DNA from: a virus
IMG/VR virus record: IMGVR_UViG_3300032240_001872
Location: 15,750-79,749 of that record
DNA length: 64,000 nt
Strand: one strand, 5' to 3'
Shown here: positions 1 through 64,000 of the stretch, piece by piece
How the letters are laid out: each line of letters starts with the position of its first letter
Position numbering within the stretch: position 1 is the stretch's first letter
The notes under the pieces: model-generated
Database searches by the model: none
Told to the model about the DNA's origin: nothing
Seen by the model: only the letters and a program-made list of their open reading frames with translations
Position numbers and translations under genes: made by a program

Positions 1-79
1 ATACTCTTTTATTGCTAACTGTACCTCTTCGTCAGATAAAAAATTTGGAATGACTTCAAACCCCTGTGTTCTAAATTGA

Positions 80-802
80 TCAGAGATCATACCGCCATCC
101 TCTAACAAAAGGAGGAGTATTTGCTTCAAGCTCCGGATCATAGGGATCCCCCGGAACAGCACCAATTGCCCTTGCATCTAAATCAAACAAAAATACCAGT
201 CTCCATTCTGAACTATAGTTATGGGCACTATGCTGTAGTTGGTTGTTAAACGCAAACAAATCAGTCCATTCAACTTCATTTCCGTAGACTTCTAAAAAGA
301 TATCGCCTTTGGGAATTATTAACGGTATATGTACTCTAATAAATTTTCCATCTCTGTTTTCTGGGCCAGTATGTCTTTGTAAAATTGTATAAGGCCCAAT
401 TAAACTATAATTCATTATAGGGCATATATCGTTGTATTTTTTTAACATGTTTGTAGCTGTTGGAAATTTTTTGTAATCTTCCTCGCTATGGGCATACATT
501 CTATTTCCGTATCCGTCGTCAAATCTAAACTGTTTAACCATCCAACCTTTTGGATTGGGGCTCCACTTTTTAGTCGTAGGATCTCTTGATACTAGATACT
601 TGTTTTTTGATGTTTCATAATCATTGCTTACACCAGTATACTCTTCTTCCATTACAGGTTGACAATGTACATCGCGAGCATCTTCTAGGCTGGCAAATCC
701 TGCCATGAAATCGTCAAGCAACCCCTGTTGATTGGCCATAATTTCGTCTGCGATTGGGATTTCACTTCTGGTATAAAGTGCTTTAGGAACGTGTTTTGAC
801 AT
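80..802 (-). CDS. Asp/Asn beta-hydroxylase-like 2OG-Fe(II) oxygenase
   Basis: RHTGPEN...IRVHIPLIIP...FNNQLQHSAHN..RLVFLFD matches the AspH-like double-stranded beta-helix fold pattern. Confidence 0.75.
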   Translation of the reverse strand: MSKHVPKALYTRSEIPIADEIMANQQGLLDDFMAGFASLEDARDVHCQPVMEEEYTGVSNDYETSKNKYLVSRDPTTKKWSPNPKGWMVKQFRFDDGYGNRMYAHSEEDYKKFPTATNMLKKYNDICPIMNYSLIGPYTILQRHTGPENRDGKFIRVHIPLIIPKGDIFLEVYGNEVEWTDLFAFNNQLQHSAHNYSSEWRLVFLFDLDARAIGAVPGDPYDPELEANTPPFVRGWRYDL

Positions 803-860
803 TTTTTTCGCTTGCCTCTTATTCTACTAAATATGTTATAGGTATTTATTGTAGCATATA

Positions 861-1187
861 ATGATCATTTTAACATCTGACGCAGTCAAAAAAGTATCAC
901 AAAACCTGGCCAAACGTGGTAAGGGGGTTGGTATTAGGATAGGTGTTAAAACCACCGGATGCAGTGGATTGGCTTATGTACTGGAATACGTAGACGAATA
1001 CAGATCTGAAGTAGGAGTCACAAATTATGCATACCAAGATTTTGTAGTGTTGGTTAGTGCAAAGGATGAACCTTACTTAAAAGGATTAACAATGGATTGG
1101 GTACGCAACGGACTAAATGAAGGATTTGAATTTAATAATCCAAATGAAAGGGATCGTTGCGGATGCGGAGAAAGTTTTAGGGTTTAA
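861..1187 (+). CDS. iscA: Fe-S cluster assembly A-type carrier (IscA/HesB family)
   Basis: TTGCSGLAY and C-terminal CGCGESF motifs; 108 aa. Confidence 0.95.
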   Translation: MIILTSDAVKKVSQNLAKRGKGVGIRIGVKTTGCSGLAYVLEYVDEYRSEVGVTNYAYQDFVVLVSAKDEPYLKGLTMDWVRNGLNEGFEFNNPNERDRCGCGESFRV

Positions 1188-1193
1188 AAATAT

Positions 1194-2105
1194 ATGGCAA
1201 CCAGCAAAGTAGTAGCACTTAGTTACAACAATATTCAATCAAAGATAGGGGCAATATTAGGGCCACCTAGTCCGTCTGTATTGGATCTTGGTTATAATCT
1301 TACTGTAAGTAGCGTACAAGTTCAGCCTGGTAAAAGAGTCTACGGCCAAGATGCCAACTTGATGATCGGCGACTTAAACACTATTTTTACTCATCAAACC
1401 ACATTAGATTCTGGTCTAACTACATTTAGTCAAGGTCAACTAATCAAAACAGGAGACCTTACACCGCTATCTTCAAAAACAGATACTGCATACGCCAATC
1501 GTAACACAGTTGGTCTTGCAAATTTATCTCAAATAAATTCAGATTCATACAGCGACGGAACTACATGGTCGGCGTATAGGATACACACCGTAACACTAGA
1601 TTGGGGCAGTAATGCTGAATTCCGTGGTTGGGGTAATTTAGGTGGTTTCATAACTATTGGTGCAGGTTTCCAAGGAGGCAGCGGCACACTTCAAACAAAT
1701 TCTTGGAGCCAGCTGTTGCAATCTACGGGAGTGGTGGTTCTTGGAAATGTAGCGGCAACACAAGAAAATCAAACACGTAACGGCAGTTTTCCAAATGGCG
1801 GGCTATATAATATCTTGCAAAACGGCCAACAAGGTGCTAATGCAGGTACCGCTTTTAAAATCTTAGCCACAGACGCAAACTATACAGGTAACTTGTATAA
1901 AATAACAATAACACCATACGGTGGTGCTGATGCATTTAACTGCAAGGGATTTACAATAACAGCAACAATGACAGATCCTCATACTTCTCCACCTAAGGCA
2001 AAAAATTCAGATTTCATTGATGCAGATTTTACATGGACCGTTAACACCTATTATGCGTTTAACAAATCCCCCACTGCATCTAACGTTACTAACAGTATAT
2101 CGTAA
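1194..2105 (+). CDS. putative virion structural protein (paralog family with 2115-2999 and the C-terminus of 3008-7366)
   Basis: G/S/T/N-rich; shares N-IQS-I-AILG-P, FxxW(G)NxGG, WxxLL and DxNYT motifs with its neighbours. Confidence 0.55.
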   Translation: MATSKVVALSYNNIQSKIGAILGPPSPSVLDLGYNLTVSSVQVQPGKRVYGQDANLMIGDLNTIFTHQTTLDSGLTTFSQGQLIKTGDLTPLSSKTDTAYANRNTVGLANLSQINSDSYSDGTTWSAYRIHTVTLDWGSNAEFRGWGNLGGFITIGAGFQGGSGTLQTNSWSQLLQSTGVVVLGNVAATQENQTRNGSFPNGGLYNILQNGQQGANAGTAFKILATDANYTGNLYKITITPYGGADAFNCKGFTITATMTDPHTSPPKAKNSDFIDADFTWTVNTYYAFNKSPTASNVTNSIS

Positions 2106-2114
2106 GGAAATAAT

Positions 2115-2999
2115 ATGGGAAAAATATACGCATCAGATTGGAATCCTATTCAATCTTCTATAGCTAATATTATGGGAGCTCCGAGCGGAACTGCTTACGG
2201 ATGGAACAAAGCATCTAGTGTAACAAGTGCGCAGGTTAACAGCACACAGCAGATTAATCATACTCACTATAACGTTCTTAAAGACGATATTAATTTTTGT
2301 TATACACATATTACGGGATCAAATTCTTCATTACCTATTAGAAATGCAGGAACACAAATAACCCAAGCTGATTTAACCAACGTCGCTGCCGCCCAATCTT
2401 ACATTAGCACAAATAAAACCACGGCCGCCTCCTCACAACTGACTACATCTAACATATTCAGTAACACCCAGGCATACACATGGACATCTTCATTGGGAGC
2501 CACGTATACATGGTCTTGGGCAAATGCTACCCAGTTTAACGCTTTTTGGAATGCTGGTGGACAAATTTATTGGAACACATCTAGATATGCAGGTTCATCA
2601 ACACCACAGAATCAAGGCTGGACGAATCTCTTGGCCAATTCGGGATTTATCTATATTACAGCAACAGCCTCGGGTCAAGTAGGTGCTACTTGGGCAGGAA
2701 CTGTTTATAATACTAACGGTATAGGCGGCTTTTCAACCGTGCCGTCAATATTTACAAAGGTATATGATCAGGATTTAAATTATACCAATAATTATTATCA
2801 AACTGAAGTATGGTTAGATGCCCAAGCTGGTAATGGAGCCACAACAATGAATTTGAAGATATCTCTAATCGATACCCACGTGGGAACTGCTGGAGGCCCC
2901 GATGAAATTGATGGTAACGTTGCATTAACTATAACTCAAAAATATCCATATACATGGGCGGCTGGTGCGGCCACTTCCAGCAACGGCTTCTTGACCTAA
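2115..2999 (+). CDS. putative virion structural protein
   Basis: SD AAGGA upstream; S/T/N/G-rich; FNAFWNAGG and GWTNLL motifs shared with paralogs. Confidence 0.55.
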   Translation: MGKIYASDWNPIQSSIANIMGAPSGTAYGWNKASSVTSAQVNSTQQINHTHYNVLKDDINFCYTHITGSNSSLPIRNAGTQITQADLTNVAAAQSYISTNKTTAASSQLTTSNIFSNTQAYTWTSSLGATYTWSWANATQFNAFWNAGGQIYWNTSRYAGSSTPQNQGWTNLLANSGFIYITATASGQVGATWAGTVYNTNGIGGFSTVPSIFTKVYDQDLNYTNNYYQTEVWLDAQAGNGATTMNLKISLIDTHVGTAGGPDEIDGNVALTITQKYPYTWAAGAATSSNGFLT

Positions 3000-3007
3000 G
3001 GAATAAC

Positions 3008-6000
3008 ATGAACGAATTAATTGAATACATTGTAATTGTACACAACATTGAAGACAAGCCGGCACTACACGACGAAATTATAAATTCCGGCGGTAGCGAA
3101 TGCGTGCCTGATCGAGCTGTTGATTGCTGTTTAAATCCAACTGCCAGTCGTTCCACTCATTACATGATGACTGAAGCAGAAGCTGAATTATTAAGGCAAG
3201 ATCCAAGGGTGTGGGAAATAACTAGAACCATGAAGGATTTAGGAATCGAAGCTGTACCTGCTGGCGGTTACACACAAACTTCTAATTTATGGAGTAGAGG
3301 TTATACAACTGCTCAAGGAGACAACAATTGGGGCATCTTAAGGGCAGTGGAAGGTGTTCAAAGATTTCAGTGGGGAAGTGACAGTCCTCAACAATTATTC
3401 GATGTATCAGCAACTGTGAATATTCCATTTAGCGGCACTAACGTTGACGTAGTAATTGTAGATGGCCACGCTGATCCGGCGCACCCAGAGTACGCGGTTA
3501 ACTCGGATGGTAGTGGTGGGAGTCGGTATAATCAATTTAACTGGTTAAGTCTTAGTAACGGACTTTGGGGATCGACTAACGGCAATTACATATACACCCC
3601 ATATCGTCAATCCCAAGGAGCGACCGTGGCCTTAGAATCCAACAATATGCACGGTTCTCACGTCGCTGGCATTGCATGTGGTAATACTAACGGTTGGGCA
3701 AGGAGCGCCAACATCTACAACATATATCCATATGGCAATGATAGCAATGCTTTTAACTTTACCACTAATCAGTTTATTAACGGATACTTTTTTGAGTACA
3801 TAAAATATTGGCACCAGAACAAGGCGGTTAACCCTGCGACTGGTACTAGAAATCCGACCATTATAAACAACAGTTGGGTCATTCAAAAAGTTATTGATAT
3901 ATCTACTATCAGTTCGGTTACCTACAGAGGAATTACTTACACAGCACCGTCGGGCGGATTTAGTGTAGCTACCCTTAATGGTTATGGTTTTCCAACTTAT
4001 AGTAATACTCAGGTTAGAATACTATACCGATATCCTGCATATGAATCACAATTACAAGACTGTATTAATGCAGGAATCATAGTAGTCAGTGCCGCTGGTA
4101 ATTATTCTACAAAGATAGCCAGAGACGATCAATCTACAACTGATCCTGATTATAATAATAGTCTTGTAACTTCTGGAACGACATATTACTATAATAGAGG
4201 AACATTTACTACAGTTTCTAATGGTATTGTAGTTGGTGCTCTAAGTTCTTCCTACATTGATATCAAATCAGGATATTCTGAAACAGGTCCTAGAATCGAT
4301 GTATGGTCTCCTGGTTCTTACATTACAAGCTCAGTTTTTAATAATACCACCTACAGCGGCGCTGTTGCTGACACTAGAAATAGCAATTACTATCAGGTTA
4401 AGATTAACGGAACATCAATGGCAAGCCCGCAGGTCACAGGACTGTTAGCATGTTTGTTAGAGTTATTCCCAACAACTACTCAAGCAGATGCACAACAGTA
4501 CTTAATCGACCACGGTAAAGAAGGCACTATGCAGGACGGCGGTTATAACGTTGTCAACCCGCTATACGACACCGGACTACTTCAAGGTGCACCAAATAGA
4601 ACCTTGTATGCATATTGGCCGCCTGCGCCTACTGCAACTGTGGCATTGCCTTCAACAACTATCAAAACAGACACTGTGGCAAAATTTACTCCCGTAGTAG
4701 GATCAGGCGGAGTAGGACAATTGGTTTATACCATCAGTCCTGCTCTGCCCTTAAGTTCCTTAGATGGTACTGCACAATGTTGGATTGAAGCAATAGCCGG
4801 AAGAACTGATGTAGCCTACTTTCATTTAGTATCTGCAACGCCAGTCGATAACTTTAAAGTAGGAGACGGAATCTTTGGAGCAGGGATAACAGATGGTTCA
4901 GTGTTACAATTTCCAACAGATTCAGGCAAGCTAACCTGGACCATCTCGCCAGGTTATACTTCTAACGTAGGTAGTGCTGGTAGTCCAGTTTACTTTGATA
5001 CAGGCTTACATATTAATAATAAGACTGGCGAAATTACAGGAAGAACTGTGAGAACTCAAGTGTCGACTACTTATACTGTTACAGTTACAGGAGGAGGCGT
5101 GTCAGCGACTGCACAGTTTTCTTTAGCGATCACTCCAGGTTCGTCATATGGTATCACACGTAATGTAGCCTACGGATCTGATGCGATACAACAATGTGAC
5201 TTCTGGGAAGTGCAGAGTGGTACCCCAAAAGGAGTTATCGTTTGGGTTCACGGTGGCGGATGGGTAGGGGGTGCCAAAGGACCTGTCGGGTTTACAACAA
5301 GTCAGGGGGGCAACTGGATTAATGATGAAGATCAAATAAGACAACTGGTACAGAAAGGCTATTATGTTGTTAACTGCAATTATCGATTGGCTACAACTGA
5401 TACTAATTATATTCCTACAGGTGGTAGTAGTACCGCTAACTATCATCCAGCCGGCGCTGATGATATCGAAACTATCATAAGATTTTGTACGACCGCCAAC
5501 GCCGGGTCTAGTTATAGTTCAGTATGGAATACAATTTCAGCTAGAGCCAACACCTATGGACTCATCATTGCTGGAGAAAGTGCAGGCGGACACTTGGTAG
5601 CTTATGCTGGTATGAAGTATATCAATGATTACGGACAAGGTCCTATCACTGCTATTTGCCCAGTAGTAGGTCCTATGGATTTAGACCATGTAACACTGGA
5701 AAATATTGGGCCAACGAACATAACTCAGACTGCTAAGGATATAGTTAATAATTATGTAAACGCTGTTAATAATAGTACAGCGTTACAAGCGGCTTCACCT
5801 AGATACAAGTATGGATCTCTGGCAAGTCCTGGACCATGGCGTACTGCTGTAAAAAATTCTGGTGTGAAATTTATTTTTGTAAACAACATCAATGATACAT
5901 TAGTTCCGTCAATTCTCACTGACAATTTCATTAACACTCTACAATCAGAATTAGGAAATAATAGAGTTAAGTATATCAAACTAGATGAAGGTGGCGATTG

Positions 6001-7366
6001 GGCGGCGGCCAATATTGCATATCCCAATCATAATTTAACCAGCGCGATTTCAACTATTGCAGAAACAGTAGCGGCGCTTGGTAATATAATAACGCCGTCA
6101 GTATTAGTTACATCAAAAATCATCACAGCAGGACAAGCGACATCATTTACTCCAGTAACCTTCGTTGGCGGTGCAGGAACTGTCACGTATAGCATAAACC
6201 CAAGTCTTCCAGCAGGGATGAGTTTTAATACCTCCAATGGTGCTATTACTGGAACACCTAGTGCGTTTTCACAAACCACTACATATACAGTTACAGGAAC
6301 GGATTCGGCCAGTAATACAGCATCTGGTACGTTTACCTTATTGGTTCAGTCCGCGCCGTCAGTAGGCGGAACAACTCCAGTGAATCATAACGATTGGAAC
6401 GCATTACACAACAAAGTTGCAACGGTGCTTGGAGCCCCTGATGGTTCCATAGTCGACTTAGGGTGGAATCAGGGTATTATAAGCGGTATCGTAAATACCA
6501 ATGACACGATCACCGGTATTGAATACGATCAGATTGCTCAAGACGTTGACGTTTGCTATCAACACATTGCCAATACAAGATATCAACCTCCATCTAGAGT
6601 ACCAGTTACTGAAAAGTATCATGTTACACAGTCAGACTATACAGGTCTAAGTGCGGCTGTTGACTACTGTTATGCAAATAGAACTACAGTTTCTCCGACC
6701 AAATTAACTGCATCTTCATGGACTGCACATAGCGGTAATATAACATGGACTTTGATCCATGGATTTGGTTATCAGATTGATTTCGCAGATAATGCCGCCT
6801 TTAGAAGTTTTTGGAACGCGGGCGGGACTATATCTTGGAATTTTGGATTCGTTCCCACAGCATCTCCTCCATTCGCTCCTATTAATCAAAATTGGGTAGA
6901 TTTGTTAAGTGGTATTGGTACCTTTACACTTTCTAGAAATTCTTTTACTCAAACTGGGCAAGTTACCGGTTATAATGCTACTATATATTCGAACGTGTCT
7001 TCCGGAGTCTATGGCGGAAATATGTTAGTAAATCCAGACCCAATATCCAATCCTGGAACAGCATTGTCTATGAAATGTTTTGGTGGCGACCCAAATTATA
7101 CCAGTAGTTATATAGAAATGTGGCTCGGTCTGGATAGTAGTAATTTGCTTGCCGCGAAATCTATTTGGGTCGTTTCTGCAGTAGTTACTGCCCACACTGG
7201 ATTAGGTGGCTCTAATAACTACACCTCTGATGGTAATTTAAGCCTATCACAAACCACTAGATATCCATTCAATATTCAACAGGTTGGTCAGAGCCATGCG
7301 TATAATTACACTGACGGCGTCAGAACTAACGCTCTAAGCTACCCAGGAATACAGCCGTCATTTTAA
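3008..7366 (+). CDS. multidomain protein: S8 subtilase + Ig-like + alpha/beta-hydrolase (esterase) + Ig-like + structural domain
   Basis: Start reassigned to ATG 3008 after SD AAGGA. S8 residues: VVIVDG, HGSHVAG, SAAGN, GTSMASPQV. Esterase motifs HGGGW and GESAGG. Putative Ig repeats (LPAGMSFNTSNGAITGTP). C-terminal FRSFWNAGG domain. Confidence 0.85.
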   Translation: MNELIEYIVIVHNIEDKPALHDEIINSGGSECVPDRAVDCCLNPTASRSTHYMMTEAEAELLRQDPRVWEITRTMKDLGIEAVPAGGYTQTSNLWSRGYTTAQGDNNWGILRAVEGVQRFQWGSDSPQQLFDVSATVNIPFSGTNVDVVIVDGHADPAHPEYAVNSDGSGGSRYNQFNWLSLSNGLWGSTNGNYIYTPYRQSQGATVALESNNMHGSHVAGIACGNTNGWARSANIYNIYPYGNDSNAFNFTTNQFINGYFFEYIKYWHQNKAVNPATGTRNPTIINNSWVIQKVIDISTISSVTYRGITYTAPSGGFSVATLNGYGFPTYSNTQVRILYRYPAYESQLQDCINAGIIVVSAAGNYSTKIARDDQSTTDPDYNNSLVTSGTTYYYNRGTFTTVSNGIVVGALSSSYIDIKSGYSETGPRIDVWSPGSYITSSVFNNTTYSGAVADTRNSNYYQVKINGTSMASPQVTGLLACLLELFPTTTQADAQQYLIDHGKEGTMQDGGYNVVNPLYDTGLLQGAPNRTLYAYWPPAPTATVALPSTTIKTDTVAKFTPVVGSGGVGQLVYTISPALPLSSLDGTAQCWIEAIAGRTDVAYFHLVSATPVDNFKVGDGIFGAGITDGSVLQFPTDSGKLTWTISPGYTSNVGSAGSPVYFDTGLHINNKTGEITGRTVRTQVSTTYTVTVTGGGVSATAQFSLAITPGSSYGITRNVAYGSDAIQQCDFWEVQSGTPKGVIVWVHGGGWVGGAKGPVGFTTSQGGNWINDEDQIRQLVQKGYYVVNCNYRLATTDTNYIPTGGSSTANYHPAGADDIETIIRFCTTANAGSSYSSVWNTISARANTYGLIIAGESAGGHLVAYAGMKYINDYGQGPITAICPVVGPMDLDHVTLENIGPTNITQTAKDIVNNYVNAVNNSTALQAASPRYKYGSLASPGPWRTAVKNSGVKFIFVNNINDTLVPSILTDNFINTLQSELGNNRVKYIKLDEGGDWAAANIAYPNHNLTSAISTIAETVAALGNIITPSVLVTSKIITAGQATSFTPVTFVGGAGTVTYSINPSLPAGMSFNTSNGAITGTPSAFSQTTTYTVTGTDSASNTASGTFTLLVQSAPSVGGTTPVNHNDWNALHNKVATVLGAPDGSIVDLGWNQGIISGIVNTNDTITGIEYDQIAQDVDVCYQHIANTRYQPPSRVPVTEKYHVTQSDYTGLSAAVDYCYANRTTVSPTKLTASSWTAHSGNITWTLIHGFGYQIDFADNAAFRSFWNAGGTISWNFGFVPTASPPFAPINQNWVDLLSGIGTFTLSRNSFTQTGQVTGYNATIYSNVSSGVYGGNMLVNPDPISNPGTALSMKCFGGDPNYTSSYIEMWLGLDSSNLLAAKSIWVVSAVVTAHTGLGGSNNYTSDGNLSLSQTTRYPFNIQQVGQSHAYNYTDGVRTNALSYPGIQPSF

Positions 7367-7379
7367 TTAAAGGCGCAAA

Positions 7380-7721
7380 ATGGATGAAAGATTAGTCAAG
7401 GCATTAGAACATGCTGATTATCGACAGACTCTTGGTATTGAAAGACAGCGGTTAAAAGACAAAGCTCACGCAGATCTTATCATAGGCTACAATGGTGGCA
7501 TGTTTACTGTTGATCGAACACTTATTGGATTTGTAACAGCTATCAAAGAATACGGATCTGCTGTTATTTTAGATGACAACGGATATCCAGTTGAAATTGA
7601 AGACCTAGATGAATTCCAAGCAAGGGTAGTTGGTACATATTTTGAAGTTACCAACAAATACCTAACAGACTATAACGAAATCAAACAAAAAAGATCTGCG
7701 GCAAAATTGGTGGATTTATGA
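7380..7721 (+). CDS. hypothetical phage protein
   Basis: 113-aa ORF with SD-like AAGG; overlaps the next gene (ATGA). Confidence 0.7.
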   Translation: MDERLVKALEHADYRQTLGIERQRLKDKAHADLIIGYNGGMFTVDRTLIGFVTAIKEYGSAVILDDNGYPVEIEDLDEFQARVVGTYFEVTNKYLTDYNEIKQKRSAAKLVDL

Positions 7722-8548
7722 ACCAAGGTTGTTGTATATTTGCCTACGACGGCGATATAGCCTACGGCACTCAAGCGGCTCTGTCAGCTCGGTTAGTTAA
7801 GAAATATCTTAATATACCTGTTAGTCTTATAACAGATGAAGATACTTCGAAGCGGGTTGATCACAGTATTTTTGATCAAATCATTATAACTGAAATAGAA
7901 GACACAGGTAACTCACGTATGCTGTCCGGAGAAGCCATTGCTTTTAAAAACACCAACAGAAATAAAATCTACGATCTTACTCCGTATGATCGTACACTAT
8001 TAATCGACAGTGATTTTTTAGTATTCAGTAATCGTCTAAAAGATTATTTAGATAGTGGTTACAATTTTATGATATGCGAAAACATGAAAGATCTATGCCC
8101 CAATAGACCCGGAAGTAAAGTCACGTTCGGTCCAGCAAGTCTTCGCATGCTGTGGGCAACAAATATTATATTCAACAAAACTCCCGAAAATAAAATTCTT
8201 TTTGATCTAGTAGAACACATTCGCGAAAACTGGGAATGGTATGGAGTGCTTTATCATTTTGATACCAGGAGATTCCGTAACGACTATGCATTTACAGTAG
8301 CATGTCATATTATGGGAGGATTTGGCGCTGATCAATATTATATAGCCTTGCCTAGTCCCATATTGTTTAATGATCAAGATTCATTAGTTGGTAAGAAGGC
8401 CGTGGAAAAAATAATAGCTAAAAAAGATCTAACATGGATTGTTGGGGAGCAAAACATATTAGTTAAAACGCAAAATCAAGATATTCACATGATGAACAAA
8501 CTAGATTTACTGAAAAAAATAGATACATTTTTAAATTTATATGATTGA
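7718..8548 (+). CDS. nucleotide-diphospho-sugar transferase-like (GT-A fold)
   Basis: TPYDRTLLIDSDF DxD motif; paralog of the next gene. Confidence 0.65.
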   Translation: MNQGCCIFAYDGDIAYGTQAALSARLVKKYLNIPVSLITDEDTSKRVDHSIFDQIIITEIEDTGNSRMLSGEAIAFKNTNRNKIYDLTPYDRTLLIDSDFLVFSNRLKDYLDSGYNFMICENMKDLCPNRPGSKVTFGPASLRMLWATNIIFNKTPENKILFDLVEHIRENWEWYGVLYHFDTRRFRNDYAFTVACHIMGGFGADQYYIALPSPILFNDQDSLVGKKAVEKIIAKKDLTWIVGEQNILVKTQNQDIHMMNKLDLLKKIDTFLNLYD

Positions 8549-9401
8549 TAAACTTTTAGACAAAGGCTATTTTATGATAGCCAATAGTACCAAAGAAACC
8601 AACTATATAAGATTGGCCTATGTTACTGCGTTGACTATAAAATTGACTCAGCCAGACGGATATAATAATGTAAGCATAGCCACCACCCATGTACAAAATG
8701 CACAATCTTTAAAGTTGTCTTGGGTTTTTGATAGCATCATTGATTACGAAGGTCCTAAAGGTATGAACGCAAGATCACGTGCTTACGAACATACTCCTTA
8801 TAAAGAAACAGTATTCATTGATAGCGATTTCCTTTTCCTCAATGATGTGAGCCACTGGTGGCCGTACATGCAGAAACACGATTTATGGTGTGCTACTCGT
8901 CCTATGACATTCCGAGGTGAGACAATGACCAGCAAATATTATCGGCAAGCGTTTGTTGATAATAATTTACCAGATTTTTATTCGGGATGGCTCTATTTTA
9001 AACAGAGTAGGGAAACATCTAAATTTTGGGATATCATGCGAGCGTTAACTGACTACCCAGAAACATGGAAAGATCAATTAACTGGTTGCAATTTTGAAAG
9101 TATTCCTACAGACGAAGCATGCGCCCTAGCCGCCAAAATGTTAGACATAGTAGAAGACATGAGCGATCCTAAAATGCCGTTTCCTAGATTTACTCACATG
9201 AAACCAAAAAGTCAAGGGTTTGTCGATGGCGTTAATTGGCCGGACTACATTGCCTTTTATTATAACAAAGATTTTAATGTAAAAATAGGACCATATCATC
9301 AACAAGATATTTTGCATTATACCAAGAAAGATCTAATAAGCGATGGCTTGATTAACATGTTAGAGGAGAAAGTATGGAACAAGTACAAAGATATTATGTA
9401 A
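8541..9401 (+). CDS. nucleotide-diphospho-sugar transferase-like (GT-A fold)
   Basis: TPYKETVFIDSDF DxD motif; FTHMKP and LHYT. Confidence 0.65.
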   Translation: MIDKLLDKGYFMIANSTKETNYIRLAYVTALTIKLTQPDGYNNVSIATTHVQNAQSLKLSWVFDSIIDYEGPKGMNARSRAYEHTPYKETVFIDSDFLFLNDVSHWWPYMQKHDLWCATRPMTFRGETMTSKYYRQAFVDNNLPDFYSGWLYFKQSRETSKFWDIMRALTDYPETWKDQLTGCNFESIPTDEACALAAKMLDIVEDMSDPKMPFPRFTHMKPKSQGFVDGVNWPDYIAFYYNKDFNVKIGPYHQQDILHYTKKDLISDGLINMLEEKVWNKYKDIM

Positions 9402-9937
9402 AGTTTGATTCTTCTACATTAGAAATTAAGTCAATGGGGCAACATTATACAGAAGAGCCCGGATGTTCTATACTAGAGGTTGATTGGAATTTAATAAAAC
9501 CATTTTTTGTTGATTTTAAAAACCTATATGAGTTCTATCCTCTAATTGAAAATGAAAAAATTACAGGATTTAGACGTAAGCGCATGTTCATGAGTCAATT
9601 GGTTAAAAATGACGACTTAGAAACAGTTAAATCCTTAAGACCTTATGAAAATTTTATTGCAGACTGTGCAATAATAGCTTTGCTAGATAACAACGTTTTA
9701 AAATTGCATTACGATAAAGATCATTTTGACAGTCTTACCAATCAAGAAAATATTGAAAGATTGACATTAGTTAAAGGAGTAATGTATAATATACATATTA
9801 CAGAAAAGGGTAATCCTTATTGTTTGTATGACTGTCAAGAAATACAAGTAGACGACTTAATAGAAGGAATACCAATTTTATTACCATATACAGGGCCAAC
9901 ACCTATTTCAGTTTATGTCTCTACTAAAAATCAATGA
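9374..9937 (+). CDS. hypothetical protein
   Basis: 187-aa ORF with SD GAGGAG, in operon context. Confidence 0.65.
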   Translation: MEQVQRYYVKFDSSTLEIKSMGQHYTEEPGCSILEVDWNLIKPFFVDFKNLYEFYPLIENEKITGFRRKRMFMSQLVKNDDLETVKSLRPYENFIADCAIIALLDNNVLKLHYDKDHFDSLTNQENIERLTLVKGVMYNIHITEKGNPYCLYDCQEIQVDDLIEGIPILLPYTGPTPISVYVSTKNQ

Positions 9938-10790
9938 ACTAGATTGCGTGTTCATCTCTTATGATGAACCAAATGCAGAACTAAACTATGCCAAGTTGCT
10001 ATATGAAGCTCCGTGGGCAAAACGTGTTCACGGAGTTAAAGGTAGTGATGCTTGCCACAAGGCTGCGGCCAACCTGAGCGAAACAGAGTGGTTTGTTACT
10101 GTGGACGCAGACAATATTGTTAATCCTAAGTTTTGGGATTTAGAAATTGAGTTAGACAATTATCCAAATGCACAGGCATTTAACTGGCCAGGTCGCAATA
10201 ACATCAACGGCTTGCGTTACGGCAACGGCAGTCTCAAGGCATGGCGTAAAGACTTTGTGCTTAATATGAAAACACACGAGGCCGCAGAGGAAGACAAAGG
10301 TCAGGTAGACTTTTGTTGGGAAGCTGGTTATTATCCGCTTACTGTTAGTTACTCAGATACGATTATAAACACAACTCCATTACAAGCATGGCGAGCAGGA
10401 TTTCGTGAAGGTGTAAAGATGTGTTTAGATCGCGGCATACGATTAGAACAAGGCAAGAACGCTAAGGAAGTCATATGGTGGGAGAACCTACATAGGCTAA
10501 AGCAGTGGCTCACGTTGGGTATACATGCTGATCAAGGTGCGTGGGCAATAGTCGGTGCGTGGCAAGGCGTTTACCTTACTATGTGTACTGATTGGGACAT
10601 TACCAATGTCCGAGATTTTGAAGTACTAAATGAAATGTTTAGTAGAATAGCCGGCATAGATCCCTTAGAACTAATTCAAATGTATCAAATAAAAACAAAA
10701 GATTTTATCAGTGTGCCTGTACTCAATGCAGATACAAGCGCCTATGTAGTTAACACCTTTGACGAATTTTACAGGCTCAATCGTGTATGA
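9915..10790 (+). CDS. glycosyltransferase family 2-like protein
   Basis: VFISYDEPNA, FVTVDADN, YGNG, AWRAGFRE; paralog of the next gene. Confidence 0.65.
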   Translation: MSLLKINELDCVFISYDEPNAELNYAKLLYEAPWAKRVHGVKGSDACHKAAANLSETEWFVTVDADNIVNPKFWDLEIELDNYPNAQAFNWPGRNNINGLRYGNGSLKAWRKDFVLNMKTHEAAEEDKGQVDFCWEAGYYPLTVSYSDTIINTTPLQAWRAGFREGVKMCLDRGIRLEQGKNAKEVIWWENLHRLKQWLTLGIHADQGAWAIVGAWQGVYLTMCTDWDITNVRDFEVLNEMFSRIAGIDPLELIQMYQIKTKDFISVPVLNADTSAYVVNTFDEFYRLNRV

Positions 10791-11484
10791 TATAATTTTT
10801 ATTAGTTACGGAGAACCAAACGCTGAGGACAACTATCAGCGGGTTAAATCACGATTTCCTTTAGTAAAGCGTGTTAAGGATGTTAAAGGAATACATCAAG
10901 CACACGTGGCGGCCGCCCGTAAGAGCTTTACTGAAATGTTTTGGGTCGTCGACGGCGATGCTCATATTCTAGATTCTTTCAACTTTGATTATAAAGTACC
11001 CGAATGGGATTTAGAATGTGTGCATGTGTGGCGCAGTCGAAACCCGCTTAATAACTTAGAATATGGCTACGGCGGAGTTAAACTGTTACCTAAAAAACTC
11101 ACGATAAAAATGGATATATCAAAACCAGATATGACAACCAGCATCAGCACCAAGTTTAAAGCCATGGAAGAAGTTAGTAATATCACAGCATTCAATACAG
11201 ATGCATTTAGTACTTGGCGAAGTGCTTTTAGAGAGTGTGCCAAACTCTCTAGCAAAGTTATCGATGGCCAAGTAGATACAGAAAGCGAAGCTAGGTTATA
11301 TTTTTGGTGTCAGTTAAACACACATGTTCCGTTTGGAGCGCAAGGCTATGCAGGGGCGCTGTCTGGCAGAAAATTTGGCCTCGAGAACGTAGCTGAAATA
11401 AGTAAGATTAACAATTACGAATGGTTAAAAGAACAATATGAACTGGCTTATAAGAATATTAACGACTCCCTGGCGCTGGTATAA
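10783..11484 (+). CDS. glycosyltransferase family 2-like protein
   Basis: Probable GTG start at 10783; IFISYGEPNA, FWVVDGD, YGYGG, TWRSAFRE. Confidence 0.65.
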   Translation: MYDIIFISYGEPNAEDNYQRVKSRFPLVKRVKDVKGIHQAHVAAARKSFTEMFWVVDGDAHILDSFNFDYKVPEWDLECVHVWRSRNPLNNLEYGYGGVKLLPKKLTIKMDISKPDMTTSISTKFKAMEEVSNITAFNTDAFSTWRSAFRECAKLSSKVIDGQVDTESEARLYFWCQLNTHVPFGAQGYAGALSGRKFGLENVAEISKINNYEWLKEQYELAYKNINDSLALV

Positions 11485-11539
11485 AACTCGCCAACATATT
11501 AAAGAATTGCGTAAGCGCGACCCATTTATCTACAAATGA
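11438..11539 (+). CDS. 33-aa micro-protein (MNWLIRILTTPWRWYKTRQHIKELRKRDPFIYK) coupled to the carbamoyltransferase
   Basis: Not in the ORF track. Fills the 11484-11536 gap; its TGA overlaps the carbamoyltransferase ATG (ATGA). Confidence 0.7.
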   Translation: MNWLIRILTTPWRWYKTRQHIKELRKRDPFIYK

Positions 11540-13029
11540 TTACTTGGGGGATATCAGCTAACAGTCATAATGCGGCAGTTGCTGTGTTTGCTAATGAACG
11601 ACTGGTATTTGCTTCTGAAACAGAAAGATGGAGCGGAATTAAAAACGATCCAGACCTCGATAAAGATCTAATATACGATTTACATTATAAGGGTCTTACA
11701 CCAGATCAAGTAGTTTGGTACGAGCGGCCATTAGTTAAAACTTTTAGACAACTCGAGGCAGGACAAGGTTGGCGCTACAAAGAAAACAACATAAAAAGAT
11801 ATCTAAAAGAATATCTTCCTAGTACTCCAATAAAATATGTAAGCCATCACAAGAGTCATGCCGCAGGCGGCTACCATACCAGTGGGTTTAATAGTGCATG
11901 CATCGTTGTCATAGATGCAATTGGAGAATATGAGTCTCTTAGCATTTGGTCTGGCGTAGGAGAAGAATTACATAAAGTTTATAGTTTAGATTATCCTAAT
12001 AGCATTGGTTTATTTTATAGTGCTATGACACAACGCTGTGGACTAAAACCCAACGAAGAAGAATATATTCTTATGGGAATGGCCGCATACGGAAATCCTA
12101 AAAGACTATGGAAAGAAATGCTTTCCGATTTTATAAGTTTGCCAAATGATGACTGGGGACATATCTTCCGTCTCAAGCAAAATCTGCATAGAGGATGCCT
12201 AGATTGGAGGCCCGACTTAACTACCGAACAAGATATATTTGATATTGCGGCGGCTACACAATATATCTATGAAATGATATTTGAAAGAATATTAATGTGT
12301 GCCAGTCAAGATGTAGATCTTACGCCTAATCTTGTTATTGCGGGCGGGTGCGCATTAAACTGTGTAGCTAATCGCCTGGCAGGCAAGTACTTTAACAACG
12401 TTTGGATTATGCCTGCGCCCGGGGACAGTGGTAGTGCTATAGGAGCGGTGCTGGCCGCAAACCCAAATTGGAGGATGCGCACTGGAGAATTTACTCCCTT
12501 CCTTGGGCACGATATGGGAAGTCACGTAACTAATCATGAAATAGTGTCCTATTTAGAACAACACCAGATATGCGGTGTTGCTAGAGGTCGAGCAGAGTTC
12601 GGTCCTCGTGCATTAGGCAATAGAAGTTTGTTAGCCGATCCCCGTGGCAAAGACATTAAGGAAACAGTAAATGCAATTAAACAACGACAACAATTTAGAC
12701 CATTTGCTCCCGCAATTTTGGAGGAGCTATGCGACACTTACTTTGATATGCCTAGCGGTTGGAGTGATAGTAGGTATATGCAAGTCGTCGCTCGCTGTAG
12801 GGTTCCTGAGCTATTTCCTGCTATCGTTCATGCTGACGGGACTTCTCGTGTGCAAACTGTTCCAAAAGACGGAAGCAAGTTTAGAGAACTCTTAGAATTA
12901 TGGTATGCTCGGACAGGATGTCCTATGTTGTTGAACACCAGCTTAAACATTAAAGGCAAGCCGATGGTTAATGATGCCAACGATGCGTTAGAATTTCAAA
13001 ACACCTATAATGTCAAAGTGTTTACGTAG
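11536..13029 (+). CDS. O-carbamoyltransferase, NodU/CmcH/TobZ family
   Basis: HHKSHA, VIDAIGE, AGGCALN, PAPGDSG, EFGPRALGNRS, RPFAP, NTSLN motifs. Confidence 0.93.
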   Translation: MITWGISANSHNAAVAVFANERLVFASETERWSGIKNDPDLDKDLIYDLHYKGLTPDQVVWYERPLVKTFRQLEAGQGWRYKENNIKRYLKEYLPSTPIKYVSHHKSHAAGGYHTSGFNSACIVVIDAIGEYESLSIWSGVGEELHKVYSLDYPNSIGLFYSAMTQRCGLKPNEEEYILMGMAAYGNPKRLWKEMLSDFISLPNDDWGHIFRLKQNLHRGCLDWRPDLTTEQDIFDIAAATQYIYEMIFERILMCASQDVDLTPNLVIAGGCALNCVANRLAGKYFNNVWIMPAPGDSGSAIGAVLAANPNWRMRTGEFTPFLGHDMGSHVTNHEIVSYLEQHQICGVARGRAEFGPRALGNRSLLADPRGKDIKETVNAIKQRQQFRPFAPAILEELCDTYFDMPSGWSDSRYMQVVARCRVPELFPAIVHADGTSRVQTVPKDGSKFRELLELWYARTGCPMLLNTSLNIKGKPMVNDANDALEFQNTYNVKVFT

Positions 13030-13813
13030 CCCAACCCATATTAATTAGTAAATTTTTTAATACACTATCGTCTGGTAGACTAGATGCAATAATTGAAGCT
13101 AGAACGTGATCATTTTCACATTGTTCACTTAAGACTGCCATTATTTCGTAACTTCCCAACCAATACTTTGAATCTAATCTAGCTACTGCTCTACAAACTT
13201 CTGGGTCTAAAGACATTGCATTTGCAACAGCTGATCGAATATCCACACTCTGACCAAATTCTGATTGTAACGCATCTAGTGATGCAGTTGTATCTAATGT
13301 TATTGCTCTTACTAAGGCAATACGATTTTCGTCTTGTCTAAACTGCTCTGCTAAATTACGCTGTTTTTGTTCTTCTGTAAGATTTTTTTGGAATAACACC
13401 ATCTCAGAGTATTCTTTTTCCATATCTATCATTCTTTGATGTAGCTCAGCTTCTTGGCGTACCATACTTGCTTCATCAATTTGATCTTGTTGAAGCTTCA
13501 TAGATGCAACATCTTGCAGATATTGATTGTATAAATTCTTAGCTTCTTGTACCATTCCATAAACTCTTTTAGATCTGTGTTTAGGATCCGACGTAAGAAT
13601 ATGATACTGGTCCCACACGTCTACATCTTTTCGATTATCATGGCCGGGCTCAACTATTATGTTTCCGTCGATATTATATTTTATTTTTCTGCCAGGCTTA
13701 GTAAATGCTTCCATAATGCTTCCTAAGAGAGGATAGGGAGCGTTCATTGACAAAATGACTTCGTTGTTTTCTTCTATAGAAATATTAATTAAGGATATTG
13801 ATGTATTGAGCAT
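13022..13813 (-). CDS. hypothetical protein, coiled-coil centre
   Basis: 263-aa ORF with Q/E-rich helical middle. Confidence 0.6.
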   Translation of the reverse strand: MLNTSISLINISIEENNEVILSMNAPYPLLGSIMEAFTKPGRKIKYNIDGNIIVEPGHDNRKDVDVWDQYHILTSDPKHRSKRVYGMVQEAKNLYNQYLQDVASMKLQQDQIDEASMVRQEAELHQRMIDMEKEYSEMVLFQKNLTEEQKQRNLAEQFRQDENRIALVRAITLDTTASLDALQSEFGQSVDIRSAVANAMSLDPEVCRAVARLDSKYWLGSYEIMAVLSEQCENDHVLASIIASSLPDDSVLKNLLINMGWAT

Positions 13814-14499
13814 TGTGTGTTTACTATGTTGACCATTTCATTTTTAAATCCAGATCCTTCGACGCCTAGAAGATTTTCTATATTTTCTGTCATAAGTTTA
13901 AATCTTTCAAGATATTCCTCTCTCGAATATGTAAACTTCATGGGTCCTGCCCAGAAAATATTTTTTGTTACTGGATCATAAAACGGATTTCCGTTTAAAC
14001 TTAGCGGATATGTGTGAGATTTCAGATCGCCTGCCGCTATATCAATGACTTGGATTAGCTGTTCTGAAGCCATTAAAAACTTAGGAAATATTTCTCGAAG
14101 AGCTGTTAATTTATCTTCTACTGCTATTAAATTTTCAAAAGGTATACCGTAGCTATTATATGGACGAGATTGCTCAACATAAGTTATCACCAATCCCATT
14201 ATACTATGTAATTCTATCAATGTTGGTTTTTCAATAGCGACAGTTTTATTTGTATCTGAGAGATCACTGAGTTGTTTTTTTCTAATATATAATTCAGTTC
14301 TATCGCCGTACTCTAATGAATAGGTTTTTCCATTATAATCGCGATATTCTGCTTTTCCTGCACCGATTAGAAAAAACCCAGTAGGAGCAATTTCCCACAT
14401 GCGGTCGCCATCTTGATTGACCCTAGCAACATTGTTGTAGAAAGAATCGGACAATTCTGGAGTCCATGACAGCAGTTTTTGTTGTAGAATTTCAAGCAT
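13789..14499 (-). CDS. hypothetical protein
   Basis: 236-aa ORF in minus-strand operon. Confidence 0.6.
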   Translation of the reverse strand: MLEILQQKLLSWTPELSDSFYNNVARVNQDGDRMWEIAPTGFFLIGAGKAEYRDYNGKTYSLEYGDRTELYIRKKQLSDLSDTNKTVAIEKPTLIELHSIMGLVITYVEQSRPYNSYGIPFENLIAVEDKLTALREIFPKFLMASEQLIQVIDIAAGDLKSHTYPLSLNGNPFYDPVTKNIFWAGPMKFTYSREEYLERFKLMTENIENLLGVEGSGFKNEMVNIVNTQCSIHQYP

Positions 14500-14518
14500 T
14501 ATTAATCCCGGTATACCT

Positions 14519-15466
14519 TTATTTATGCTTGGGCATCTTACTGTCTGCAGAGCTTACACAAGAGTCTGTAACGCACAAACTTGGAGTTTTTAATAAACTA
14601 AAATTTGTTAATGTTCCTATAGATTCTTCTTTGCAAGAATACCCTCGTTTAACTTCATTTCCTCGGATAATTAGTCCTTGGAATCCTGCAGAGCACTTCC
14701 AGTTCTTAAATCTATTGAATCCTAATGCGTTGAATCTTTCAGCTTGATCAATATAGTAGTTGTTAATTCCGTCAGTTAATCTAATCTGAAACCCTTCTTG
14801 CTGTTCAAAATCGTCTTGCATAATTCTAATCATCTCGGGCGTGTAGCCGTCAACAATGGCAGTAGCAGTATTGTTACTCTGCGGTTTAAGGGTAACGTTG
14901 ATTCCTTTAGATCGAAATCTGTTACATCTTTCCAAGGTTTCAAAAAACTTATCAGGAACCATAACTTGATTAATAGTGACATGCACTAAATCTTCCATGA
15001 GCTGTAGGCACTTATCGCTGAATTCATTTTCCTTTGCAAACTCTGCATGAAAGCTGGCTGTAATGCTCCTTCTTTGTAACATTTCTGTCGATATATGCCA
15101 TCGTTTCCACCAATTTAAACTAGGACTTAGATTGGTAGTCATATGTACTGATTGGTACGGAGATTCTAGTTCGTCTAGATATTTGATTAACTCTAGTAGA
15201 TTTTTATAGGCAGTAGGTTCGCCGCCACTAAAACTCCAATGAAACTCAGTAAAACCATTTAGTCTTGCTTGTCTTTTGATTTCATCTATAGTGTTTTTAT
15301 ATATGTCCAACGATTCATGGTCCGGGGTATCGTTTCGAGCATATGGCCAACAGTAAGAGCAATTATAGTTACAAAATCTACCTAGTATCCAACTAACATT
15401 AAATCTAGGATTATCTAGTAAAGTTTGTTGCCCGAAATAATTAATTTGTTCTAGAGGTATTGTCAT
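14519..15466 (-). CDS. radical SAM protein (C-terminal twitch-like Cys cluster)
   Basis: CNYNCSYC, SGGEPT, C-terminal WKCSAG...C...CVTDSC. Confidence 0.9.
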   Translation of the reverse strand: MTIPLEQINYFGQQTLLDNPRFNVSWILGRFCNYNCSYCWPYARNDTPDHESLDIYKNTIDEIKRQARLNGFTEFHWSFSGGEPTAYKNLLELIKYLDELESPYQSVHMTTNLSPSLNWWKRWHISTEMLQRRSITASFHAEFAKENEFSDKCLQLMEDLVHVTINQVMVPDKFFETLERCNRFRSKGINVTLKPQSNNTATAIVDGYTPEMIRIMQDDFEQQEGFQIRLTDGINNYYIDQAERFNALGFNRFKNWKCSAGFQGLIIRGNEVKRGYSCKEESIGTLTNFSLLKTPSLCVTDSCVSSADSKMPKHK

Positions 15467-17072
15467 TCTTTAATTTTTCTAGTAGTGGGGTAAAATATTG
15501 TTCTATAACTGTGTCAAAATATAATTTCGTCATGTCTATAGAGTTTAGCAGATCTTTGTATTCCTGCTGTGACATGTTCTTTGTTAATTCTCTATTTGAA
15601 AGTATAGGATGATTGAGAGACGATTTATAAAAATCACCCGTGTATATTCTTTTAGGTACTGATCGATCGTACGAAGCGGCTAATTCGGTGGCTTGTTCAA
15701 ATGTATATATTCCGCTACAGTCTTCTTTCTTTTTCCAGCTGACTCTATCGTATGCTGTTTTAATTTCTCCAAAGTAATATCCGTGTTTATCGTAATTCTT
15801 GTCAAACTCACTCTTATATATCCAGTGGTTTCCGTGCTCAGTAGTATCTTTTCCATCAAAGATGTTTATCGGAAACACCCAAGATTCGTGTATAGGACAT
15901 TCTGGATCTCGCAAATAATCACAAGTAGATGCAATAGATTCTTCCGGTTCGGTCGGAAGTCCTACCATAAAACCTGCTTGGATGTGTACATCATTACCCC
16001 ATACTTCTTTGCATTTAGCAAGAGCTTCTTTTGTTTTTTCGGCCTTCATCGCTTTTCCAACTGCTTTTCCTGCGCCTGGATGAAATGTTTCAACTCCCAT
16101 ATAAGTTTGTTCTAGACCTATTTCTTTAAGTAACGTAATCTGTTCAGGGTGTACTGCTAATAAGTCTAATCTTGTATAGCACCAGAACTTAATTTTAAAA
16201 GGTAACGAATTAACTACCTCTTTAAACATTAGTAATTTTTCTGTAGTATCATTAAAGGTATCATCCATAATGTAATACTGTGTTATTCCCCAACGATTAT
16301 AATTTTCTAGCAATTCATCTTTTAATACTTCTTTGTATTTTAGATAATCGTCTATATTTTTTTGCCCTATGAGAGGATAAGAGCAGTATGTACATTTGAA
16401 TCTGCATCCGCGAGCTACCTCTAAAGAAAGCGTTTCGTTGGGAGTAATAAAGTCGTAGTCAGTGTATGATGTTTTGCTTTTTCTAAAATCCCACACCGGA
16501 AGTTGTGCTTTATAATCGTAATCAAGAACTTTATTGAATAGTCTTTTCTTAGAACGACCGGTTACTGAATCTAGGTAATCAATAACCATTGTTTCTGATA
16601 AGCCGTATATAAAATTATCTACGTCTTGAAAATCTGTAAAAAATCCTATTCCAGACCCACCAAATACAATTTTAGTTTTTGAATTTAAATTTTTAATACA
16701 GTCAAACCATGGGGCCTGGCGACCTGCGGCAATCTCATCAATTAATCTTTTTGAATACATAGACTCTGTATCAAATCTAAGTATATCAGTTTCTCTTCTA
16801 TCTCTACCGGGCACTTCTGTACTTAATGGTTCGCCAGGAATGCGCATAGGCATAAAAGTAGTAGAAAACCCAACCATATAGGTTTCTTCTCCGACTGTAT
16901 TTTTTAATATTTCATTGTACATTTCTCCGTCAATTGCTGAAGAAAAATTAACCACAAGGCAAGTGTACCCATTATCTCTAATATGAGATGCCAATCGATA
17001 AGCTCCATAGTTTCTAGTCTTGGTATCTTGAACTGGCGTATCTGCAAATATTATTACATTAAATTTTGGCAT
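15441..17072 (-). CDS. B12-binding-like radical SAM protein
   Basis: N-terminal GAYRLASHIR..GY, VGFST, IVFGG; EVARGCRFKCTYC; DDTFN; GVET; FMVGLP. Confidence 0.85.
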   Translation of the reverse strand: MPKFNVIIFADTPVQDTKTRNYGAYRLASHIRDNGYTCLVVNFSSAIDGEMYNEILKNTVGEETYMVGFSTTFMPMRIPGEPLSTEVPGRDRRETDILRFDTESMYSKRLIDEIAAGRQAPWFDCIKNLNSKTKIVFGGSGIGFFTDFQDVDNFIYGLSETMVIDYLDSVTGRSKKRLFNKVLDYDYKAQLPVWDFRKSKTSYTDYDFITPNETLSLEVARGCRFKCTYCSYPLIGQKNIDDYLKYKEVLKDELLENYNRWGITQYYIMDDTFNDTTEKLLMFKEVVNSLPFKIKFWCYTRLDLLAVHPEQITLLKEIGLEQTYMGVETFHPGAGKAVGKAMKAEKTKEALAKCKEVWGNDVHIQAGFMVGLPTEPEESIASTCDYLRDPECPIHESWVFPINIFDGKDTTEHGNHWIYKSEFDKNYDKHGYYFGEIKTAYDRVSWKKKEDCSGIYTFEQATELAASYDRSVPKRIYTGDFYKSSLNHPILSNRELTKNMSQQEYKDLLNSIDMTKLYFDTVIEQYFTPLLEKLKNDNTSRTN

Positions 17073-18672
17073 TTCTTAACTTAATTAGTAATAGATTAAA
17101 ATAGTCAGTATGCACCGTGTTATAATAAAGTTCATCAAAATTGATATTATCCATAATATTTCTATATTCTCGTGGTGTCATATCGATAGTGGCTTCTCTA
17201 TCACGCAGTATAGGATGATTAAAGCTACTTGCGTAAAAATCACCACGACGCTCTCTTTGGTAAGGTTTAAGTTCCGCTAGAGTAGCATCCGCTATGTCTT
17301 GCGCTATGGCAAAAGAGGGAATGTCAGTATCATCATCCTTTTGCCAGGCCAGCATGCCTTCCACACCTGTATGGGGAAAGTAGTAGCCAAAATCTTCGTA
17401 GTTGTTGTCAAACCAGCTGGTGGGGAACCACTTGTTGCGTTCTGATTTTTTGACTATGTTTAAAGGGTAACAAGTGCTGATGTCCAAAGGACAGTCTGTT
17501 TGCTTTAACCAGTCAACGGTTTGACGCCAACTGGCTTGTGTTTCGTAGGGCAAGCCAATCATAAAGCCGCCTTCCATCCACACACGGTCTCCCCATACTT
17601 CTTTGGCTTTGTATAGTGTATCCTTGCGGCGACTGCTGGGCATGCCTTTGCCGATAGTCTTGCTACTCTTATCGTTAAACGTTTCAAGACCAAAGAACGT
17701 TTCAGCAATACCTATTTCTTTAAGCAACATCATTTGTTCAGGATGTGTGGCCAGCAAGTCAATACGTGTATAACACCAGAACTTGATTTTAAAAGGCAAG
17801 TCGCTCATGACCTTGGCCAGCATTTCTAACTTTTCAGTGCTGTCGTTAAATGTGTCATCCACAATAAAGTATTTGGTAGTGCCCCAACGTTCGTAGTTCT
17901 CTAACAGCTCATCTCGTATGTGTGTGGAATACTTGAGATAGTCGTTAACATTCTTCTGTCCAATGAGAGGAAAGTTGCAGAAGGCACATTTGAATCTACA
18001 TCCACGCCCTACTTCAAGCACTTGCGTTTCCTGTGGTTGTATAAAGTCCCACTCAGTATAACGTGTACTGCTTTCACGAAAGTCCCATGTAGGTTGGTGT
18101 GCTTTACGGTCATGGTCAACAAATTTGCTAAAGATTCGTTTACTTTTACCACTGAGCTTGTCCAGCAAGTCTATGGTCATGGTTTCAGCGATACCAAATA
18201 TAACATGATCAACATTTGGTATATCCATATAGAAATCTGCTTTTGCACCACCCAATACTATCTTGAGTTTGGGATTAATTGTTTTTGGATACTGCAACCA
18301 TTCAGCAACTTCATTCTTACCAAACTTGACCACAAGATTGTCTTTGCGCCAGTCTAGTTTTTCATTTTTGTCGTGGCTTAGTTCGTGTTGAACGCCTATG
18401 TGATGTCCGGGTATCTGATTGGTATATTCTCCGGGTTTTTCTGGCCAACGGTATGGCAACCATGTGGTACTGAAACCGACCATAAGAGTATTAGGACCAA
18501 CTGTTAGATCTAGTATTTCTTTGTACAGATCAAATGTCAATGCAGAACTAAAATCTATAACGATACATGAATAGCCATTAGCACGTATATGGCTGGCTAT
18601 TCTATGTACACCATATCCTCTAATCTTATGGTGTGGGTAGGGGGCATCTGCAAACAGAATTACATCGAACAT
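17059..18672 (-). CDS. B12-binding-like radical SAM protein
   Basis: GVHRIASHIR..GY; EVGRGCRFKCAFC; DDTFN; GLET; FMIGLP; tandem paralog of the previous gene. Confidence 0.85.
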   Translation of the reverse strand: MFDVILFADAPYPHHKIRGYGVHRIASHIRANGYSCIVIDFSSALTFDLYKEILDLTVGPNTLMVGFSTTWLPYRWPEKPGEYTNQIPGHHIGVQHELSHDKNEKLDWRKDNLVVKFGKNEVAEWLQYPKTINPKLKIVLGGAKADFYMDIPNVDHVIFGIAETMTIDLLDKLSGKSKRIFSKFVDHDRKAHQPTWDFRESSTRYTEWDFIQPQETQVLEVGRGCRFKCAFCNFPLIGQKNVNDYLKYSTHIRDELLENYERWGTTKYFIVDDTFNDSTEKLEMLAKVMSDLPFKIKFWCYTRIDLLATHPEQMMLLKEIGIAETFFGLETFNDKSSKTIGKGMPSSRRKDTLYKAKEVWGDRVWMEGGFMIGLPYETQASWRQTVDWLKQTDCPLDISTCYPLNIVKKSERNKWFPTSWFDNNYEDFGYYFPHTGVEGMLAWQKDDDTDIPSFAIAQDIADATLAELKPYQRERRGDFYASSFNHPILRDREATIDMTPREYRNIMDNINFDELYYNTVHTDYFNLLLIKLRNAKI

Positions 18673-18702
18673 GCTGTATTTAAGATAAATACCTACATAA
18701 TG
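18670..18702. promoter_or_regulatory. back-to-back T4-like late promoters
   Basis: Minus strand TAAATA (18682-18677)-N4-ATG(18672); plus strand TAAATA (18686-18691)-N8-ATG(18700). Confidence 0.6.
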
Positions 18703-19458
18703 AAAAACTTTGAATCAGTACTTGCATTTGGCGATAGCCATACAGTTGGCGCAGAAACTATTGTAAATTTAGAAGATTTAGATCTTGTACTGTCTGGTAA
18801 AAAATCTCAGTGGGAAGCTGAAGAGATTACAAAATCTCTTGCCTTTCCTGCCAAGGTTGCGGCCTCTCTTAATATTCCTTGTTTCAACTACGCTATGTCT
18901 GGTGGAAGTAACGACCGTAGTATTAGATTATTATCAGATGCTCTTATAAGTCATCCAAACAGTCTTGTATTATTTTGTTATACTGCTGGCGAAAGAAGAG
19001 AATTTTATTATCCAGACAAAGGTAATTTCTTAGGTAGAGATAATGATGATTATCTACAACTTGGTATACAATGGTACGGCGCTATTAAAGACAAGGCTGA
19101 TGAATTTGCGTGTTTTGCTTCTGTTAATGATTATTTTGTAGAAAATATTCTGAGAGTCAATAAGACAGAAAACTCAAGATTCGTTAACATGATGCAATAT
19201 GTTGAATTGGTCTGTGAAAAACATGCTTTAGATTATAGACATATATTATTATATCCGGGATTGGTAACATATAATAAAACCAAAACGTGGCATTCACTGG
19301 ATCATACAAAGATATTAAACTTAGCCGGGTTTACCAACGAGGGGTATGGATCTTATCTCGAATGGGCAGAACGCTACAATTTTGAAAAGGGCCCATTTCA
19401 CCACTACAAAGAAGAAGCCCATTTGGCTTTATCAAATAAAATATTGGAGACACTATGA
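18700..19458 (+). CDS. SGNH/GDSL-like hydrolase or acyltransferase
   Basis: Start reassigned to 18700; FGDSHTVG, NYAMSGGSN, C-terminal FHHYKEEAH. Confidence 0.65.
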   Translation: MKNFESVLAFGDSHTVGAETIVNLEDLDLVLSGKKSQWEAEEITKSLAFPAKVAASLNIPCFNYAMSGGSNDRSIRLLSDALISHPNSLVLFCYTAGERREFYYPDKGNFLGRDNDDYLQLGIQWYGAIKDKADEFACFASVNDYFVENILRVNKTENSRFVNMMQYVELVCEKHALDYRHILLYPGLVTYNKTKTWHSLDHTKILNLAGFTNEGYGSYLEWAERYNFEKGPFHHYKEEAHLALSNKILETL

Positions 19459-19805
19459 CCTGGGGCTATCATTTATTACTCGATTGTGCAGGATGCAATC
19501 AAAGTATTGATAACGACATAGTAATTGAAAAATTTGTTGTTGAACTAATTCCTCGAATAGGTATGCAGGCAGTTGACGGCCCTAGGATTGAATATCTATT
19601 GCCCAAGACTCCTAACGCAGGATTCAGCATGATGCAAATGATCCAAACCAGTAATATTACAGCACACTTTGTTAGTGCAACTAGAGAGGGTTATATCGAT
19701 CTATTCAGTTGTAAATCGTTTGATAAAGATATTGTTATTGAATTGGTTAAGAAATATTTTGATCCAAAAAGTATTAAAGAAACTTTCTTGCAAAGACAGG
19801 CTTAA
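19455..19805 (+). CDS. speD: S-adenosylmethionine decarboxylase-like pyruvoyl proenzyme (SpeD/SpeH class 1b fold)
   Basis: WGYHLLLDCAGC, GFS..QMIQTSNITAH, YIDLFSCK; 116 aa. Confidence 0.8.
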   Translation: MTWGYHLLLDCAGCNQSIDNDIVIEKFVVELIPRIGMQAVDGPRIEYLLPKTPNAGFSMMQMIQTSNITAHFVSATREGYIDLFSCKSFDKDIVIELVKKYFDPKSIKETFLQRQA

Positions 19806-20884
19806 GGATCAATCCATATATCTTCTCTACTTCGATATCTATAACGCTCGTTAACGGTATCCCATAATGGCATACCTTTGTTAATTGCGGCATCACGAAG
19901 CATTACTTGATGTAAAAAATTACTAATAGGCTTGTTTGGCACAAAGTCACACCAAGGGCCGCATCGTAGTTCTTCCATGTCAATAGTCTTAGGATCACTC
20001 CATTGTATCAGCCTGTGGGTGATACCGTTGATCTTAACCATGTAGTGATACAAGTTATCATCTCCAGGGATCTTTTCCCAAGTCCATCCTCGACTATCAG
20101 CATAGTCTTTAATAGATTTTACATGGTCACTTAGATAGTAGCGCGGTTCATCGGGACTACGACCAATATCGCTACCTGCACGTATACGATACTGATAAAC
20201 TCCATTACCAATACGCTGTATTTCTTCTAGTACTTCAGGTATGTGATTAACATCTTCTAAAGTGTATCCAACATAGTAGATAGTCATACCAGCGTCTTTG
20301 CAATTTTGTATACCTTGCAGTTGCTTCTTATGTACAGTTTTACCTTGATAAGAATGATGATTAAGTCCAATCATTACAGATCGTGCGCCTGCTTGTTTAA
20401 TTTCGTTTACCCAACTTGCATCAGACAATTTAACCCCATTAGTAAGTATGGTGATATCTTGATGTAGTCTACCTAATTGTTGTTGCTGTTCAGTTATTTT
20501 AGATATTAGATTAGGTAAGTCTTTTCTAAGTGTAGGTTCTGCTCCTGCAAGGATAACACTACCTACATCATCTGGCCAACTGGCTATTTGTGCTAATATA
20601 AGATCAATAGGCTTGTCTGTTGTAGCATTCTCTGGTTCGTGATAGCAATGCGGGCACTTAAGATTACATCTATCAGTTACTTCAATTAACACTCCGCTAG
20701 GGGTATCGTAGCCTCTAGCATCATATACCAAAGACTTATAAAATTCTGCATCTCTTTCGATCATGTATTCAACTGTGCCGTGTTCTGAGCAAGTTTTACG
20801 CATCCATACAGAATCGTCTCTTTCAAACTTTTCAGCTGGGACGTGCCTATAGCAATGCTCGCATAATGATACTGTTATTTCCAT
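19802..20884 (-). CDS. radical SAM protein with N-terminal CxxC...CxxH metal-binding domain (Tes/MJ0619-like architecture)
   Basis: TVSLCEHC...KTCSEHG; IEVTDRCNLKCPHC; AGAEPT; LTNG. Confidence 0.85.
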   Translation of the reverse strand: MEITVSLCEHCYRHVPAEKFERDDSVWMRKTCSEHGTVEYMIERDAEFYKSLVYDARGYDTPSGVLIEVTDRCNLKCPHCYHEPENATTDKPIDLILAQIASWPDDVGSVILAGAEPTLRKDLPNLISKITEQQQQLGRLHQDITILTNGVKLSDASWVNEIKQAGARSVMIGLNHHSYQGKTVHKKQLQGIQNCKDAGMTIYYVGYTLEDVNHIPEVLEEIQRIGNGVYQYRIRAGSDIGRSPDEPRYYLSDHVKSIKDYADSRGWTWEKIPGDDNLYHYMVKINGITHRLIQWSDPKTIDMEELRCGPWCDFVPNKPISNFLHQVMLRDAAINKGMPLWDTVNERYRYRSREDIWIDP

Positions 20885-21417
20885 CTTGGACCTTTTAATA
20901 GTTGTTCTAAGAATACATCTTTATTTAAGCGCCAAAAAGTTTGTATATGACCTCTGTAGAACTTGGTATCTGCAAGAGTCAGGCAACCAGTTAATTCTAA
21001 TGCTGGACCCCAAACAGTATGTACTAATCGCTGTGTGCCTATTTCACTAGGATGCGTAGTAATGTACATATCGTGGTCGCCTACCCATTCAACACATTGT
21101 GGTATGAAGAACTGTGCTGTTACATTTTGATGTGACGTAATGCCTTCTCTAGTACGTAAATGATGCAATGGCATCATGTCTGTAAATGCACAAGTTCTTG
21201 CACAGATTCTATATCCGCCATCGTCTAGTGAATGTGCGCCTACACTGCCTACGGCTGTATTGTTGTAGTAAAGAATCCACACGCACCACTCACGTTCATT
21301 ACGAAAGCAATCTACCATGGCTTTTTGGCTAGAGTTGTTAGTAAAACCCCGGCGGTCAGCTTCTGCATAGAAGTCTGTCAAATCTAAATCTTCAGACCAC
21401 GGTATTAGTTTATACAT
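20875..21417 (-). CDS. hypothetical protein, possibly GNAT-like
   Basis: WILYYNNTAVGSVGAH...YRICAR beta-strand pattern resembles the GNAT core. Confidence 0.45.
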   Translation of the reverse strand: MYKLIPWSEDLDLTDFYAEADRRGFTNNSSQKAMVDCFRNEREWCVWILYYNNTAVGSVGAHSLDDGGYRICARTCAFTDMMPLHHLRTREGITSHQNVTAQFFIPQCVEWVGDHDMYITTHPSEIGTQRLVHTVWGPALELTGCLTLADTKFYRGHIQTFWRLNKDVFLEQLLKGPRWK

Positions 21418-22082
21418 TTTTCAATAAAGTCCGCAGGATAATGTGTTCTAAAACTTTCCCAACACAAGCGATCAAAAGTAGTCCACGGAGCAGGTGCATT
21501 CCAGTCTATGTTTAGACCTATTAGGTACTTCTTCATCTCTTCCTGTCGTCCAGTATGAATATGGCTTTGCACACTACTAACAGTTATGTTAGGTTCATCC
21601 CTGTGATATGTAAAAAAATAATTAATGCTCTTTAATTTACCGTCAACTATAAAATAGCTACTAGGATGCATACTATATTTGTGTAGTCCCAAATGTTTAT
21701 GGGCTTGAATGATTTCAAACATCTGGTCTTGCCAGCCGGGTAATACTTTATCAAAGGTACAGTTGTTATCTAAACTTCTTTGCCAAAGATCATGTCCGTC
21801 AACCTTGAGGTAAATCTTTTTAGACTTATAATCTATATCTAATATTTGCGGAACAAGATTAGGATATGCGCCACGCATCAGTGATAGATACTTTACCTCC
21901 CTTTCCCACTTTTCCTCCATCACATCGGAATCTACTACTTGGTTTTGACCCTTGTGATATTCAGTGTCGTTATTGTACCATTGAACAAAAACTTCTTGGT
22001 CAGTAGACATCAAACTGGTGTAAATTAGGTTATTCCGCCATTGATTTCCAGCGAACCTATTATAGTAGTATTCATATTGCAT
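21405..22082 (-). CDS. protein-kinase-like (phosphotransferase fold) protein with degenerate catalytic motifs
   Basis: WEREVKYL, VPQILDID, HKHLGLHKYSMHPSSYFIVDGKLKSINYF. Confidence 0.55.
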   Translation of the reverse strand: MQYEYYYNRFAGNQWRNNLIYTSLMSTDQEVFVQWYNNDTEYHKGQNQVVDSDVMEEKWEREVKYLSLMRGAYPNLVPQILDIDYKSKKIYLKVDGHDLWQRSLDNNCTFDKVLPGWQDQMFEIIQAHKHLGLHKYSMHPSSYFIVDGKLKSINYFFTYHRDEPNITVSSVQSHIHTGRQEEMKKYLIGLNIDWNAPAPWTTFDRLCWESFRTHYPADFIEKCIN

Positions 22083-22116
22083 AAAAGATAATTATCATTA
22101 TACAGAACGGTACACC

Positions 22117-22920
22117 ATGATAAAAGGAATTAACAATCAGCCCTACGTCGACATGACTCCATATATCAATATGGACGAGTTCGATCAACTACAGCCGGAA
22201 ATTATCCGAGGGTTTGCAGAAGCTAGAGAGTTTGCTAAGGAAGGCACTTGGATGAAACCAGGTTTCAGTTTTAACAATATGAGCTACAAACTACACTGGA
22301 AACCTATATACCAAGCCATGGAAGAATTTATGGAATTACCAAAAGATGATCCTGTCTATCTAGGTGGTATAGATCTTTTTAGAGATTTCAAAGACTACAA
22401 ACAACGCAACAAGTTCACACGATACTTGAAAATGGCCATGGGTGCTTATGATCCTTATATATACTATTTCTTATGGGGAGAAGGATCGTGGGATGATAGA
22501 ACTGCCGCACGTAAACTAACTGAAGAGGCACAATACTTCCCTAATGTAGTCAAATGGGTAGAAGATCTAATTACCTTAGGTATATTTGAACATATAGGCC
22601 GTGTTATATTCTTCCACTGTGAAGCAGATGGCATACCATTTGAACATAGAGATTTAGATGCCAAGAACGGAGTTGATGTTGTTAAACCTCACCGTAATGA
22701 ATTTATACACATACGACCTAACACAAAGAAAGCATTTTATCTTTGGGATCCAGAGTCCAAGAACAAAACATATCTTAATACTCGTGCCGCATGGTGGAAT
22801 GACGTTGACTGGCATGGCGGCGAACGCATTATGGAACAAAGTTATAGTTTACGTATCGATGGTAAGTTTACAGAAGCATTTCGTAAAAAGTTAGGTATTA
22901 GTCATTTGGAGAATTATTAA
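22117..22920 (+). CDS. 2OG-Fe(II) oxygenase-like protein
   Basis: EHRD, DWHGG, SLRIDG. Confidence 0.6.
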   Translation: MIKGINNQPYVDMTPYINMDEFDQLQPEIIRGFAEAREFAKEGTWMKPGFSFNNMSYKLHWKPIYQAMEEFMELPKDDPVYLGGIDLFRDFKDYKQRNKFTRYLKMAMGAYDPYIYYFLWGEGSWDDRTAARKLTEEAQYFPNVVKWVEDLITLGIFEHIGRVIFFHCEADGIPFEHRDLDAKNGVDVVKPHRNEFIHIRPNTKKAFYLWDPESKNKTYLNTRAAWWNDVDWHGGERIMEQSYSLRIDGKFTEAFRKKLGISHLENY

Positions 22921-22921
22921 T

Positions 22922-23548
22922 ATGATGAGTGAGAATTGGATTCCTGTTGAGCGTGGAGTTTACAGTCTTTATAAGAGCATAGACAATAAGTTCCTTTGTC
23001 AGGCATACGAAAATACGGAAAAGTACGGAATGATGCTTATGAGAAGTTGTTTTATTCGCGACTTAAATCTAATCGACGTGTGTTCTCCAATCGCTCAGTA
23101 TCCTTGGTGCGCAGAGTTTGCAGATGAGACTAGGGACGGATATAAAATATTCTTGCACTTTGACGGAATTCTATGTCAGGAGATACTAGATCGTGGAGAA
23201 AAATTAGAGGACTATTGTCCAGATTGGAAACAGCAACTAGAACAGATGTGTGCAGACTTACACAAAGAAGGTATCTGTAAGTTGTCAATGTATACAAAAT
23301 GTTTCTTTATTGATAGTAACAAACAACTCAAGGCATTTGGACATTTTTCAACTTCTAGGTATCTAGAACAACCAATGCATATGGAAATGTATATGCCTCT
23401 GTTTAACGATGAACGTAGTGCAATGGTAAAACAACTAATGGTAGGAAGCACATTAGATATGAGATTGCTAAGAGAAAAAGCCTTTAATGAGTATATTAAA
23501 TGGCCCGACGATGTACTTCCAGAAATTTATAAGAAAGTATTTCTATGA
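22922..23548 (+). CDS. kinase-like protein, paralog of 21405-22082
   Basis: PDWKQQL...LHKEGICKLSMYTKCFFIDSNKQLKAFGHF aligns by eye with the paralog. Confidence 0.5.
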   Translation: MMSENWIPVERGVYSLYKSIDNKFLCQAYENTEKYGMMLMRSCFIRDLNLIDVCSPIAQYPWCAEFADETRDGYKIFLHFDGILCQEILDRGEKLEDYCPDWKQQLEQMCADLHKEGICKLSMYTKCFFIDSNKQLKAFGHFSTSRYLEQPMHMEMYMPLFNDERSAMVKQLMVGSTLDMRLLREKAFNEYIKWPDDVLPEIYKKVFL

Positions 23549-24607
23549 TTTTTGTACATTCTTATACATAGAGAACTGTACGTCTTGTTTTCCACACACT
23601 CCAGAACACACCAATAATCTTCCAGTATCGAACTTCTTCTGCCACGACTCTACAAGAGCCTGATAGAAAGATCCATTTAGTATATCATTCCAATCGGTGT
23701 TGTTTAGATTAATTTTATCGGCGCCGTGAGTAGTCCATAGATCATGGTATCCGTCAACGTCATCTACTTTTAATGTAAATTTTGCACCAGCAAGATAGCA
23801 ACACGGAAGCAAGTGACCTTCTGCATCTATATACGCTTCAAAGGTTTCTTGTGCTTGACATTTAATACACGTCTTCTCTGCAGACGCTAACCATTCTATT
23901 TGCGTAGTTGGAACTGGTTTATCTCTTCGAAGTAACGGAGATATCTTATCTTCAGTTTTTGGAGGGCGCAGTGGTAGACCGTTACCACCTAGTGTTTCTG
24001 GTCTACCAAACATTTCTTCAACTAAGAATCTATTATTGTAAATTGTATAAAAATTTTTAAATCCTAGTTCAATTGACAGTTGTTTTGCTTGTTCAATTTG
24101 AGATTCGTTATGTTCAAATACTATAAACTGCCACCAGGCTCGGCCGCCCGTATTAATAAACGATTCGACATTGTTTATAAGTTTATTCCAACGAACATTG
24201 ACTCGGTATATGTAATTTGTATCTTCTAACCCGTCTATTCCAAATATTATAACATCATTGGGAAGTAGAGTTTTTCCTAATTCAGCCCACCATTCGGGAT
24301 TTTTCATCCCACCATTTGTTGCAATGACCAATTCTATATGTGGGTAATTCGTTTTGATATATTTGCATACTTCTATAAAATTAGGAGCGGTACAGGGATC
24401 ACCGACTGTTCCGCAAAAATTAATCTTTTGTAAATTTTCGTAGACTTTTTTAGGAATATTATTCTGATAAAACTCTATAGGCAAATATGTTTGATTAATC
24501 CGGCTATAATCACCATTCCACCACTCTCGCAAACATTGCGGACACGCGGCATTACACATACTACTATGTTCTATTTGAATTACTTTAACAGAATTATAAA
24601 AAGACAT
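23543..24607 (-). CDS. radical SAM/SPASM protein
   Basis: CNAACPQC, FCGTVGDP, TNGG, YIDAEGHLLPCC, CSGVCG. Confidence 0.9.
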   Translation of the reverse strand: MSFYNSVKVIQIEHSSMCNAACPQCLREWWNGDYSRINQTYLPIEFYQNNIPKKVYENLQKINFCGTVGDPCTAPNFIEVCKYIKTNYPHIELVIATNGGMKNPEWWAELGKTLLPNDVIIFGIDGLEDTNYIYRVNVRWNKLINNVESFINTGGRAWWQFIVFEHNESQIEQAKQLSIELGFKNFYTIYNNRFLVEEMFGRPETLGGNGLPLRPPKTEDKISPLLRRDKPVPTTQIEWLASAEKTCIKCQAQETFEAYIDAEGHLLPCCYLAGAKFTLKVDDVDGYHDLWTTHGADKINLNNTDWNDILNGSFYQALVESWQKKFDTGRLLVCSGVCGKQDVQFSMYKNVQKS

Positions 24608-25665
24608 TAGGGAAGTTTAAAATCTTTTATGCCAAGCAAATTAACGATTTCTGTAATTTCGTTTTTATATTGTTCTGCATAGTGTGGTTGTATATAAGGT
24701 TGCCACGCCGACTCTTGTAGATATGTATAGTCGTATTGGATTCTATATGCAAGCCTATTAGGGTTTGAACCTCCCAATCTTCGATGCATCACAATACTAT
24801 TATCAAACAACAATAAGTCTTGTTGATTTTCAGTATACCAATGATCGTATGTATATTGTTCTTGGCATAATTCTTCCCATAGCCATTTAATAAATTTATT
24901 ACTCTCTACATCAGTCATGCCTTTTATCCTGCCAACTTTTTCTAATGACAGGTGTATTCCCATATGGCCCGCAGGACTTCTAATTACTAACGGAACCTCA
25001 GTATCTTCAGTGCCGCATCCGCTATTATGGTAATACAGTATAGAAAGATCCCTAGTACCGCCAGGATTTAATGTTTCCATATCAAAGGTATGTAACAGTA
25101 CCATTTCGTTTAATTCGCTACGAAAACTTTCAGTTTGTTTTTCATACCAATCAGTTGTGGTGAGCCACCCAGTGGCTGAATCAACCATGTTTTCACCAGA
25201 CAATAATGCAACAGCAGGAGAAAAATGCAGGCGGCCACCTTCATTGCTGTGCCATCCTAATTGGCCCGAGCCAAATAATCCAAGAGATGCTCCGTCTTCG
25301 GCAAATCGACCAGTTACCCTTACAACTTGCCCGTCATGTATTGTCCGGAGAGCTTTCCGTAAGTACGTTTTATGTGCTTCACTTAATAGATCGCTATCTT
25401 TCCTTAATTGTTCAGAAACCCATTCCATTCCTTGAGGGTATGCTTTTGTTAATTCAGCAGAGACTGAAAATCTAGGCTCCCCCCACTTGGCCATCCATTT
25501 TTGATATTTGTCTAAGGGCATATTAGTATTGCGTATGACAGTAACAAGATTATCTAAATGTAATTTGCCAATTTCCATCCATTCATCTTGTGTGAGGTTT
25601 TCAAAGTCTACGTCGTCAATATAAATTCCAAATCTACCGCATCCCGGCATTTTACTTACTTTCAT
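24607..25665 (-). CDS. TauD/TfdA-family dioxygenase
   Basis: GLFGSGQLGWHSNE; YDHWY...DLLLFDNSIVMHRR; RLAYR. Confidence 0.8.
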   Translation of the reverse strand: MKVSKMPGCGRFGIYIDDVDFENLTQDEWMEIGKLHLDNLVTVIRNTNMPLDKYQKWMAKWGEPRFSVSAELTKAYPQGMEWVSEQLRKDSDLLSEAHKTYLRKALRTIHDGQVVRVTGRFAEDGASLGLFGSGQLGWHSNEGGRLHFSPAVALLSGENMVDSATGWLTTTDWYEKQTESFRSELNEMVLLHTFDMETLNPGGTRDLSILYYHNSGCGTEDTEVPLVIRSPAGHMGIHLSLEKVGRIKGMTDVESNKFIKWLWEELCQEQYTYDHWYTENQQDLLLFDNSIVMHRRLGGSNPNRLAYRIQYDYTYLQESAWQPYIQPHYAEQYKNEITEIVNLLGIKDFKLP

Positions 25666-26293
25666 TATTTCCTCCGTATATTAATGCAACTTGAAAATAG
25701 TCAGGGTTACCATCAAATTGCATATTATAGTTATTATCCTTAATTTGTTCTTTCAATTCTTCTATAGAAAATGCCGCAAGCAGAGAATTGTAAAAATCTC
25801 GTTTAAATATTTCCGGATCTTGTCCGTTTATCATTTCTACGATAGCATCTGCAACTTCTATACTTTGTGGCCTAATAATATCCATAACTAGAATTTTATC
25901 TGATATTGATTTTATTGCATCCCATAAGACCGCTGGATCATGTAAATGGTGTAGAGTGTTGATTGATATTGCACAATCAGCAGTATCTTCTATATCAGCA
26001 AACTGTTTGCATATAACTGTGATGTTATATCCCTGTATATTCTTTTCTGCTTGCTTGATCATGTTAGGACTACCGTCATAGCCTACTATAACTAATTTTG
26101 GATATTTTTTAGCCAATGCAACTAGATAATCAGCAGTTCCGCACCCAAGGTCGACAATTTTTCCTTCAGTTATATTGATATTTTTTTCGTAATAATTTAA
26201 GAATCCCTCAATTCCAAATTCTTTATTTCCTGCGTTGTATGCCGCAACTTGATCAACGTCATCCATTAACTCGGGTTCTATAATACGTTGCAT
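25652..26293 (-). CDS. class I SAM-dependent methyltransferase
   Basis: IEPELMD, IVDLGCGT, YDGSPNM, NTLHHLHDP. Confidence 0.88.
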   Translation of the reverse strand: MQRIIEPELMDDVDQVAAYNAGNKEFGIEGFLNYYEKNINITEGKIVDLGCGTADYLVALAKKYPKLVIVGYDGSPNMIKQAEKNIQGYNITVICKQFADIEDTADCAISINTLHHLHDPAVLWDAIKSISDKILVMDIIRPQSIEVADAIVEMINGQDPEIFKRDFYNSLLAAFSIEELKEQIKDNNYNMQFDGNPDYFQVALIYGGNNESK

Positions 26294-26886
26294 ATATTAG
26301 CACCTATCATAATTCGATCCTGGATTGCATTGTTAGGCAATGTTTTGTGATTTAGGTATCCCGGAAACAATATTAAGTCACCTGTTTTAACAGGAACATG
26401 GTATTCCCAAAATTCTGGATGATTCCTAACCAAGTCCATATCATATGGTTGATGTTTCATCAGGGCCATCATAGGATGTTCAAATACTAAATTACCACCA
26501 TTATCCGGCTGTTGTAGATAAAAACTTGCAATCATTTGTACAGGACTGTGAGCATGCACATCTATGAATGATCCAGTTTTATATACATTCGTCCACATTT
26601 CAAAAACACTAGGCTGTTGTAATGGAGAATATCCTAAATCTTTCCAATATATGTGAGAATGTTCTTCGATAAATTTTACTAGGGATTTAAATTTAGTTTG
26701 AGTATGCAGGTCTCTAGATGTGTTATATGAACACAAACCGTCTCCCCTCATAAATTCTTGATTGTTCTCTTTGGCAGAACTATAAGATTTTTCAAGTAGT
26801 ACATTTACTGTGTCTAACATTGACTGGCAATCAAAACCGCTAGATACATGATATATTTTAGTTGGAAATATGTTGATCGTACTCAT
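26278..26886 (-). CDS. putative 2OG-Fe(II) oxygenase (TIGR02466-like)
   Basis: WTNVY...HAH, GGNLVF, GDLILFPGYLNH, RIMIGAN. Confidence 0.8.
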   Translation of the reverse strand: MSTINIFPTKIYHVSSGFDCQSMLDTVNVLLEKSYSSAKENNQEFMRGDGLCSYNTSRDLHTQTKFKSLVKFIEEHSHIYWKDLGYSPLQQPSVFEMWTNVYKTGSFIDVHAHSPVQMIASFYLQQPDNGGNLVFEHPMMALMKHQPYDMDLVRNHPEFWEYHVPVKTGDLILFPGYLNHKTLPNNAIQDRIMIGANICNVL

Positions 26887-28361
26887 TTTTCTAATTTTTT
26901 CTTTTTATATTCTTTTTCAGGCTCTCTAGTGCTCATCGGTTGCTGTGTGAAATCGATCTTCATTATCTCTTCCATGCTTAGACCGTAAAACGCATGATCA
27001 CTAAACGCATACATTGAAATACCCATTTGTATTTTTTTATCAATAACTTTTCGATAGAAGTCATTACTTATTCTACAAGCGTCAGCGAAACTCATATTAT
27101 CGTTAGCCCAATTCATATTTGATATACCGTGTTTGATACGAGTAATTGATCCCATTGCTTCCCATTCGGGTGGAGGAGGTGGCGGTTCTTCTGTGCCTTC
27201 TCTGTATCCGTATTTTTCAAAGTCTTTAGATATAAGGCTCAACACATCTTGCTTTGGGTCTAACGGAATTTCTAATGGCCAGACGTGTATTGATTCACCT
27301 TGCCAGTTGTCTTCAATCCATTGTAATGTCTTTGTTTGACTATCGATCGTTTCGTGTGGTAATCCAACAACAATGCCCATTGAGGATCTATAGTGTCCCC
27401 TAGCTTTAAAATATTCTCTGGCTTCTATTAGGCCTGCTTGTAACTTCTCAGGGTTCATGCCTTTACCAATGGCTTTGGCAGTAGCGGCATTCATTGTTTC
27501 TACACCATAGAAGTGTCCAAAGAACCCCAGTCTAGCCATTGGATCCCAGTCTTGCTTCCTTGCTACCATTAGGTCAGCACGGATGAATCCAGAGAAGTAT
27601 GTATCAAATGATAACTGGTCAGCAATATCTGCAAACTTCTGTATCTTTTCTGTACGATCATTAAATGTTTCGTCAGCAACATAATAATTACTTACTCCCC
27701 ATCGATCATAATTATCCCGCATTTCTATTCCAAAGTCCTCAGCATCTCGACTATAGTCTCCTTTAACTCCAAGTACTGGAAAATTACAATAGTCACATTG
27801 AAATTTACAACCTCTAGAAAATTCCACAGTTAACCATTCCCAGGGCTGTATGTAATCGCGGTCTTCATATATTACCTTAAGACTCTTCATAGGAAAACTA
27901 GGATATGATGTGTTGGCACTAATAACACGCTTTGCTCCAAAAAACAAAGGATCAAAAGCTATTTTAACTCCCGGGGTCCCTATCATATACTTTACTAATT
28001 CTAAGATAGCCATTTCACCGTACCCGTGAATGTAGTAATCAACACCCTTTGCTTCAATACGTGGCCGACTTTGCCCGCCAATTACTATCTTAACATGGGG
28101 AAACGTTAATGTGATCCAATCTATAAATTGATCCATTTCCGGAGTCCAGTATGCAAAGAAACTGCTGAAGCCTATAAAAATTGAGTTAGAGGTTATTCTT
28201 CGATGGCAAATTTCTTTTAGTTCTTCAAATTTCCAACTTGCGGCATATTCAATTACTTCGGCATCCCATCCTTGCTCACGCAAAAAGGATGCAATACGAT
28301 AAGGGCCAGACGGACGTCTTACTCCTAACCAATGAACGTTAAAAAACAAGGCATGGTGCAT
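26883..28361 (-). CDS. B12-binding-like radical SAM protein
   Basis: GPYRIASFLR..GW; EFSRGCKFQCDYC; DETFN; GVET; VVGLP. Confidence 0.85.
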   Translation of the reverse strand: MHHALFFNVHWLGVRRPSGPYRIASFLREQGWDAEVIEYAASWKFEELKEICHRRITSNSIFIGFSSFFAYWTPEMDQFIDWITLTFPHVKIVIGGQSRPRIEAKGVDYYIHGYGEMAILELVKYMIGTPGVKIAFDPLFFGAKRVISANTSYPSFPMKSLKVIYEDRDYIQPWEWLTVEFSRGCKFQCDYCNFPVLGVKGDYSRDAEDFGIEMRDNYDRWGVSNYYVADETFNDRTEKIQKFADIADQLSFDTYFSGFIRADLMVARKQDWDPMARLGFFGHFYGVETMNAATAKAIGKGMNPEKLQAGLIEAREYFKARGHYRSSMGIVVGLPHETIDSQTKTLQWIEDNWQGESIHVWPLEIPLDPKQDVLSLISKDFEKYGYREGTEEPPPPPPEWEAMGSITRIKHGISNMNWANDNMSFADACRISNDFYRKVIDKKIQMGISMYAFSDHAFYGLSMEEIMKIDFTQQPMSTREPEKEYKKKKLEK

Positions 28362-28362
28362 A

Positions 28363-28974
28363 TTACATCCTGTTAAGTAACGATAGACTGTATATGAAAC
28401 AATTAGATTTAATTGAATTAATCATAAATTCAACAGCATTTGTAACATCATCAACGTCTATTAATACTCCCCTCTTTTTAAAATCTTTATAATGTTCAAG
28501 TAAATTTTCTGGATCAATCCCATAGGGATTTTCAAAACCGGTTTCAACGATACCCAATAATAAACTCATGGCTTTACATTTACTGTCTCGTTGATCACAA
28601 ATATCAAATGTTTTTTGATTTAATCTGTGTTTTTCTTCCGCATAAGGAACTAGATGTGGCAATTTATTTGCAACGTCAAACATAGGATCTGACGCAAGAG
28701 TACTAACATTAATGATAAAATGCTCTTGACCGTTATGTATATTTTTCCAAAGTTCTGCAATCTTAGTCTGCTGGTCAAAATGATATGCATTGTTAATAAA
28801 GACATCGCAGTCACGAGTTTCGTCTAGAATACGTAGTATGTCTGTATCTTTTGAAATGTCATAACCGTTGGTTCTACTAAAGCCAACAACATCATAGGTT
28901 TCTGATAGTCGACTGAGCAAACTTTTACCAATTCCTTTAGTATGCCCAGTTATGGCAATCTTTTTAATGTTCAT
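28363..28974 (-). CDS. short-chain dehydrogenase/reductase
   Basis: AITGHTKGIG, FINNA, YAEEK (YxxxK); start at the second Met, 5 nt after TAAATA. Confidence 0.8.
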   Translation of the reverse strand: MNIKKIAITGHTKGIGKSLLSRLSETYDVVGFSRTNGYDISKDTDILRILDETRDCDVFINNAYHFDQQTKIAELWKNIHNGQEHFIINVSTLASDPMFDVANKLPHLVPYAEEKHRLNQKTFDICDQRDSKCKAMSLLLGIVETGFENPYGIDPENLLEHYKDFKKRGVLIDVDDVTNAVEFMINSIKSNCFIYSLSLLNRM

Positions 28975-29016
28975 ATTCATATTTACTTTATAAACTACTC
29001 AGTAAATACAGTCATG
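28972..29016. promoter_or_regulatory. back-to-back late promoters
   Basis: Minus strand TAAATA(28985-28980)-N5-ATG(28974); plus strand TAAATA(29003-29008)-N5-ATG(29014). Confidence 0.6.
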
Positions 29017-29670
29017 AGCGCATTAGAATACAAAGACTATCCCTTATTGCCAGATTGGTTAGAAGATCATCTTTATAATATACTTGAAGATCAACACTCT
29101 AGTGCGATTACCTATGACGACGATTTCAAAGAACGTATGCTTAAAGAAGCAGAAATGCTGATGGGTGGAGCAGATCAAGCAACACTAGATGCTATTGCAT
29201 TTTTAGACTATAATGAAGAAGATACTTTAGGCGGTCCATTTACTGATCCTAGCGCATATGAATTTTTTACTGAGAGACTGGCAAGATTTGATTTTATTCC
29301 AGTAGACCAGATCGTGATAGATTGGGTCACTGCAAATATACCAGAAAAGGTCATAGGTGTTAATTTACAAGTTATGCATAGCGGAGAAATAATTACTCCG
29401 CATATTGACGAACTGCGGCATTATGCATTGAACTATACATTAGAGCGCGGTGGCCATGTACGTACATGTTTTTATGAAGTTTTACCAGAATGGTCACATC
29501 AAAAAGCATACGCTAGAACATTAATACCATTTGGTAAACTTAAAGAGACACTATCGGAAGAGATTCCAGAAAGGCGTTGGCATAAACTAGATATACAGGT
29601 CATCCACGGTGTCTTAGATTTAGATCCAACTAAAAAGAGAATTGCATTAAGCGTAAGCATAAGCAGATGA
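29014..29670 (+). CDS. 2OG-Fe(II) oxygenase-like protein
   Basis: Start reassigned to 29014; PHID, ALNY, IHGV, RIALS. Confidence 0.65.
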   Translation: MSALEYKDYPLLPDWLEDHLYNILEDQHSSAITYDDDFKERMLKEAEMLMGGADQATLDAIAFLDYNEEDTLGGPFTDPSAYEFFTERLARFDFIPVDQIVIDWVTANIPEKVIGVNLQVMHSGEIITPHIDELRHYALNYTLERGGHVRTCFYEVLPEWSHQKAYARTLIPFGKLKETLSEEIPERRWHKLDIQVIHGVLDLDPTKKRIALSVSISR

Positions 29671-30860
29671 ATACAAACATAATATTTCCCTACGCAACTA
29701 ATGATAACCAACCTACACGTAGCATAGAACAGTATACCGACTATGGCTTCATTGAAAACGGTGCAGAGTACTTGGATTTAAGTTTAGGTGCTTGCGGTTG
29801 CTTTCCGTTAGGGTTTAAACGCAACGATATTATTGAAGCTGTTACTAAGCGCATGATCAACAATCCGTTCTGTGGCGGGGAGTTTTATACTACCAATCCT
29901 GCTGTAATTGAATTGACAGATAAGATAGCTAATCTAAGCGGTGGATATAAAACTGCATTTGCCCTAAGCGGCAGTGATGCCGTAGAAGGTGCATTACGAT
30001 TAGCACAGATGTACAATAAGCGTAACAAATTCTTAGGGTTCACAAAAAGTTATCACGGCAGTACGTTCCTAAGTTCGAGCGTAAGTGATGCAACATACAT
30101 GACCAACACATTTGGTAAAGATGTTCGCTGTGTTATTAGCAACTATACACTAGACAATATCACAGATGACTTGTGTGCTGTTGTGATAGAAACTGCCAGT
30201 TGGCAAAATGGATTATATGATCCAGGACAAGATTTTTGGAAAGGTCTACGAAAGATATGTACCGATAAAGACATAGTCCTTATTGTCGATGACATCGCAA
30301 TGTGCGGTGGGAAGACTGGTACATTCTTTGGGTGGCAGGGTAGGATACAACCTGATATTTTTACAATGGGCAAGGCCTTAACTGGCGGTTACTTTCCACT
30401 GAGTGCTGTATGTGCTGATACAAAGATATTTGATCGTGTTAAGCATGATGTCTTTATACACGGCTTCAGCTATAGTTTTAGCCTAAGCGGAATCTATTCT
30501 GCATTAGAATATATGAATGTGTTAGAAAAAGAGCAACTGTTAGTTAATCAACCCAAAATAGAACTCTGGGGACAACAGATGTGTAAGAGGTTTAAAGACA
30601 GCGGCCTGATTAAAGATTACAGTAATTATGGACTGTTGTTTAACCTAGTACTGCCTAATGAAAAGCCTATGGACAGCACGTTTGAACGCTTTCTATATCA
30701 GTACGGAATAAATGCAGGAATGTGGAATGAGGGAGGCACTGGTGTGCTGTTTGTAGTTCCGCTTAATGCTCCCGCTATGTGGTTTGAAGAACTAGAATAT
30801 AGATTGAATACTGCTCTATTTGATTATAGAGCGATTGTCGCCTTCCCTAGACAAATCTAA
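29667..30860 (+). CDS. class III PLP-dependent aminotransferase
   Basis: SGSDAVEGA, SYHGST, LIVDDIAMCGGKTG, PDIFTMGKALTGG, HGFS. Confidence 0.9.
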   Translation: MNTNIIFPYATNDNQPTRSIEQYTDYGFIENGAEYLDLSLGACGCFPLGFKRNDIIEAVTKRMINNPFCGGEFYTTNPAVIELTDKIANLSGGYKTAFALSGSDAVEGALRLAQMYNKRNKFLGFTKSYHGSTFLSSSVSDATYMTNTFGKDVRCVISNYTLDNITDDLCAVVIETASWQNGLYDPGQDFWKGLRKICTDKDIVLIVDDIAMCGGKTGTFFGWQGRIQPDIFTMGKALTGGYFPLSAVCADTKIFDRVKHDVFIHGFSYSFSLSGIYSALEYMNVLEKEQLLVNQPKIELWGQQMCKRFKDSGLIKDYSNYGLLFNLVLPNEKPMDSTFERFLYQYGINAGMWNEGGTGVLFVVPLNAPAMWFEELEYRLNTALFDYRAIVAFPRQI

Positions 30861-31889
30861 TGTCATACAATGTACACCGCTTTCCCAGAATAGCCCGTGT
30901 CGCTGTTTGACTACATGCGGAGTAATTCCCCAACCTTCTAGCATTTTAAATAATCTAGGTTGAGTATTAGAAAAGATAACGTTTTGCGGATTAATGACCA
31001 GAACGTTACTGTCAAAGAATACATCCTGCGCATATCCCTTCCATTCGTTTAACCAAGTATCAATCCATTCTTTGGTAAACTTGCCGCCTGTTTTTGTATA
31101 GCTGGCAATAAACTTTTCATCATCAAATTTATCAACTAGATTTTCAAACTCTACAATTTCTTTGTTGCGCAATGGTTCAGGTACCCATGACTTGTTAGCA
31201 CAGAATACTAGATCATCGTTAGTCATAAACCAGCCATGATCAATGTGTCCCCAACTCTTTTGAAAGTTGCGTCCTGCGCTGACAATAGTGCTGGAAGGTA
31301 AATTACGGCTCATCCATTCAAGGCCTGACTCTGTACCGGGACCTTCTGTGTTGGTAATCAACTTATCTCCACATTTAAACATAGTAGCAGTATGCCAAAG
31401 TATACGATTGCCTAATGTATGATGATATATTTCCTTGCCGTCTGCCCACCATTTGTCTTTTTGCAATGCTTTTAGTACAGGTGGCGGTTGGCTAATCCAA
31501 TTATACCCTTCATCAAACTTTTGTTTGAATATGTGATTGTAATTAATACTATCTAAGTATCTATCCGGCATGCTGGTATATGTTTGGTAGATTGTTTTTC
31601 CATATGCAAGATATTGATCGCGTGGAACCACCGGAGCAGTTGGATTTAGTATCTTAAAGTATCCTAGATCAACATATGATTTATATTCAGGAACTTTTGG
31701 TCTATGCACTTTGATTTTAAATGCAGTCAAGTAGTCTGCAAGATTCTGCAGGTCCTCCTTAGTTTCCTCTAATATCTTATTAAACTGTAGTTCTGCACCT
31801 TTGGGTAGTACACTATCTAATGTACCAGGGGCATAGCAGTCACCGACAATAACTTCTTGTAAGGGATCCCAATTTGTGTAAATGCTCAT
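30816..31889 (-). CDS. amidinotransferase (glycine/inosamine-phosphate amidinotransferase family)
   Basis: NWDPLQEVIVG, PRD, GHIDH, SNVLVI, GVHCMTLD. Confidence 0.88.
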   Translation of the reverse strand: MSIYTNWDPLQEVIVGDCYAPGTLDSVLPKGAELQFNKILEETKEDLQNLADYLTAFKIKVHRPKVPEYKSYVDLGYFKILNPTAPVVPRDQYLAYGKTIYQTYTSMPDRYLDSINYNHIFKQKFDEGYNWISQPPPVLKALQKDKWWADGKEIYHHTLGNRILWHTATMFKCGDKLITNTEGPGTESGLEWMSRNLPSSTIVSAGRNFQKSWGHIDHGWFMTNDDLVFCANKSWVPEPLRNKEIVEFENLVDKFDDEKFIASYTKTGGKFTKEWIDTWLNEWKGYAQDVFFDSNVLVINPQNVIFSNTQPRLFKMLEGWGITPHVVKQRHGLFWESGVHCMTLDLSREGDNRSIIK

Positions 31890-32308
31890 GTGTTTAATAT
31901 TTCCTGTAAGTAGTCAGCATCCCAAAAACTATAGTAGGATGTGTTAGCTAATTTAGTTCTAGCTGTTTCTAAGGTATCGCGCCACTGACACAGTATTATG
32001 TTATACTTGCCGTTGTTAGTTTGTACACCATTTATAAAAGTATCCCTGTCCTTATGGTCAGGAAGGAATACCATTTCTGGATACATGTTATTGTATTCTG
32101 TTGCAATATCTGTAAGTTCATCAATCGAATAATGATCTGGTAATTTGTAAATGATAAGATCAAAGTCCCAGGGTGGAGGACTAATATCGGATCCGTTAGT
32201 TTCAATAACTTCGTATTGTGTTCCCTTAGCGTAAGGACACACTGGCATATTATTAAGTTGCTGTTGAGGTGTTGATATATGATCAACCCATTGTTTTAAA
32301 TTATCCAT
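31886..32308 (-). CDS. hypothetical protein (DUF1415-like CPYA motif)
   Basis: N-terminal PVCPYAK, FLPDH. Confidence 0.5.
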   Translation of the reverse strand: MDNLKQWVDHISTPQQQLNNMPVCPYAKGTQYEVIETNGSDISPPPWDFDLIIYKLPDHYSIDELTDIATEYNNMYPEMVFLPDHKDRDTFINGVQTNNGKYNIILCQWRDTLETARTKLANTSYYSFWDADYLQEILNT

Positions 32309-32912
32309 TTGATATCGTTAACGATGATATGAAGTTACGACTGTTTGCATGAGTTAATACATTTGCAATGGATTCTACTACGTCGTTCACTTCTAATATT
32401 GTTCCTTTGTTTTCTAAAGTTTGATAAAACTCTGCCATCCCTTGATCAAATGGAAACCCGCTAATAAAATCTGTATTAACAATTCCAGGCATAGCTGTAA
32501 TACATCTAGCTTTTGATTCGCTAAGATTAATAGTATTACCTACATTGTTCAGCAACATTTTGTTTATTCCGTACTCTACTATTTTTTTATTTTTTATATT
32601 CAACTTATGCACTACATTTTCGCTACTGCCTAATGAACTCATATTAAGAATATAATGTTCTTTTTCATAATGAGCATTATGCCATTGTAAAGCAATATAA
32701 GCCTGTTGCTCATCGTAATAGGCATTATTAATGAATAAATCACAGTCTATCGTCTTCTCTATAATTTCTAAGATGTCATCATTGCAACTGATATCGTAAC
32801 CATTAGATTTACTAAATCCCTGTACTATACACCCCTTACTTACAAAGTAATTGTATAAGCCTTTACCTATTCCAGCAGTATGCCCTGTAATAGCAACTGA
32901 TTTAAATTCCAT
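32301..32912 (-). CDS. short-chain dehydrogenase/reductase
   Basis: Start reassigned to MEFKS; AITGHTAGIG, FINNA, YGINK; paralog of 28363-28974. Confidence 0.8.
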   Translation of the reverse strand: MEFKSVAITGHTAGIGKGLYNYFVSKGCIVQGFSKSNGYDISCNDDILEIIEKTIDCDLFINNAYYDEQQAYIALQWHNAHYEKEHYILNMSSLGSSENVVHKLNIKNKKIVEYGINKMLLNNVGNTINLSESKARCITAMPGIVNTDFISGFPFDQGMAEFYQTLENKGTILEVNDVVESIANVLTHANSRNFISSLTISNG

Positions 32913-34233
32913 TCCAGTCTCCATTTGTATGCCATGTAGGCCTTTGTAATTTATCTGATACATTGCCCACCATGATCAGTGTAGCATCTGGTACGTATTT
33001 TTTTAATTTGTCTAGTAACAAACGTTCATTATATATCCTGTGCTTCAACGGAACAAATGGGGCGACTGGGTCATAATTAAAAATATGACTAAGGTGTATA
33101 ATTGTACTAGGTACATTGTCTACCCACGTGCTCACAGGCAACGCTGTGTTAAGCACAAGATCCTGGTGATGAAACTCAAACTTAACTTTATGTATCATAT
33201 CATTCCACATGCGAGGATCAACCGTTTGATCTCCTCCTGTCATAGTAATCATGTGTTCACCGCCTGAGCTTAAAATGCTCTTTCGACTGGCAATATAATC
33301 TTTAACAAAAGTTATATAGTCGTAGTTAGGATTCCAATTTGTAACTATATGTTGCATACATTCAAGTGCAAATAAGTTATAGTCAACAAACTTGACTGTA
33401 GTATTTTCATCGTATCCATAGTAGAGCAAATACTCATACCACTGTAGTCCACTTGATTGAATTACCAACTGTTGTATAGGACCTTTGAAATCTACAGCAA
33501 CAAACTCTTCTGTGTTGTAGGGATAAAACAATGCCTGACTTGCAACGCTGTACTTTCCATATAGGTACGAGCTCTTAGGAATAAAAGCAGGTTCGTAGTT
33601 AGGATAGTAATACATCTTGTTGTTTCTAAACCGTTCTGGAAATGGTCTAACATGTTTGTTGTTAGCAAATGCCACACTTAGAATGTTCCATCCGTGCCAC
33701 TTATGTTTATACTGTTTAGGAGTATCGCCACCTGTCACCCAAATAGGTGTATAATCATCGTGTATATTTTCTTCACTGCGGCGTGGCTCTATTTGTGTAT
33801 GTAGGGAATAATAAGCAAACTCTCCAACTTCTGGACAGCCTAAATCTTTATAAATGTCTAGGTTAATAATGTAGCATTGTTCATGTAGTTCATAGTAACC
33901 ATCGTCTCTGTCTGGAATGTGCCCATAGATAAAAATGTTTCTATCACTATATACTTCGTCCTCTACATAGTTAAAGAACTCGTCACCGTTAATAAATTCT
34001 GTGCCTGTACTTAGTACAACTGCATGACTATAGTCTTTGGCGGCTTCCCTGAGCATAGCATCTTCGTCTAAGCCTTGTATAACATTGAATCCGCTATCAA
34101 TAATTTTGCTCAAAACAAAGTCGCTGAGATTCTTCATCAACTCAGCAGTCCATGCGGTTTGGCAGGTGTGTATTCTATCCAAGAAGATAAAGACAATATC
34201 TTCTGATCCTGCCGGCGTATTAAATTTGACCAT
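32902..34233 (-). CDS. hypothetical protein (possible GT-like N-terminal half)
   Basis: 443-aa ORF; YYELHEQC, HDDYTP motifs; no confident family. Confidence 0.6.
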   Translation of the reverse strand: MVKFNTPAGSEDIVFIFLDRIHTCQTAWTAELMKNLSDFVLSKIIDSGFNVIQGLDEDAMLREAAKDYSHAVVLSTGTEFINGDEFFNYVEDEVYSDRNIFIYGHIPDRDDGYYELHEQCYIINLDIYKDLGCPEVGEFAYYSLHTQIEPRRSEENIHDDYTPIWVTGGDTPKQYKHKWHGWNILSVAFANNKHVRPFPERFRNNKMYYYPNYEPAFIPKSSYLYGKYSVASQALFYPYNTEEFVAVDFKGPIQQLVIQSSGLQWYEYLLYYGYDENTTVKFVDYNLFALECMQHIVTNWNPNYDYITFVKDYIASRKSILSSGGEHMITMTGGDQTVDPRMWNDMIHKVKFEFHHQDLVLNTALPVSTWVDNVPSTIIHLSHIFNYDPVAPFVPLKHRIYNERLLLDKLKKYVPDATLIMVGNVSDKLQRPTWHTNGDWNGI

Positions 34234-34873
34234 ATTGTTTATTATAACATCTTACGAACATTTCGCAAAACTCTTTCTTACGATTACCTAAAATAATATT
34301 AGCAATCATATGTACTCTGGACTTACTACTGCGATTAAACACAGCATGATTTTTGCTTATGTTAATCATAAAGATTTTACCTTCTTTCCAAGGAACAACA
34401 CCGTGTCCTTCTATTTCCATTTCACAGTTTATCGGATGGGTGATAGCCAAGTTGATAGGCAGTACAGCATCTAACGGTTCAATACCAGGGGGCAAGTTGC
34501 CGTCATTGTGCCAATCGATGTAGCCGCCGGGTCCAATCTTCATAAAGCGGATACGGCTGTATCTTTCAGCAGGAAATTGATTTTTCCAAAAGTCTGTTAT
34601 AGCAGGAGTCTTATATGCTAGGTCAGTGTATTGATAAGGTGCATTATATTCGTCATAGCCGTAGTTGTCCGCAGTATATGTTTTATCTACGCCCAACCCG
34701 TGCAAACAACAGCTAGACCATTGACTACTATCGCTTTGTCTATATTCGTTAAAGTAGGGCTCGATTTCTAGTATCTGCTGTTTCCACACATCGACTGGAA
34801 AATCTAGATCAAGTTCAAGCCACGGAATATAGGTTGTGTTTAAGATCTTACGTGCTTGTTCTATAATATCCAT
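34220..34873 (-). CDS. AspH-like 2OG-Fe(II) oxygenase
   Basis: RFMKIGPGGYIDWHND, NLAITHP, NHAVFN, RVHMI. Confidence 0.78.
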   Translation of the reverse strand: MDIIEQARKILNTTYIPWLELDLDFPVDVWKQQILEIEPYFNEYRQSDSSQWSSCCLHGLGVDKTYTADNYGYDEYNAPYQYTDLAYKTPAITDFWKNQFPAERYSRIRFMKIGPGGYIDWHNDGNLPPGIEPLDAVLPINLAITHPINCEMEIEGHGVVPWKEGKIFMINISKNHAVFNRSSKSRVHMIANIILGNRKKEFCEMFVRCYNKQYGQI

Positions 34874-35430
34874 TGTTTAAATATTTCCTTTGCTTGTTCC
34901 ATCGTAAGTCCTGCCTCTGGTGCAGATTTAATACTAATATCACAACTTAGAACCCACCTAGGTTCAAACATACTATTATGTATGTTGTGCGGAATTCCTG
35001 TTTGAACAATACTAGGCCATTTTATGGATTGGCTGTGTAAATGTTCCACTTGTGAAGGATGATATTGTACATATGGCGTTCCTGCTTGTGTTTTTGTATT
35101 TTCAAAAGGTTCTTGTCTATCTTTAACAACATACCAATGCATTAAACTTCCTGCGCCAGCCACACACCAATTCATACATGCGCGATCCGATAGCTCTCCG
35201 TAGCCATCAATATGTATGCCACATTGTTTTCCCTTAGGGGTATAAAATATTAAAGGAGGATAAGTCATAACTAACCCTAAACTGTCTAACCACTCAGTAA
35301 ATTCAATTGAAACATTGTTGTGGTCAGCGAACCATATTTCAGCCGTATCTCCTGTCTGATTTAATATACTAGGATCTTTTAACGGATGAGCAACAGGGAT
35401 AGATAAGTCAACACAATAATTACTTTTCAT
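34861..35430 (-). CDS. 2OG-Fe(II) oxygenase-like protein
   Basis: Start MKSNY; IHIDG, IPHNIHN, RWVLS. Confidence 0.65.
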   Translation of the reverse strand: MKSNYCVDLSIPVAHPLKDPSILNQTGDTAEIWFADHNNVSIEFTEWLDSLGLVMTYPPLIFYTPKGKQCGIHIDGYGELSDRACMNWCVAGAGSLMHWYVVKDRQEPFENTKTQAGTPYVQYHPSQVEHLHSQSIKWPSIVQTGIPHNIHNSMFEPRWVLSCDISIKSAPEAGLTMEQAKEIFKQWIL

Positions 35431-35983
35431 TTGGCCATCCAAAAAAGTTAAACATATATTTTGTTTTAACACCCATGTTTAATCCACCATGCCAGTCTTG
35501 CCAGCTGTCCCATTTATATGCATCTCCTTGTGCCGCATTGTAGATTGCATGTCCATCTATGATTGATACTTGCCCAAAACTAGGTTCACAAATATAAACT
35601 GTATAATGCTCCGGTACACCAATTTCTAACCACTTACGTTCTTGTTCTGGCGTTTTATAATCTGGATGCCACGGGACAAGATGGCCAGGCGGAACCGAGC
35701 TTACCCAACAGCCTGCTGGCTTGACCTTTAGATATTCGGCAAACTTATCAACCCATTCTTGAGGAAAGTGCTCGCCTGGCAGAAAGTCTACCCATTGCAC
35801 ACTAGGACTATCTACGTATCCTGCCTTACCCCAAATCTTTATTAGTGATTCTACTTTTGGATTATTAACGTGTATATTATCTGTTTGATCAGAACCCCTA
35901 TGTCTTGGCGGTACTGATTCTAGTATGGAAATAAGTTTTGACCATTCCATATGATTGTTTGTATTACCAATAAATGTGGCCAT
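35420..35983 (-). CDS. 2OG-Fe(II) oxygenase-like protein
   Basis: PPGHLVPWHPD, WHGGLN; paralog of the next gene. Confidence 0.7.
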   Translation of the reverse strand: MATFIGNTNNHMEWSKLISILESVPPRHRGSDQTDNIHVNNPKVESLIKIWGKAGYVDSPSVQWVDFLPGEHFPQEWVDKFAEYLKVKPAGCWVSSVPPGHLVPWHPDYKTPEQERKWLEIGVPEHYTVYICEPSFGQVSIIDGHAIYNAAQGDAYKWDSWQDWHGGLNMGVKTKYMFNFFGWPNEK

Positions 35984-36525
35984 TACTTTATTCCTAAAAA
36001 GTTAAACAAAAATTTGTCGTGCAATCCACAATTACCGCCTGCATGCCAAGCCATATAATCGTCCCATTGATAGGTGTTACCCGATGCTTCGCAATGAAAA
36101 CATTGATCGTCTACGATAAAGACACCACCGGGATGAGGCTGGCTAATGAATGTGCCAAATCTAATTAATTCTCCTTGAGACAGATATGTTTCTATTTGAT
36201 CGTCTATATCTTTATGTATTGGTGCATATTTGCCAGGACGAATCCTACTAATCCATGCTCTTGCGCATCTCGTATTAGTAAACTTTTCAAATTCTTTGAT
36301 TGGTAGATCATCAAAATGCTTTCCGGGGTAGTAATTAATCCATTCAACTGTGTCTACTTTGTTGTATCCAGCAGTTTCCCACAGATCAATTATTTCATTA
36401 AATCTACCATCTGTATTTTTATAGAAAGCCTGTTTATTATCTCTAACATCGCCTTCCTGTATCAGCAATGTTTCAATAATACTATCCCATTTGCCAGCAA
36501 AAAAATTACCTATAAATTTAGCCAT
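35983..36525 (-). CDS. 2OG-Fe(II) oxygenase-like protein
   Basis: Start MAKFIG; RPGKYAPIHKD, WHAGGN. Confidence 0.7.
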   Translation of the reverse strand: MAKFIGNFFAGKWDSIIETLLIQEGDVRDNKQAFYKNTDGRFNEIIDLWETAGYNKVDTVEWINYYPGKHFDDLPIKEFEKFTNTRCARAWISRIRPGKYAPIHKDIDDQIETYLSQGELIRFGTFISQPHPGGVFIVDDQCFHCEASGNTYQWDDYMAWHAGGNCGLHDKFLFNFLGIK

Positions 36526-37177
36526 GCTGATCCTCAATCACGTATTCTTTAAATTTTTCTACACTTCGTTCTATTAGTTGTCTATGTTTATCATTATCTA
36601 ATATACCAATACAGACCAATATAAGTCTTCCATCTAACACAACGTCAGCACCGTGATATACGTCTCTATTGTTAAAAGAATATACAGGGTAGTCTTTAAG
36701 TATAGTGGGATATATTTTTTTACTATTGTAATCTTTAGCAAGATAGAAAGAATCTTGTCCGTAGTGTGGAGACAATAATACATTGTACCTCTCAGGGCTA
36801 ATCGCAGATTCGGAATAAACTCTATCTCTGTGTGTAGGTAATAATTCAGTATGCATGTTTAGTGCCGCACCTACTATTTGTTGATAAGGTAGCAATTTTA
36901 ATAGATCTACTAATTCTGGAAACTGTTCTAGAACTCCAGGGGCATAGTATAAAGTGTTGTCCTCTCTTAATTCAAAATCAGCATTGGTATCTGGTTTGAA
37001 TACATCTGTAGCATCTTTCCAGTTGCTTATCGGATTACGAGACACAATGGCACACATTTGAGATGTATAGCCCGTTGTTTGGTATAGGTTAGGCATATAA
37101 TTGCTATTAAAATAGTCTACTAACTTTTGGTAATCGGGTAACTTAACAGTAATATCTACAGGTGTATAGATTATCAT
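36518..37177 (-). CDS. 2OG-Fe(II) oxygenase-like protein
   Basis: PTHRD, FNN..VYHGAD. Confidence 0.6.
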   Translation of the reverse strand: MIIYTPVDITVKLPDYQKLVDYFNSNYMPNLYQTTGYTSQMCAIVSRNPISNWKDATDVFKPDTNADFELREDNTLYYAPGVLEQFPELVDLLKLLPYQQIVGAALNMHTELLPTHRDRVYSESAISPERYNVLLSPHYGQDSFYLAKDYNSKKIYPTILKDYPVYSFNNRDVYHGADVVLDGRLILVCIGILDNDKHRQLIERSVEKFKEYVIEDQHG

Positions 37178-37833
37178 ACTATTACAAATCCTTCGGGCAA
37201 CACAGTTTTAAGAACATCAATAATAGCAGGATATATCTTAAATTTAACTCCGGTTGGTGTCGTACTAAAATCACTAATCATTCGCATCTTATTAACATTG
37301 TTAAGCCAAGGGCTTAAGACTGCATCAAATTTATGTCTAACATGATCACCTGTTGCCTGTATTTCAATAGATACTAATGCATCATTAATTACTTTAGTTA
37401 GCAGTTGACGTACTACTAACTGTATACGATCTCCACGACCAAAGTTTGCGGCAGTATGTTTCTTTCCAGCGTTCATTAGATACCAATAGCCGTCTGCTAT
37501 TAGTAGATTCATTTGCTCGGTGTCTAGATCGATGAGATAGCTGTCATTGCCTGCAATGTTTAAATGATATCGATCATCTATATCTGCATGGCTTTGATAA
37601 CAGGTACCTTCTTTTAATATAATGATACGTGCTTCGCCAATATCAAAGTCAAATCCTGATAACAACTTCTCCCATACTGTATTCTTATATTCTTCTTTAA
37701 TGGTCCAAGGATCGTAAAAGAAACTTCCAGTTGGCTCGTTAATAGTCAAACGAAATTCATCAGACGGTAAGTTATTAACTGCATCTGCAAGTAATTCCTT
37801 ATTAATCTTAATGTCTGTTTTCTTCAGCATCAA
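37174..37833 (-). CDS. AspH-like 2OG-Fe(II) oxygenase
   Basis: YQSHADIDDRYHL, KHTAANFG, RIQLVVR. Confidence 0.72.
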   Translation of the reverse strand: MMLKKTDIKINKELLADAVNNLPSDEFRLTINEPTGSFFYDPWTIKEEYKNTVWEKLLSGFDFDIGEARIIILKEGTCYQSHADIDDRYHLNIAGNDSYLIDLDTEQMNLLIADGYWYLMNAGKKHTAANFGRGDRIQLVVRQLLTKVINDALVSIEIQATGDHVRHKFDAVLSPWLNNVNKMRMISDFSTTPTGVKFKIYPAIIDVLKTVLPEGFVIV

Positions 37834-38899
37834 ACACTCCTGTATCTACAATAGTACTTAACGTAGATATTAATTGTTTACGATCTACACTTTTTGGAGC
37901 GCATAGTCCGCAAGCACAAAACGTATTAGGACATACAATAATAGGCATTGTATTATTAACTAGGTTATTTCTTAGCGTATCGAGTATAGCACTACTATTA
38001 CTAATTGATCCAATAGGACCAGTAGTACCATCAAATCGTGCTTGGCAAGTCTGATGATGATACACGCTGTCTGTTTGTTGTTCAATATGCAAGAAGTACC
38101 AATTAACTGAGCAATGCCAGTCTTTAAACTTTCTATAGGTCAAGAACTTGACTTCCTGTGTGTCAGTGTCGTTGCTAATTTTCATACTTCTTCCGCCACA
38201 ACACGGCCGACCAATCTCTGCACCAAAACCAGATGAACTGTTTGAATCCACATTCCAATAACTATTGAACCATTTAAGTTGGTCCTGTGTGTATCGGTGC
38301 CCGTATGTTTCTCCTCCTGGGTTCTCTCCAATCATTCTAGGAATATACTGTATTCCTTGTTGTTTAAGAATATTACATACATCAACACACTCATCAAAAT
38401 GTTGTGCATGGAACATGACATTAACTTTAACTGATGTATTACTGTGCAACTGACGCACACGTTCTAATACACGCTTCTTAAGTTTAGCATCTGCTTCTGC
38501 ATGATAACTCACTGTTACATAACTAAAGGTATTTCCTACGGCCTCTGCAACACGCTTGCCCATTGCACCATTTGTAGTTAATGCTAGATGTAGGTCTACG
38601 CCAGGTAGCTGTTTACTGTTTAGATGATTAACTAACTGTAGAAATTTAGGATTAACAGTTGGCTCTCCTCCTGTTAGACTAATATGAAAGTCTTTGTTAG
38701 TTCTGTATTCTGCAATAGTACTAATATAGTCAAATATAAAATCAGCAGTTGTAGTCAATTGATCTAGTGTAGCATGTTTGCTAAAGTTGTCATGATGTAT
38801 CGGCGCACAATATGTACAGTCGTAGTTACATCTTCTACCTAAGTCCCAGGTTATCATAAAAGGATCCGAACTGGTGGTAGTTAAACAATTAAATTTCAT
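37808..38899 (-). CDS. radical SAM protein
   Basis: WDLGRRCNYDCTYC, TGGEPT, TTNG, C-terminal CPNTFCACGLC. Confidence 0.9.
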   Translation of the reverse strand: MKFNCLTTTSSDPFMITWDLGRRCNYDCTYCAPIHHDNFSKHATLDQLTTTADFIFDYISTIAEYRTNKDFHISLTGGEPTVNPKFLQLVNHLNSKQLPGVDLHLALTTNGAMGKRVAEAVGNTFSYVTVSYHAEADAKLKKRVLERVRQLHSNTSVKVNVMFHAQHFDECVDVCNILKQQGIQYIPRMIGENPGGETYGHRYTQDQLKWFNSYWNVDSNSSSGFGAEIGRPCCGGRSMKISNDTDTQEVKFLTYRKFKDWHCSVNWYFLHIEQQTDSVYHHQTCQARFDGTTGPIGSISNSSAILDTLRNNLVNNTMPIIVCPNTFCACGLCAPKSVDRKQLISTLSTIVDTGVFDAEENRH

Positions 38900-40308
38900 A
38901 ATAGATGTGCAAGCTCTGGAAATATTTCTTTAGCATTAGTATTTCTATGAATATCAAGTTTTTCTACATATTCTTTAAATGCAGGCAACAAATGACTTTT
39001 ATCATTGGATAGCATAAACTTTAGAAATGCTTCATACCTAGGCCATGCATAGGGATTGTTCTTCCAGAAGTCATCATCTTGTGTATAGTTGTCCCATAGC
39101 CATTGCTTGAGTTCTGCAAATTTTTCTACTATTTCTTGTTTGTCTGCGGCTGGCAATACCTGTACGTTTAGCCATGTAGGAATGTGTACAACGTGCATAT
39201 TAAAGATGCCACCACCGTAAAGCATACCTTCTGGGTTAAGGTCTAGGTTAATCCGTTTAAAGCCGCTGGTCACTTTCCATTTTACAAAGTCGGGCAAGTG
39301 CTTAACGTTCAGTATCTGTATTGCAGGTACGATAGATGTTTCAATGTTATCAGGTGCATTATCTAGCATGGTTAGATTTTCCATTACATTGCTCCATTCA
39401 CTAGGGTATCTAATGTACCAATTGCGTAGTTCCATTCCGTCTAAACTAAACCCAATTCTTACCTTTTTAAATTTGCTCCATAGGTCTACCATACGCTTAC
39501 TGATCAGCAATCCGTTGGTATTGTAACGTATCATAATCTTGTCGGCATAACCTTGTCGTATAATTTCTTCTAAGAATAGTGCATGCTCTTTAATGATCAA
39601 CGGCTCTCCACCCGCAAAGTATACTTGCTTTAGGTTAGGAATCTGTGCATACATCTCTTTCCAGAAGTCTGGATTCTCGTGCCACGAGTTATTGAATGAT
39701 GCTTTGTCCCAAGACATAAAACGTTTTAGTTCAGTTGCTTGATATGTTGGATATACCTTAGCATGTTCGTCTACCCATTTACTGCTGTCGTGCGGACTAC
39801 ACATCACACATTTCAATTGGCATGTATGTCCCAGTCGTAAGTCTAAGTAAACCAGCTTCTCAGGAACTGTACCATCTTCTGCTGTGTTTGCAATTAGCTC
39901 TGGAATATCTACATCACTCTGTGACCAGAATAACGATTCCCAAAGACGCTTACTGCTTATGCCACTGCTTTCTTCTGTAAAGCATCTATTACAGCTTGCT
40001 GGTATCTTACCTTCCATCATGGTCAATCTTACATCTTTCATGTACTCGTTGTTCCATGCGCTCATAGGTGTTTCACGGCCAAAGTTTGCAGGCTCGCCTT
40101 TTTCATTCTTAACTAAACCAACTGTATGATCTACTCCAGGGGCACTGGCATTAGAACTACAGCATAAACGCATATCACCATTAGGGCGTGTAGCAAAGTG
40201 TATCCACGGCAACGCACAAAAAGTAGGCGATCCAGATATCTCTGTTAGAGTCTTTTGCCATTTACCGACTTGTGTATCCTCTGATTGTATCCAAAATTGT
40301 TTGTTCAT
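38896..40308 (-). CDS. twitch-domain radical SAM protein
   Basis: Start MNKQFW; N-terminal FCALPW..RLCC..CNRC; CQLKCVMC; AGGEP; YNTNG. Confidence 0.9.
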   Translation of the reverse strand: MNKQFWIQSEDTQVGKWQKTLTEISGSPTFCALPWIHFATRPNGDMRLCCSSNASAPGVDHTVGLVKNEKGEPANFGRETPMSAWNNEYMKDVRLTMMEGKIPASCNRCFTEESSGISSKRLWESLFWSQSDVDIPELIANTAEDGTVPEKLVYLDLRLGHTCQLKCVMCSPHDSSKWVDEHAKVYPTYQATELKRFMSWDKASFNNSWHENPDFWKEMYAQIPNLKQVYFAGGEPLIIKEHALFLEEIIRQGYADKIMIRYNTNGLLISKRMVDLWSKFKKVRIGFSLDGMELRNWYIRYPSEWSNVMENLTMLDNAPDNIETSIVPAIQILNVKHLPDFVKWKVTSGFKRINLDLNPEGMLYGGGIFNMHVVHIPTWLNVQVLPAADKQEIVEKFAELKQWLWDNYTQDDDFWKNNPYAWPRYEAFLKFMLSNDKSHLLPAFKEYVEKLDIHRNTNAKEIFPELAHLL

Positions 40309-40352
40309 GGAAATATTTATGTACCTACATAATAGGGTAAATATTTCCATGA
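40305..40352. promoter_or_regulatory. mirror-image pair of late promoters forming a 15-bp inverted repeat that contains both start codons
   Basis: TCATGGAAATATTTA (40305-40319) ... TAAATATTTCCATGA (40338-40352). Confidence 0.75.
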
Positions 40353-41410
40353 GTGCTACCATCTGCGCATATCCTTGGAATAGTTTAGCTATAAACCCTA
40401 ATGGTAGGGTGCTTCCTTGCTGTCGGTACGCCGCACCAAACTATACTATTGTAGACTATTCAAGAACATCAGAACATTGGAACGAGCTACGCAATAGAAT
40501 GTTAGCTGGAGAGAAATCTCAAGGCTGTGAAAAATGTTATAGAGATGAGGCAAGCGGTAATACCAGTATGCGTCAACGTAGTCTTGACTTTGTACCAAAA
40601 GAAAACCAAATAGTACCTTTAGACAAGCTAGAGATCTCATTCAACAACTTGTGCAATTTGGCATGCGTACATTGCAGTAGTGCATATAGCACCACATGGT
40701 ATTCAGAGGACTATAAGAAAGGTAAGATTGGTAAAATAGGAATCATTGAAAACAGTTTTCCTATAACCGATGAAGACCTTAGTCAGTTAACTGAACTAAA
40801 GATTATAGGTGGTGAGCCAATGCTACAGCAAGACAAGTTTATCGAGCTGTTAGACAAGGTTAACTTATCTAACCTAACTGTATGGATATATACTAACGGT
40901 ACACACTTGCCTAATAATAGACTATTGGCACAGTTAAAAAAATGCAGAGAGTTTAAACTAAGTGTTAGTGTTGACGGCATAGATACTGTTAACGATTGGT
41001 ATAGATGGCCCAGCAAGTTCGATCAAGTTATAGAAAACATGAAGGTATACGACGAATGGTTCAATCAACAGAAACGAGTGCATTGTGTAATTAATGCGGT
41101 TAATGTTATGTACTTAGAAGAGTACATAGATTTTATGACAACTAATTTTTCAACATGGGAAATAGAATGGGATTGGATAGTGCATCCAGAGTGGCAACGA
41201 GTATCTGTGCTACCTAATACTATCAAAGAACAATTGATTGCTGACTTTAGTAATAAAGGATATCCCTATACCACTACTATAGATAGGCTGTCTGATAAGA
41301 TCAGTCTCGATTGGACTGATTTTAAAAACAATGTAAATCAATTATCATCTGATAGAAACTTAGATTTTCTAGCAATGGTACCAAAATTTTCTAAGGCATG
41401 GAATGAGTAA
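40349..41410 (+). CDS. twitch-domain radical SAM protein
   Basis: Start MSATICAYPW; LPCC, CEKC, CNLACVHC, GGEP, YTNG. Confidence 0.9.
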   Translation: MSATICAYPWNSLAINPNGRVLPCCRYAAPNYTIVDYSRTSEHWNELRNRMLAGEKSQGCEKCYRDEASGNTSMRQRSLDFVPKENQIVPLDKLEISFNNLCNLACVHCSSAYSTTWYSEDYKKGKIGKIGIIENSFPITDEDLSQLTELKIIGGEPMLQQDKFIELLDKVNLSNLTVWIYTNGTHLPNNRLLAQLKKCREFKLSVSVDGIDTVNDWYRWPSKFDQVIENMKVYDEWFNQQKRVHCVINAVNVMYLEEYIDFMTTNFSTWEIEWDWIVHPEWQRVSVLPNTIKEQLIADFSNKGYPYTTTIDRLSDKISLDWTDFKNNVNQLSSDRNLDFLAMVPKFSKAWNE

Positions 41411-42665
41411 TAGTAAAACATTTTGTATGCATCCTTTTACAGGATTAGCTACTAGAGAAGACGGCGCTGTTAAAGTTTGCTGTCGTAGTCAACCCGTTGG
41501 GTTTATACAAAACCATAGTTTGGAGGAGATATGGAACGGCCCTACTATGCGTAGAATACGCAAAGATGTTCTAAGCGACAAGCGTCCGCCAGAATGTATG
41601 CCATGTTTCCAATTAGAAGATCAAGGCGTAGAAAGTCTACGTCAACGACACACTAATGGTATTATTCCTGAAGCACGTATAAATCTATATCCTAATGCTT
41701 TGGACAGTTTAGGTAATGATTATAAGATGCCGTTTGAGTTTCCAACTATAGAGATTAAACTTAACAATCTATGCAATCTTAAATGCCGTATGTGCAATCC
41801 ACTAGACAGCACCAACTGGAAAGATTGGGATCAAGTTGAAGAGTTTTATAAAAAAGAAAACAACTATCTTGTACCTACAATACAAAAGTTGGTCAACAAG
41901 CCAGGACAGTATATAGGTCCATTTGACAATACAGAAAATTGGTGGCACAGTTTTGAAAAGCTATTACCGCATTTTCGTCGTGTAGAGTTTGCAGGCGGGG
42001 AACCATTAATGGATCCGCAACATTACAAGATATTAGATATGCTCAAACCTTATGGTAAGGATATTGAGATCAAGTATGCCACTAATGGCACAACGCTAGG
42101 AATTAGCAAAGGAAGAACTATACATGATTATTGGCCCCATTTTAGATCAGTTGCCGTTAATGTCAGCCTTGACGGCATTGGTCCTGTTTACGAGTACATA
42201 CGTGGTAACTCTAATTGGACTGAAGTTGTGGAGAATATTCAAGACATACAAACAATCTCGAACGTCAGCAGAGTCGTTGGCGCCGTTGCAGTACAAGTAA
42301 GTAATGTGTTAATCTTAGATAAAATGATTGAAGAGTTTCTTGACAAAATGGGCGTTGTATTTTATACTAACATGGTGCAACATCCAAATGTTTTATCTGT
42401 TCAGGTATTGCCAAAGGCTCTAAAAGACCTAGCCATCACAAGGTTACAGGCAGTAAAATTAAAAGTACCTGACTACAAATATGTCAAAGAAAACCCTATC
42501 CTATTAGGCATAACATTAAAACAAATAGACGGTGTAATTAATTACTTGAACGCAAAAGATCAGCATAGCAAATGGAAAGATTGTATTGAATTTAATCGTA
42601 GATTAGATGTGACCCGTAATCAAAGTTTTCTTGATGTCACCCCAGAGTTTAAACCGTATGCTTAA
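41403..42665 (+). CDS. twitch-domain radical SAM protein
   Basis: FCMHPF..VCC..CMPC; CNLKCRMC; AGGEP; ATNG. Confidence 0.9.
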   Translation: MSNSKTFCMHPFTGLATREDGAVKVCCRSQPVGFIQNHSLEEIWNGPTMRRIRKDVLSDKRPPECMPCFQLEDQGVESLRQRHTNGIIPEARINLYPNALDSLGNDYKMPFEFPTIEIKLNNLCNLKCRMCNPLDSTNWKDWDQVEEFYKKENNYLVPTIQKLVNKPGQYIGPFDNTENWWHSFEKLLPHFRRVEFAGGEPLMDPQHYKILDMLKPYGKDIEIKYATNGTTLGISKGRTIHDYWPHFRSVAVNVSLDGIGPVYEYIRGNSNWTEVVENIQDIQTISNVSRVVGAVAVQVSNVLILDKMIEEFLDKMGVVFYTNMVQHPNVLSVQVLPKALKDLAITRLQAVKLKVPDYKYVKENPILLGITLKQIDGVINYLNAKDQHSKWKDCIEFNRRLDVTRNQSFLDVTPEFKPYA

Positions 42666-43584
42666 AGTTACAGGCCGTTGGGGACATGAGAGTTCTATCA
42701 AAGTAGAATGGAACCTTGGAAAACGCTGTAACTACGACTGTACATATTGTCCAACAAGTATACACGATAACTCTAGCGACCATATTGATATAGAAACGCT
42801 CAAAAAAGTTATAGACCAATTAGTTGCGCTAGGAAAGCCTATTAGACTCAGTTTTACTGGGGGCGAACCTACTGTACATCCTAAATTTGAAGAACTTGTT
42901 AACTATGCTAAACATGTTGGTATACATTGGATCAGCGTGACTACCAACGGTACACGCAAGCCCGAATGGTATGATCGATTGCGAGTAGATCAATTTGTGT
43001 TTAGTGTACACTTTGAATATGACTATCAGCGAGTTATACATACTATAACAAGCCTTAAGAACTTTGCTAAAACATCTATTGTTGTACAACTAATGGCCCA
43101 TCACGATCATATGGCAAACGTTAAAGATGTAGCAGAATACTTAAAGATTATGGAGTTTCCTTTTACTGTTCGTAGAATACGCTGGACGGAAGGTGATCAT
43201 AATATTTTTGATGACATGCGATATCACCCAGATGATTTTAAGTGGCTTATGGAGCGAGAAGCAACAGTTAAGACCAATGTAATAATTTGGTTAGACGACA
43301 AGTATACACAAATACCAAAACATGCCAACGATGTTATAAAAGAACATCTAAACAAATTCAAAGGGTGGACCTGTAATGCAGGCATAGAAAGTCTAATGAT
43401 CAACTGGGACGGAGATGTGCATCGTGCAACTTGTAGGGTAGGCGGCAGTCTAGGTAATATATACGAAGGCAACTTTATTGTACCTAATGAATCTGTAACT
43501 TGCGATCGAGACTTCTGCACCTGTGCGGCAGATATTCCGTTGACTAAGATTAAGTCTTTGAGTTTTCAATCAGTTGAATCATAA
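42658..43584 (+). CDS. radical SAM/SPASM-like protein
   Basis: Start MLKV; WNLGKRCNYDCTYC; TGGEPT; WTCNAG...CDRDFCTC. Confidence 0.9.
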   Translation: MLKVTGRWGHESSIKVEWNLGKRCNYDCTYCPTSIHDNSSDHIDIETLKKVIDQLVALGKPIRLSFTGGEPTVHPKFEELVNYAKHVGIHWISVTTNGTRKPEWYDRLRVDQFVFSVHFEYDYQRVIHTITSLKNFAKTSIVVQLMAHHDHMANVKDVAEYLKIMEFPFTVRRIRWTEGDHNIFDDMRYHPDDFKWLMEREATVKTNVIIWLDDKYTQIPKHANDVIKEHLNKFKGWTCNAGIESLMINWDGDVHRATCRVGGSLGNIYEGNFIVPNESVTCDRDFCTCAADIPLTKIKSLSFQSVES

Positions 43585-43798
43585 AAGAACTGCAATTTCT
43601 AAAAGTTTCAAGCATTTTATCAGGGTCAGCTAACCACTGTTTATATTGCTCAGTCTGTTGCCAAGATTGTGCGGTGTGTCCATCAAATTGATGTAGTCTA
43701 TCGGCCAAATCGTACATTGGATCCCCAGGAAAGTCTAAATCATTTATTAAACTAAAAGATTCTAAGATTTCTACAGTTATGCGGTTAGCAGTTTTCAT
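43550..43798 (-). CDS. hypothetical protein
   Basis: 82-aa ORF terminating the minus-strand operon. Confidence 0.5.
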   Translation of the reverse strand: MKTANRITVEILESFSLINDLDFPGDPMYDLADRLHQFDGHTAQSWQQTEQYKQWLADPDKMLETFRNCSSFMIQLIENSKT

Positions 43799-44975
43799 TT
43801 ATTATTCTCATTGTAATTGTATGTTGAGTTTCACTAAGATGATTTATCAGTATCTTCATATTGTGATCCCAATTAGATTTAACTTCTAACAACTCTTTTT
43901 CCAGATCATTAGGATTATTGTCAAAATGTTGTAAGGCATTAATTGTTGCTGTTAATCTTTTGGCAGGGTCTTTTATTTTATCAATTTGGTAAGTTATCTG
44001 GGAGAATTTAAAATCATATAAATCTGTCAATGTGTGATAAAGATCAAAACTTGCTACAGGTAATATAACTTGCCTGAACAATATTGGTTTTAGAGTTTTT
44101 TCAGTAAAAAATAAGTTGTTCTCAAAAAAATGAGTTTCTGTACATACATTTATAGGAGCATCTAATGCTTCATCATTTTTCATAGACGGTAAAGTTTCAG
44201 AATCCATACTGATAGTATCAACTGATAAAGGTAACAGTTTATTGAGTTCTATCAATTCTTCACGAGTTATCTCTATTCCAAGTTGTTTTCCTAAACTAAT
44301 ACATCGACTATTGAAATGTGATAGATGCATAGACACTATCCCTTTATCTAATAACTTTTCTTTATACAACATATAAAAGATAAAGATGCGGCCCCACCTT
44401 TTATGTCTGTTAAAACTCCAATATAGTTTTTTGTATTGAGTAGGAATTAAATTAGGCCATTCATTCGTAAAAAACTCCTTAGTATCTTGCGCATTATATC
44501 CCTTTGCAATCGACCCTAATAACAACTGAGAAAAATGTAGATTTGGAAAGTATTTTGCTTTGAACGGCGGTTTTTTTACTCGCATGGTTCGACACCATTT
44601 TAAAAAACTTCTATCTGTATCAATATCATTATCAACATAGCAAAGAGTTTTTGGTCGAAACCTATTATAAAAGGACATTAGAAATTCATATACGGGCTGT
44701 TGACTCTTAGATTCAATAGGGCACTGACCTAATAACTTTATAGGGCCTTCGTATACATTGTTTATTATTACATGATCAAAACTTTTAATCCATTCTTGAT
44801 CTTTTATTATTATAGGAGATAGTTCTAAAGAAAACAAATTAAACAGTTCAATAACAAGAACATTTGCTTTATCACTGGAGTTATATCGCCGGCCACTGAC
44901 GTCGACGTTTTCAATTATTGCCGATGTTTGATTCAATTGCCAAAGTTTATAACAAGTGTATGCCAATTCTGTCAT
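43785..44975 (-). CDS. GT-B-like protein (TEKTxKPI family)
   Basis: SFNRHKRWGR, INVCTET, FFTEKTLKPI; paralog of 48777 and 54313. Confidence 0.55.
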   Translation of the reverse strand: MTELAYTCYKLWQLNQTSAIIENVDVSGRRYNSSDKANVLVIELFNLFSLELSPIIIKDQEWIKSFDHVIINNVYEGPIKLLGQCPIESKSQQPVYEFLMSFYNRFRPKTLCYVDNDIDTDRSFLKWCRTMRVKKPPFKAKYFPNLHFSQLLLGSIAKGYNAQDTKEFFTNEWPNLIPTQYKKLYWSFNRHKRWGRIFIFYMLYKEKLLDKGIVSMHLSHFNSRCISLGKQLGIEITREELIELNKLLPLSVDTISMDSETLPSMKNDEALDAPINVCTETHFFENNLFFTEKTLKPILFRQVILPVASFDLYHTLTDLYDFKFSQITYQIDKIKDPAKRLTATINALQHFDNNPNDLEKELLEVKSNWDHNMKILINHLSETQHTITMRIINENC

Positions 44976-45982
44976 GTGAATTGAGATCCAGATTTATCAA
45001 ATTTACCGCATTGCTTGGCACATTCATACAAGGGATTCCCGTTCCATGTTTCTTCAATTTTATTAAAGTATCCCGAATCAAATACATCTTGTAATGTTTG
45101 CTCGTGTAGGTTAGGAAACTCTCCTATCTTATCCATAAAGTCAATTCTAGTATGTTGTTTGTGTAACTTTTCTTTAAAATCAATCCAACAGCACGGGCTT
45201 ATGTTTCCGCTGGCAGCAACGTAAATCTGTTGATACTTAACAGCTTTACATGTTATTGTACAGTTAGAAACTATTTGCTCTGATGGCAAGTCTCTAGAAT
45301 ATTGTAGTATCTGCGGCAACATGGTTTCTGTTTTAGAACTTGGGTATAGGCTGTAGATAGTCTTGCCCTCATCATCTAATACAGGAAACTTAACATCCGT
45401 AAATCTAGTTGTATGTTTTATTTGAAACTTTCTAAATCCTAGTTGTTCCGATAAAGAACGACAGTTTTCAATTTGGTGTTCATTATGTTTGAATACTAAC
45501 ATGTGCCACTCAGCTTCGCCACCTACTTGTATAAATGCTTGAGCATTTTCTATAATTTTGTCGTAATTCGTATCTATTCTATGTAAACTATGTGTGTCAG
45601 CAAGCCCGTCTATTCCAAATACAACCCTAGTACCTGTGTAAGCAATTTGTTCCCACCATTGTGCGCTTCTAGCACTACCGTTGGTATGCATGCTCAAATG
45701 TATAGTGGGATTTACTTCTCTCAAGTACTGTAGTATTTCCAAACAGTCTTTAGCAATTATAGGATCGCCTAGGTTACCGCACATGAACAAACTGTTTAAC
45801 TGTTTGATAAAATCTACACTGAACCATAACTTGAAAGTCTCTAGGTCAATTTCAACTAAGGACATTAGTGGATTTAACATGCCGCCGTTAATACGTCTTG
45901 GGCACATAGGACAACGTGCTTGACATTTAGTTGTTACTTCTAAATGAATATCTCGGATATCTTTTAAATTATACATGTCCAA
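44972..45982 (-). CDS. radical SAM/SPASM protein
   Basis: CQARCPMC, MCGNLGDP, HTNG, SPCC, CAKQCG; paralog of 23543-24607. Confidence 0.9.
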   Translation of the reverse strand: MDMYNLKDIRDIHLEVTTKCQARCPMCPRRINGGMLNPLMSLVEIDLETFKLWFSVDFIKQLNSLFMCGNLGDPIIAKDCLEILQYLREVNPTIHLSMHTNGSARSAQWWEQIAYTGTRVVFGIDGLADTHSLHRIDTNYDKIIENAQAFIQVGGEAEWHMLVFKHNEHQIENCRSLSEQLGFRKFQIKHTTRFTDVKFPVLDDEGKTIYSLYPSSKTETMLPQILQYSRDLPSEQIVSNCTITCKAVKYQQIYVAASGNISPCCWIDFKEKLHKQHTRIDFMDKIGEFPNLHEQTLQDVFDSGYFNKIEETWNGNPLYECAKQCGKFDKSGSQFT

Positions 45983-46562
45983 TAATCATCCAACGAGTAT
46001 ATAAAGGTAGATGTAGATGTCCTGCCCATATTATGTTATTAAGATGGCATTGTTTTTTAAAATGATCTAAACTGTCTGCAGGCCTAACATGTTCATCTAT
46101 TGCGTAGTTATTGCTCTGTAGCACTAACAAACTATTGTGTGGCATTCCGCTCAACCATAGGTCATATTGATCTTGTGTAATATGTTCGCAACTGGTATTA
46201 ATAACTAGATCTGCATCACTACGGATAGCACACATATCAGAAGTAACTGCTACAAAACGGCCTTCTATTTCTTCTTTCTTGTTCATCATTGTAGCCACGT
46301 GCTGACATAACGGGTCAATATCAACGCTACGAATAGTTGTAACAGGCACACGACTCTGGAACAGCATACTGGCTAATACTCCTACCCAACCACCGTGTAT
46401 ATCTACACTGATAGGATTAACAATAGTCGATTCTAAGGCATTGATTAACCATTCTTTACTCTTAAGTTGCCCGCTCCAGAACGCATCCATAGTACGCATT
46501 GGATTATTGCTTTCACGGATGGCACACATCCAGTAATGTAAGTGTTCAGTATCTATTAGCAT
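45969..46562 (-). CDS. SAM-dependent methyltransferase-like protein
   Basis: DIHGGWVG, SVDID, VINTSCEH, LQSNN. Confidence 0.65.
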   Translation of the reverse strand: MLIDTEHLHYWMCAIRESNNPMRTMDAFWSGQLKSKEWLINALESTIVNPISVDIHGGWVGVLASMLFQSRVPVTTIRSVDIDPLCQHVATMMNKKEEIEGRFVAVTSDMCAIRSDADLVINTSCEHITQDQYDLWLSGMPHNSLLVLQSNNYAIDEHVRPADSLDHFKKQCHLNNIIWAGHLHLPLYTRWMIIGHV

Positions 46563-47521
46563 TTCTTTTTATTCATATTGGTTTCAAAATTGCACCAGCA
46601 TGCTGGTTGCTGGCAAATAGTTGTAGTTATTTCTGGTTGAAACTTTTCCATAAAGTCTTCATCAAACACATTATACTCTTTACCATTGTATAGTTTGTTT
46701 CCGCATATACCGGATACTTCTCCGTCAAATTTAACATTTAGCCAATCAACTCCTAAATTACATTCCCATCCTTTAAAGTTGTTTAGCCTATCTGTTACTA
46801 TTTGATGATCGTTTACCTTGTGCTTCTTACCTGCCTCATCTATTACTGAAGTTTTAATGCTCCTTATAGATGCTGTTTTTAAATAATACAGTATATTAGA
46901 ACTACGAATAGTCAATGTCTTTAGTAGCTCTTTCTGTTCATCAGTGTAGGATGCCTTGTCATGTATAACTTCAGAACATCTAATGCTCCAAGCATGTTTA
47001 CTATTCTTGTAGTATTCTATGGCATTGACACATTCATCCCACAGAGAGGGATCCATCATAACTTCTACATTTACTAACACATTCTTTGAATACAGATAAT
47101 CAGCTACATCTCTATTGTGTTCTTTCTTAGAAAACGATTGATGATGGCTTATTGATATTCTGTCTAAGTAAGGTCCTGCTTGTTTCCACCAATCAAGTTT
47201 CTTAGATGCGTTAGTAGTCAAAGAAAACCGGCAGTCATAATTCTGTTTAAAATGCTTGATGAAATCAACAAACCTAGACCAATGGGTCACTTCTCCTCCA
47301 ATTAGGTGTATTTGAAACTTTTTCTTATTAGTATGTTCTTTATAATAATCTAGTATATAGGAAATATGTTTAACGTACAAGTCAAAGTCTGGCCATTTGT
47401 ACGTGCCAGTGTTACACCCCGGAAAACAATACCAACATTTATAGTTACAGATGTTACCTATGTAGAGATCAATCCTAAAGAAATCATCAGGCCAGGGTTG
47501 TTTTACTTCAACTATGTTCAT
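46556..47521 (-). CDS. radical SAM protein
   Basis: Start MNIVE (TAAATA-N4-ATG); CNYKCWYC; GGE; WECNLG...CQQPACWC. Confidence 0.88.
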   Translation of the reverse strand: MNIVEVKQPWPDDFFRIDLYIGNICNYKCWYCFPGCNTGTYKWPDFDLYVKHISYILDYYKEHTNKKKFQIHLIGGEVTHWSRFVDFIKHFKQNYDCRFSLTTNASKKLDWWKQAGPYLDRISISHHQSFSKKEHNRDVADYLYSKNVLVNVEVMMDPSLWDECVNAIEYYKNSKHAWSIRCSEVIHDKASYTDEQKELLKTLTIRSSNILYYLKTASIRSIKTSVIDEAGKKHKVNDHQIVTDRLNNFKGWECNLGVDWLNVKFDGEVSGICGNKLYNGKEYNVFDEDFMEKFQPEITTTICQQPACWCNFETNMNKKKC

Positions 47522-47563
47522 GATGTATTTAAACGTATTATAGTAGCATATAAATATTTCATG
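47519..47563. promoter_or_regulatory. back-to-back late promoters
   Basis: Minus strand TAAATA(47531-47526)-N4-ATG(47521); plus strand TATAAATA(47549-47556)-N4-ATG(47561). Confidence 0.65.
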
Positions 47564-48235
47564 ATACCAATATTCATAGGCTACGATCCTAAAGAAGCAA
47601 TAGCATACCATACGTGTGTTAACAGTATAATACGAACTGCATCTAAGCCTATATCAGTTATACCATTATCATTAAATCTATTAGATGGTTATACCGAAAC
47701 TCATATTGACGGTAGTAATACTTTTACCTATACAAGATTTCTAGTACCTACTCTGATGGACTACAAAGGCTGGGCTATCTTTGTAGACGGAGATATGTTA
47801 CTACGCGACGACATTAACAAACTATGGGAGTTGCGAGATGAAAGCAAAGCAGTTATGGTTGTTAAACATGATTACGAAACTAGAGCAAATAGCAAGTATC
47901 TCAAAGCAAGAAATAATAACTATCCCAGAAAAAATTGGTCAAGCGTCATCTTATGGAATTGCGGGCATGCCAGCAATAGAAACATTACCGCAGAGTTTGT
48001 ACAACAATCAACAGGAGACTTTCTGCATAGATTTTCCTGGTTAGATGATCAACAGATTGGAGAGCTACCAAAGGAATGGAATTGGTTAGACGTTGAATAC
48101 GAATGGAACCCACTTGCAAAATTAGTACACTACACATTAGGAACACCGTGTTTCCATGAGTTTGCTGATAAAGGAGACTTTGCTGATGAATGGCACAAAG
48201 AACGCATATTAACAAATCATGCTGACCAAGTATAA
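47561..48235 (+). CDS. glycosyltransferase (GT8-like)
   Basis: Start MIPIFIGYDP; FTYTRFLVP, FVDGDM, YPRKNWSS, EWNWL, VHYTLGTP. Confidence 0.82.
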   Translation: MIPIFIGYDPKEAIAYHTCVNSIIRTASKPISVIPLSLNLLDGYTETHIDGSNTFTYTRFLVPTLMDYKGWAIFVDGDMLLRDDINKLWELRDESKAVMVVKHDYETRANSKYLKARNNNYPRKNWSSVILWNCGHASNRNITAEFVQQSTGDFLHRFSWLDDQQIGELPKEWNWLDVEYEWNPLAKLVHYTLGTPCFHEFADKGDFADEWHKERILTNHADQV

Positions 48236-48815
48236 AGCAAGAGTACAACCTAGATTAAACGGAGACATCTTTACATATTTTACAGATGCCTTTGGACGCC
48301 GTCGTATATTAGATAAATGGTTTTATTTTTATATACACAATCCCAAACGACCTGTTATTATATGGAAAATCAAAGCAGTAGATCAGTATCAGCTACAACC
48401 AGGAACTAATAGATACATAGGCACGGCATTGAGAGGATCAAGTGAATGGTTAGATGCATACTATATAACAGACGAGCCTGTTCCTAGCTATGAAGAACTA
48501 GAGATATTAGGAATGATCGATTACAAAGATGTTGATGATCTAGGGCCTAACTTCGATCAGATTACACTAGATAATCCGTTACATGTATGGGGAGTTGGAG
48601 AAAATGAAATACATTGGCATCAACCTGTATTTGATTGGATCAATGCCAATGTAAAGTATAAATGGGGGTTAGAGTATAAGGGAAAGACCTACTATGTTAA
48701 CTATTCTCTATTTAGAAAGACTAAGAAGATTGTACGAGCAGAAGATTATCCAACTGTTCATTTAGCAGTACAGGATTTATTCAAGATGATTAAAATAGAG
48801 TCTGGAATAGTCTGA
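48219..48815 (+). CDS. hypothetical protein
   Basis: 198-aa ORF overlapping the GT stop. Confidence 0.55.
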   Translation: MLTKYKARVQPRLNGDIFTYFTDAFGRRRILDKWFYFYIHNPKRPVIIWKIKAVDQYQLQPGTNRYIGTALRGSSEWLDAYYITDEPVPSYEELEILGMIDYKDVDDLGPNFDQITLDNPLHVWGVGENEIHWHQPVFDWINANVKYKWGLEYKGKTYYVNYSLFRKTKKIVRAEDYPTVHLAVQDLFKMIKIESGIV

Positions 48816-50177
48816 TAGTTCTTGTGAAGCAGGAGGTCTTATACTTTTCTTGCTATGAAAAACTTTGTAATTGTGTTCTAATACTTCTTTCATAGATTTA
48901 AACCAGGTATGTTTGTCTTCGATAGCATCTATATCGTTTAGTAGTTTTATAATAGCATCCATTCTTTCAAATGTAGGAAGATCGTCGTAGCTTTCATCAA
49001 AGAACTCACTGAAAGTTTTATATCCCATTTCTCTTACAGCTCTAAGACTACCTTTACCACCTAGTAGGATAAAAGGATGCATACATGCTATCGGTTTAAA
49101 TGTTTTTTCACTAATGAATACTGCTGTTTCATTGTCTGCAAATATAGGTTCGCTGATAACACTTACCCAAGAGTCTAAGCACACACTATCTCTAATACGA
49201 TCTATGTAGTAGCGATCATCAAATTGGACATTTGATTCTCCGTAGATTTCTAAAGGTAGCACGGTTCTTGCTTCCTGAAGAAGTTGCTCGTCTGGTATTC
49301 TATGTTCTAAGTAGGTATGGACATTTTGATAGTCGTTCATACTCACTAAGCCTTTGTTTAGTAATCCTGCCTGAAATAATTTCAAATAAAACCATATTCG
49401 ATGTGCCCTTAATCTTTTTTGTAGGCAATTAAAAGTTTTAATATTGTGTGTTTCTTTATACGCAATATTGTAATCCCAATCAGATATTAAGTTTTGTTTC
49501 TCAGCAATGAATTGAACGTATCTTTCAAAATGTGCATAAGGAATAGGTTTAATTCTATCAACTATTTGATTACTTGCGCACCATCGAGCATAATGCTCGT
49601 GAGCAAACCAATCTCCTGTTACATATACAACTGCCTGCGGTGGAATATTATATTGCCTACAACTGTCGTGGAACCAATTCCACAACCACGATGTATGATA
49701 TCCTTCTAGGCTTTGATCAAACATTATAATTGCTTGTCCTGATTGTAGGTCGGAAAGATATTCTGGATTGATATAACAAAAAAGATCTCTAGCCCAATCA
49801 TTAGGATGGTGACGTACTCCTACAGCAATTACATATGGTTTAGGATGTCCACCAAAATCAAAGTTAGCTTTCTTTATATCTCTTTTAAGACTGCTGGTTC
49901 CTTTGAGATAATCAAAATCAATAGTAACTGCTGATAGTACACTAGGATGCACTCTACTCATTCCAGATGCATTGATATCTTTACAGGCTATTAGGTTCTC
50001 CCTACTATCATGCCTGTTTAATTCAAATACAAAATTAATTAGATAAGGATTTGCAGTCGTGGTAGAATTTTTCAAGTTCTGGAAAGGTTTTAAGAAAGTC
50101 CGTGCCACGGCGGCGATCGTATTCTGTAAACCAATTGTAGAAATCTCTACGACCTTCAATAAGTTTTGTTTCATCAT
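48777..50177 (-). CDS. GT-B-like protein (SEKTFKPI family); true start uncertain
   Basis: FNCLQKRLRAHR, VISEP, FISEKTFKPIACMHPF, GYKTF..FFDESYD, EHN. The annotated start overlaps the upstream gene by 143 nt. Confidence 0.6.
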   Translation of the reverse strand: MMKQNLLKVVEISTIGLQNTIAAVARTFLKPFQNLKNSTTTANPYLINFVFELNRHDSRENLIACKDINASGMSRVHPSVLSAVTIDFDYLKGTSSLKRDIKKANFDFGGHPKPYVIAVGVRHHPNDWARDLFCYINPEYLSDLQSGQAIIMFDQSLEGYHTSWLWNWFHDSCRQYNIPPQAVVYVTGDWFAHEHYARWCASNQIVDRIKPIPYAHFERYVQFIAEKQNLISDWDYNIAYKETHNIKTFNCLQKRLRAHRIWFYLKLFQAGLLNKGLVSMNDYQNVHTYLEHRIPDEQLLQEARTVLPLEIYGESNVQFDDRYYIDRIRDSVCLDSWVSVISEPIFADNETAVFISEKTFKPIACMHPFILLGGKGSLRAVREMGYKTFSEFFDESYDDLPTFERMDAIIKLLNDIDAIEDKHTWFKSMKEVLEHNYKVFHSKKSIRPPASQELSDYSRLYFNHLE

Positions 50178-51375
50178 AATTAGTAGTTCTCATATACTCA
50201 ACAACACGACTAAACTTTTCACGTTCTAATTCCGAAAATTTATTTCTATGCATAAACTCTAAAGATATTTCCATATATCTAATAAAGTCTTCTTTGGGCA
50301 ATAGATTCATATCATATTGCAATGGTTCTTTTAGATAAGGTGTATCAAATCGTATGCGTTGTTTACGACTAAACCAACCATTATATTTCTTACGCCATTG
50401 TAAGATCTTAACTAACAATGAACTGAAGTTTGTAACAGTTAAAATATTAAATGTACACATGAATGTAATTGGCTGTTTTGTCTTGGTTAGGTATGTGTCT
50501 AGATTTTTTTCCCATACTGTTAAGTCTAATCCTGTACGTATATATTCAGCAGGAGTTCCCCACGTATCAATGCTGGTAAACAATTTAAAGTGTTTGATCT
50601 TACCTTCATCGAGTAGTGCATTAACTTTAGTAACCAATCGTTCCATTAGCACAGGCTTGACTCCAAGATTGCTGTTGATATTGATCTCTAGGTGTGGCTT
50701 TGGATTAACTGATAAATCGTCTAACAGTTTCCATGTGCTTTGTTGTAGCAATGGCTCGCCGCCGGTAATGCGTAAGATGTTTAGAGTCTTACTAACTTCT
50801 GGCCACCAGCGCCACCATGCTTCAACATATGGATTTGTTTCTTCTTCGTAGACAGTAAAGTAATCAATATCGTTACGATGATTCTTAACCATAGTGTAAG
50901 GACCAAAGTCTTTGATTTCTTTGTAGTATGCGGAACTATGTTTAGGATGGCAATATCCGCACTTGAAGTTACATTCGTTGCCAAAGCTGATCTCAATGTA
51001 CTCTGGATTTACAGGAGCTAGAGGATTGGTCTTGATAGCTTCAAGGCGTTCTTCTGTGTAAATGCTGGCATTGCGTTCATGCCTATCACTAATATGTTCG
51101 CCTGGTAATGCTTCTATGTTCCAACAGTACTGACAGCCACTAGGCTTTTTGCCGTCTAGCATCTGTTGTCGCTCTAGTGTCTTTTGTGGAGTGTTATGTA
51201 ATGTGCTAGGATCTGCTAAGTCTAAAGGAATAGCATGCGGTCTAGGATGATAGCAACTATGCGTTTGTCCAGACTGCAGATATATTGTAGTGTGATGCCA
51301 TTTAGCCAAACAAAAAGTAGAACTTATTTCGTTGACTATTGGGATTACTTTATGGATGCGACTAATCTCGCTCAA
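50035..51375 (-). CDS. twitch-domain radical SAM protein
   Basis: Probable TTG start (LSEISRI); FCLAKW..HSCYH..CQYC; CNFKCGYC; TGGEP; INSN. Confidence 0.88.
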   Translation of the reverse strand: MSEISRIHKVIPIVNEISSTFCLAKWHHTTIYLQSGQTHSCYHPRPHAIPLDLADPSTLHNTPQKTLERQQMLDGKKPSGCQYCWNIEALPGEHISDRHERNASIYTEERLEAIKTNPLAPVNPEYIEISFGNECNFKCGYCHPKHSSAYYKEIKDFGPYTMVKNHRNDIDYFTVYEEETNPYVEAWWRWWPEVSKTLNILRITGGEPLLQQSTWKLLDDLSVNPKPHLEININSNLGVKPVLMERLVTKVNALLDEGKIKHFKLFTSIDTWGTPAEYIRTGLDLTVWEKNLDTYLTKTKQPITFMCTFNILTVTNFSSLLVKILQWRKKYNGWFSRKQRIRFDTPYLKEPLQYDMNLLPKEDFIRYMEISLEFMHRNKFSELEREKFSRVVEYMRTTNYDETKLIEGRRDFYNWFTEYDRRRGTDFLKTFPELEKFYHDCKSLSN

Positions 51376-52114
51376 TGTCGGCCTCACTACATTCTGTGCC
51401 ATATTGTATTTCTACAATGCGGCAAGGCACATCATAAGGATTGCTAAGTCTGTGCCATTCCTTTTTTGGAATATGATACGAATGATGTTCAATTAATTCT
51501 CGTGTTGGATAATGATATCTTGCATTGCTCATAGATTCTATCATACAACGGCCTTCCGCTACATGCCAATACTCTGCACGATGTTTGTGCCTTTGCATCG
51601 ATAATGCTTTTCCGGGTTCAATGGTAAGTTCTTTTACCTTTGTCCCAGCTACTTCATGTAGTACACGATAGTAACCCCACGGACGTTCTGTCTTAGGAGC
51701 TTTCCAATCATCTAATATCCAACTAGAACTATTTGCTTTAGTGTCTCCACCTACACCAAACTTAAACACAACATCAGAGACTAACATTTCCGGAATGTTA
51801 TTTGCTGTACGATCGCCGCCATTGGCAAAAATAATAGTATCGTTAGGATATAGTTGCTTTACGTTTTTAATTGCTTCAACTGATGATCCGTCGTCATCAT
51901 TGAACAATATAACACCATCTACCATTCGAAGATTTTGTAATATTGTTGTACGCTCAGTAATAGGCATAAAGGATCTGCCTTTCTTACGTGCCAACCAACT
52001 ATCGCTATTGAGCCCAACGATTAGCTTATCTCCTAACTCACGTGCAGAGTTGAAGTATGCAATATGCCCAGAGTGGATAGGGTCGAAACCCCCAGTAACT
52101 AACACTATTTTCAT
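51362..52114 (-). CDS. cytidylyltransferase-like domain fused to a mannose-6-phosphate isomerase-type cupin
   Basis: TGGFDPIHSGH, FANGGDR, KANSSS; TERPWGYY, LSMQRHKHRAEYW, WHRL, VEIQYG. Confidence 0.88.
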   Translation of the reverse strand: MKIVLVTGGFDPIHSGHIAYFNSARELGDKLIVGLNSDSWLARKKGRSFMPITERTTILQNLRMVDGVILFNDDDGSSVEAIKNVKQLYPNDTIIFANGGDRTANNIPEMLVSDVVFKFGVGGDTKANSSSWILDDWKAPKTERPWGYYRVLHEVAGTKVKELTIEPGKALSMQRHKHRAEYWHVAEGRCMIESMSNARYHYPTRELIEHHSYHIPKKEWHRLSNPYDVPCRIVEIQYGTECSEADIERD

Positions 52115-52143
52115 AGTAGTAATTATCTGAGGGTTCGTGCGGG

Positions 52144-52263
52144 TTAACGATCTTGTGGTTTTGGTATTGAATTGATCAAATGGATCATTAGCGTATGTAC
52201 TGCTTCACCTAATGTTTTAGGTACCCGAACTGCTTCCGCGAGGAAGGTATTATGTAAAACCAT
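52144..52263 (-). CDS. 39-aa small ORF (MVLHNTFLAEAVRVPKTLGEAVHTLMIHLINSIPKPQDR)
   Basis: Not in the ORF track; strong SD AAGGAG overlapping the upstream stop; fills the intergenic gap. Confidence 0.55.
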   Translation of the reverse strand: MVLHNTFLAEAVRVPKTLGEAVHTLMIHLINSIPKPQDR

Positions 52264-52273
52264 TGTGGTCTCC

Positions 52274-52525
52274 TTATTTGCCGCTATAGTCTTTGACTAT
52301 GCCGCCGTGACGCTCGCTTTGTCCCTTGGCTCCGGCTTTACCTCTTAGAGGTTTTCCGGAACCTTTCTTGCCCTGTTGGCCGCTACCATCTGTGTGGTCG
52401 CTGTCATGGGCAGTATACCCTAGGCTAACGCATTGGTTATAACGGACACGGCTCATACTGTGTCCACCTTTGCATTGGCTACGGGTTGGGTTTGCGATTT
52501 CTGATATGAATTCAATGGCTCTCAT
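52274..52525 (-). CDS. small basic G/K-rich protein, possibly a head-internal protein
   Basis: Start MRAIEFISE, 5 nt after TAAATA (52536-52531). Confidence 0.6.
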   Translation of the reverse strand: MRAIEFISEIANPTRSQCKGGHSMSRVRYNQCVSLGYTAHDSDHTDGSGQQGKKGSGKPLRGKAGAKGQSERHGGIVKDYSGK

Positions 52526-52526
52526 A

Positions 52527-53246
52527 TCAGTATTTATTGGTATTGCGCTCTTTATAAAAGATATGCCCACCAATCCTATTCACAGTTTCTTTACCATGCA
52601 CCCATGCAGGACGAATGCCTGTTGCGTGAAAGTATAAAGCATCTGCGTACTTTGATCTGAGGTCCTCATAATTCCCAGAATCACTTAACAACACCAAAGC
52701 AACACGCTGGCTTTCTACCCATCGTTCATCGTCACTCTTGGGGTTCTTAACAAACATGCAACGCCAGCTAAACTGACAGATGCTGATCTTAGACCATACT
52801 GTTTGTGTTTCTTTAATCGTACGGAAGTATTCCCGCTTTTCGATTATTTGATGTTTAGGAATGTCCTTAGTCAGTTTCTGATCAACAACACCACAAATGG
52901 TATTCCTGAATCTGCCATCGGTTGTACGATTAATCGTTACAAGACCAACAGCTACTTTACCTTCTTCGGGTTCATTGCCTGCTTCAAAGAATATGTTCCT
53001 TGCTAGGCAATCGAATTCCTTTATATTGATTACAGGGCTTAACATCGCCTTTGCGATTCCCTGCAACTTATCACTTGTCATATTATAAAAGTCCTGTGGA
53101 CCTGCTGACTGATAAGAATTACTTGCTACTTGGTATGCTTCGCCTTTTTGGAAAAAGTTCTGCTCTACCACTGTTTCTGCATGACCGGGTGCCATTACGG
53201 TCAGGGCGTATACTGCTACTAACACTAAAAATCGTGTTATTGACAT
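52527..53246 (-). CDS. cell wall hydrolase, SleB/Hydrolase_2 family
   Basis: N-terminal hydrophobic signal; CLARNIFFEA.NEP..GKVAV..VTINR, ICGVV, QFSW, ALYFHA, IGGHIFY; SD AGGAGG. Confidence 0.9.
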   Translation of the reverse strand: MSITRFLVLVAVYALTVMAPGHAETVVEQNFFQKGEAYQVASNSYQSAGPQDFYNMTSDKLQGIAKAMLSPVINIKEFDCLARNIFFEAGNEPEEGKVAVGLVTINRTTDGRFRNTICGVVDQKLTKDIPKHQIIEKREYFRTIKETQTVWSKISICQFSWRCMFVKNPKSDDERWVESQRVALVLLSDSGNYEDLRSKYADALYFHATGIRPAWVHGKETVNRIGGHIFYKERNTNKY

Positions 53247-53344
53247 AATCGTGTCCTCCTATTTTTGTATACTTCTACTGTCTATGTGTGTGAAATCCTT
53301 TACGGGTAAGTTTAGTTACATCTTTTTGTAATATCTGAACTAAA

Positions 53345-53374
53345 ATAGGGCAAAAAAGACTCATTTTGCCCTAT
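53345..53374 (-). terminator. intrinsic terminator
   Basis: 11-bp inverted repeat ATAGGGCAAAA/TTTTGCCCTAT followed by a T-run on the minus strand, just after the stop of 53387-53605. Confidence 0.7.
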
Positions 53375-53386
53375 AAACTAGGTATA

Positions 53387-53605
53387 TTACTCTTCAGAAG
53401 TGCTTGCTGTGTTCGTATCGTTGGTTTTGTAATTTCCACCGCCTTGCTGTGGCTTACGTGGTTCACGTTTTGGAACGATTGCCGCGGCCAGCTCTGCTTG
53501 GATCATGTCTCTCTTAAATGAGTTACGTGCCACTGGATCAGTAAACGTACACATGAATCGTTTGGTCTGTTTAGACATCTTGAATGTTTTGTTGGGTTTT
53601 AGCAT
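53387..53605 (-). CDS. small basic hypothetical protein
   Basis: 72 aa; SD AAGGA; has its own promoter and terminator. Confidence 0.7.
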   Translation of the reverse strand: MLKPNKTFKMSKQTKRFMCTFTDPVARNSFKRDMIQAELAAAIVPKREPRKPQQGGGNYKTNDTNTASTSEE

Positions 53606-53624
53606 AATAGTTCCTTATCTGTAT

Positions 53625-53653
53625 ATTATATTATCTTTCGTTGCGATTGTCAA
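53625..53653 (-). promoter_or_regulatory. consensus sigma70 promoter
   Basis: TTGACA-17-TATAAT on the minus strand. Confidence 0.8.
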
Positions 53654-54374
53654 ATGCGGTCTTGGTTTTATCATCCCACCAATATAAACTTCTATGTGGA
53701 GTACTTATAGGTGTCGAGTTACTGGCATAATAAAATAGACGTATGTTTTCTCGCTGTAGATCCTCTGGGCAATCTATAGGAGTAGGGTATCCATGTATCA
53801 GTCTTTCATCGTAGTCCCATATGATCAATCTATTGGGCATAGGATAAGTTTTAACTATACAATGTGTTCTCTCAAAGTCCCAGAACTCAAGAGCTCCATT
53901 CCACTCTTCTTTCCAAACAGGATTAAGATAAAGAATAGCACTACATGATCTATTCAAGTGCAGTTGCTCATTCCAATTAAAATCTGTGTGTAGGTTTAAA
54001 AAATGTCCTTTCTTACAAGTCGATAATCCTGCACCTACTAATTTAGGATCGCTTATAATTCTGTCTTTGCCTGTGAGGGTTTCTAACCAATCTAAAAATA
54101 CTCCGCTGTTAAAACAATGTGTCAATGTCTGCAACACCGATGCACCCGCTAGATTCTTGCACTCCTGCATTAGGCTACCTTTACGTGTGAAGTTGGTCCA
54201 TTGTTCTTTGGGTATTGTAGCAATTTCCTGTTGTGCTTCTGCAAATACATCGTGAGGCAAGAAATCATCTATGACCAAATAGGGCACAGGTTCCTTCTGC
54301 AGGTAATCTATCTTATACTCTTTGGGATTGTACTTGAGATGCAGATTGTTGAAGTAATTGTAGAGTCTGTTCAT
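53631..54374 (-). CDS. 2OG-Fe(II) oxygenase (prolyl-hydroxylase-like)
   Basis: VIDDFL, LNLHTDFN, ILYLNPVWKEEWNGALEFW, NRL, IHGYP, R..IRLFYY. Confidence 0.85.
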   Translation of the reverse strand: MNRLYNYFNNLHLKYNPKEYKIDYLQKEPVPYLVIDDFLPHDVFAEAQQEIATIPKEQWTNFTRKGSLMQECKNLAGASVLQTLTHCFNSGVFLDWLETLTGKDRIISDPKLVGAGLSTCKKGHFLNLHTDFNWNEQLHLNRSCSAILYLNPVWKEEWNGALEFWDFERTHCIVKTYPMPNRLIIWDYDERLIHGYPTPIDCPEDLQRENIRLFYYASNSTPISTPHRSLYWWDDKTKTAFDNRNER

Positions 54375-55479
54375 GATAAGTTGGAATCTTTTCTTTGAGC
54401 GATTTTAGATGTTCTTTATTGTATTGCGCTATCGCTCTGCACATGGCCATGGTCATGGCATATTCAACTCGATCTAATTTGGTTAATCTTTCAAGTTCAT
54501 TGAGAATAGCTCGATGTCTCTGTTCGCTGTTCAAAATAGTGTCATAGCTTTCATCTATGTAAGGATGGAACGTTTTAAATCCCAAATCAGTTACTGCCTT
54601 AAGACAATTTGGGGGACCATATAAAATAAACGGTCTTTCACAGGCAATAGATTTAAAAGTCTTTTCAGTTAAAAATCTAGGCAACGTGTGTTTGTTATCC
54701 AAGAAATCAAAATGTGTTTCTATTGCTAGATTAACATCTGCTCGTTGTATTGCAGTAAATGTCGAATCATGGAACTTGTTGCTTACATCATTCAGTGTAT
54801 CTAGAGAATAGGGCACATTTTCTAACCAAGTTGACAATGGGTCATTTACAACGTCATAGCGCATTTTGCTGAGATCTTGTTTTAGTATTTCCATTGGTAT
54901 AACTTTAACCAGCCCATAGGGCTCAATATTATGGAACGTATAGACGAATTCGTCTAAGACTCCCTGCAATAATAAATCTGCAAAAAGTCGCAGGCGCCAA
55001 GGTTTATAGTTACGGCTAAGGCAACTGAACTTGTACATGGGATCAACAGTTTGTTCTGGAATCTTGGTATTGAATATACTTTGCCAACTTATACCAATGT
55101 TGATCTTAATTCCCAAAGGGTCTAGGTATGACTCCAGAAAGTCCTTGTGTTCTTGATCGCACACAACAACAATAATACGGTCTTGTGGTAGATTTCTCAA
55201 CTGTATTTGAATAGCTAAATCTCTACAAAATTCTTGATCAAACGTTTCATTTGAGTTCTCATACAGGAACAAGGTAGTTGGATCAGATTTGAAGTGGTCC
55301 CAATGTGGACTCTCCAAACAGTTACGCATTTTGATTTTGTGATTCAACAGATCATATATCTGATAGTGATAGATGATATTTGGCTCTGGTGTCCAATCTA
55401 ACAGTTTGTTAACGCTGTCAAAATTAAACCGGGTCTGCGGGGTTCTACCCGTTTTAGAATATATTTTTGGTAAACTCAT
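54313..55479 (-). CDS. GT-B-like protein (TEKTFK family)
   Basis: FSCLSRNYKPWR, AIETH, FLTEKTFKSI, GFKTFHPYIDESYD; TAAATA-N7-ATG upstream. Confidence 0.6.
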   Translation of the reverse strand: MSLPKIYSKTGRTPQTRFNFDSVNKLLDWTPEPNIIYHYQIYDLLNHKIKMRNCLESPHWDHFKSDPTTLFLYENSNETFDQEFCRDLAIQIQLRNLPQDRIIVVVCDQEHKDFLESYLDPLGIKINIGISWQSIFNTKIPEQTVDPMYKFSCLSRNYKPWRLRLFADLLLQGVLDEFVYTFHNIEPYGLVKVIPMEILKQDLSKMRYDVVNDPLSTWLENVPYSLDTLNDVSNKFHDSTFTAIQRADVNLAIETHFDFLDNKHTLPRFLTEKTFKSIACERPFILYGPPNCLKAVTDLGFKTFHPYIDESYDTILNSEQRHRAILNELERLTKLDRVEYAMTMAMCRAIAQYNKEHLKSLKEKIPTYHEQTLQLLQQSASQVQSQRV

Positions 55480-55481
55480 AC

Positions 55482-55535
55482 TTGACTATTTACGGATCAG
55501 AATGTATAATAGACAGTAATAGTGATACTTAAATA
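55482..55535 (+). promoter_or_regulatory. sigma70 promoter plus late promoter for 55541
   Basis: TTGACT(55482)-17-TATAAT(55505); TAAATA(55530)-N5-ATG. Confidence 0.65.
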
Positions 55536-55540
55536 AAATC

Positions 55541-56359
55541 ATGCAAACAATCGATCACACAACAAACCCAAATTTCAACACAGAATCCATACCGTCCGAG
55601 CAGACATTCAAAATCTCAGGCACCCCCCTGGAAGTAATCCAGGCCCTCGCTTATGTTAAAGCCCTAGGCGGTGGCCATGTTCGGATTGGTATGGGTCTCT
55701 TGTCGGCCAAGCATCAGTATTACCTTGGTCACCCAGCACCCCCAGAAATGGCAGGGCGCCTAAATGCAGAAGATTTGGAAATTATCCAGAGCCTGGCCCA
55801 GAACTGCGGTTATATCCGTAGCATTGAGCCATGGACTGGTGAGATTGTTGATTGGGACATGGACAAGATTGACTATACTATCGATATGGACAATCGCTTT
55901 AACCGTCACCCAATGGATCGCTTTGGCAAGGTCTGTAACGTACATTGGACACAATGGAATCAGATCAAGATGAAGAGCTGGTTAGATATTCCTGCTAACG
56001 TAGGACGACCAACGGGCAAGGGTATCGTTGTTACAGGTACAGGTTGGGAAGCACGTGATACATACCAAGCATGGGCTCAGCAGGGTCTAAGCAACATGAG
56101 CACCTACTTGGGCTCAGAAGCAGAATACAAAGAATGGGTAGCCGTAACAGGCATCAAAATGACACGTCAGGGCTACAAGCATGTAGCCGAATTAGCACAG
56201 TGGATCTCAGGTGCTCAACAAGTCATCTGCACTCCGGGTTGGGGTGCGGCCATAGCGCAAGCTATCAACCAACGCTATCTAGTTCAAAGCCTTCCTGGCC
56301 TAGAGCTGTGGCGTAACCCATGGGTATTAGGCGAACGTGGAAACAACGGACCATTCTAA
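55541..56359 (+). CDS. GT9 (heptosyltransferase)-like protein with divergent motifs
   Basis: SGT...ALAYVKALGGG; YLGSEAEY; ELAQWISGAQQVI. Confidence 0.45.
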   Translation: MQTIDHTTNPNFNTESIPSEQTFKISGTPLEVIQALAYVKALGGGHVRIGMGLLSAKHQYYLGHPAPPEMAGRLNAEDLEIIQSLAQNCGYIRSIEPWTGEIVDWDMDKIDYTIDMDNRFNRHPMDRFGKVCNVHWTQWNQIKMKSWLDIPANVGRPTGKGIVVTGTGWEARDTYQAWAQQGLSNMSTYLGSEAEYKEWVAVTGIKMTRQGYKHVAELAQWISGAQQVICTPGWGAAIAQAINQRYLVQSLPGLELWRNPWVLGERGNNGPF

Positions 56360-57044
56360 ACAACACGAACTCCTAGCAGAAGCTAGGGCAGTATTAACAC
56401 AACTACAGGCAGTACGCAAACGCATAGGGTCTAGCTCAGAATACTATGAGCTGGCCTACCCTGACATGTGGGTTATCTACAATACCCTATCAGGCAAGCA
56501 AGCAGAGAAGTACATTGAGGGTTGGGTAGCCCATCTACTCAAGGGTGCTAAACTGCAAAGCCAAGACATTCCAGAAGATCTGCGTGGCCACGACTACGGC
56601 GATATTTGGGTAGGCCCTACCAAGACCCTGGGCAAGACCAATGCCGAGCTCAAGGTTATTCTACGTGATGGGGGTAGCATTGGGGGCAAGCAGTTCCGCT
56701 TCTACGAGAACGTGCCCTACTATGTGTTCTTCAAAGCATGGAGCCCAGAAAGCTATGAGCTGTTTGTACTCAGCAAGCAAGAGCTGGTAGCCGAAATCAA
56801 ATACAGGGGCCGAAAGTATACCCAATTACGTGCATTTGGTGCAAGCCAAGGTACGGGTTGGATGACACGCACTACACCCTTAGAGAGCAAGCTGGCACGC
56901 CTAGATGAAAACCTCAGCAAGGCCAATAGAGACCTTATCACATGGGAATTCAATGCCCTAACTGAAACAGAGTACTATGAGCGTTTTCAACGGCTCTATA
57001 GCCTAACCCCCGCACAAGCTGTCGCTAAAATACAACAGCCATAG
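56337..57044 (+). CDS. hypothetical protein, possible PD-(D/E)xK nuclease
   Basis: E..GD-X-NAELK spacing (EKYIE...DYGDIW...NAELKV). Confidence 0.45.
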   Translation: METTDHSKQHELLAEARAVLTQLQAVRKRIGSSSEYYELAYPDMWVIYNTLSGKQAEKYIEGWVAHLLKGAKLQSQDIPEDLRGHDYGDIWVGPTKTLGKTNAELKVILRDGGSIGGKQFRFYENVPYYVFFKAWSPESYELFVLSKQELVAEIKYRGRKYTQLRAFGASQGTGWMTRTTPLESKLARLDENLSKANRDLITWEFNALTETEYYERFQRLYSLTPAQAVAKIQQP

Positions 57045-57046
57045 AG

Positions 57047-57075
57047 TTGACCTATATGGTAAATGACCATATACT
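57047..57075 (+). promoter_or_regulatory. sigma70 promoter with palindromic spacer
   Basis: TTGACC-17-TATACT; TATATGGT-N5-ACCATATA inverted repeat. Confidence 0.7.
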
Positions 57076-57112
57076 ATATCTAATGAACTAACACTTTGAA
57101 AGGGTGTATATT

Positions 57113-57493
57113 ATGAAGCGACCTAAATGTATCAATCCCGGGTGCGGTACTTTTGCAACGCCTAGCGCAGGACGAGTAGGAGAATACGGTGTACGTTATC
57201 GCATACATTGTTCACCTTGCCATAAGAACAGTTATGATCCTGATAACTACCCACTTAAAGAAGGCATCACACGCTATAAGAAACACATTTGTAGCAATAC
57301 CGACGGGCATCTTGGATTCCCGTGTGTGATCAATTGGAAACTGGCGCAGTCCGCAGGCCTTAAAGTTAAAACAGAAGTAGATCACAAGAATGGTGATCAT
57401 ACTGATGATAGGCCCAGTAATCTACAGGAACTATGCCAAAACTGTCACGGGGAAAAGGGCAAGCGTAGCGGCGACTATAACGGCTATCGTTAA
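57113..57493 (+). CDS. HNH endonuclease
   Basis: EVDHKNGDHTDDRPSNLQELCQNCH; N-terminal Cys pairs. Confidence 0.85.
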   Translation: MKRPKCINPGCGTFATPSAGRVGEYGVRYRIHCSPCHKNSYDPDNYPLKEGITRYKKHICSNTDGHLGFPCVINWKLAQSAGLKVKTEVDHKNGDHTDDRPSNLQELCQNCHGEKGKRSGDYNGYR

Positions 57494-58065
57494 TAAGTCC
57501 GTTCAAATACAGAGTAGCAACAGTCTGATTTAAAGCCCACTGGTGGCCCTGGGTAATGGGCTACTTCTTTGTAGCCCAAATTATGCATGGCATAGCGATA
57601 TACTTCCACCCCCAGCTGTATGCTTAACCCAGAATGTGGACGCTGGCTCTGAGCCTGTCCGGGACTATTGAGTTCTTCCTGTACACAACGAACAGTTGAC
57701 CCGGGTTCAGATTCCAACAAGATACGATTGGGCTTGAGATACATCACAATATCTTCCAACAGTCCCAAAGGACTACTGGTATGGGTCAGTGCCCCAAATA
57801 GGACCACACAGTCATAGCGTTCGGGGCTACGGATAGCATAGAGCCAATCACACTCTAACAAGCGTAGATTGGGCCAACGTGTTCTAAAGGCCACACAGGC
57901 TTCTGCATCCAATTCCACACCCGTATAGTGCGAACTCTGTGATGCTAAGAGCTCAGTGAAGAAACTGCCATTGTTAGGGCCCAACTCTAACACAGAGCCC
58001 CCTGCTATCCAAGGAAACATGCTCTTGGCTATGAGTTCTATGTTTGTGTGAATTGGTAAATCCAT
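57490..58065 (-). CDS. class I SAM-dependent methyltransferase
   Basis: Start MDLP; VLELGPNNG, GVELD, YDCVVLFGAL.H. Confidence 0.8.
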   Translation of the reverse strand: MDLPIHTNIELIAKSMFPWIAGGSVLELGPNNGSFFTELLASQSSHYTGVELDAEACVAFRTRWPNLRLLECDWLYAIRSPERYDCVVLFGALTHTSSPLGLLEDIVMYLKPNRILLESEPGSTVRCVQEELNSPGQAQSQRPHSGLSIQLGVEVYRYAMHNLGYKEVAHYPGPPVGFKSDCCYSVFERTY

Positions 58066-58136
58066 TGTCGTTATACCAGCAAATGAAGCCGCGAAGCGGT
58101 AGCGCAGAGCGCAAAAATTTTGGGGTAGATCATTTT

Positions 58137-58703
58137 TTAACGATAATCGGGGCCAACACACCATCCCACAAGGCTCCGGCGCACACCCTTAGAGACAGGA
58201 GTAATCCTATGTAGCATATAGCTAGGAAAACTTATTAGCGAGCCCTGCTCTAGATAAAAGCCACTCTCCCGTGCATAGTCCTGCCCATAGTTAATTTCTA
58301 GGCGTCCACCCTCGTAATCCTCAGGACTACTAAGCTGTAGAGTAAAACTCAGCTTGCGGCACAGTTCAGGACGACTAGGGTCAAATACAGCCGATCCCCA
58401 ATCTTGATGCCACTCATAATGCCCATTCTGCGAGCTATCGTATACAGAGTATTGCAGGGGCTGTATATAGTCTAGATCAAAAGCATAAAATTTCTTATTA
58501 TGCTCTTCCAGTATGGCCCACAGTTTGGTAAACAACCAGCCTTCCTGGGCGGAAGGCGACATCATGCAGACTTGTGAACTACGGCTCACGCCCGTGTAGT
58601 CACTAGATCCATCTACAAGATTCGCATCGCCCGTAGAGCATACGAGGTCAATTTCTTCGGGGGTAAAAGCTCCACGGGTAACTGCAAACTGACTACGATT
58701 CAT
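58137..58703 (-). CDS. 2OG-Fe(II) oxygenase (PKHD/P4H-like)
   Basis: YEWHQD, RKLSFTLQLS, YEGG, FPSYMLHRITPV..GVRRSLVGW. Confidence 0.9.
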   Translation of the reverse strand: MNRSQFAVTRGAFTPEEIDLVCSTGDANLVDGSSDYTGVSRSSQVCMMSPSAQEGWLFTKLWAILEEHNKKFYAFDLDYIQPLQYSVYDSSQNGHYEWHQDWGSAVFDPSRPELCRKLSFTLQLSSPEDYEGGRLEINYGQDYARESGFYLEQGSLISFPSYMLHRITPVSKGVRRSLVGWCVGPDYR

Positions 58704-59347
58704 AGCCAGTCAGGACCCACTACCCATCCAACTAACGACCTACGTGTACCATAGGTCACAGGAGTTACTTCGTGTAAGAGCCACGACGGAAATACAGTTA
58801 GGCATCCAAACTCGCGCATCTGCTCACGTTGTTCAGAGTCCAAAGGTCGACCGCTATGTAGGACTAGATCACCACCCTCATAAGAGTCAGGCTTTGATAG
58901 CTGTATAGTAAAGGATAGCTTGCGGCAGATATCATTGCGGCCAAATATAGTGCCTGCGCCCCAATCAAGGTGTGGCTTGTAGTAGCCCGCTCCCGTAGGA
59001 TATTCTGAGAATTGTATGGTTTCAATGCCTTCTATAGCATAGTCATAGTAGGTTTGATTGTGATGTGCAATACCCGCTGAAATCAGCTTGTAGAGCCAAT
59101 CTGCATTGGTACCGGGTTCAATAAAGCCCACACGTGAAGCACGTATATCTGAGTTAGCTATCTGCGTTGCGGCTGTACCAGAGTCATTGGCTTGTGCTAC
59201 AGTGGCATCCATCAATTCAGGTACCAGTGCTCGCAAACGTGGTATGTCTTCTTCTCTAAAGAAGTGACGGGTAGTTGAGAAGTAATAGCGTTGTCCTTGT
59301 GGACGTAGTTTAAGGCCTCTATTGGGCACAGTGGGTATAAAGCTCAT
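58700..59347 (-). CDS. 2OG-Fe(II) oxygenase (PKHD/P4H-like), tandem paralog
   Basis: YKPHLD, RKLSFTIQLS, YEGG, FPSWLLHEVTPV..GTRRSLVGW. Confidence 0.9.
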   Translation of the reverse strand: MSFIPTVPNRGLKLRPQGQRYYFSTTRHFFREEDIPRLRALVPELMDATVAQANDSGTAATQIANSDIRASRVGFIEPGTNADWLYKLISAGIAHHNQTYYDYAIEGIETIQFSEYPTGAGYYKPHLDWGAGTIFGRNDICRKLSFTIQLSKPDSYEGGDLVLHSGRPLDSEQREQMREFGCLTVFPSWLLHEVTPVTYGTRRSLVGWVVGPDWL

Positions 59348-59874
59348 ATAATGGGTCCTGGTCTAATGGGTGCTGGATTGCGATAGTGTGCTTGACACGT
59401 TGGGCAGTCGTAGCCTTGATTGTCTGATCTGGGAAGCATGCTGGCATGACACTTTTGACAGACTAATTTACCCAGTTTATCGCTAAGTGGAGCAGTCAAG
59501 TATTCACCAGTGTCCTCGGGTAACATGGCCAAAGGTCCGTATACAGCATCAATCTTAGCGGCACAGAAGTGACACCACCACTTGCCACTGTGCTCATATC
59601 CCCAGCTGGTACACTCTGAAGCACATACAGGACATGCTGGAGCCGTAGGTAACAAGTGACGACGTGGTCCTGGATCCCAGTCTTTGTAGCTCTTTAATGG
59701 AACTCCTATACGAGCGTAGTCAGCTGTCTTGGGATGACTACCGTTGGGCCAGCGCCTAGCGGGATCTGTCCATCCTGTGCCTTCCATTGCCATAGTGTCC
59801 ATAGTAAGGTCAGCTGACGCCGGACGACGGGGAGGATTTGGGCTTCGTCCTCTAATTTTATCATATATTGTCAT
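59344..59874 (-). CDS. zinc-ribbon protein
   Basis: Four CxxC pairs (CPVC, CHFC, CQKC, CPTC); start MTIYD at TAAATA-N5-ATG. Confidence 0.6.
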   Translation of the reverse strand: MTIYDKIRGRSPNPPRRPASADLTMDTMAMEGTGWTDPARRWPNGSHPKTADYARIGVPLKSYKDWDPGPRRHLLPTAPACPVCASECTSWGYEHSGKWWCHFCAAKIDAVYGPLAMLPEDTGEYLTAPLSDKLGKLVCQKCHASMLPRSDNQGYDCPTCQAHYRNPAPIRPGPII

Positions 59875-59946
59875 ACGCATATTTACAAGTGTATAAGCGT
59901 CAATCCTCTGGATTTGACTGCTCACTGTAAACCGCTGTATAGGACT

Positions 59947-59975
59947 ATTATAGCAAGGCATGAGACAAATGTCTA
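59947..59975 (-). promoter_or_regulatory. sigma70 promoter
   Basis: TAGACA-17-TATAAT with extended -10 TG. Confidence 0.6.
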
Positions 59976-60131
59976 GCAGGTTGGGAAAATATGGGGAAAG
60001 TTCTGGAAAGTAATCTCGCATAGCCTGTCACCCCCACCACCTCTCAAAATTTTTTATGCTATATTCTACTGTTTTACCACAATTATGCCCCTGTTTCCGC
60101 CTGATTCTGGACCGTTTTCTACCAATTCTGA

Positions 60132-60160
60132 TTGACTTTTCACGGTAATTCCAGTATACT
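60132..60160 (+). promoter_or_regulatory. sigma70 promoter
   Basis: TTGACT-17-TATACT; ATG 6 nt downstream at 60167. Confidence 0.7.
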
Positions 60161-60166
60161 ATGCTT

Positions 60167-60355
60167 ATGACAAAACGATCTTATATACTTGTTCTTCTTG
60201 CTCTGCTAACTCTATCACTACAGGGATGTCTTGCTACGGGCCGTCAGTGTCGCTCATATGACTACTGTCTAGAGCGTGATGGTCCACGTCAATATATACG
60301 TGCTCCTGATGGATGGGGTGGTAAGTATTGTCAGCAGAACCCGGAGAATTGTTGA
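60167..60355 (+). CDS. small putative lipoprotein
   Basis: Basic N-terminus, hydrophobic stretch, lipobox-like LQGC; four further Cys. Confidence 0.55.
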   Translation: MTKRSYILVLLALLTLSLQGCLATGRQCRSYDYCLERDGPRQYIRAPDGWGGKYCQQNPENC

Positions 60356-61323
60356 TGCAAAATATGAAAAAAGGTATTATTCAGAGTAGAGGTCTTGGTG
60401 ATCTCATTATAGCTCTACCCATTGCCAAGTACTGGTATGATCAAGGTTGGGAAGTCTACTGGCCCGTATGTGATCCCTTCTATGATCAAATGCGTGAGGT
60501 AGCTCCCTATGTATCGTGGATTAGTGTGCCCGTTGATCCAGCTGGACACTTCTTTTATGAAAACCCCGTTAGACAGCTTGAGGCTCTAGGGGTTGAACCA
60601 GATGACGTCATCTATCTATATCAGTATTTGAGTAGTCATCCAGAGAGGACTGTTCCCAGTCACTTTGCACAGTTCAAGTTCGATCAGTACAAGTATGCTA
60701 TGGCTGAGTTACCATTTAGCATGAAGTGGGATCTAGCTGACTGTATACGCAGAAACCCCGTTGCCGAATCAGCACTATATGAGCAGGTTGTTGCACAGGA
60801 TCGCTATATGGTCTATCAAGGTACTGCAAGTGATCTAGAGTATCCTATTGATCTCTCTGTTATCGAAGAGGGAGTTCAGTGTATCGAGCTTCGTGAACTG
60901 GCTGGCTACTCTGTATTCGATTGGCTCAAGGTCATTGAAGGAGCCGAGACTGCTATCCTAATCGATAGTGTGTTTGCTAACCTAATCGATCAGCTCAAGC
61001 TATGGTCAGGTCCAGACCTATACTATATGCGCAAGTGGAACCGGCGTGTAGATGGTAATCCAGTCTTACTTGGCCCATGGACATTCGTAGAAGTAGATGA
61101 TCCCCCGGGCATGCAGGTACAGAGCATAGTGGACAAAAACCCCGTTGCCGAACCTAGGCCACAAGTGCAGAAAACCCCGTTGCCGAACCCTGGGGGCGGT
61201 GCAGGGCAGACCTATACTCCATATGGCTCTAGTGCAGTCAAAGGACCTACCAGCTTTCTAGATAAAACTAAGAAGCCCAATACAGCACAGAATCTTCTAG
61301 CAGGGCTAGGACTCAAGCAGTAA
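60355..61323 (+). CDS. GT9-like glycosyltransferase with P/G-rich C-terminal tail
   Basis: QSRGLGDLIIALPIA; FDWLKVIEGA..AILIDSVFANL. Confidence 0.6.
   Translation: MQNMKKGIIQSRGLGDLIIALPIAKYWYDQGWEVYWPVCDPFYDQMREVAPYVSWISVPVDPAGHFFYENPVRQLEALGVEPDDVIYLYQYLSSHPERTVPSHFAQFKFDQYKYAMAELPFSMKWDLADCIRRNPVAESALYEQVVAQDRYMVYQGTASDLEYPIDLSVIEEGVQCIELRELAGYSVFDWLKVIEGAETAILIDSVFANLIDQLKLWSGPDLYYMRKWNRRVDGNPVLLGPWTFVEVDDPPGMQVQSIVDKNPVAEPRPQVQKTPLPNPGGGAGQTYTPYGSSAVKGPTSFLDKTKKPNTAQNLLAGLGLKQ
60753..61189 (+). repeat. dispersed direct repeat AAACCCCGTTGCCGAA x3
   Basis: Copies at 60753-60768, 61137-61152 and 61172-61187; partial AAAACCCCGTT at 60560-60570. Confidence 0.85.
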
Positions 61324-61342
61324 ATCTGCTATAATGTATTAA

Positions 61343-61420
61343 GGGCCCCTAGCTCATGTTGGTTAGAGCAGTGGACTCATAATCCATTGGTGCCGTGTTC
61401 GACTCACGGGGGGCCCACCA
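61343..61420 (+). tRNA. tRNA with CAT anticodon, probably tRNA-Ile2 (lysidine-modified)
   Basis: Acceptor stem GGGCCCC/GGGGCCC+ACCA; anticodon arm GTGGA-CTCATAA-TCCAT; T arm CCGTG-TTCGACT-CACGG. G1-C72 is paired (not an initiator); C4-G69/C5-G68 as in TilS substrates. Extended -10 TGCTATAAT upstream. Confidence 0.92.
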
Positions 61421-61444
61421 TTAAACCCTGAACCGAAAGTGAAT

Positions 61445-61714
61445 TACGGCCGCGCGGTGTAGTTACTGATATAGCGAACCGGTGCTGTAGCTAAGGACAT
61501 GTCATAGACACAGCGTTGAAGCTTACTGTAGCGATACAGCAAGGATGAGCTGGACACCTTAATCAGTGTTGTCTCGGGCGACTAGGTTAACGTAGCGTCT
61601 GTATCAGCAGAACTAGGGCCCCAAAGTACGGGCGCAATCTACGAGGGGAACATGTCCGGACCTTAGCGGAGCATGTTTACCTACCCGGCCTGTCACGGCC
61701 ATCCAAACCAATTA
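61445..61714 (-). ncRNA. candidate ~270-nt structured ncRNA
   Basis: Perfect sigma70 promoter immediately upstream on the minus strand; nested long-range helices; no plausible ORF. Confidence 0.55.
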
Positions 61715-61720
61715 TAGACG

Positions 61721-61749
61721 ATTATAGTTCAAATTGACCCTTGTGTCAA
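61721..61749 (-). promoter_or_regulatory. perfect consensus sigma70 promoter
   Basis: TTGACA(61749-61744)-17-TATAAT(61726-61721). Confidence 0.8.
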
Positions 61750-61766
61750 CCAGGGTATTCCAAATC

Positions 61767-61841
61767 TGTGGCGAAAAAACAACACCTGGAGTGCCGGCGG
61801 TGTGGCAAAAAAGCCACGGCAGGTGTGGCGAAAATACAACG
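61767..61841. repeat. three operator-like imperfect palindromes TGTGGC-N6-(A/G)C(A/C)AC
   Basis: Copies at 61767-61784, 61801-61818 and 61824-61841, between divergent promoters. Confidence 0.7.
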
Positions 61842-61883
61842 GATCCAAAGACCCTACGGTTTAGTCGGGCATTAAACGAGTGG

Positions 61884-61912
61884 TTGACAAATGGTAAAAC
61901 CGGTGTTATACT
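61884..61912 (+). promoter_or_regulatory. sigma70 early promoter
   Basis: TTGACA-17-TATACT; ATG 6 nt downstream (leaderless). Confidence 0.8.
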
Positions 61913-61918
61913 ATACAC

Positions 61919-62257
61919 ATGAACTTAGAAAAGCCCACTCGTAAAAAGCGCACCGATCGTAATCACATCATATACGAGCTCATCGTAAATGGTAAGAACT
62001 ACATTGGGGTGACAGCAAAGACAGAGTCTACTATACAGAAGAGCGTGAAGGCTCGTGCCGCAAAGCATTTCTATCGTGCTAAGAAGGAAAACAAAGACTG
62101 GCTCTTGTGCGCAGAGCTTCGTCAACTCAACAGCAAAGACGAGATCGAGATCTTGATTCATGCTGTGATCAGAGGTAAAGCAGAAGCGCATAAGACAGAG
62201 GTTGCAATTCGTAGGGCAGTCAAGCCCGTGTTGAACACAGACGTTAGAGGAGATTGA
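61919..62257 (+). CDS. GIY-YIG-like nuclease domain protein
   Basis: IIYEL...NYIGVT, R...H, AHKTE, P.LN. Confidence 0.6.
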   Translation: MNLEKPTRKKRTDRNHIIYELIVNGKNYIGVTAKTESTIQKSVKARAAKHFYRAKKENKDWLLCAELRQLNSKDEIEILIHAVIRGKAEAHKTEVAIRRAVKPVLNTDVRGD

Positions 62258-62470
62258 ATGAAGCACTATACCTACAAAGGGTTTGAATACCATACTTGGG
62301 ACGATGTAGAAGAGGACAATATCAAGATGTTCCACGAGTGCCATAAGGCGGGCCGGGAGATCAAGATGCCCAGGGAGTTCTACAATCACAGTCCCTACAG
62401 TCTAGTCAAGTATGATGAGTTTGTGGCTTTTGTACAACAGATCGAACTGGTAGAGTTTGTCAGGGGTTGA
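62258..62470 (+). CDS. hypothetical protein
   Basis: 70 aa; SD GAGGAG. Confidence 0.65.
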   Translation: MKHYTYKGFEYHTWDDVEEDNIKMFHECHKAGREIKMPREFYNHSPYSLVKYDEFVAFVQQIELVEFVRG

Positions 62471-62521
62471 CAGACTGGTAAAACCGTGTTATACTAGACA
62501 CTTAAACACTAAAGGAGCAGA
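62467..62521 (+). promoter_or_regulatory. sigma70 early promoter + shared 24-bp leader/RBS
   Basis: TTGACA-17-TATACT; ACACTTAAACACTAAAGGAGCAGA at 62498-62521. Confidence 0.8.
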
Positions 62522-62523
62522 CT

Positions 62524-63228
62524 ATGTTTAAATTACTTTCCACAGCTAACCCCAAGATCCAAAAGGGTACAAAGATGGGCTATTTGTCGTTCATCTTGCA
62601 TCTTGCTCCAGCAGACTTGAGCGGGCGTGAAGTATGCCCCAAGCGGACAGCTGGTTGCACGAGCGCATGCCTTAATACAGCAGGACGCGGCGGCATGTTC
62701 AAGAAGGGCGAGAACACCAACATGATCCAAAAGGCTCGCATTCGCAAGACCAACTATTTCTTTGAAGATCGTGACAGCTTCATGAAGGATCTGTATCACG
62801 ACATTAATAAAGCCATCAAGTTCGCGGCTAAGGCAGGCTTGACGCCCGTGATCCGTTTGAACGGTACATCAGACTTGAGCTGGGAGAAGTACACGGTGGG
62901 CACTACGGACATGAACTTGTTCCAATTGTTCCCTACAGTACAGTTCTATGACTACACTAAGGTATTGGGTCGTAAGACTAAGATGTATCCCAACTATCAC
63001 TTAACGTTCAGCCGTGCTGAGTCTAACGATGCTGATGTGGGCATGGCTCTTGCGCAAGGTATGAATGTTGCGGTAGTATACGATGAGATCCCAGCGGGCA
63101 TGCATAGTGCCGATGAAACTGATTTGCGCTTCTTGGATCCCAAGGTTGGCTTGATTGGTTTGAAGGCTAAGGGTCGTGCTAAGAAGGACTACAGTGGGTT
63201 CGTGATTCGTTTGAAGGCAGTAGCATGA
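62524..63228 (+). CDS. phage gp88-like protein
   Basis: LHLAPA..SG..VCP....GC..ACL; IRLNGTSD; QFYDYTK; NYHLTFS; DLRFLD; GLKAKG. Confidence 0.6.
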   Translation: MFKLLSTANPKIQKGTKMGYLSFILHLAPADLSGREVCPKRTAGCTSACLNTAGRGGMFKKGENTNMIQKARIRKTNYFFEDRDSFMKDLYHDINKAIKFAAKAGLTPVIRLNGTSDLSWEKYTVGTTDMNLFQLFPTVQFYDYTKVLGRKTKMYPNYHLTFSRAESNDADVGMALAQGMNVAVVYDEIPAGMHSADETDLRFLDPKVGLIGLKAKGRAKKDYSGFVIRLKAVA

Positions 63229-63452
63229 AGCTGAATGAAGTACTACAATGGGTAGGAGCTGTCTTCATCATAGCAGGGCACGTATTCAACGCCGTAGGGC
63301 CCGGTGCCTATCCATGGAACATCGTGGCATTCTTCTTGGGAACATGCGCATTCTTAGCTTGGACCGTACGTGTGGCGAATAAGCCACAGATGGCTGTTAA
63401 CGTTGTGGCATTAGCCCTAGGGCTTGTAGGGTTATATAACGCCTTTGGTTGA
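63225..63452 (+). CDS. small membrane protein
   Basis: Three hydrophobic segments in 75 aa. Confidence 0.65.
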   Translation: MKLNEVLQWVGAVFIIAGHVFNAVGPGAYPWNIVAFFLGTCAFLAWTVRVANKPQMAVNVVALALGLVGLYNAFG

Positions 63453-63503
63453 CAGGTTTTACCTTTGATGCTATACTATACACTTAAACACTAAAGGAGC
63501 AGA
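63449..63503 (+). promoter_or_regulatory. sigma70 early promoter + shared 24-bp leader/RBS
   Basis: TTGACA-17-TATACT; identical leader at 63480-63503. Confidence 0.8.
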
Positions 63504-63504
63504 T

Positions 63505-63798
63505 ATGTTATCAATTAGCGAAGTTAACTCAGCGATCATGACCCAGGTCTGGACGGACGTAGAACTCCGTAGCATGATCGATTCAATACAGTGGAACCGT
63601 AGCCGCCTGGCTCAGCGAATCAAACGAAGCATCGTGGTGGGCGACAATGTCCAGTTCACCAGCTCTAAGACAGGACGTCAGATGCGTGGCTTCGTTACCA
63701 AGATCGCCATCAAGTATGTGACAGTGAACACAGGCTTGGGACTTTGGAAAGTGCCGGCCAACATGCTGTCAGTGGTTGAGGAGTTAGAAACCGCGTAA
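63505..63798 (+). CDS. hypothetical protein (SH3/KOW-like C-terminus)
   Basis: VGDNVQF...GFVTKIAIKYVTV...WKVPANML; strong SD. Confidence 0.65.
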   Translation: MLSISEVNSAIMTQVWTDVELRSMIDSIQWNRSRLAQRIKRSIVVGDNVQFTSSKTGRQMRGFVTKIAIKYVTVNTGLGLWKVPANMLSVVEELETA

Positions 63799-63823
63799 GC
63801 GGTAGGGTTATTGATAGCATCGG

Positions 63824-63852
63824 TTGACAGATGGTTTAACCGATGCTATACT
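63824..63852 (+). promoter_or_regulatory. sigma70 early promoter overlapped by a 12-bp inverted repeat
   Basis: TTGACA-17-TATACT; ATAGCATCGGTT(63814-63825)/AACCGATGCTAT(63838-63849). Confidence 0.8.
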
Positions 63853-63858
63853 AGAGTT

Positions 63859-64000
63859 AAGTTAGAGATTAGGGGTTACCTACACCGCTAGGGCTCTGGG
63901 AAGATGACAATGTCGACGGATGTTGGTCTAGTCCAGGTCATGAAGGCAGGCCTTCGGGTGAAGCGGGCGGAGAATGTAGGAAGTAATGACCGTAGAGGCC
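63859..64000 (+). ncRNA. candidate structured RNA (may run past the window end)
   Basis: Downstream of a promoter; helices CCTACA/TGTAGG, CCGCT/GGCGG, ATGAC/GTCAT and a C(TTCG)G tetraloop. An open frame from 63904 is an alternative reading. Confidence 0.4.

Follow-up and report, generated by a model that had tools for sequence, protein, structure and literature searches.

A candidate glyco-tailoring region in an uncultured T4-related jumbo myovirus

Reports of tailoring-gene clusters of this type in phages go back to 2010 (Timms 2010, PMC2853527; also Nishimura 2017, PMC5332604; Iyer 2021, PMC7824862). The initial annotation of this DNA rightly stated that no characterised pathway is known to have such gene content, but the cluster type itself was already on record. 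The CP220/CPt10 module, described in 2010, is a miniature of the kernel defined below. Analysis of CsCl-purified cyanophage S-SCSM2R virions detected both an amidinotransferase and a prolyl-hydroxylase-like protein (PMC12801897). In the cultured Ralstonia phage RsoM2USA, a glycosyltransferase/radical SAM operon lies co-oriented behind ORF355 (which carries domain X), ORF356 (whose product mass spectrometry has confirmed in the virion) and the tail sheath gene. The nearest characterised relatives of the enzymes considered here, StrB1, AprD4, BlsE and MoaA, each have sugars, cyclitols or nucleotides as substrates.

Positions 861-55479 of the 64,000-nt window, the whole stretch analysed, hold about 50 kb of tightly packed radical SAM, oxygenase, amidino-, amino- and glycosyltransferase genes (Table 1, genes named by first coordinate). 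The gene content first proposed stood up: 14 intact radical SAM enzymes, about 11 oxygenases, about nine glycosyltransferase-like proteins and further tailoring enzymes. The contig represents about 22% of a phage genome of about 360 kb. The explanation we favour, with a probability of roughly one half, is that an uncultured T4-related jumbo myovirus carries a composite region for glyco-tailoring here. Judged from the genes, the set most likely makes a heavily decorated sugar and joins it to an acceptor.

Table 1. Features of the region, in window coordinates
Feature	Position	Strand	Basis or remark
IscA/HesB A-type Fe-S carrier	861..1187	+	PF01521, E 8.4e-14; heads co-directional left block
Two S/T/N-rich domain-X proteins	1194-2105, 2115-2999	+	Paralogy
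1470-aa protein: S8 subtilase, BD-FAE/HSL-type esterase, He_PIG Ig domain, C-terminal domain X	2954..7366	+	Pfam
Left arm	7380-13029	+	Glycosyltransferase operon, 3' of fibre-like proteins
Small conserved protein 7380; DxD GT8-like 7718, 8541; 9374 without assignment	7380..9937	+	
Two paralogous predicted GT-A fold transferases	9915-10790, 10759-11484	+	Each with helical C-terminal domain
NodU/CmcH-type carbamoyltransferase	11536..13029	+	Carbam_trans_N E 1e-39, Carbam_trans_C E 4e-49
Two proteins without family match	13022..14499	-	Pfam, PHROG
Core	14519-47611		Spans 33 kb; at least 10 IMG/VR contigs are colinear here
Class A (MoaA/viperin-like) radical SAM	14519..15466	-	PF04055; CNYNCSYC motif
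Two B12-binding radical SAM	15441..18672	-	Pfam; paralogues, 48% identical
SGNH-like hydrolase 18589, AdoMetDC-like pyruvoyl decarboxylase	18589..19805	+	
Radical SAM, N-terminal HMPTM-type Zn ribbon (TrsS/Tes-like)	19802..20884	-	Pfam, NCBIfam
Conserved 20875, kinase-like paralogues 21405 and 22922, AspH-like DSBH 22117	20875..23548	mixed	
Radical SAM, C-terminal SPASM-like domain	23543..24607	-	Pfam
Variable insert: TauD-like oxygenase 24607, SAM methyltransferase, 2OG-FeII_Oxy_5 26278, third B12 radical SAM	24607..28361	-	Pfam
SDR-like 28363, HxD...H protein 28942	28363..29670	mixed	
Class III (omega) aminotransferase	29667..30860	+	PF00202, E 1.9e-43
StrB1/HsvA-type amidinotransferase, conserved 140-aa partner	30816..32308	-	
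Second SDR-like 32301, predicted GT-A-fold 32902, adjacent AspH-type hydroxylase 34220	32301..34873	-	
Four small HxD...H (DSBH-like) proteins, second AspH-type hydroxylase 37174	34861..37833	-	
Five radical SAM: class A 37808, 42631; N-terminal-twitch 38896, 40301, 41403	37808..43584	mixed	Pfam
GT10-like(?) 43785, SPASM radical SAM 44972, methyltransferase-like 45969, class A radical SAM 46556	43785..47611	-	Pfam
Right arm	47366-55479		Variable
GT8 47366, 48219 without assignment, GT10-like(?) 48777, N-twitch radical SAM 50035, cytidylyltransferase-cupin 51362	47366..52114	mixed	Pfam
SleB-type cell-wall hydrolase 52527, 2OG-FeII_Oxy_3 53631, third 43785/48777-family member 54313	52527..55479	-	Pfam, paralogy

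A conserved core between two arms

The region had been read as one uniform unit of about 50 kb, but the wider lineage conserves only 14.5-47.6 kb. Across the contigs that share it, among them a record of 269.7 kb that includes a gp23-type capsid gene, this core keeps 47-87% amino acid identity; in the window its only gap longer than 50 nt is 43585-43784. Shared ancestry, and not function, may account for part of the colinearity seen within a single lineage. A kernel also recurs in megabase-size Bdellovibrionota chromosomes, with or without amidinotransferase, AspH and carbamoyltransferase genes. It comprises a GT-A protein, N-twitch, SPASM and class A (MoaA-like) radical SAM enzymes and a methyltransferase-like protein. 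Checked across relatives, the genes travel together in phages and are not a random collection. The phage origin of the DNA is supported by its IMG/VR record and by a T4 gp23-type capsid gene in the relative G002.

Conservation varies along the core. The 14519 radical SAM gene, 48% identical to Bdellovibrionota homologues, sits at the opposite end of the core in relatives. Identity in relatives reaches 73-87% for the B12 enzyme 17059 and 65-80% for the Zn-ribbon enzyme 19802; both genes of 18589..19805 and both of 28363..29670 are also conserved. The genes of 34861..37833 are present in G002 and in a second relative, G003, and the 24607..28361 insert has orthologues in neither. Bacterial loci repeat several local arrangements: the amidinotransferase and its partner recur as a pair in locus L033, 34220 and 32902 (adjacent in the phage) are fused, and the 45969 family adjoins GT-A and N-twitch genes, as it does in RsoM2USA.

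Synteny links the left arm to ORF354-347 of RsoM2USA, a stretch within the tail module of that phage. The genes of 7380..9937 follow the order of ORF354, 353 and 352 (30%, 34% and 29% identity), 9915 and 10759 are 41% and 45% identical to their RsoM2USA homologues, and the carbamoyltransferase is 46% identical to ORF199. Fourteen Bdellovibrionota-type loci contain homologues of 9915/10759, the closest 59% identical. This tail-module synteny and the kernel in Bdellovibrionota chromosomes are new. The pair at 13022..14499 is kept only in the near-identical contig L002; the right-arm stretch 47366..52114 is kept in L107-L110, not in G002 or G003.

Enzyme families and intact motifs

Fourteen radical SAM enzymes had been counted, and the count holds. 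CX3CX2C is intact in all 14, and 12 pass the Pfam cut-off for PF04055 (29.5 bits), with 23543 (27.8 bits) and 50035 (27.2 bits) just under it. They form five paralogue classes: MoaA/viperin-like (four), B12-binding (three), C-terminal SPASM (two), N-terminal-twitch (four) and Zn-ribbon (one). Three twitch members score 310-390 bits against NF033640 (cut-off 170), two within 37808..43584 at 389.8 and 339 bits and 50035 at 310 bits; 40301 was placed in the class by paralogy, the scan covering the other three. Matches of the radical SAM proteins to named NCBIfam enzymes all fall far under threshold, and no enzyme of the region reaches the cut-off of any characterised equivalog. For the B12 pair at 15441..18672 the best of these are ladderane/PhpK/HpnJ types, and the sole PDB match is AprD4 (E 5e-5). 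The best PDB match is MoaA for 37808 (E 1e-4) and BlsE for 44972 (E 0.014). The SPASM match of 23543 is sub-threshold (18.8 versus 21.5 bits); its CX3CX2C starts at residue 18, leaving no room for an RRE domain, and it is 27% identical to CP220 gp080/083/084. An IscA gene does head the region, as first annotated, and the contig encodes another IscA, together with an IscU, further upstream. The phage's own IscA/IscU may supply the 14 Fe-S enzymes.

The proposed total of about 11 Fe(II)/2OG oxygenases matches five Pfam-supported proteins (24607, 26278, 34220, 37174, 53631) plus six Pfam-silent ones with an invariant HxD...H (22117, 28942, 34861, 35420, 35983, 36518; H154, D156 and H214 in 28942). 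PF05118 is matched by 34220 (E 1.5e-11) and, just below the 22.6-bit cut-off, by 37174 (E 1.2e-4, 22.4 bits). The 22117 family is abundant (943 clusters, on virus-type contigs) and has no Pfam family; its ESM-Atlas neighbours include PF05118 clusters.

Other predicted tailoring enzymes were upheld to differing degrees. The amidinotransferase aligns over its full length with StrB1 (1bwd, E 8.5e-20), followed by HsvA and SxtG, and its C-terminal C341 is invariant, as are H215 and D217. The aminotransferase belongs to class III, with omega-transaminases and putrescine, GABA and acetylornithine aminotransferases as nearest PDB entries. The decarboxylase is AdoMetDC-like (PF02675, E 1.7e-15), and the carbamoyltransferase and nucleotidyltransferase-cupin were recovered by Pfam, the latter as a cytidylyltransferase-cupin. 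Of the methyltransferases, Pfam supports the one in the insert; 45969 is methyltransferase-like. The SDR (28363, 32301) and SGNH (18589) assignments are weaker, based on motifs read by eye (TGxxxGIG and YxxxK in 28363; GDSH and GGSND in 18589), and the pseudokinase call is weak (protein-kinase match of 21405, E ~0.04).

About nine proteins are glycosyltransferase-like, where about eight had been suggested. Pfam supports 47366, and structural models support 9915/10759 and 32902. The AlphaFold model of 9915 (pLDDT 84, pTM 0.83) retrieves the GT2-type transferases SunS, PcManGT, PBCV-1 A64R, RmlT and SpsA in Foldseek and resembles GT-A proteins by VIA at Z 10-11; on this model, 9915, and with it 10759, is a GT-A fold. 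Residues 7-226 of the 32902 model (pLDDT 72) match the GT-A folds of PBCV-1 A64R, STIV A197 and LH3/ColGalT1 at Z ~10. A GT-A Z of about 10 is only modestly above background, and nucleotidyltransferases share the fold. Weak leads are 7718/8541 (glycogenin, GT8, E 0.024 for 7718) and 43785/48777/54313 (an ESM-Atlas GT10 lead for the 43785/48777 family, score 0.78).

Proposed pathway, acceptor and timing

Both the predicted folds (GT-A) and the closest characterised enzymes (StrB1, AprD4, BlsE, MoaA) are consistent with a glyco-tailoring role. We infer a reaction order, sugar scaffold, acceptor and timing as follows. Soluble cytoplasmic enzymes would start from a host-supplied sugar, nucleotide-linked or acceptor-bound. 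The core holds no scaffold-forming or sugar-activating enzyme, and the five records searched hold no DHQ-synthase-type cyclitol synthase or RmlA-type nucleotidyltransferase. SDR-like proteins, twitch/SPASM radical SAM dehydrogenase-type enzymes, or both, would oxidise a hydroxyl; the class III aminotransferase would transaminate the product; and the StrB1-type enzyme would convert the amine to a guanidine with arginine as donor. B12 radical SAM enzymes could C-methylate the sugar, AspH-type and other Fe(II)/2OG enzymes hydroxylate it, and O-carbamoylation and methylation decorate it further. GT-A, GT8 and GT10-like transferases would then link the product to a glycoconjugate or elongate it there, with the fibre-like proteins as possible carriers. 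A hydropathy scan found a clear hydrophobic segment in only two proteins, 43785 and the hydrolase 52527 (N-terminal), with 41403 borderline, and no Wzx/Wzy/WecA-type function was seen in the region.

The best acceptor candidate is a phage protein bearing the fibre-like domain X. The 1194 and 2115 proteins, which are paralogous to part of the 1470-aa protein (residues 1148-1440), match no Pfam or PHROG family. The 1470-aa protein matches phrog_9158 and a protease family, and shares the domain-X motif with RsoM2USA ORF355 (pairwise E 1e-7). Homology does not identify these three as virion genes, which they had been called with the word probable; only tail-module synteny suggests it. Their proposed tie to the tailoring genes has positional support, the RsoM2USA operon following directly on its domain-X protein in the tail module, but domain-X proteins are absent from the G002, G003 and bacterial loci compared. 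They are not co-conserved with the core at 14.5-47.6 kb and cannot be its obligate substrate.

Promoter motifs did not confirm late expression. Most units had been said to start from late-type promoters, but the canonical T4 late promoter TATAAATA is depleted (1 observed versus 9.6 expected), and TAAATA lies within 20 nt of only 4 of about 22 unit heads. Upstream of one unit head, TTAAATA is kept in seven of eight relatives.

Anatomy and setting of the island

The island is genuine and unusually large for its kind, a type of phage gene cluster that is known but uncharacterised, and the observation made in the initial annotation was largely right. Its gene set is large, widespread and common to giant phages and predatory bacteria, and has lacked an explanation since 2010. 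Among its members are the curated, uncharacterised NF033640 family and at least five further families without a Pfam model. Once identified, the product would establish new radical SAM (rSAM) chemistry on sugars, and might uncover a novel phage strategy for decorating virions or infected cells. New here are a three-part anatomy of the island, a gene fusion that links AspH-like and GT-A domains, and a cultured phage suited to a test of the virion-glycan idea.

The span is a core with two arms that differ in conservation, and its description as a single ~50-kb unit was overstated. Ten or more IMG/VR contigs are colinear with the core, at 47–87% amino-acid identity. The core holds 12 rSAM genes, an AspH/DSBH array, two SDR-like proteins, an aminotransferase, an amidinotransferase with a conserved 140-aa partner, an AdoMetDC-like protein and a GT-A-fold protein, and only one of its gaps exceeds 50 nt. 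The right arm is common only to closer relatives, and the left arm is absent from G002 and G003, two related virus records that carry the core. Nor are the domain-X proteins co-conserved with the core. These share a fibre-like domain and comprise the S/T/N-rich proteins 1194 and 2115 and the C terminus of the 1,470-aa protein 2954–7366 (genes are named by their start positions in the window).

Such a mosaic could arise if independent auxiliary genes had accumulated and were kept together by descent only, with no single pathway between them. The flanks and an insert within the core differ between relatives, gene 14519 has moved (in relatives it lies at the other end of the core), and the core is lower in GC than its surroundings, by ~5 points in G002. 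We nevertheless regard this explanation as very unlikely, because subsets of the genes recur jointly in unrelated replicons (Bdellovibrionota, CP220, RsoM2USA, K566 and marine virus AG-345-D19) and because a gene fusion and conserved gene pairs tie members together.

Features of the island and its flanks (window coordinates)
Feature	Position	Remarks
Island	861–55479	
Left arm	7380–13029	
Core	14519–47611	
Divergent 17059/18589 junction	18673–18699	~27 nt after homology-based start correction of 18589 (query residue 38)
Variable insert in core	24607–28361	
Amidinotransferase	30816–31889	
Gap ORF in core	43550–43798	82 aa
Core gap above 50 nt	43585–43784	
Right arm	47366–55479	
SleB-type cell-wall hydrolase	52527–53246	In right arm; N-terminal hydrophobic segment; possibly a signal-anchor endolysin
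GC-richer flank	55480–64000	
Gene group outside the island	57104–60021	HNH endonuclease, SAM methyltransferase, two paralogous 2OG-FeII_Oxy_3 oxygenases, Zn-ribbon protein
331-aa protein	60328–61323	Heptosyltransferase-like (GT9-like) N-terminal motif, read by eye; low-complexity Pro/Gly-rich tail
tRNA-Met (CAT)	61343–61420	Single tRNA gene, in the GC-rich right region
GP88-family protein (PF17338)	62524–63228	Top cultured-phage matches: XacN1, Stenotrophomonas CM1/RAS14, Pelagibacter podoviruses

The DNA belongs to a giant phage. The virus record is 79,749 bases long, with the window at 15750–79749, and its CheckV completeness of 22% implies a genome of ~360 kb. The related record G002 (269.7 kb, 76% complete) carries a T4 gp23-type major capsid gene, and the cultured phages closest to it are Sinorhizobium phage Phosso (78%), Vibrio phage 2.275.O (73%) and PA5oct (72%). 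By this capsid gene and these relatives, the phage is classified as a T4-related jumbo myovirus of the XacN1/RsoM2USA/PA5oct kind, and its DNA as not cellular. In the 15.7 kb of contig that precede the window, genes for an HNH endonuclease, an ATP-dependent DNA ligase and an SDR epimerase accompany those for tail and fibre proteins; a tryptophan-halogenase homologue, IscU and a second IscA are encoded there too. That region also encodes an 88-aa IF-1-like protein (seen in contig positions 1–16000) and a second subtilase-type protein that falls in the same PHROG as 2954–7366.

To the right of the island, GC content steps from ~0.37 to 0.48 near 55.5 kb. The step recurs at the identical gene junction in four other IMG/VR contigs, all from other samples, which rules out an assembly chimera at ~55.5 kb. 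Oxygenases lie beyond this junction as well, so the oxygenase theme extends past the end assigned to the island. Sigma-70-like TTGACA...TATACT boxes precede ORFs 61919 and 62524 in the same flank, and Pfam and PHROG searches with the 331-aa protein 60328 returned no match.

The promoter claim of the initial annotation was overstated as well. Most units had been assigned late-type promoters, yet the T4 late consensus TATAAATA (about −10) is depleted, with 1 copy against 9.6 expected, and on this count we reject T4-type late transcription units. Only 4 of ~22 unit heads have TAAATA within 20 nt of their start, which is still far above chance given 25 copies in the window. In 7 of 8 relatives the ATG of the 17059 orthologue has TTAAATA 5–6 nt upstream, so a conserved element exists; nothing in these alignments shows it to be a ‘late’ signal. 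The box sits in the short divergent junction between 17059 and 18589.

Enzyme families and the chemistry they suggest

The gene inventory drawn up by eye was well borne out by Pfam, NCBIfam and PDB sequence searches. There are exactly 14 rSAM genes, as first counted, all 14 with an intact CX3CX2C motif, and they form five paralogue classes. Three exceed the curated 170-bit cut-off of NF033640 (N_Twi_rSAM, the N-terminal-twitch rSAMs): 38896 at 389.8 bits, 41403 at 339 and 50035 at 310.2; 40301 was placed in this class by paralogy. Pfam SPASM matches in the N-twitch proteins fall at residues 8–68, 22–79 and 49–127, ahead of the CX3CX2C core, and the invariant cysteines of the class are C8, C27, C65 and C68 plus C124, C128 and C131.

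Family matches were likewise found for IscA, the carbamoyltransferase, the AdoMetDC-like decarboxylase, the class III aminotransferase, the methyltransferase, a GT8 protein (47366, Pfam) and the cytidylyltransferase-cupin. The amidinotransferase, also named at the outset, matches StrB1, an L-arginine:inosamine-phosphate amidinotransferase, over its full length (PDB 1bwd, E 8.5e-20, residues 2–350 on 5–341), followed by HsvA and SxtG. Its C341, H215 and D217 do not vary among 8 homologues and are presumably the counterparts of the StrB1 catalytic triad; the C-terminal catalytic-type Cys, 16 residues before the C terminus, is kept.

Oxygenases in the span comprise five with a Pfam match and six Pfam-silent proteins with an invariant HxD...H. 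AspH-family clusters are among the closest ESM-Atlas neighbours of one Pfam-silent DSBH protein, 22117, of which public metagenomes contain 943 clusters at 90% identity. An iterative HMM search seeded with three AspH proteins found no further members, a PF05118 search of the contig added none, and hhalign of shallow family alignments recovered only paralogues already known. AlphaFold models of 9915 (pLDDT 84) and 32902 (pLDDT 72) both contain a GT-A domain, with structure matches that include PBCV-1 A64R, SunS, SpsA and LH3/ColGalT1 (VIA Z ~10–11). The SDR-like and SGNH assignments are weaker, coming from motifs read by eye, and the kinase-like, GT8-like (7718/8541) and GT10-like (43785/48777/54313) assignments should be taken as weak leads only. 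Since a hydropathy scan flagged just three proteins (43785, the 52527 hydrolase and, borderline, 41403), the island enzymes are predicted to be soluble. PHROGs gave no family for the fibre-like proteins, and GenBank phages gave no match to the window by megablast or to the B12 rSAM or 22117 by tblastn.

The inventory suggests that a sugar is tailored step by step and then transferred onto a glycoconjugate, because the nearest characterised relatives of these enzymes act on sugars, cyclitols or nucleotides and because five to nine transferase-like proteins accompany them. Next to the amidinotransferase and StrB1, the B12 rSAM has AprD4 as its only PDB match, the SPASM rSAM is closest to BlsE and MoaA, and the class A rSAM to MoaA; the aminotransferase is, by its nearest relatives, a generic omega-transaminase. 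The glycan reading of the initial annotation is therefore the best available, though unproven. The families, their motifs and their co-conservation are established. In a scheme whose scaffold, reaction order, acceptor and timing we infer, a sugar would undergo oxidation, transamination, amidination, C-methylation, hydroxylation and carbamoylation, and the transferase-like proteins would then pass it to a glycoconjugate. Phage IscA and IscU could supply the rSAM enzymes with Fe-S clusters.

Much of this chemistry could instead serve a free small molecule (aminoglycoside-like, aminocyclitol or guanidino) that infected cells or Bdellovibrionota release or turn on a host or competitors. A logic of oxidation, transamination, amidination and methylation mirrors streptidine and gentamicin chemistry, the StrB1 and AprD4 matches fit it, and the two SDR-like and two kinase-like proteins of the island would suit it. 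A gene set found in free-living predators also fits a weapon, and secondary metabolites have been proposed for related phage clusters (Iyer 2021, PMC7824862; the S-SCSM2R paper, PMC12801897). Several points make this alternative rather unlikely. No DHQ-synthase-type cyclitol synthase was found around the island enzyme, in contrast to the streptidine-type pathway of StrB1: PF01761, the DHQ-synthase family that includes 2-deoxy-scyllo-inosose synthase, is absent from the five compared virus records G000–G004, which are incomplete. The Pfam scans revealed no recognisable gene for export or self-resistance, nine transferase-like proteins exceed the usual need, the aminotransferase is of the generic type, and the related glycosyltransferase operon of phage RsoM2USA sits in a tail module.

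A tail-module counterpart in Ralstonia phage RsoM2USA

A counterpart of the left arm occurs in a cultured jumbo phage, RsoM2USA (MG752970; Ahmad et al. 2021, PMC8504454), which belongs to the same broad capsid lineage. Its ORF354–347 include homologues of 7380, 7718, 8541, 9915 and 10759 in left-arm order, with an N-twitch rSAM gene and a 45969-type methyltransferase-like gene inserted that the left arm lacks. These ORFs are co-oriented and lie behind ORF355, which shares domain X with 1194, 2115 and 2954 (pairwise E 1e-7), ORF356, a virion protein by mass spectrometry, and ORF359, the tail sheath (PMC8504454). At a second locus (ORF202/199), an N-twitch rSAM is paired with a carbamoyltransferase 46% identical to that of the island. 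The two RsoM2USA loci examined lack the 33-kb core (B12 rSAM, amidinotransferase, aminotransferase, AspH array and 22117), and all RsoM2USA homologues of island genes are annotated hypothetical.

Location of the homologous operon in the tail module lends positional support to a virion-protein target. An amidinotransferase detected in cyanophage S-SCSM2R virions after purification (PMC12801897) supports it further. Virion glycosylation of the PBCV-1 A64R or mycobacteriophage type involves a soluble GT-A enzyme encoded beside structural genes; this pattern is matched by the folds that hit A64R, by the predicted solubility of the enzymes and by the tail-module homologues in RsoM2USA. The most far-reaching form of the glycan reading is that an rSAM pathway shared with predatory Bdellovibrionota builds a sugar bearing guanidino, C-methyl, hydroxyl and carbamoyl groups, which GT-A enzymes attach to the domain-X virion proteins of the phage; in this full form we give it a probability of roughly one in four. 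If true, the glycan would represent a new class and, to our knowledge, the first known case of radical SAM chemistry behind a bacteriophage virion glycan. RsoM2USA is cultured and has the transferase/N-twitch kernel in its tail module, which makes the virion-glycan idea testable at the bench.

The gene set in predatory bacteria and other phages

A kernel of the island recurs in bacterial chromosomes. Scanning the N-twitch alignment against one genome per prokaryotic species gave 253 relatives, of which the best 75 are overwhelmingly from Bdellovibrionales, Bacteriovoracia and Oligoflexia and include chromosomes of 1.9–3.0 Mb. The bacterial loci repeat a combination of GT-A (9915 family, up to 59% identity), the 45969 family of methyltransferase-like proteins, and N-twitch, SPASM and class A (MoaA-like) rSAMs, often beside the amidinotransferase and its small partner, AspH-like proteins, a carbamoyltransferase or B12 rSAMs. 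Their NF033640 arrays are paralogue-rich and, like the island, uncharacterised; they are chromosomal whereas the island is phage-borne, and within the 10 kb examined they lack domain-X proteins and the 22117 family.

One Bacteriovoracaceae locus, where two GT2 genes and an ArnT/PMT_2-type GT-C flank the rSAM array, is a single hint at lipid-carrier glycosylation in bacteria. It bears on the possibility that the tailored sugar goes onto LPS, capsule or another envelope glycan, for example as a superinfection block. The GT8 protein, the GT9-like 60328, the carbamoyltransferase and the nucleotidyltransferase-cupin are typical LPS-type genes, the rSAM module of Campylobacter phage CP220 ends in a PAP2 phosphatase, and Iyer 2021 (PMC7824862) favoured capsule or O-antigen decoration for cyanophage clusters. 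We consider host-surface remodelling quite unlikely all the same, given an island of soluble enzymes with no membrane transferase, flippase, polymerase or ligase, bacterial neighbourhood evidence from one locus, and a tail-module position in RsoM2USA that suits a virion target better.

AspH-like and GT-A domains are physically linked. In these bacteria the GT-A domain of the 32902 type is fused to an AspH-like domain, and in the phage the two are neighbouring genes, which ties the hydroxylase to the transferase as in the lysyl hydroxylase LH3. This pairing also recalls modification of protein or peptide side chains with little or no glycan, by proteusin-like C-methylation, epimerisation and beta-hydroxylation. 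The classic targets of AspH-type hydroxylases are protein Asp and Asn, B12 rSAMs, SPASM rSAMs and 2OG hydroxylases make up the polytheonamide tool-kit, and an S8 protease lies nearby. Against this, no precursor-like small ORF was found in the core, where the sole gap ORF is not conserved. The SPASM rSAMs 23543 and 44972 leave no room for an RRE domain, as their cores start at residues 18–20 with no RRE/PqqD-like leader-binding domain ahead of them. With an amidinotransferase, an omega-transaminase and SDRs all being small-molecule enzymes, side-chain modification in place of glycan seems improbable.

Smaller modules of the same kind are known from phages. Timms et al. 2010 (PMC2853527) described 11–12 rSAM genes in Campylobacter phages CP220 and CPt10, with an exchangeable module of five rSAMs and a putative glycine amidinotransferase. 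CP220, where two genes annotated GT-A (gp088 and gp089) flank the module, resembles the island as a T4-related phage with clustered rSAMs, a pentein-fold amidinotransferase and GT-A genes. Homology extends to the SPASM rSAMs (27%), the amidinotransferase gp086 (27.6%) and the class A rSAMs; matches to the N-twitch class are weak and confined to the radical-SAM core, and CP220 gave no match for the B12 rSAMs, class III aminotransferase or AspH proteins of the island. CP220 has five rSAM genes in ~9 kb against 14 in ~50 kb here, and its PAP2 phosphatase is missing from the island. Later papers have not explained the CP220/CPt10 module.

A pathway that hypermodifies phage DNA by adding a sugar or amine to a base would draw on similar families, as radical SAM enzymes, PLP enzymes and glycosyltransferases all occur in thymidine hypermodification pathways. 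Campylobacter phages that carry similar modules have modified DNA. Yet no entry enzyme was found: PF00303 (ThyA-like hydroxymethylase) and PF01702 (TGT/DpdA) are absent from five virus records, the 76%-complete G002 among them. The kernel, moreover, stands in bacterial chromosomes without DNA-handling partners, and we hold this explanation to be extremely unlikely.

Two further clusters resemble the island's gene set in part. Nishimura et al. 2017 (PMC5332604) reported a T4-like marine viral genome of 183 kb, TARA_ERS488813_N000010, whose A-type Fe-S carrier and 12 rSAM genes, compared here by description only, recall the combination of a phage-borne Fe-S assembly protein with a dozen rSAMs. 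Iyer et al. 2021 (PMC7824862) described a jumbo-cyanophage carbamoyltransferase/halogenase/2OGFeDO/DSBH cluster of 8–12 genes and proposed capsule decoration or a secondary metabolite. That cluster has a carbamoyltransferase, several 2OG/DSBH hydroxylases and methyltransferases in common with this phage, along with a tryptophan-halogenase whose homologue here lies on the contig upstream of the window; an rSAM array and an amidinotransferase are not described there.

The 8-kb single-cell-derived record MH319727.1 (marine virus AG-345-D19) contains an amidinotransferase and an N-twitch rSAM homologue. In the cultured Vibrio phage K566 (255 kb), four N-twitch-type rSAM genes cluster at 161.5–168.3 kb, near PnuC and NAMPT genes, offering another possible experimental system.

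Follow-up and report, generated by a model that had tools for sequence, protein, structure and literature searches.

The gap behind a phage tRNA(CAU) gene contains a genuine RNA of about 255 bases with an elaborate fold. It lies in a window of 64,000 nucleotides, cut from an IMG/VR virus record of 79.7 kb (bases 15750-79749). Our results make it likely that this RNA represents a new class of phage structured RNA, encoded on the plus strand at ~61421-61680 (core 61426-61677), that is co-transcribed with the tRNA in front of it, released by processing, and active in trans. A preliminary description of the locus had proposed a structured non-coding RNA without a known family; the conserved structure and the lack of an Rfam match bear out that much, but the architecture is a different one and the strand is most likely the other one.

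The source is an uncultured freshwater giant (jumbo) phage. CheckV rates the record 22% complete, which implies a genome of some 350 kb, and a related record of 331 kb (G001) is rated 93% complete. Searches of GenBank phages with the DNA of the region returned tRNA matches only, and the neighbouring 331-aa protein had no match among GenBank phages. A gap of 498 nt separates the tRNA from the next plus-strand gene, and the local map reads as follows:

Up to 60021, minus strand: a group of genes
Before the 331-aa gene, plus strand: a 64-aa ORF
60328-61323, plus strand: the 331-aa gene, upstream of tRNA(CAU)
61327-61335, plus strand: extended -10 element TGcTATAAT, 7 nt before the 5' end of the tRNA
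61343-61420, plus strand: tRNA(CAU) whose CCA end is encoded (ARAGORN; Rfam RF00005, 57.1 bits)
61421-61425, plus strand: linker AUUAA between the CCA end and helix P1 (UUAAA is invariant in five of five homologues)
61426-61677, plus strand: the 252-nt RNA core (RNAalifold on a MAFFT alignment; covariance model R1)
61678-61716, plus strand: unconstrained 3' tail, variable in L026 and with a 10-nt deletion in L106
61721-61749, minus strand: sigma-70 consensus promoter TTGACA-17-TATAAT (12/12), facing the RNA and the tRNA
61767-61841, no strand assigned: repeated palindromes of the GTGGC-A-rich-GCCAC type, between two divergent promoters and outside the RNA
61884-61912, plus strand: early promoter TTGACA-17-TATACT, which serves the next gene and bounds the non-coding interval on the right
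61919-62257, plus strand: the next gene after the gap

Because of its G1-C72, the tRNA is not of the bacterial initiator type. Beyond the gap runs a row of plus-strand genes, each with a TTGACA-17-TATACT promoter before it (61884, 62467, 63449, 63824), and the unit belonging to the next gene is repeated in all relatives. Two of the palindromes, at 61829-61813 and 61796-61780, are scored as terminator-like hairpins of the minus strand. In the interval 61421-61720 the only frames are short, of 37 and 32 aa, both on the minus strand with GTG or TTG starts, in agreement with the earlier view that no credible ORF is present. The absence of tmRNA, RNase P and SRP signatures was also confirmed, since neither ARAGORN nor Rfam (at gathering score and at E<=10) gave a match to them.

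Related loci were gathered from IMG/VR and JGI metagenomes via the upstream 331-aa protein, and further homologues were sought by DNA-motif scans and via the downstream 112-aa protein. Five distinct full-length copies of the RNA interval were obtained:

61418-61716: the copy in the window
4272-4574 of L002: 91% identical to the window over the RNA interval
3590-3888 of L026: 90% identical to the window over the RNA interval
5105-5405 of L003: neighbouring protein 72% identical
3603-3900 of L030: neighbouring protein 63% identical

A sixth copy, in L106, is truncated at its 5' end and near L026. Thirteen relatives of the protein with 61-74% identity (P0003-P0006, P0008-P0011, P0013-P0016, P0019) were left out of the alignment. 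In all five homologues, the RNA starts 5 nt past the CCA end of the same tRNA(CAU).

The plus-strand alignment yielded a branched fold of 14 nested helices and one variable hairpin, all on the plus strand:

61426-61429 with 61645-61648, plus strand: P1, which encloses the 5' domain and the 3' domain
61431-61434 with 61585-61588, plus strand: P2, 5' domain
61440-61441 with 61579-61580, plus strand: P3, 5' domain
61444-61490, plus strand: the arm P4-P5-P6, 5' domain
61495-61499 with 61570-61574, plus strand: P7, 5' domain
61500-61503 with 61507-61510, plus strand: P8, 5' domain, the hairpin UGUC-AUA-GACA, invariant among the homologues
61511-61514 with 61549-61552, plus strand: P9, 5' domain
61522-61530 with 61535-61543, plus strand: P10, 5' domain, GNRA-capped
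61531-61534, plus strand: the GNRA tetraloop GCGA that caps P10, on a covarying stem
61554-61569, plus strand: the variable hairpin, whose stem is kept and whose sequence is replaced
61591-61595 with 61639-61643, plus strand: P11, 3' domain
61598-61602 with 61607-61611, plus strand: P12, 3' domain
61620-61622 with 61630-61632, plus strand: P13, 3' domain
61649-61658 with 61667-61677, plus strand: P14, a hairpin after P1

The stem of the variable hairpin reads ACAC/GUGU in the window and L026, UACCG/CGGUA in L002 and GUGAGA/UCUCAC in L003, and it is rewritten once more in a metatranscriptome variant (X1).

RNAalifold on the unfitted MAFFT alignment of the plus strand returned 68 pairs, and 27 of these 68 have both sides changed with the pair kept in at least one sequence. 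Covariance model R1, built from this alignment, scored 214-325 bits in five of five homologues, and a search over 0.9 Mb of related loci brought nothing besides these five members above noise. In the alignment fitted to the model, 93.2% of cells were standard pairs, compared with a shuffled mean of 79.1% (0 of 500 shuffles reached the observed value). Double changes occurred in 31 of 68 pairs versus 1-8 in slid controls, in which the 3' partners were shifted by 1-3 columns; these figures derive from five distinct full-length sequences, three of them ~90% alike, so that many of the double changes go back to two lineages, and one alignment of the two had been fitted to the model. Covarying pairs were found in P11 (5/5), P14 (6/10), P4 (4/7) and P12 (3/5), and the weakest helix was P6, with 75% of cells paired. 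Single-sequence minimum free energies did not stand out from 200 dinucleotide shuffles on either strand (plus, -89.1 kcal/mol, z = -0.49; minus, -84.8 kcal/mol, z = +0.55). As judged from the alignments, base pairs are kept by compensatory substitutions beyond the controls, the generic hallmark of a conserved structured RNA, and for such a small set the support for the fold is good.

Covariation was found, but for a branched fold that differs from the one first drawn. The complementary segments listed in the preliminary description do exist (61446-61454 with 61694-61702; 61490-61496 with 61661-61667; 61496-61503 with 61649-61656; TAGAC with ATCTA; and a hairpin at 61522-61543 whose plus-strand loop is GCGA); as a single-sequence fold they are no better than shuffles. 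Among its six helices, only the hairpin UUGCUGUA/UACAGUAA, which is the GCGA-capped P10, is kept in the five homologues. The proposed closing helix (61446-54/61694-702) occupies the 5' strand of the covarying P4, and its 3' partner lies in the tail, which is variable in L026 and has lost some of its sequence in L106. The bases of UGCU/AGCA belong to the covarying P4 and P14, those of UAGAU/GUCUA are taken by P8 and P11, and those of GACAUGUU/GACAUGUC sit in P7/P8 and P14, in both cases helices with compensatory changes. The last of these pairings joins two copies of the palindrome ACAUGU, one in P7/P8 and one in P14. GCUAAGG/CCUUAGC is uncompensated in L003 and L030; we replaced it by a pairing of 61613-18 with 61661-66, in which a U>C change in the loop is matched by an A>G change at 61615. 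The rod-like shape gives way to a multi-branched fold with two candidate long-range contacts, formed by four elements:

61466-61471, plus strand: loop L6, CUGAUA, candidate kissing partner of L12
61602-61607, plus strand: loop L12, UAUCAG, candidate kissing partner of L6
61613-61618, plus strand: CUAGGG, candidate pseudoknot partner of the P14 loop
61661-61666, plus strand: CCUUAG in the P14 loop, candidate pseudoknot partner of CUAGGG

The complementarity of L6 and L12 spans six bases in the window's clade and five in L003; in L030, L6 reads CUGAA and L12 reads UUCAG, with one position swapped on both sides. In the second contact, an A-U pair becomes G-C and a G-U pair becomes A-U in L003 and L030. 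Over both contacts, about 93-94% of cells are paired versus 15-46% when slid, with one double-change pair, and the statistics are weak, as 47 of 500 shuffles attain the observed score. We regard the L6-L12 kissing loops and the pseudoknot between 61613-18 and the P14 loop as candidate long-range contacts, and the L6/L12 complementarity could act within one molecule or between molecules.

Rfam returned no match except the tRNA, either at gathering score over the whole window or at E<=10 over 61200-62000, as had been anticipated. Permissive searches of the window and L030 (E<=10), of L003 (E<=1) and of other loci matched only the tRNA and its mirror image. In these Rfam searches, the RNA fits no catalogued family.

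We then weighed the two strands. The RNA had been placed on the minus strand in the preliminary description, as a rod-like, 6S-like polymerase decoy or a sponge transcribed from TTGACA-17-TATAAT. GNRA loops, the counts of G-U versus A-C cells, A-rich loops, the structure conservation index (SCI) and the terminators of L003 and L030 all favour the plus strand, and we consider it likely that the RNA is on the plus strand, the strand of the tRNA. The P10 loop is GCGA in the window, L002, L026, L003 and the RNA-library variants, and its sole change, to GAGA in L030, falls on the free N of GNRA; on the minus strand the same loop would read UCGC or UCUC, which is nothing special. In helices that carry Watson-Crick swaps, the plus strand shows 19 G-U cells versus 7 A-C cells, a count weighted towards helices that had first been predicted for that strand. 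P1, P3, P4 and P7 contain G-U pairs that are A-C on the minus strand, with P4 and P7 kept by double changes. Unpaired positions on the plus strand are 36-38% A and 16-19% U, and invariant unpaired columns comprise 20 A versus 8 U. On identical columns, the consensus fold reached -57.2 kcal/mol (SCI 0.70) for the plus strand versus -39.8 kcal/mol (SCI 0.54) for the minus strand; on the unfitted alignment the values were -45.4 kcal/mol (SCI 0.55) versus -29.8 kcal/mol (SCI 0.41).

The converging promoter is an argument for a minus-strand RNA. It is indeed a perfect promoter aimed at the tRNA, as had been reported (12/12 at 61749-61721, the sole 12/12 match in 4 kb), and 36 nt separate it from the last helix, P14. 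It is present also in L002 and L106, and in L026 both hexamers are intact although 6 of the 17 spacer bases differ; it looks to be under selection in the window's clade. Moreover, 7-8 A-C cells on the plus strand become G-U on the minus strand (for example 61525/61540 in P10), and most helices are Watson-Crick and hence possible on either strand. Nevertheless, L003 keeps the RNA (280 bits) with a plus-strand terminator and with no minus promoter within 500 nt. A minus-strand RNA would also turn 19-28 G-U cells into A-C mismatches and make the loops U-rich, and the helices that RNAalifold predicts only for the minus strand are broken in L003 and L030. A minus-strand terminator was found neither before nor in the tRNA, nor anywhere between the RNA and 60000. 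The fold is branched rather than a rod, and no Rfam 6S family matches it. Overall, we consider it unlikely that the structured RNA is a minus-strand product. The observations speak neither for nor against an anti-defence sponge.

The 3' flank suggests another role for this promoter. The window's clade has no plus-strand terminator in the tail (61678-61716), which counts against a plus-strand RNA. By contrast, L003 carries one at 5375-5390 (AGGCUC-UUCG-GGGCCU, then UUUCUUUU), and a plus-strand hairpin with U-run occurs in L030 (GGGCCC-UUU-GGGCC, then UGUUUCCUU). The minus promoter of the window's clade occupies the site of this terminator. L030 and L004 have a leftward promoter ~100 nt beyond their plus terminators, a further point against the plus strand. 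The minus promoter probably gives an antisense transcript or blocks read-through, and would modulate rather than encode the RNA.

Four freshwater metatranscriptome runs contain 6-11% of the sampled words of 61000-62300. A 197-nt contig from one of them (X1) runs across 61439-61612 at a depth of 20, and two contigs from another (X4) run across 61491-61625 at depths of 41.5 and 16.6, with a contig end at 61642. Contigs over the RNA have depths of 17-41 versus 2-11.5 for contigs of neighbouring ORFs, which are contig depths and not expression levels; contigs are by nature mute on transcription, strand, ends and level. The library variants include C61503>U together with G61507>A, a compensatory change in the otherwise invariant P8, and a change of U61523-A61542 to U-G in P10, which only the plus strand tolerates. 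Remnants of adapters (...GCTCTTCCGATCT before 61439 in X1; AGATCGGAAGAGCGTCGTGTA after 61642 in X4) assign read 2 of both to the plus strand, a hint of plus-sense RNA if the libraries were dUTP-stranded. The stretch 61660-61880 is uncovered by RNA-library contigs, to which we attach no evidential weight.

A plus-strand RNA would be made together with the tRNA. TG and a perfect TATAAT lie 7-8 nt before the tRNA in the window, L002, L026, L003, L030, L004 and L005; the -35 element is weak, so the promoter scan missed it. From this position the plus transcript would start at the tRNA or 1-2 nt before it, and TGcTATAAT is the likely start of a joint transcript of tRNA and RNA. In the mechanism we favour, host RNA polymerase would start at TG-TATAAT and make both as one precursor. 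Processing of tRNA 3' ends by RNase E or Z and exonucleases is established, and here maturation of the tRNA 3' end would free the RNA. Self-cleavage of the HDV-like or hatchet type at the tRNA end was considered and rejected, with no Rfam match and a 5-nt linker before P1. The body revealed by covariation is compact and multi-domain, with P1 clamping two domains, a hairpin on its 3' side, a GNRA loop and, as candidate contacts, the L6-L12 kissing loops and the pseudoknot of 61613-18 with the P14 loop. Such a fold may protect the RNA, with P1 and P14, or a terminator, guarding the ends. The released RNA would act in trans as an accessory RNA during infection, possibly as a protein scaffold or decoy, or in an RNA-only assembly as in GOLLD and ROOL.

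A bolder version of this mechanism holds that the compact, 'ornate' RNA cut from the tRNA-RNA precursor assembles between molecules through L6 and L12, or disables a host factor, as a small counterpart of the GOLLD/ROOL nanocages, and that it forms a swappable cassette in freshwater jumbo phages, switched by the antisense promoter. We consider this combination a long shot.

The distribution of the RNA bears on whether it serves the tRNA alone. L005 and L032-L034 (58% protein identity) keep the tRNA at 96% identity and have only ~60 nt in the place of the RNA, and the RNA is absent from more than 60 further relatives reached via the 112-aa gene. Other non-coding inserts occupy the same place, of 467 nt in L004 and 283 nt in L117/L118, and covariance model R1 did not respond to them. 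Over 65 loci found via the downstream 112-aa gene the model identified no further member, its sole new match being a 30-nt GNRA hairpin in L117/L118, and neither L117 nor L004 was recovered when the search filters were switched off. The RNA occurs once in the window's own record, and no copy was found in three large related records, including G001. IMG/VR scans with motifs from four conserved blocks returned the same three contigs and chance matches (L019-L025, L096-L111) that were dismissed by nhmmer and covariance model R1; L181, from one genome-contig motif scan, was likewise dismissed by nhmmer as a chance match. We also rejected an RNA behind tRNA-Arg in more distant relatives, where the spacers contain a ~50-aa ORF instead. 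The distribution is narrow, within one clade of uncultured lake phages. The pattern of presence and absence among relatives, together with the other inserts at the same site, indicates that the RNA behaves like an accessory cassette whose site, behind the tRNA, is a hot spot. Because close relatives have the tRNA without the RNA, the RNA is dispensable for the tRNA itself.

A cis-acting 3' trailer would serve only the tRNA, in precursor stability, 3'-end definition or termination. The RNA always lies directly after the tRNA with a conserved 5-nt linker, and the unit is closed by terminators in L003 and L030, as such a trailer would have it. However, L005 and L032-34 do without the trailer, the fold is kept in the window's clade without a terminator, and ~70 conserved pairs, a GNRA loop and candidate tertiary contacts exceed the needs of a trailer or terminator. 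A purely cis role is unlikely because near relatives keep the tRNA without the RNA, and we rate a trailer serving only the tRNA as very unlikely. We judge it extremely improbable that what is conserved is a short minus-strand protein, or an element acting as DNA (an origin or an array of protein-binding sites), instead of an RNA fold: a minus frame antisense to P14, just downstream of the promoter, is open in the window (32 aa), L002 (29 aa) and L026 (44 aa), but it starts with TTG only, neither of its ends is constant among close relatives, L002 lacks the internal ATG found in the window, substitutions are paired swaps and not at third codon positions, indels are of 1, 4 and 10 nt, no Pfam match was found, and a DNA element would show no one-strand preference for G-U. 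We take this ORF of 29-44 aa to be a by-product of the conserved RNA.

Our preferred reading, a plus-strand RNA released from a tRNA precursor and acting in trans, can be set against known systems. Complex-folded RNAs of at least 250 nt are rare in bacteria and phages, and have in the past proved to be ribozymes or riboswitch-like sensors and, more recently, cages that self-assemble. 6S RNA forms a long rod, double-stranded for most of its length and opened by a bubble at its centre. The present RNA shares with it a length of a few hundred nucleotides and the lack of an ORF, but has a branched two-domain fold with a 3' hairpin and no central-bubble rod; the 6S-like identity suggested earlier did not hold, with no match to Rfam 6S (RF00013 and relatives) at gathering score or E<=10.

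GOLLD and ROOL (RF01998 and RF03087) are RNAs of about 580-800 nt with many multistem junctions and no known function. They typically adjoin tRNA genes in phages and prophages (PMC5737381); a Met-tRNA precedes one of the GOLLD RNAs studied, GOLLD was first discovered in lake metagenomes, and both form cages joined by kissing loops and A-minor contacts (bioRxiv 10.1101/2024.12.08.627333). The present RNA resembles them in being phage-encoded with a complex multi-junction fold, its pseudoknot and kissing loops being candidates only, and in its place near a tRNA gene, here in a freshwater phage and 5 nt after tRNA(CAU). Unlike GOLLD and ROOL, it is about 255 nt long (core 252 nt) and was found in one narrow phage clade. 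It matched neither RF01998 nor RF03087 (E<=10 for the window and L030; E<=1 for L003), and with no Rfam match at E<=10 it is not a member of GOLLD or ROOL. Its small size, about 255 nt, makes it convenient to study by probing and cryo-EM.

T4 RNAC and RNAD are about 120-140 nt long. Non-tRNA products of the tRNA region of T4, their roles unknown (PMC3014915), they were confirmed by Northern blot as late RNAs (PMC9697503). As with these, the present RNA would ride on tRNA transcription and processing, co-transcription being our reading of the locus; RNAC and RNAD are shorter, and nothing hints at homology. An Rfam-negative RNA in the niche of GOLLD, ROOL, RNAC and RNAD strengthens the idea that phages launch accessory RNAs via the route of tRNA transcription and processing, and a convergent promoter at the site of the relatives' terminator offers a natural case for antisense control of such an RNA. 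Collectively, the RNA appears nearest in kind to GOLLD/ROOL and T4 RNAC/RNAD, and it is a new RNA family within a known niche, that of orphan structured RNAs riding with phage tRNAs.

The site directly behind tRNA(CAU), which in the window carries the structured RNA, is occupied in related phages by differing non-coding inserts, represented here by loci L004 and L117. A further locus, L118, is 96.8% identical to L117. Both the L004 and the L117 insert contain a plus-strand hairpin followed by a U-run, as well as a GNRA-capped hairpin (GUAA; GAGA in UUGUAGAGAUACAA, the latter similar to P10, the GNRA-capped hairpin of the structured RNA). R1, the covariance model of the structured RNA, did not recognize the L004 and L117/L118 inserts; they could represent RNA cassettes of another kind, or else highly diverged relatives of the structured RNA. 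These inserts and the features surrounding the RNA are as follows:

L004 5061-5527 and L117 1868-2150: non-coding inserts behind tRNA(CAU)
L030 3900-4025 and L004 about 5380-5510: leftward TTGAC(T/A)-17-TATACT promoter
Window 61613-61711 (minus), L002 4480-4569 and L026 3759-3893: minus-strand ORF of 29-44 aa
Window 61767-61841: three GTGGC(G/A)-A-rich palindrome units between the divergent promoters
Window 61884-61921, 62467-62526, 63449-63507 and 63824-63906: TG-extended early promoters, TTGACA-17-TATACT
Window 61919-62257: gene for a 112-aa protein
L122 1503-1750 (similar loci L127, L136, L142, L149 and others): conserved ~50-aa ORF, MYQHPNPMDPFDG..., in the spacer after tRNA-Arg(UCU)

In L004 and in L030, a more distant carrier of the RNA, the leftward promoter lies ~100 nt past the plus-strand terminator of the insert or RNA. 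The short segment that it encloses is loosely similar between the two loci and is possibly a small peptide or RNA. Members of the window clade have neither such a segment nor the terminator, and their leftward promoter adjoins the RNA directly. The three close members (window, L002 and L026) share an open minus-strand frame (...GKHAPLRSGHVPLVDCAR...) across the antisense of P14, the 3' hairpin of the RNA; it has only TTG starts, and its ends vary among them. Two of the three palindrome units score as terminator-like hairpins on the minus strand, despite there being no minus-strand gene to their right.

At the early promoters of the downstream genes, an ATG follows ~6 nt past the -10 element (e.g. 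TATACT ATACAC ATG, window 61907-61921); the mRNAs would be leaderless or almost so. This promoter-plus-start unit recurs in all relatives.

The N-terminus of the 112-aa protein (IIYELIVNGKNYIGVT) is GIY-YIG-like, but neither Pfam nor PHROG gives a match. The protein is 70-99% conserved across more than 60 IMG/VR contigs, and the immediate left-hand neighbour of its gene is usually a tRNA, either Met(CAU), Arg(UCU) or Leu(UAA). In relatives where this tRNA is Arg(UCU), the following spacer holds the conserved ~50-aa ORF, not an RNA. In the window, the 'tRNA-Met' (61343-61420) has a G1-C72 pair, and hence is not of the bacterial initiator type; it may resemble the tRNA(CAU) species whose modification lets it decode AUA, an isoleucine codon.
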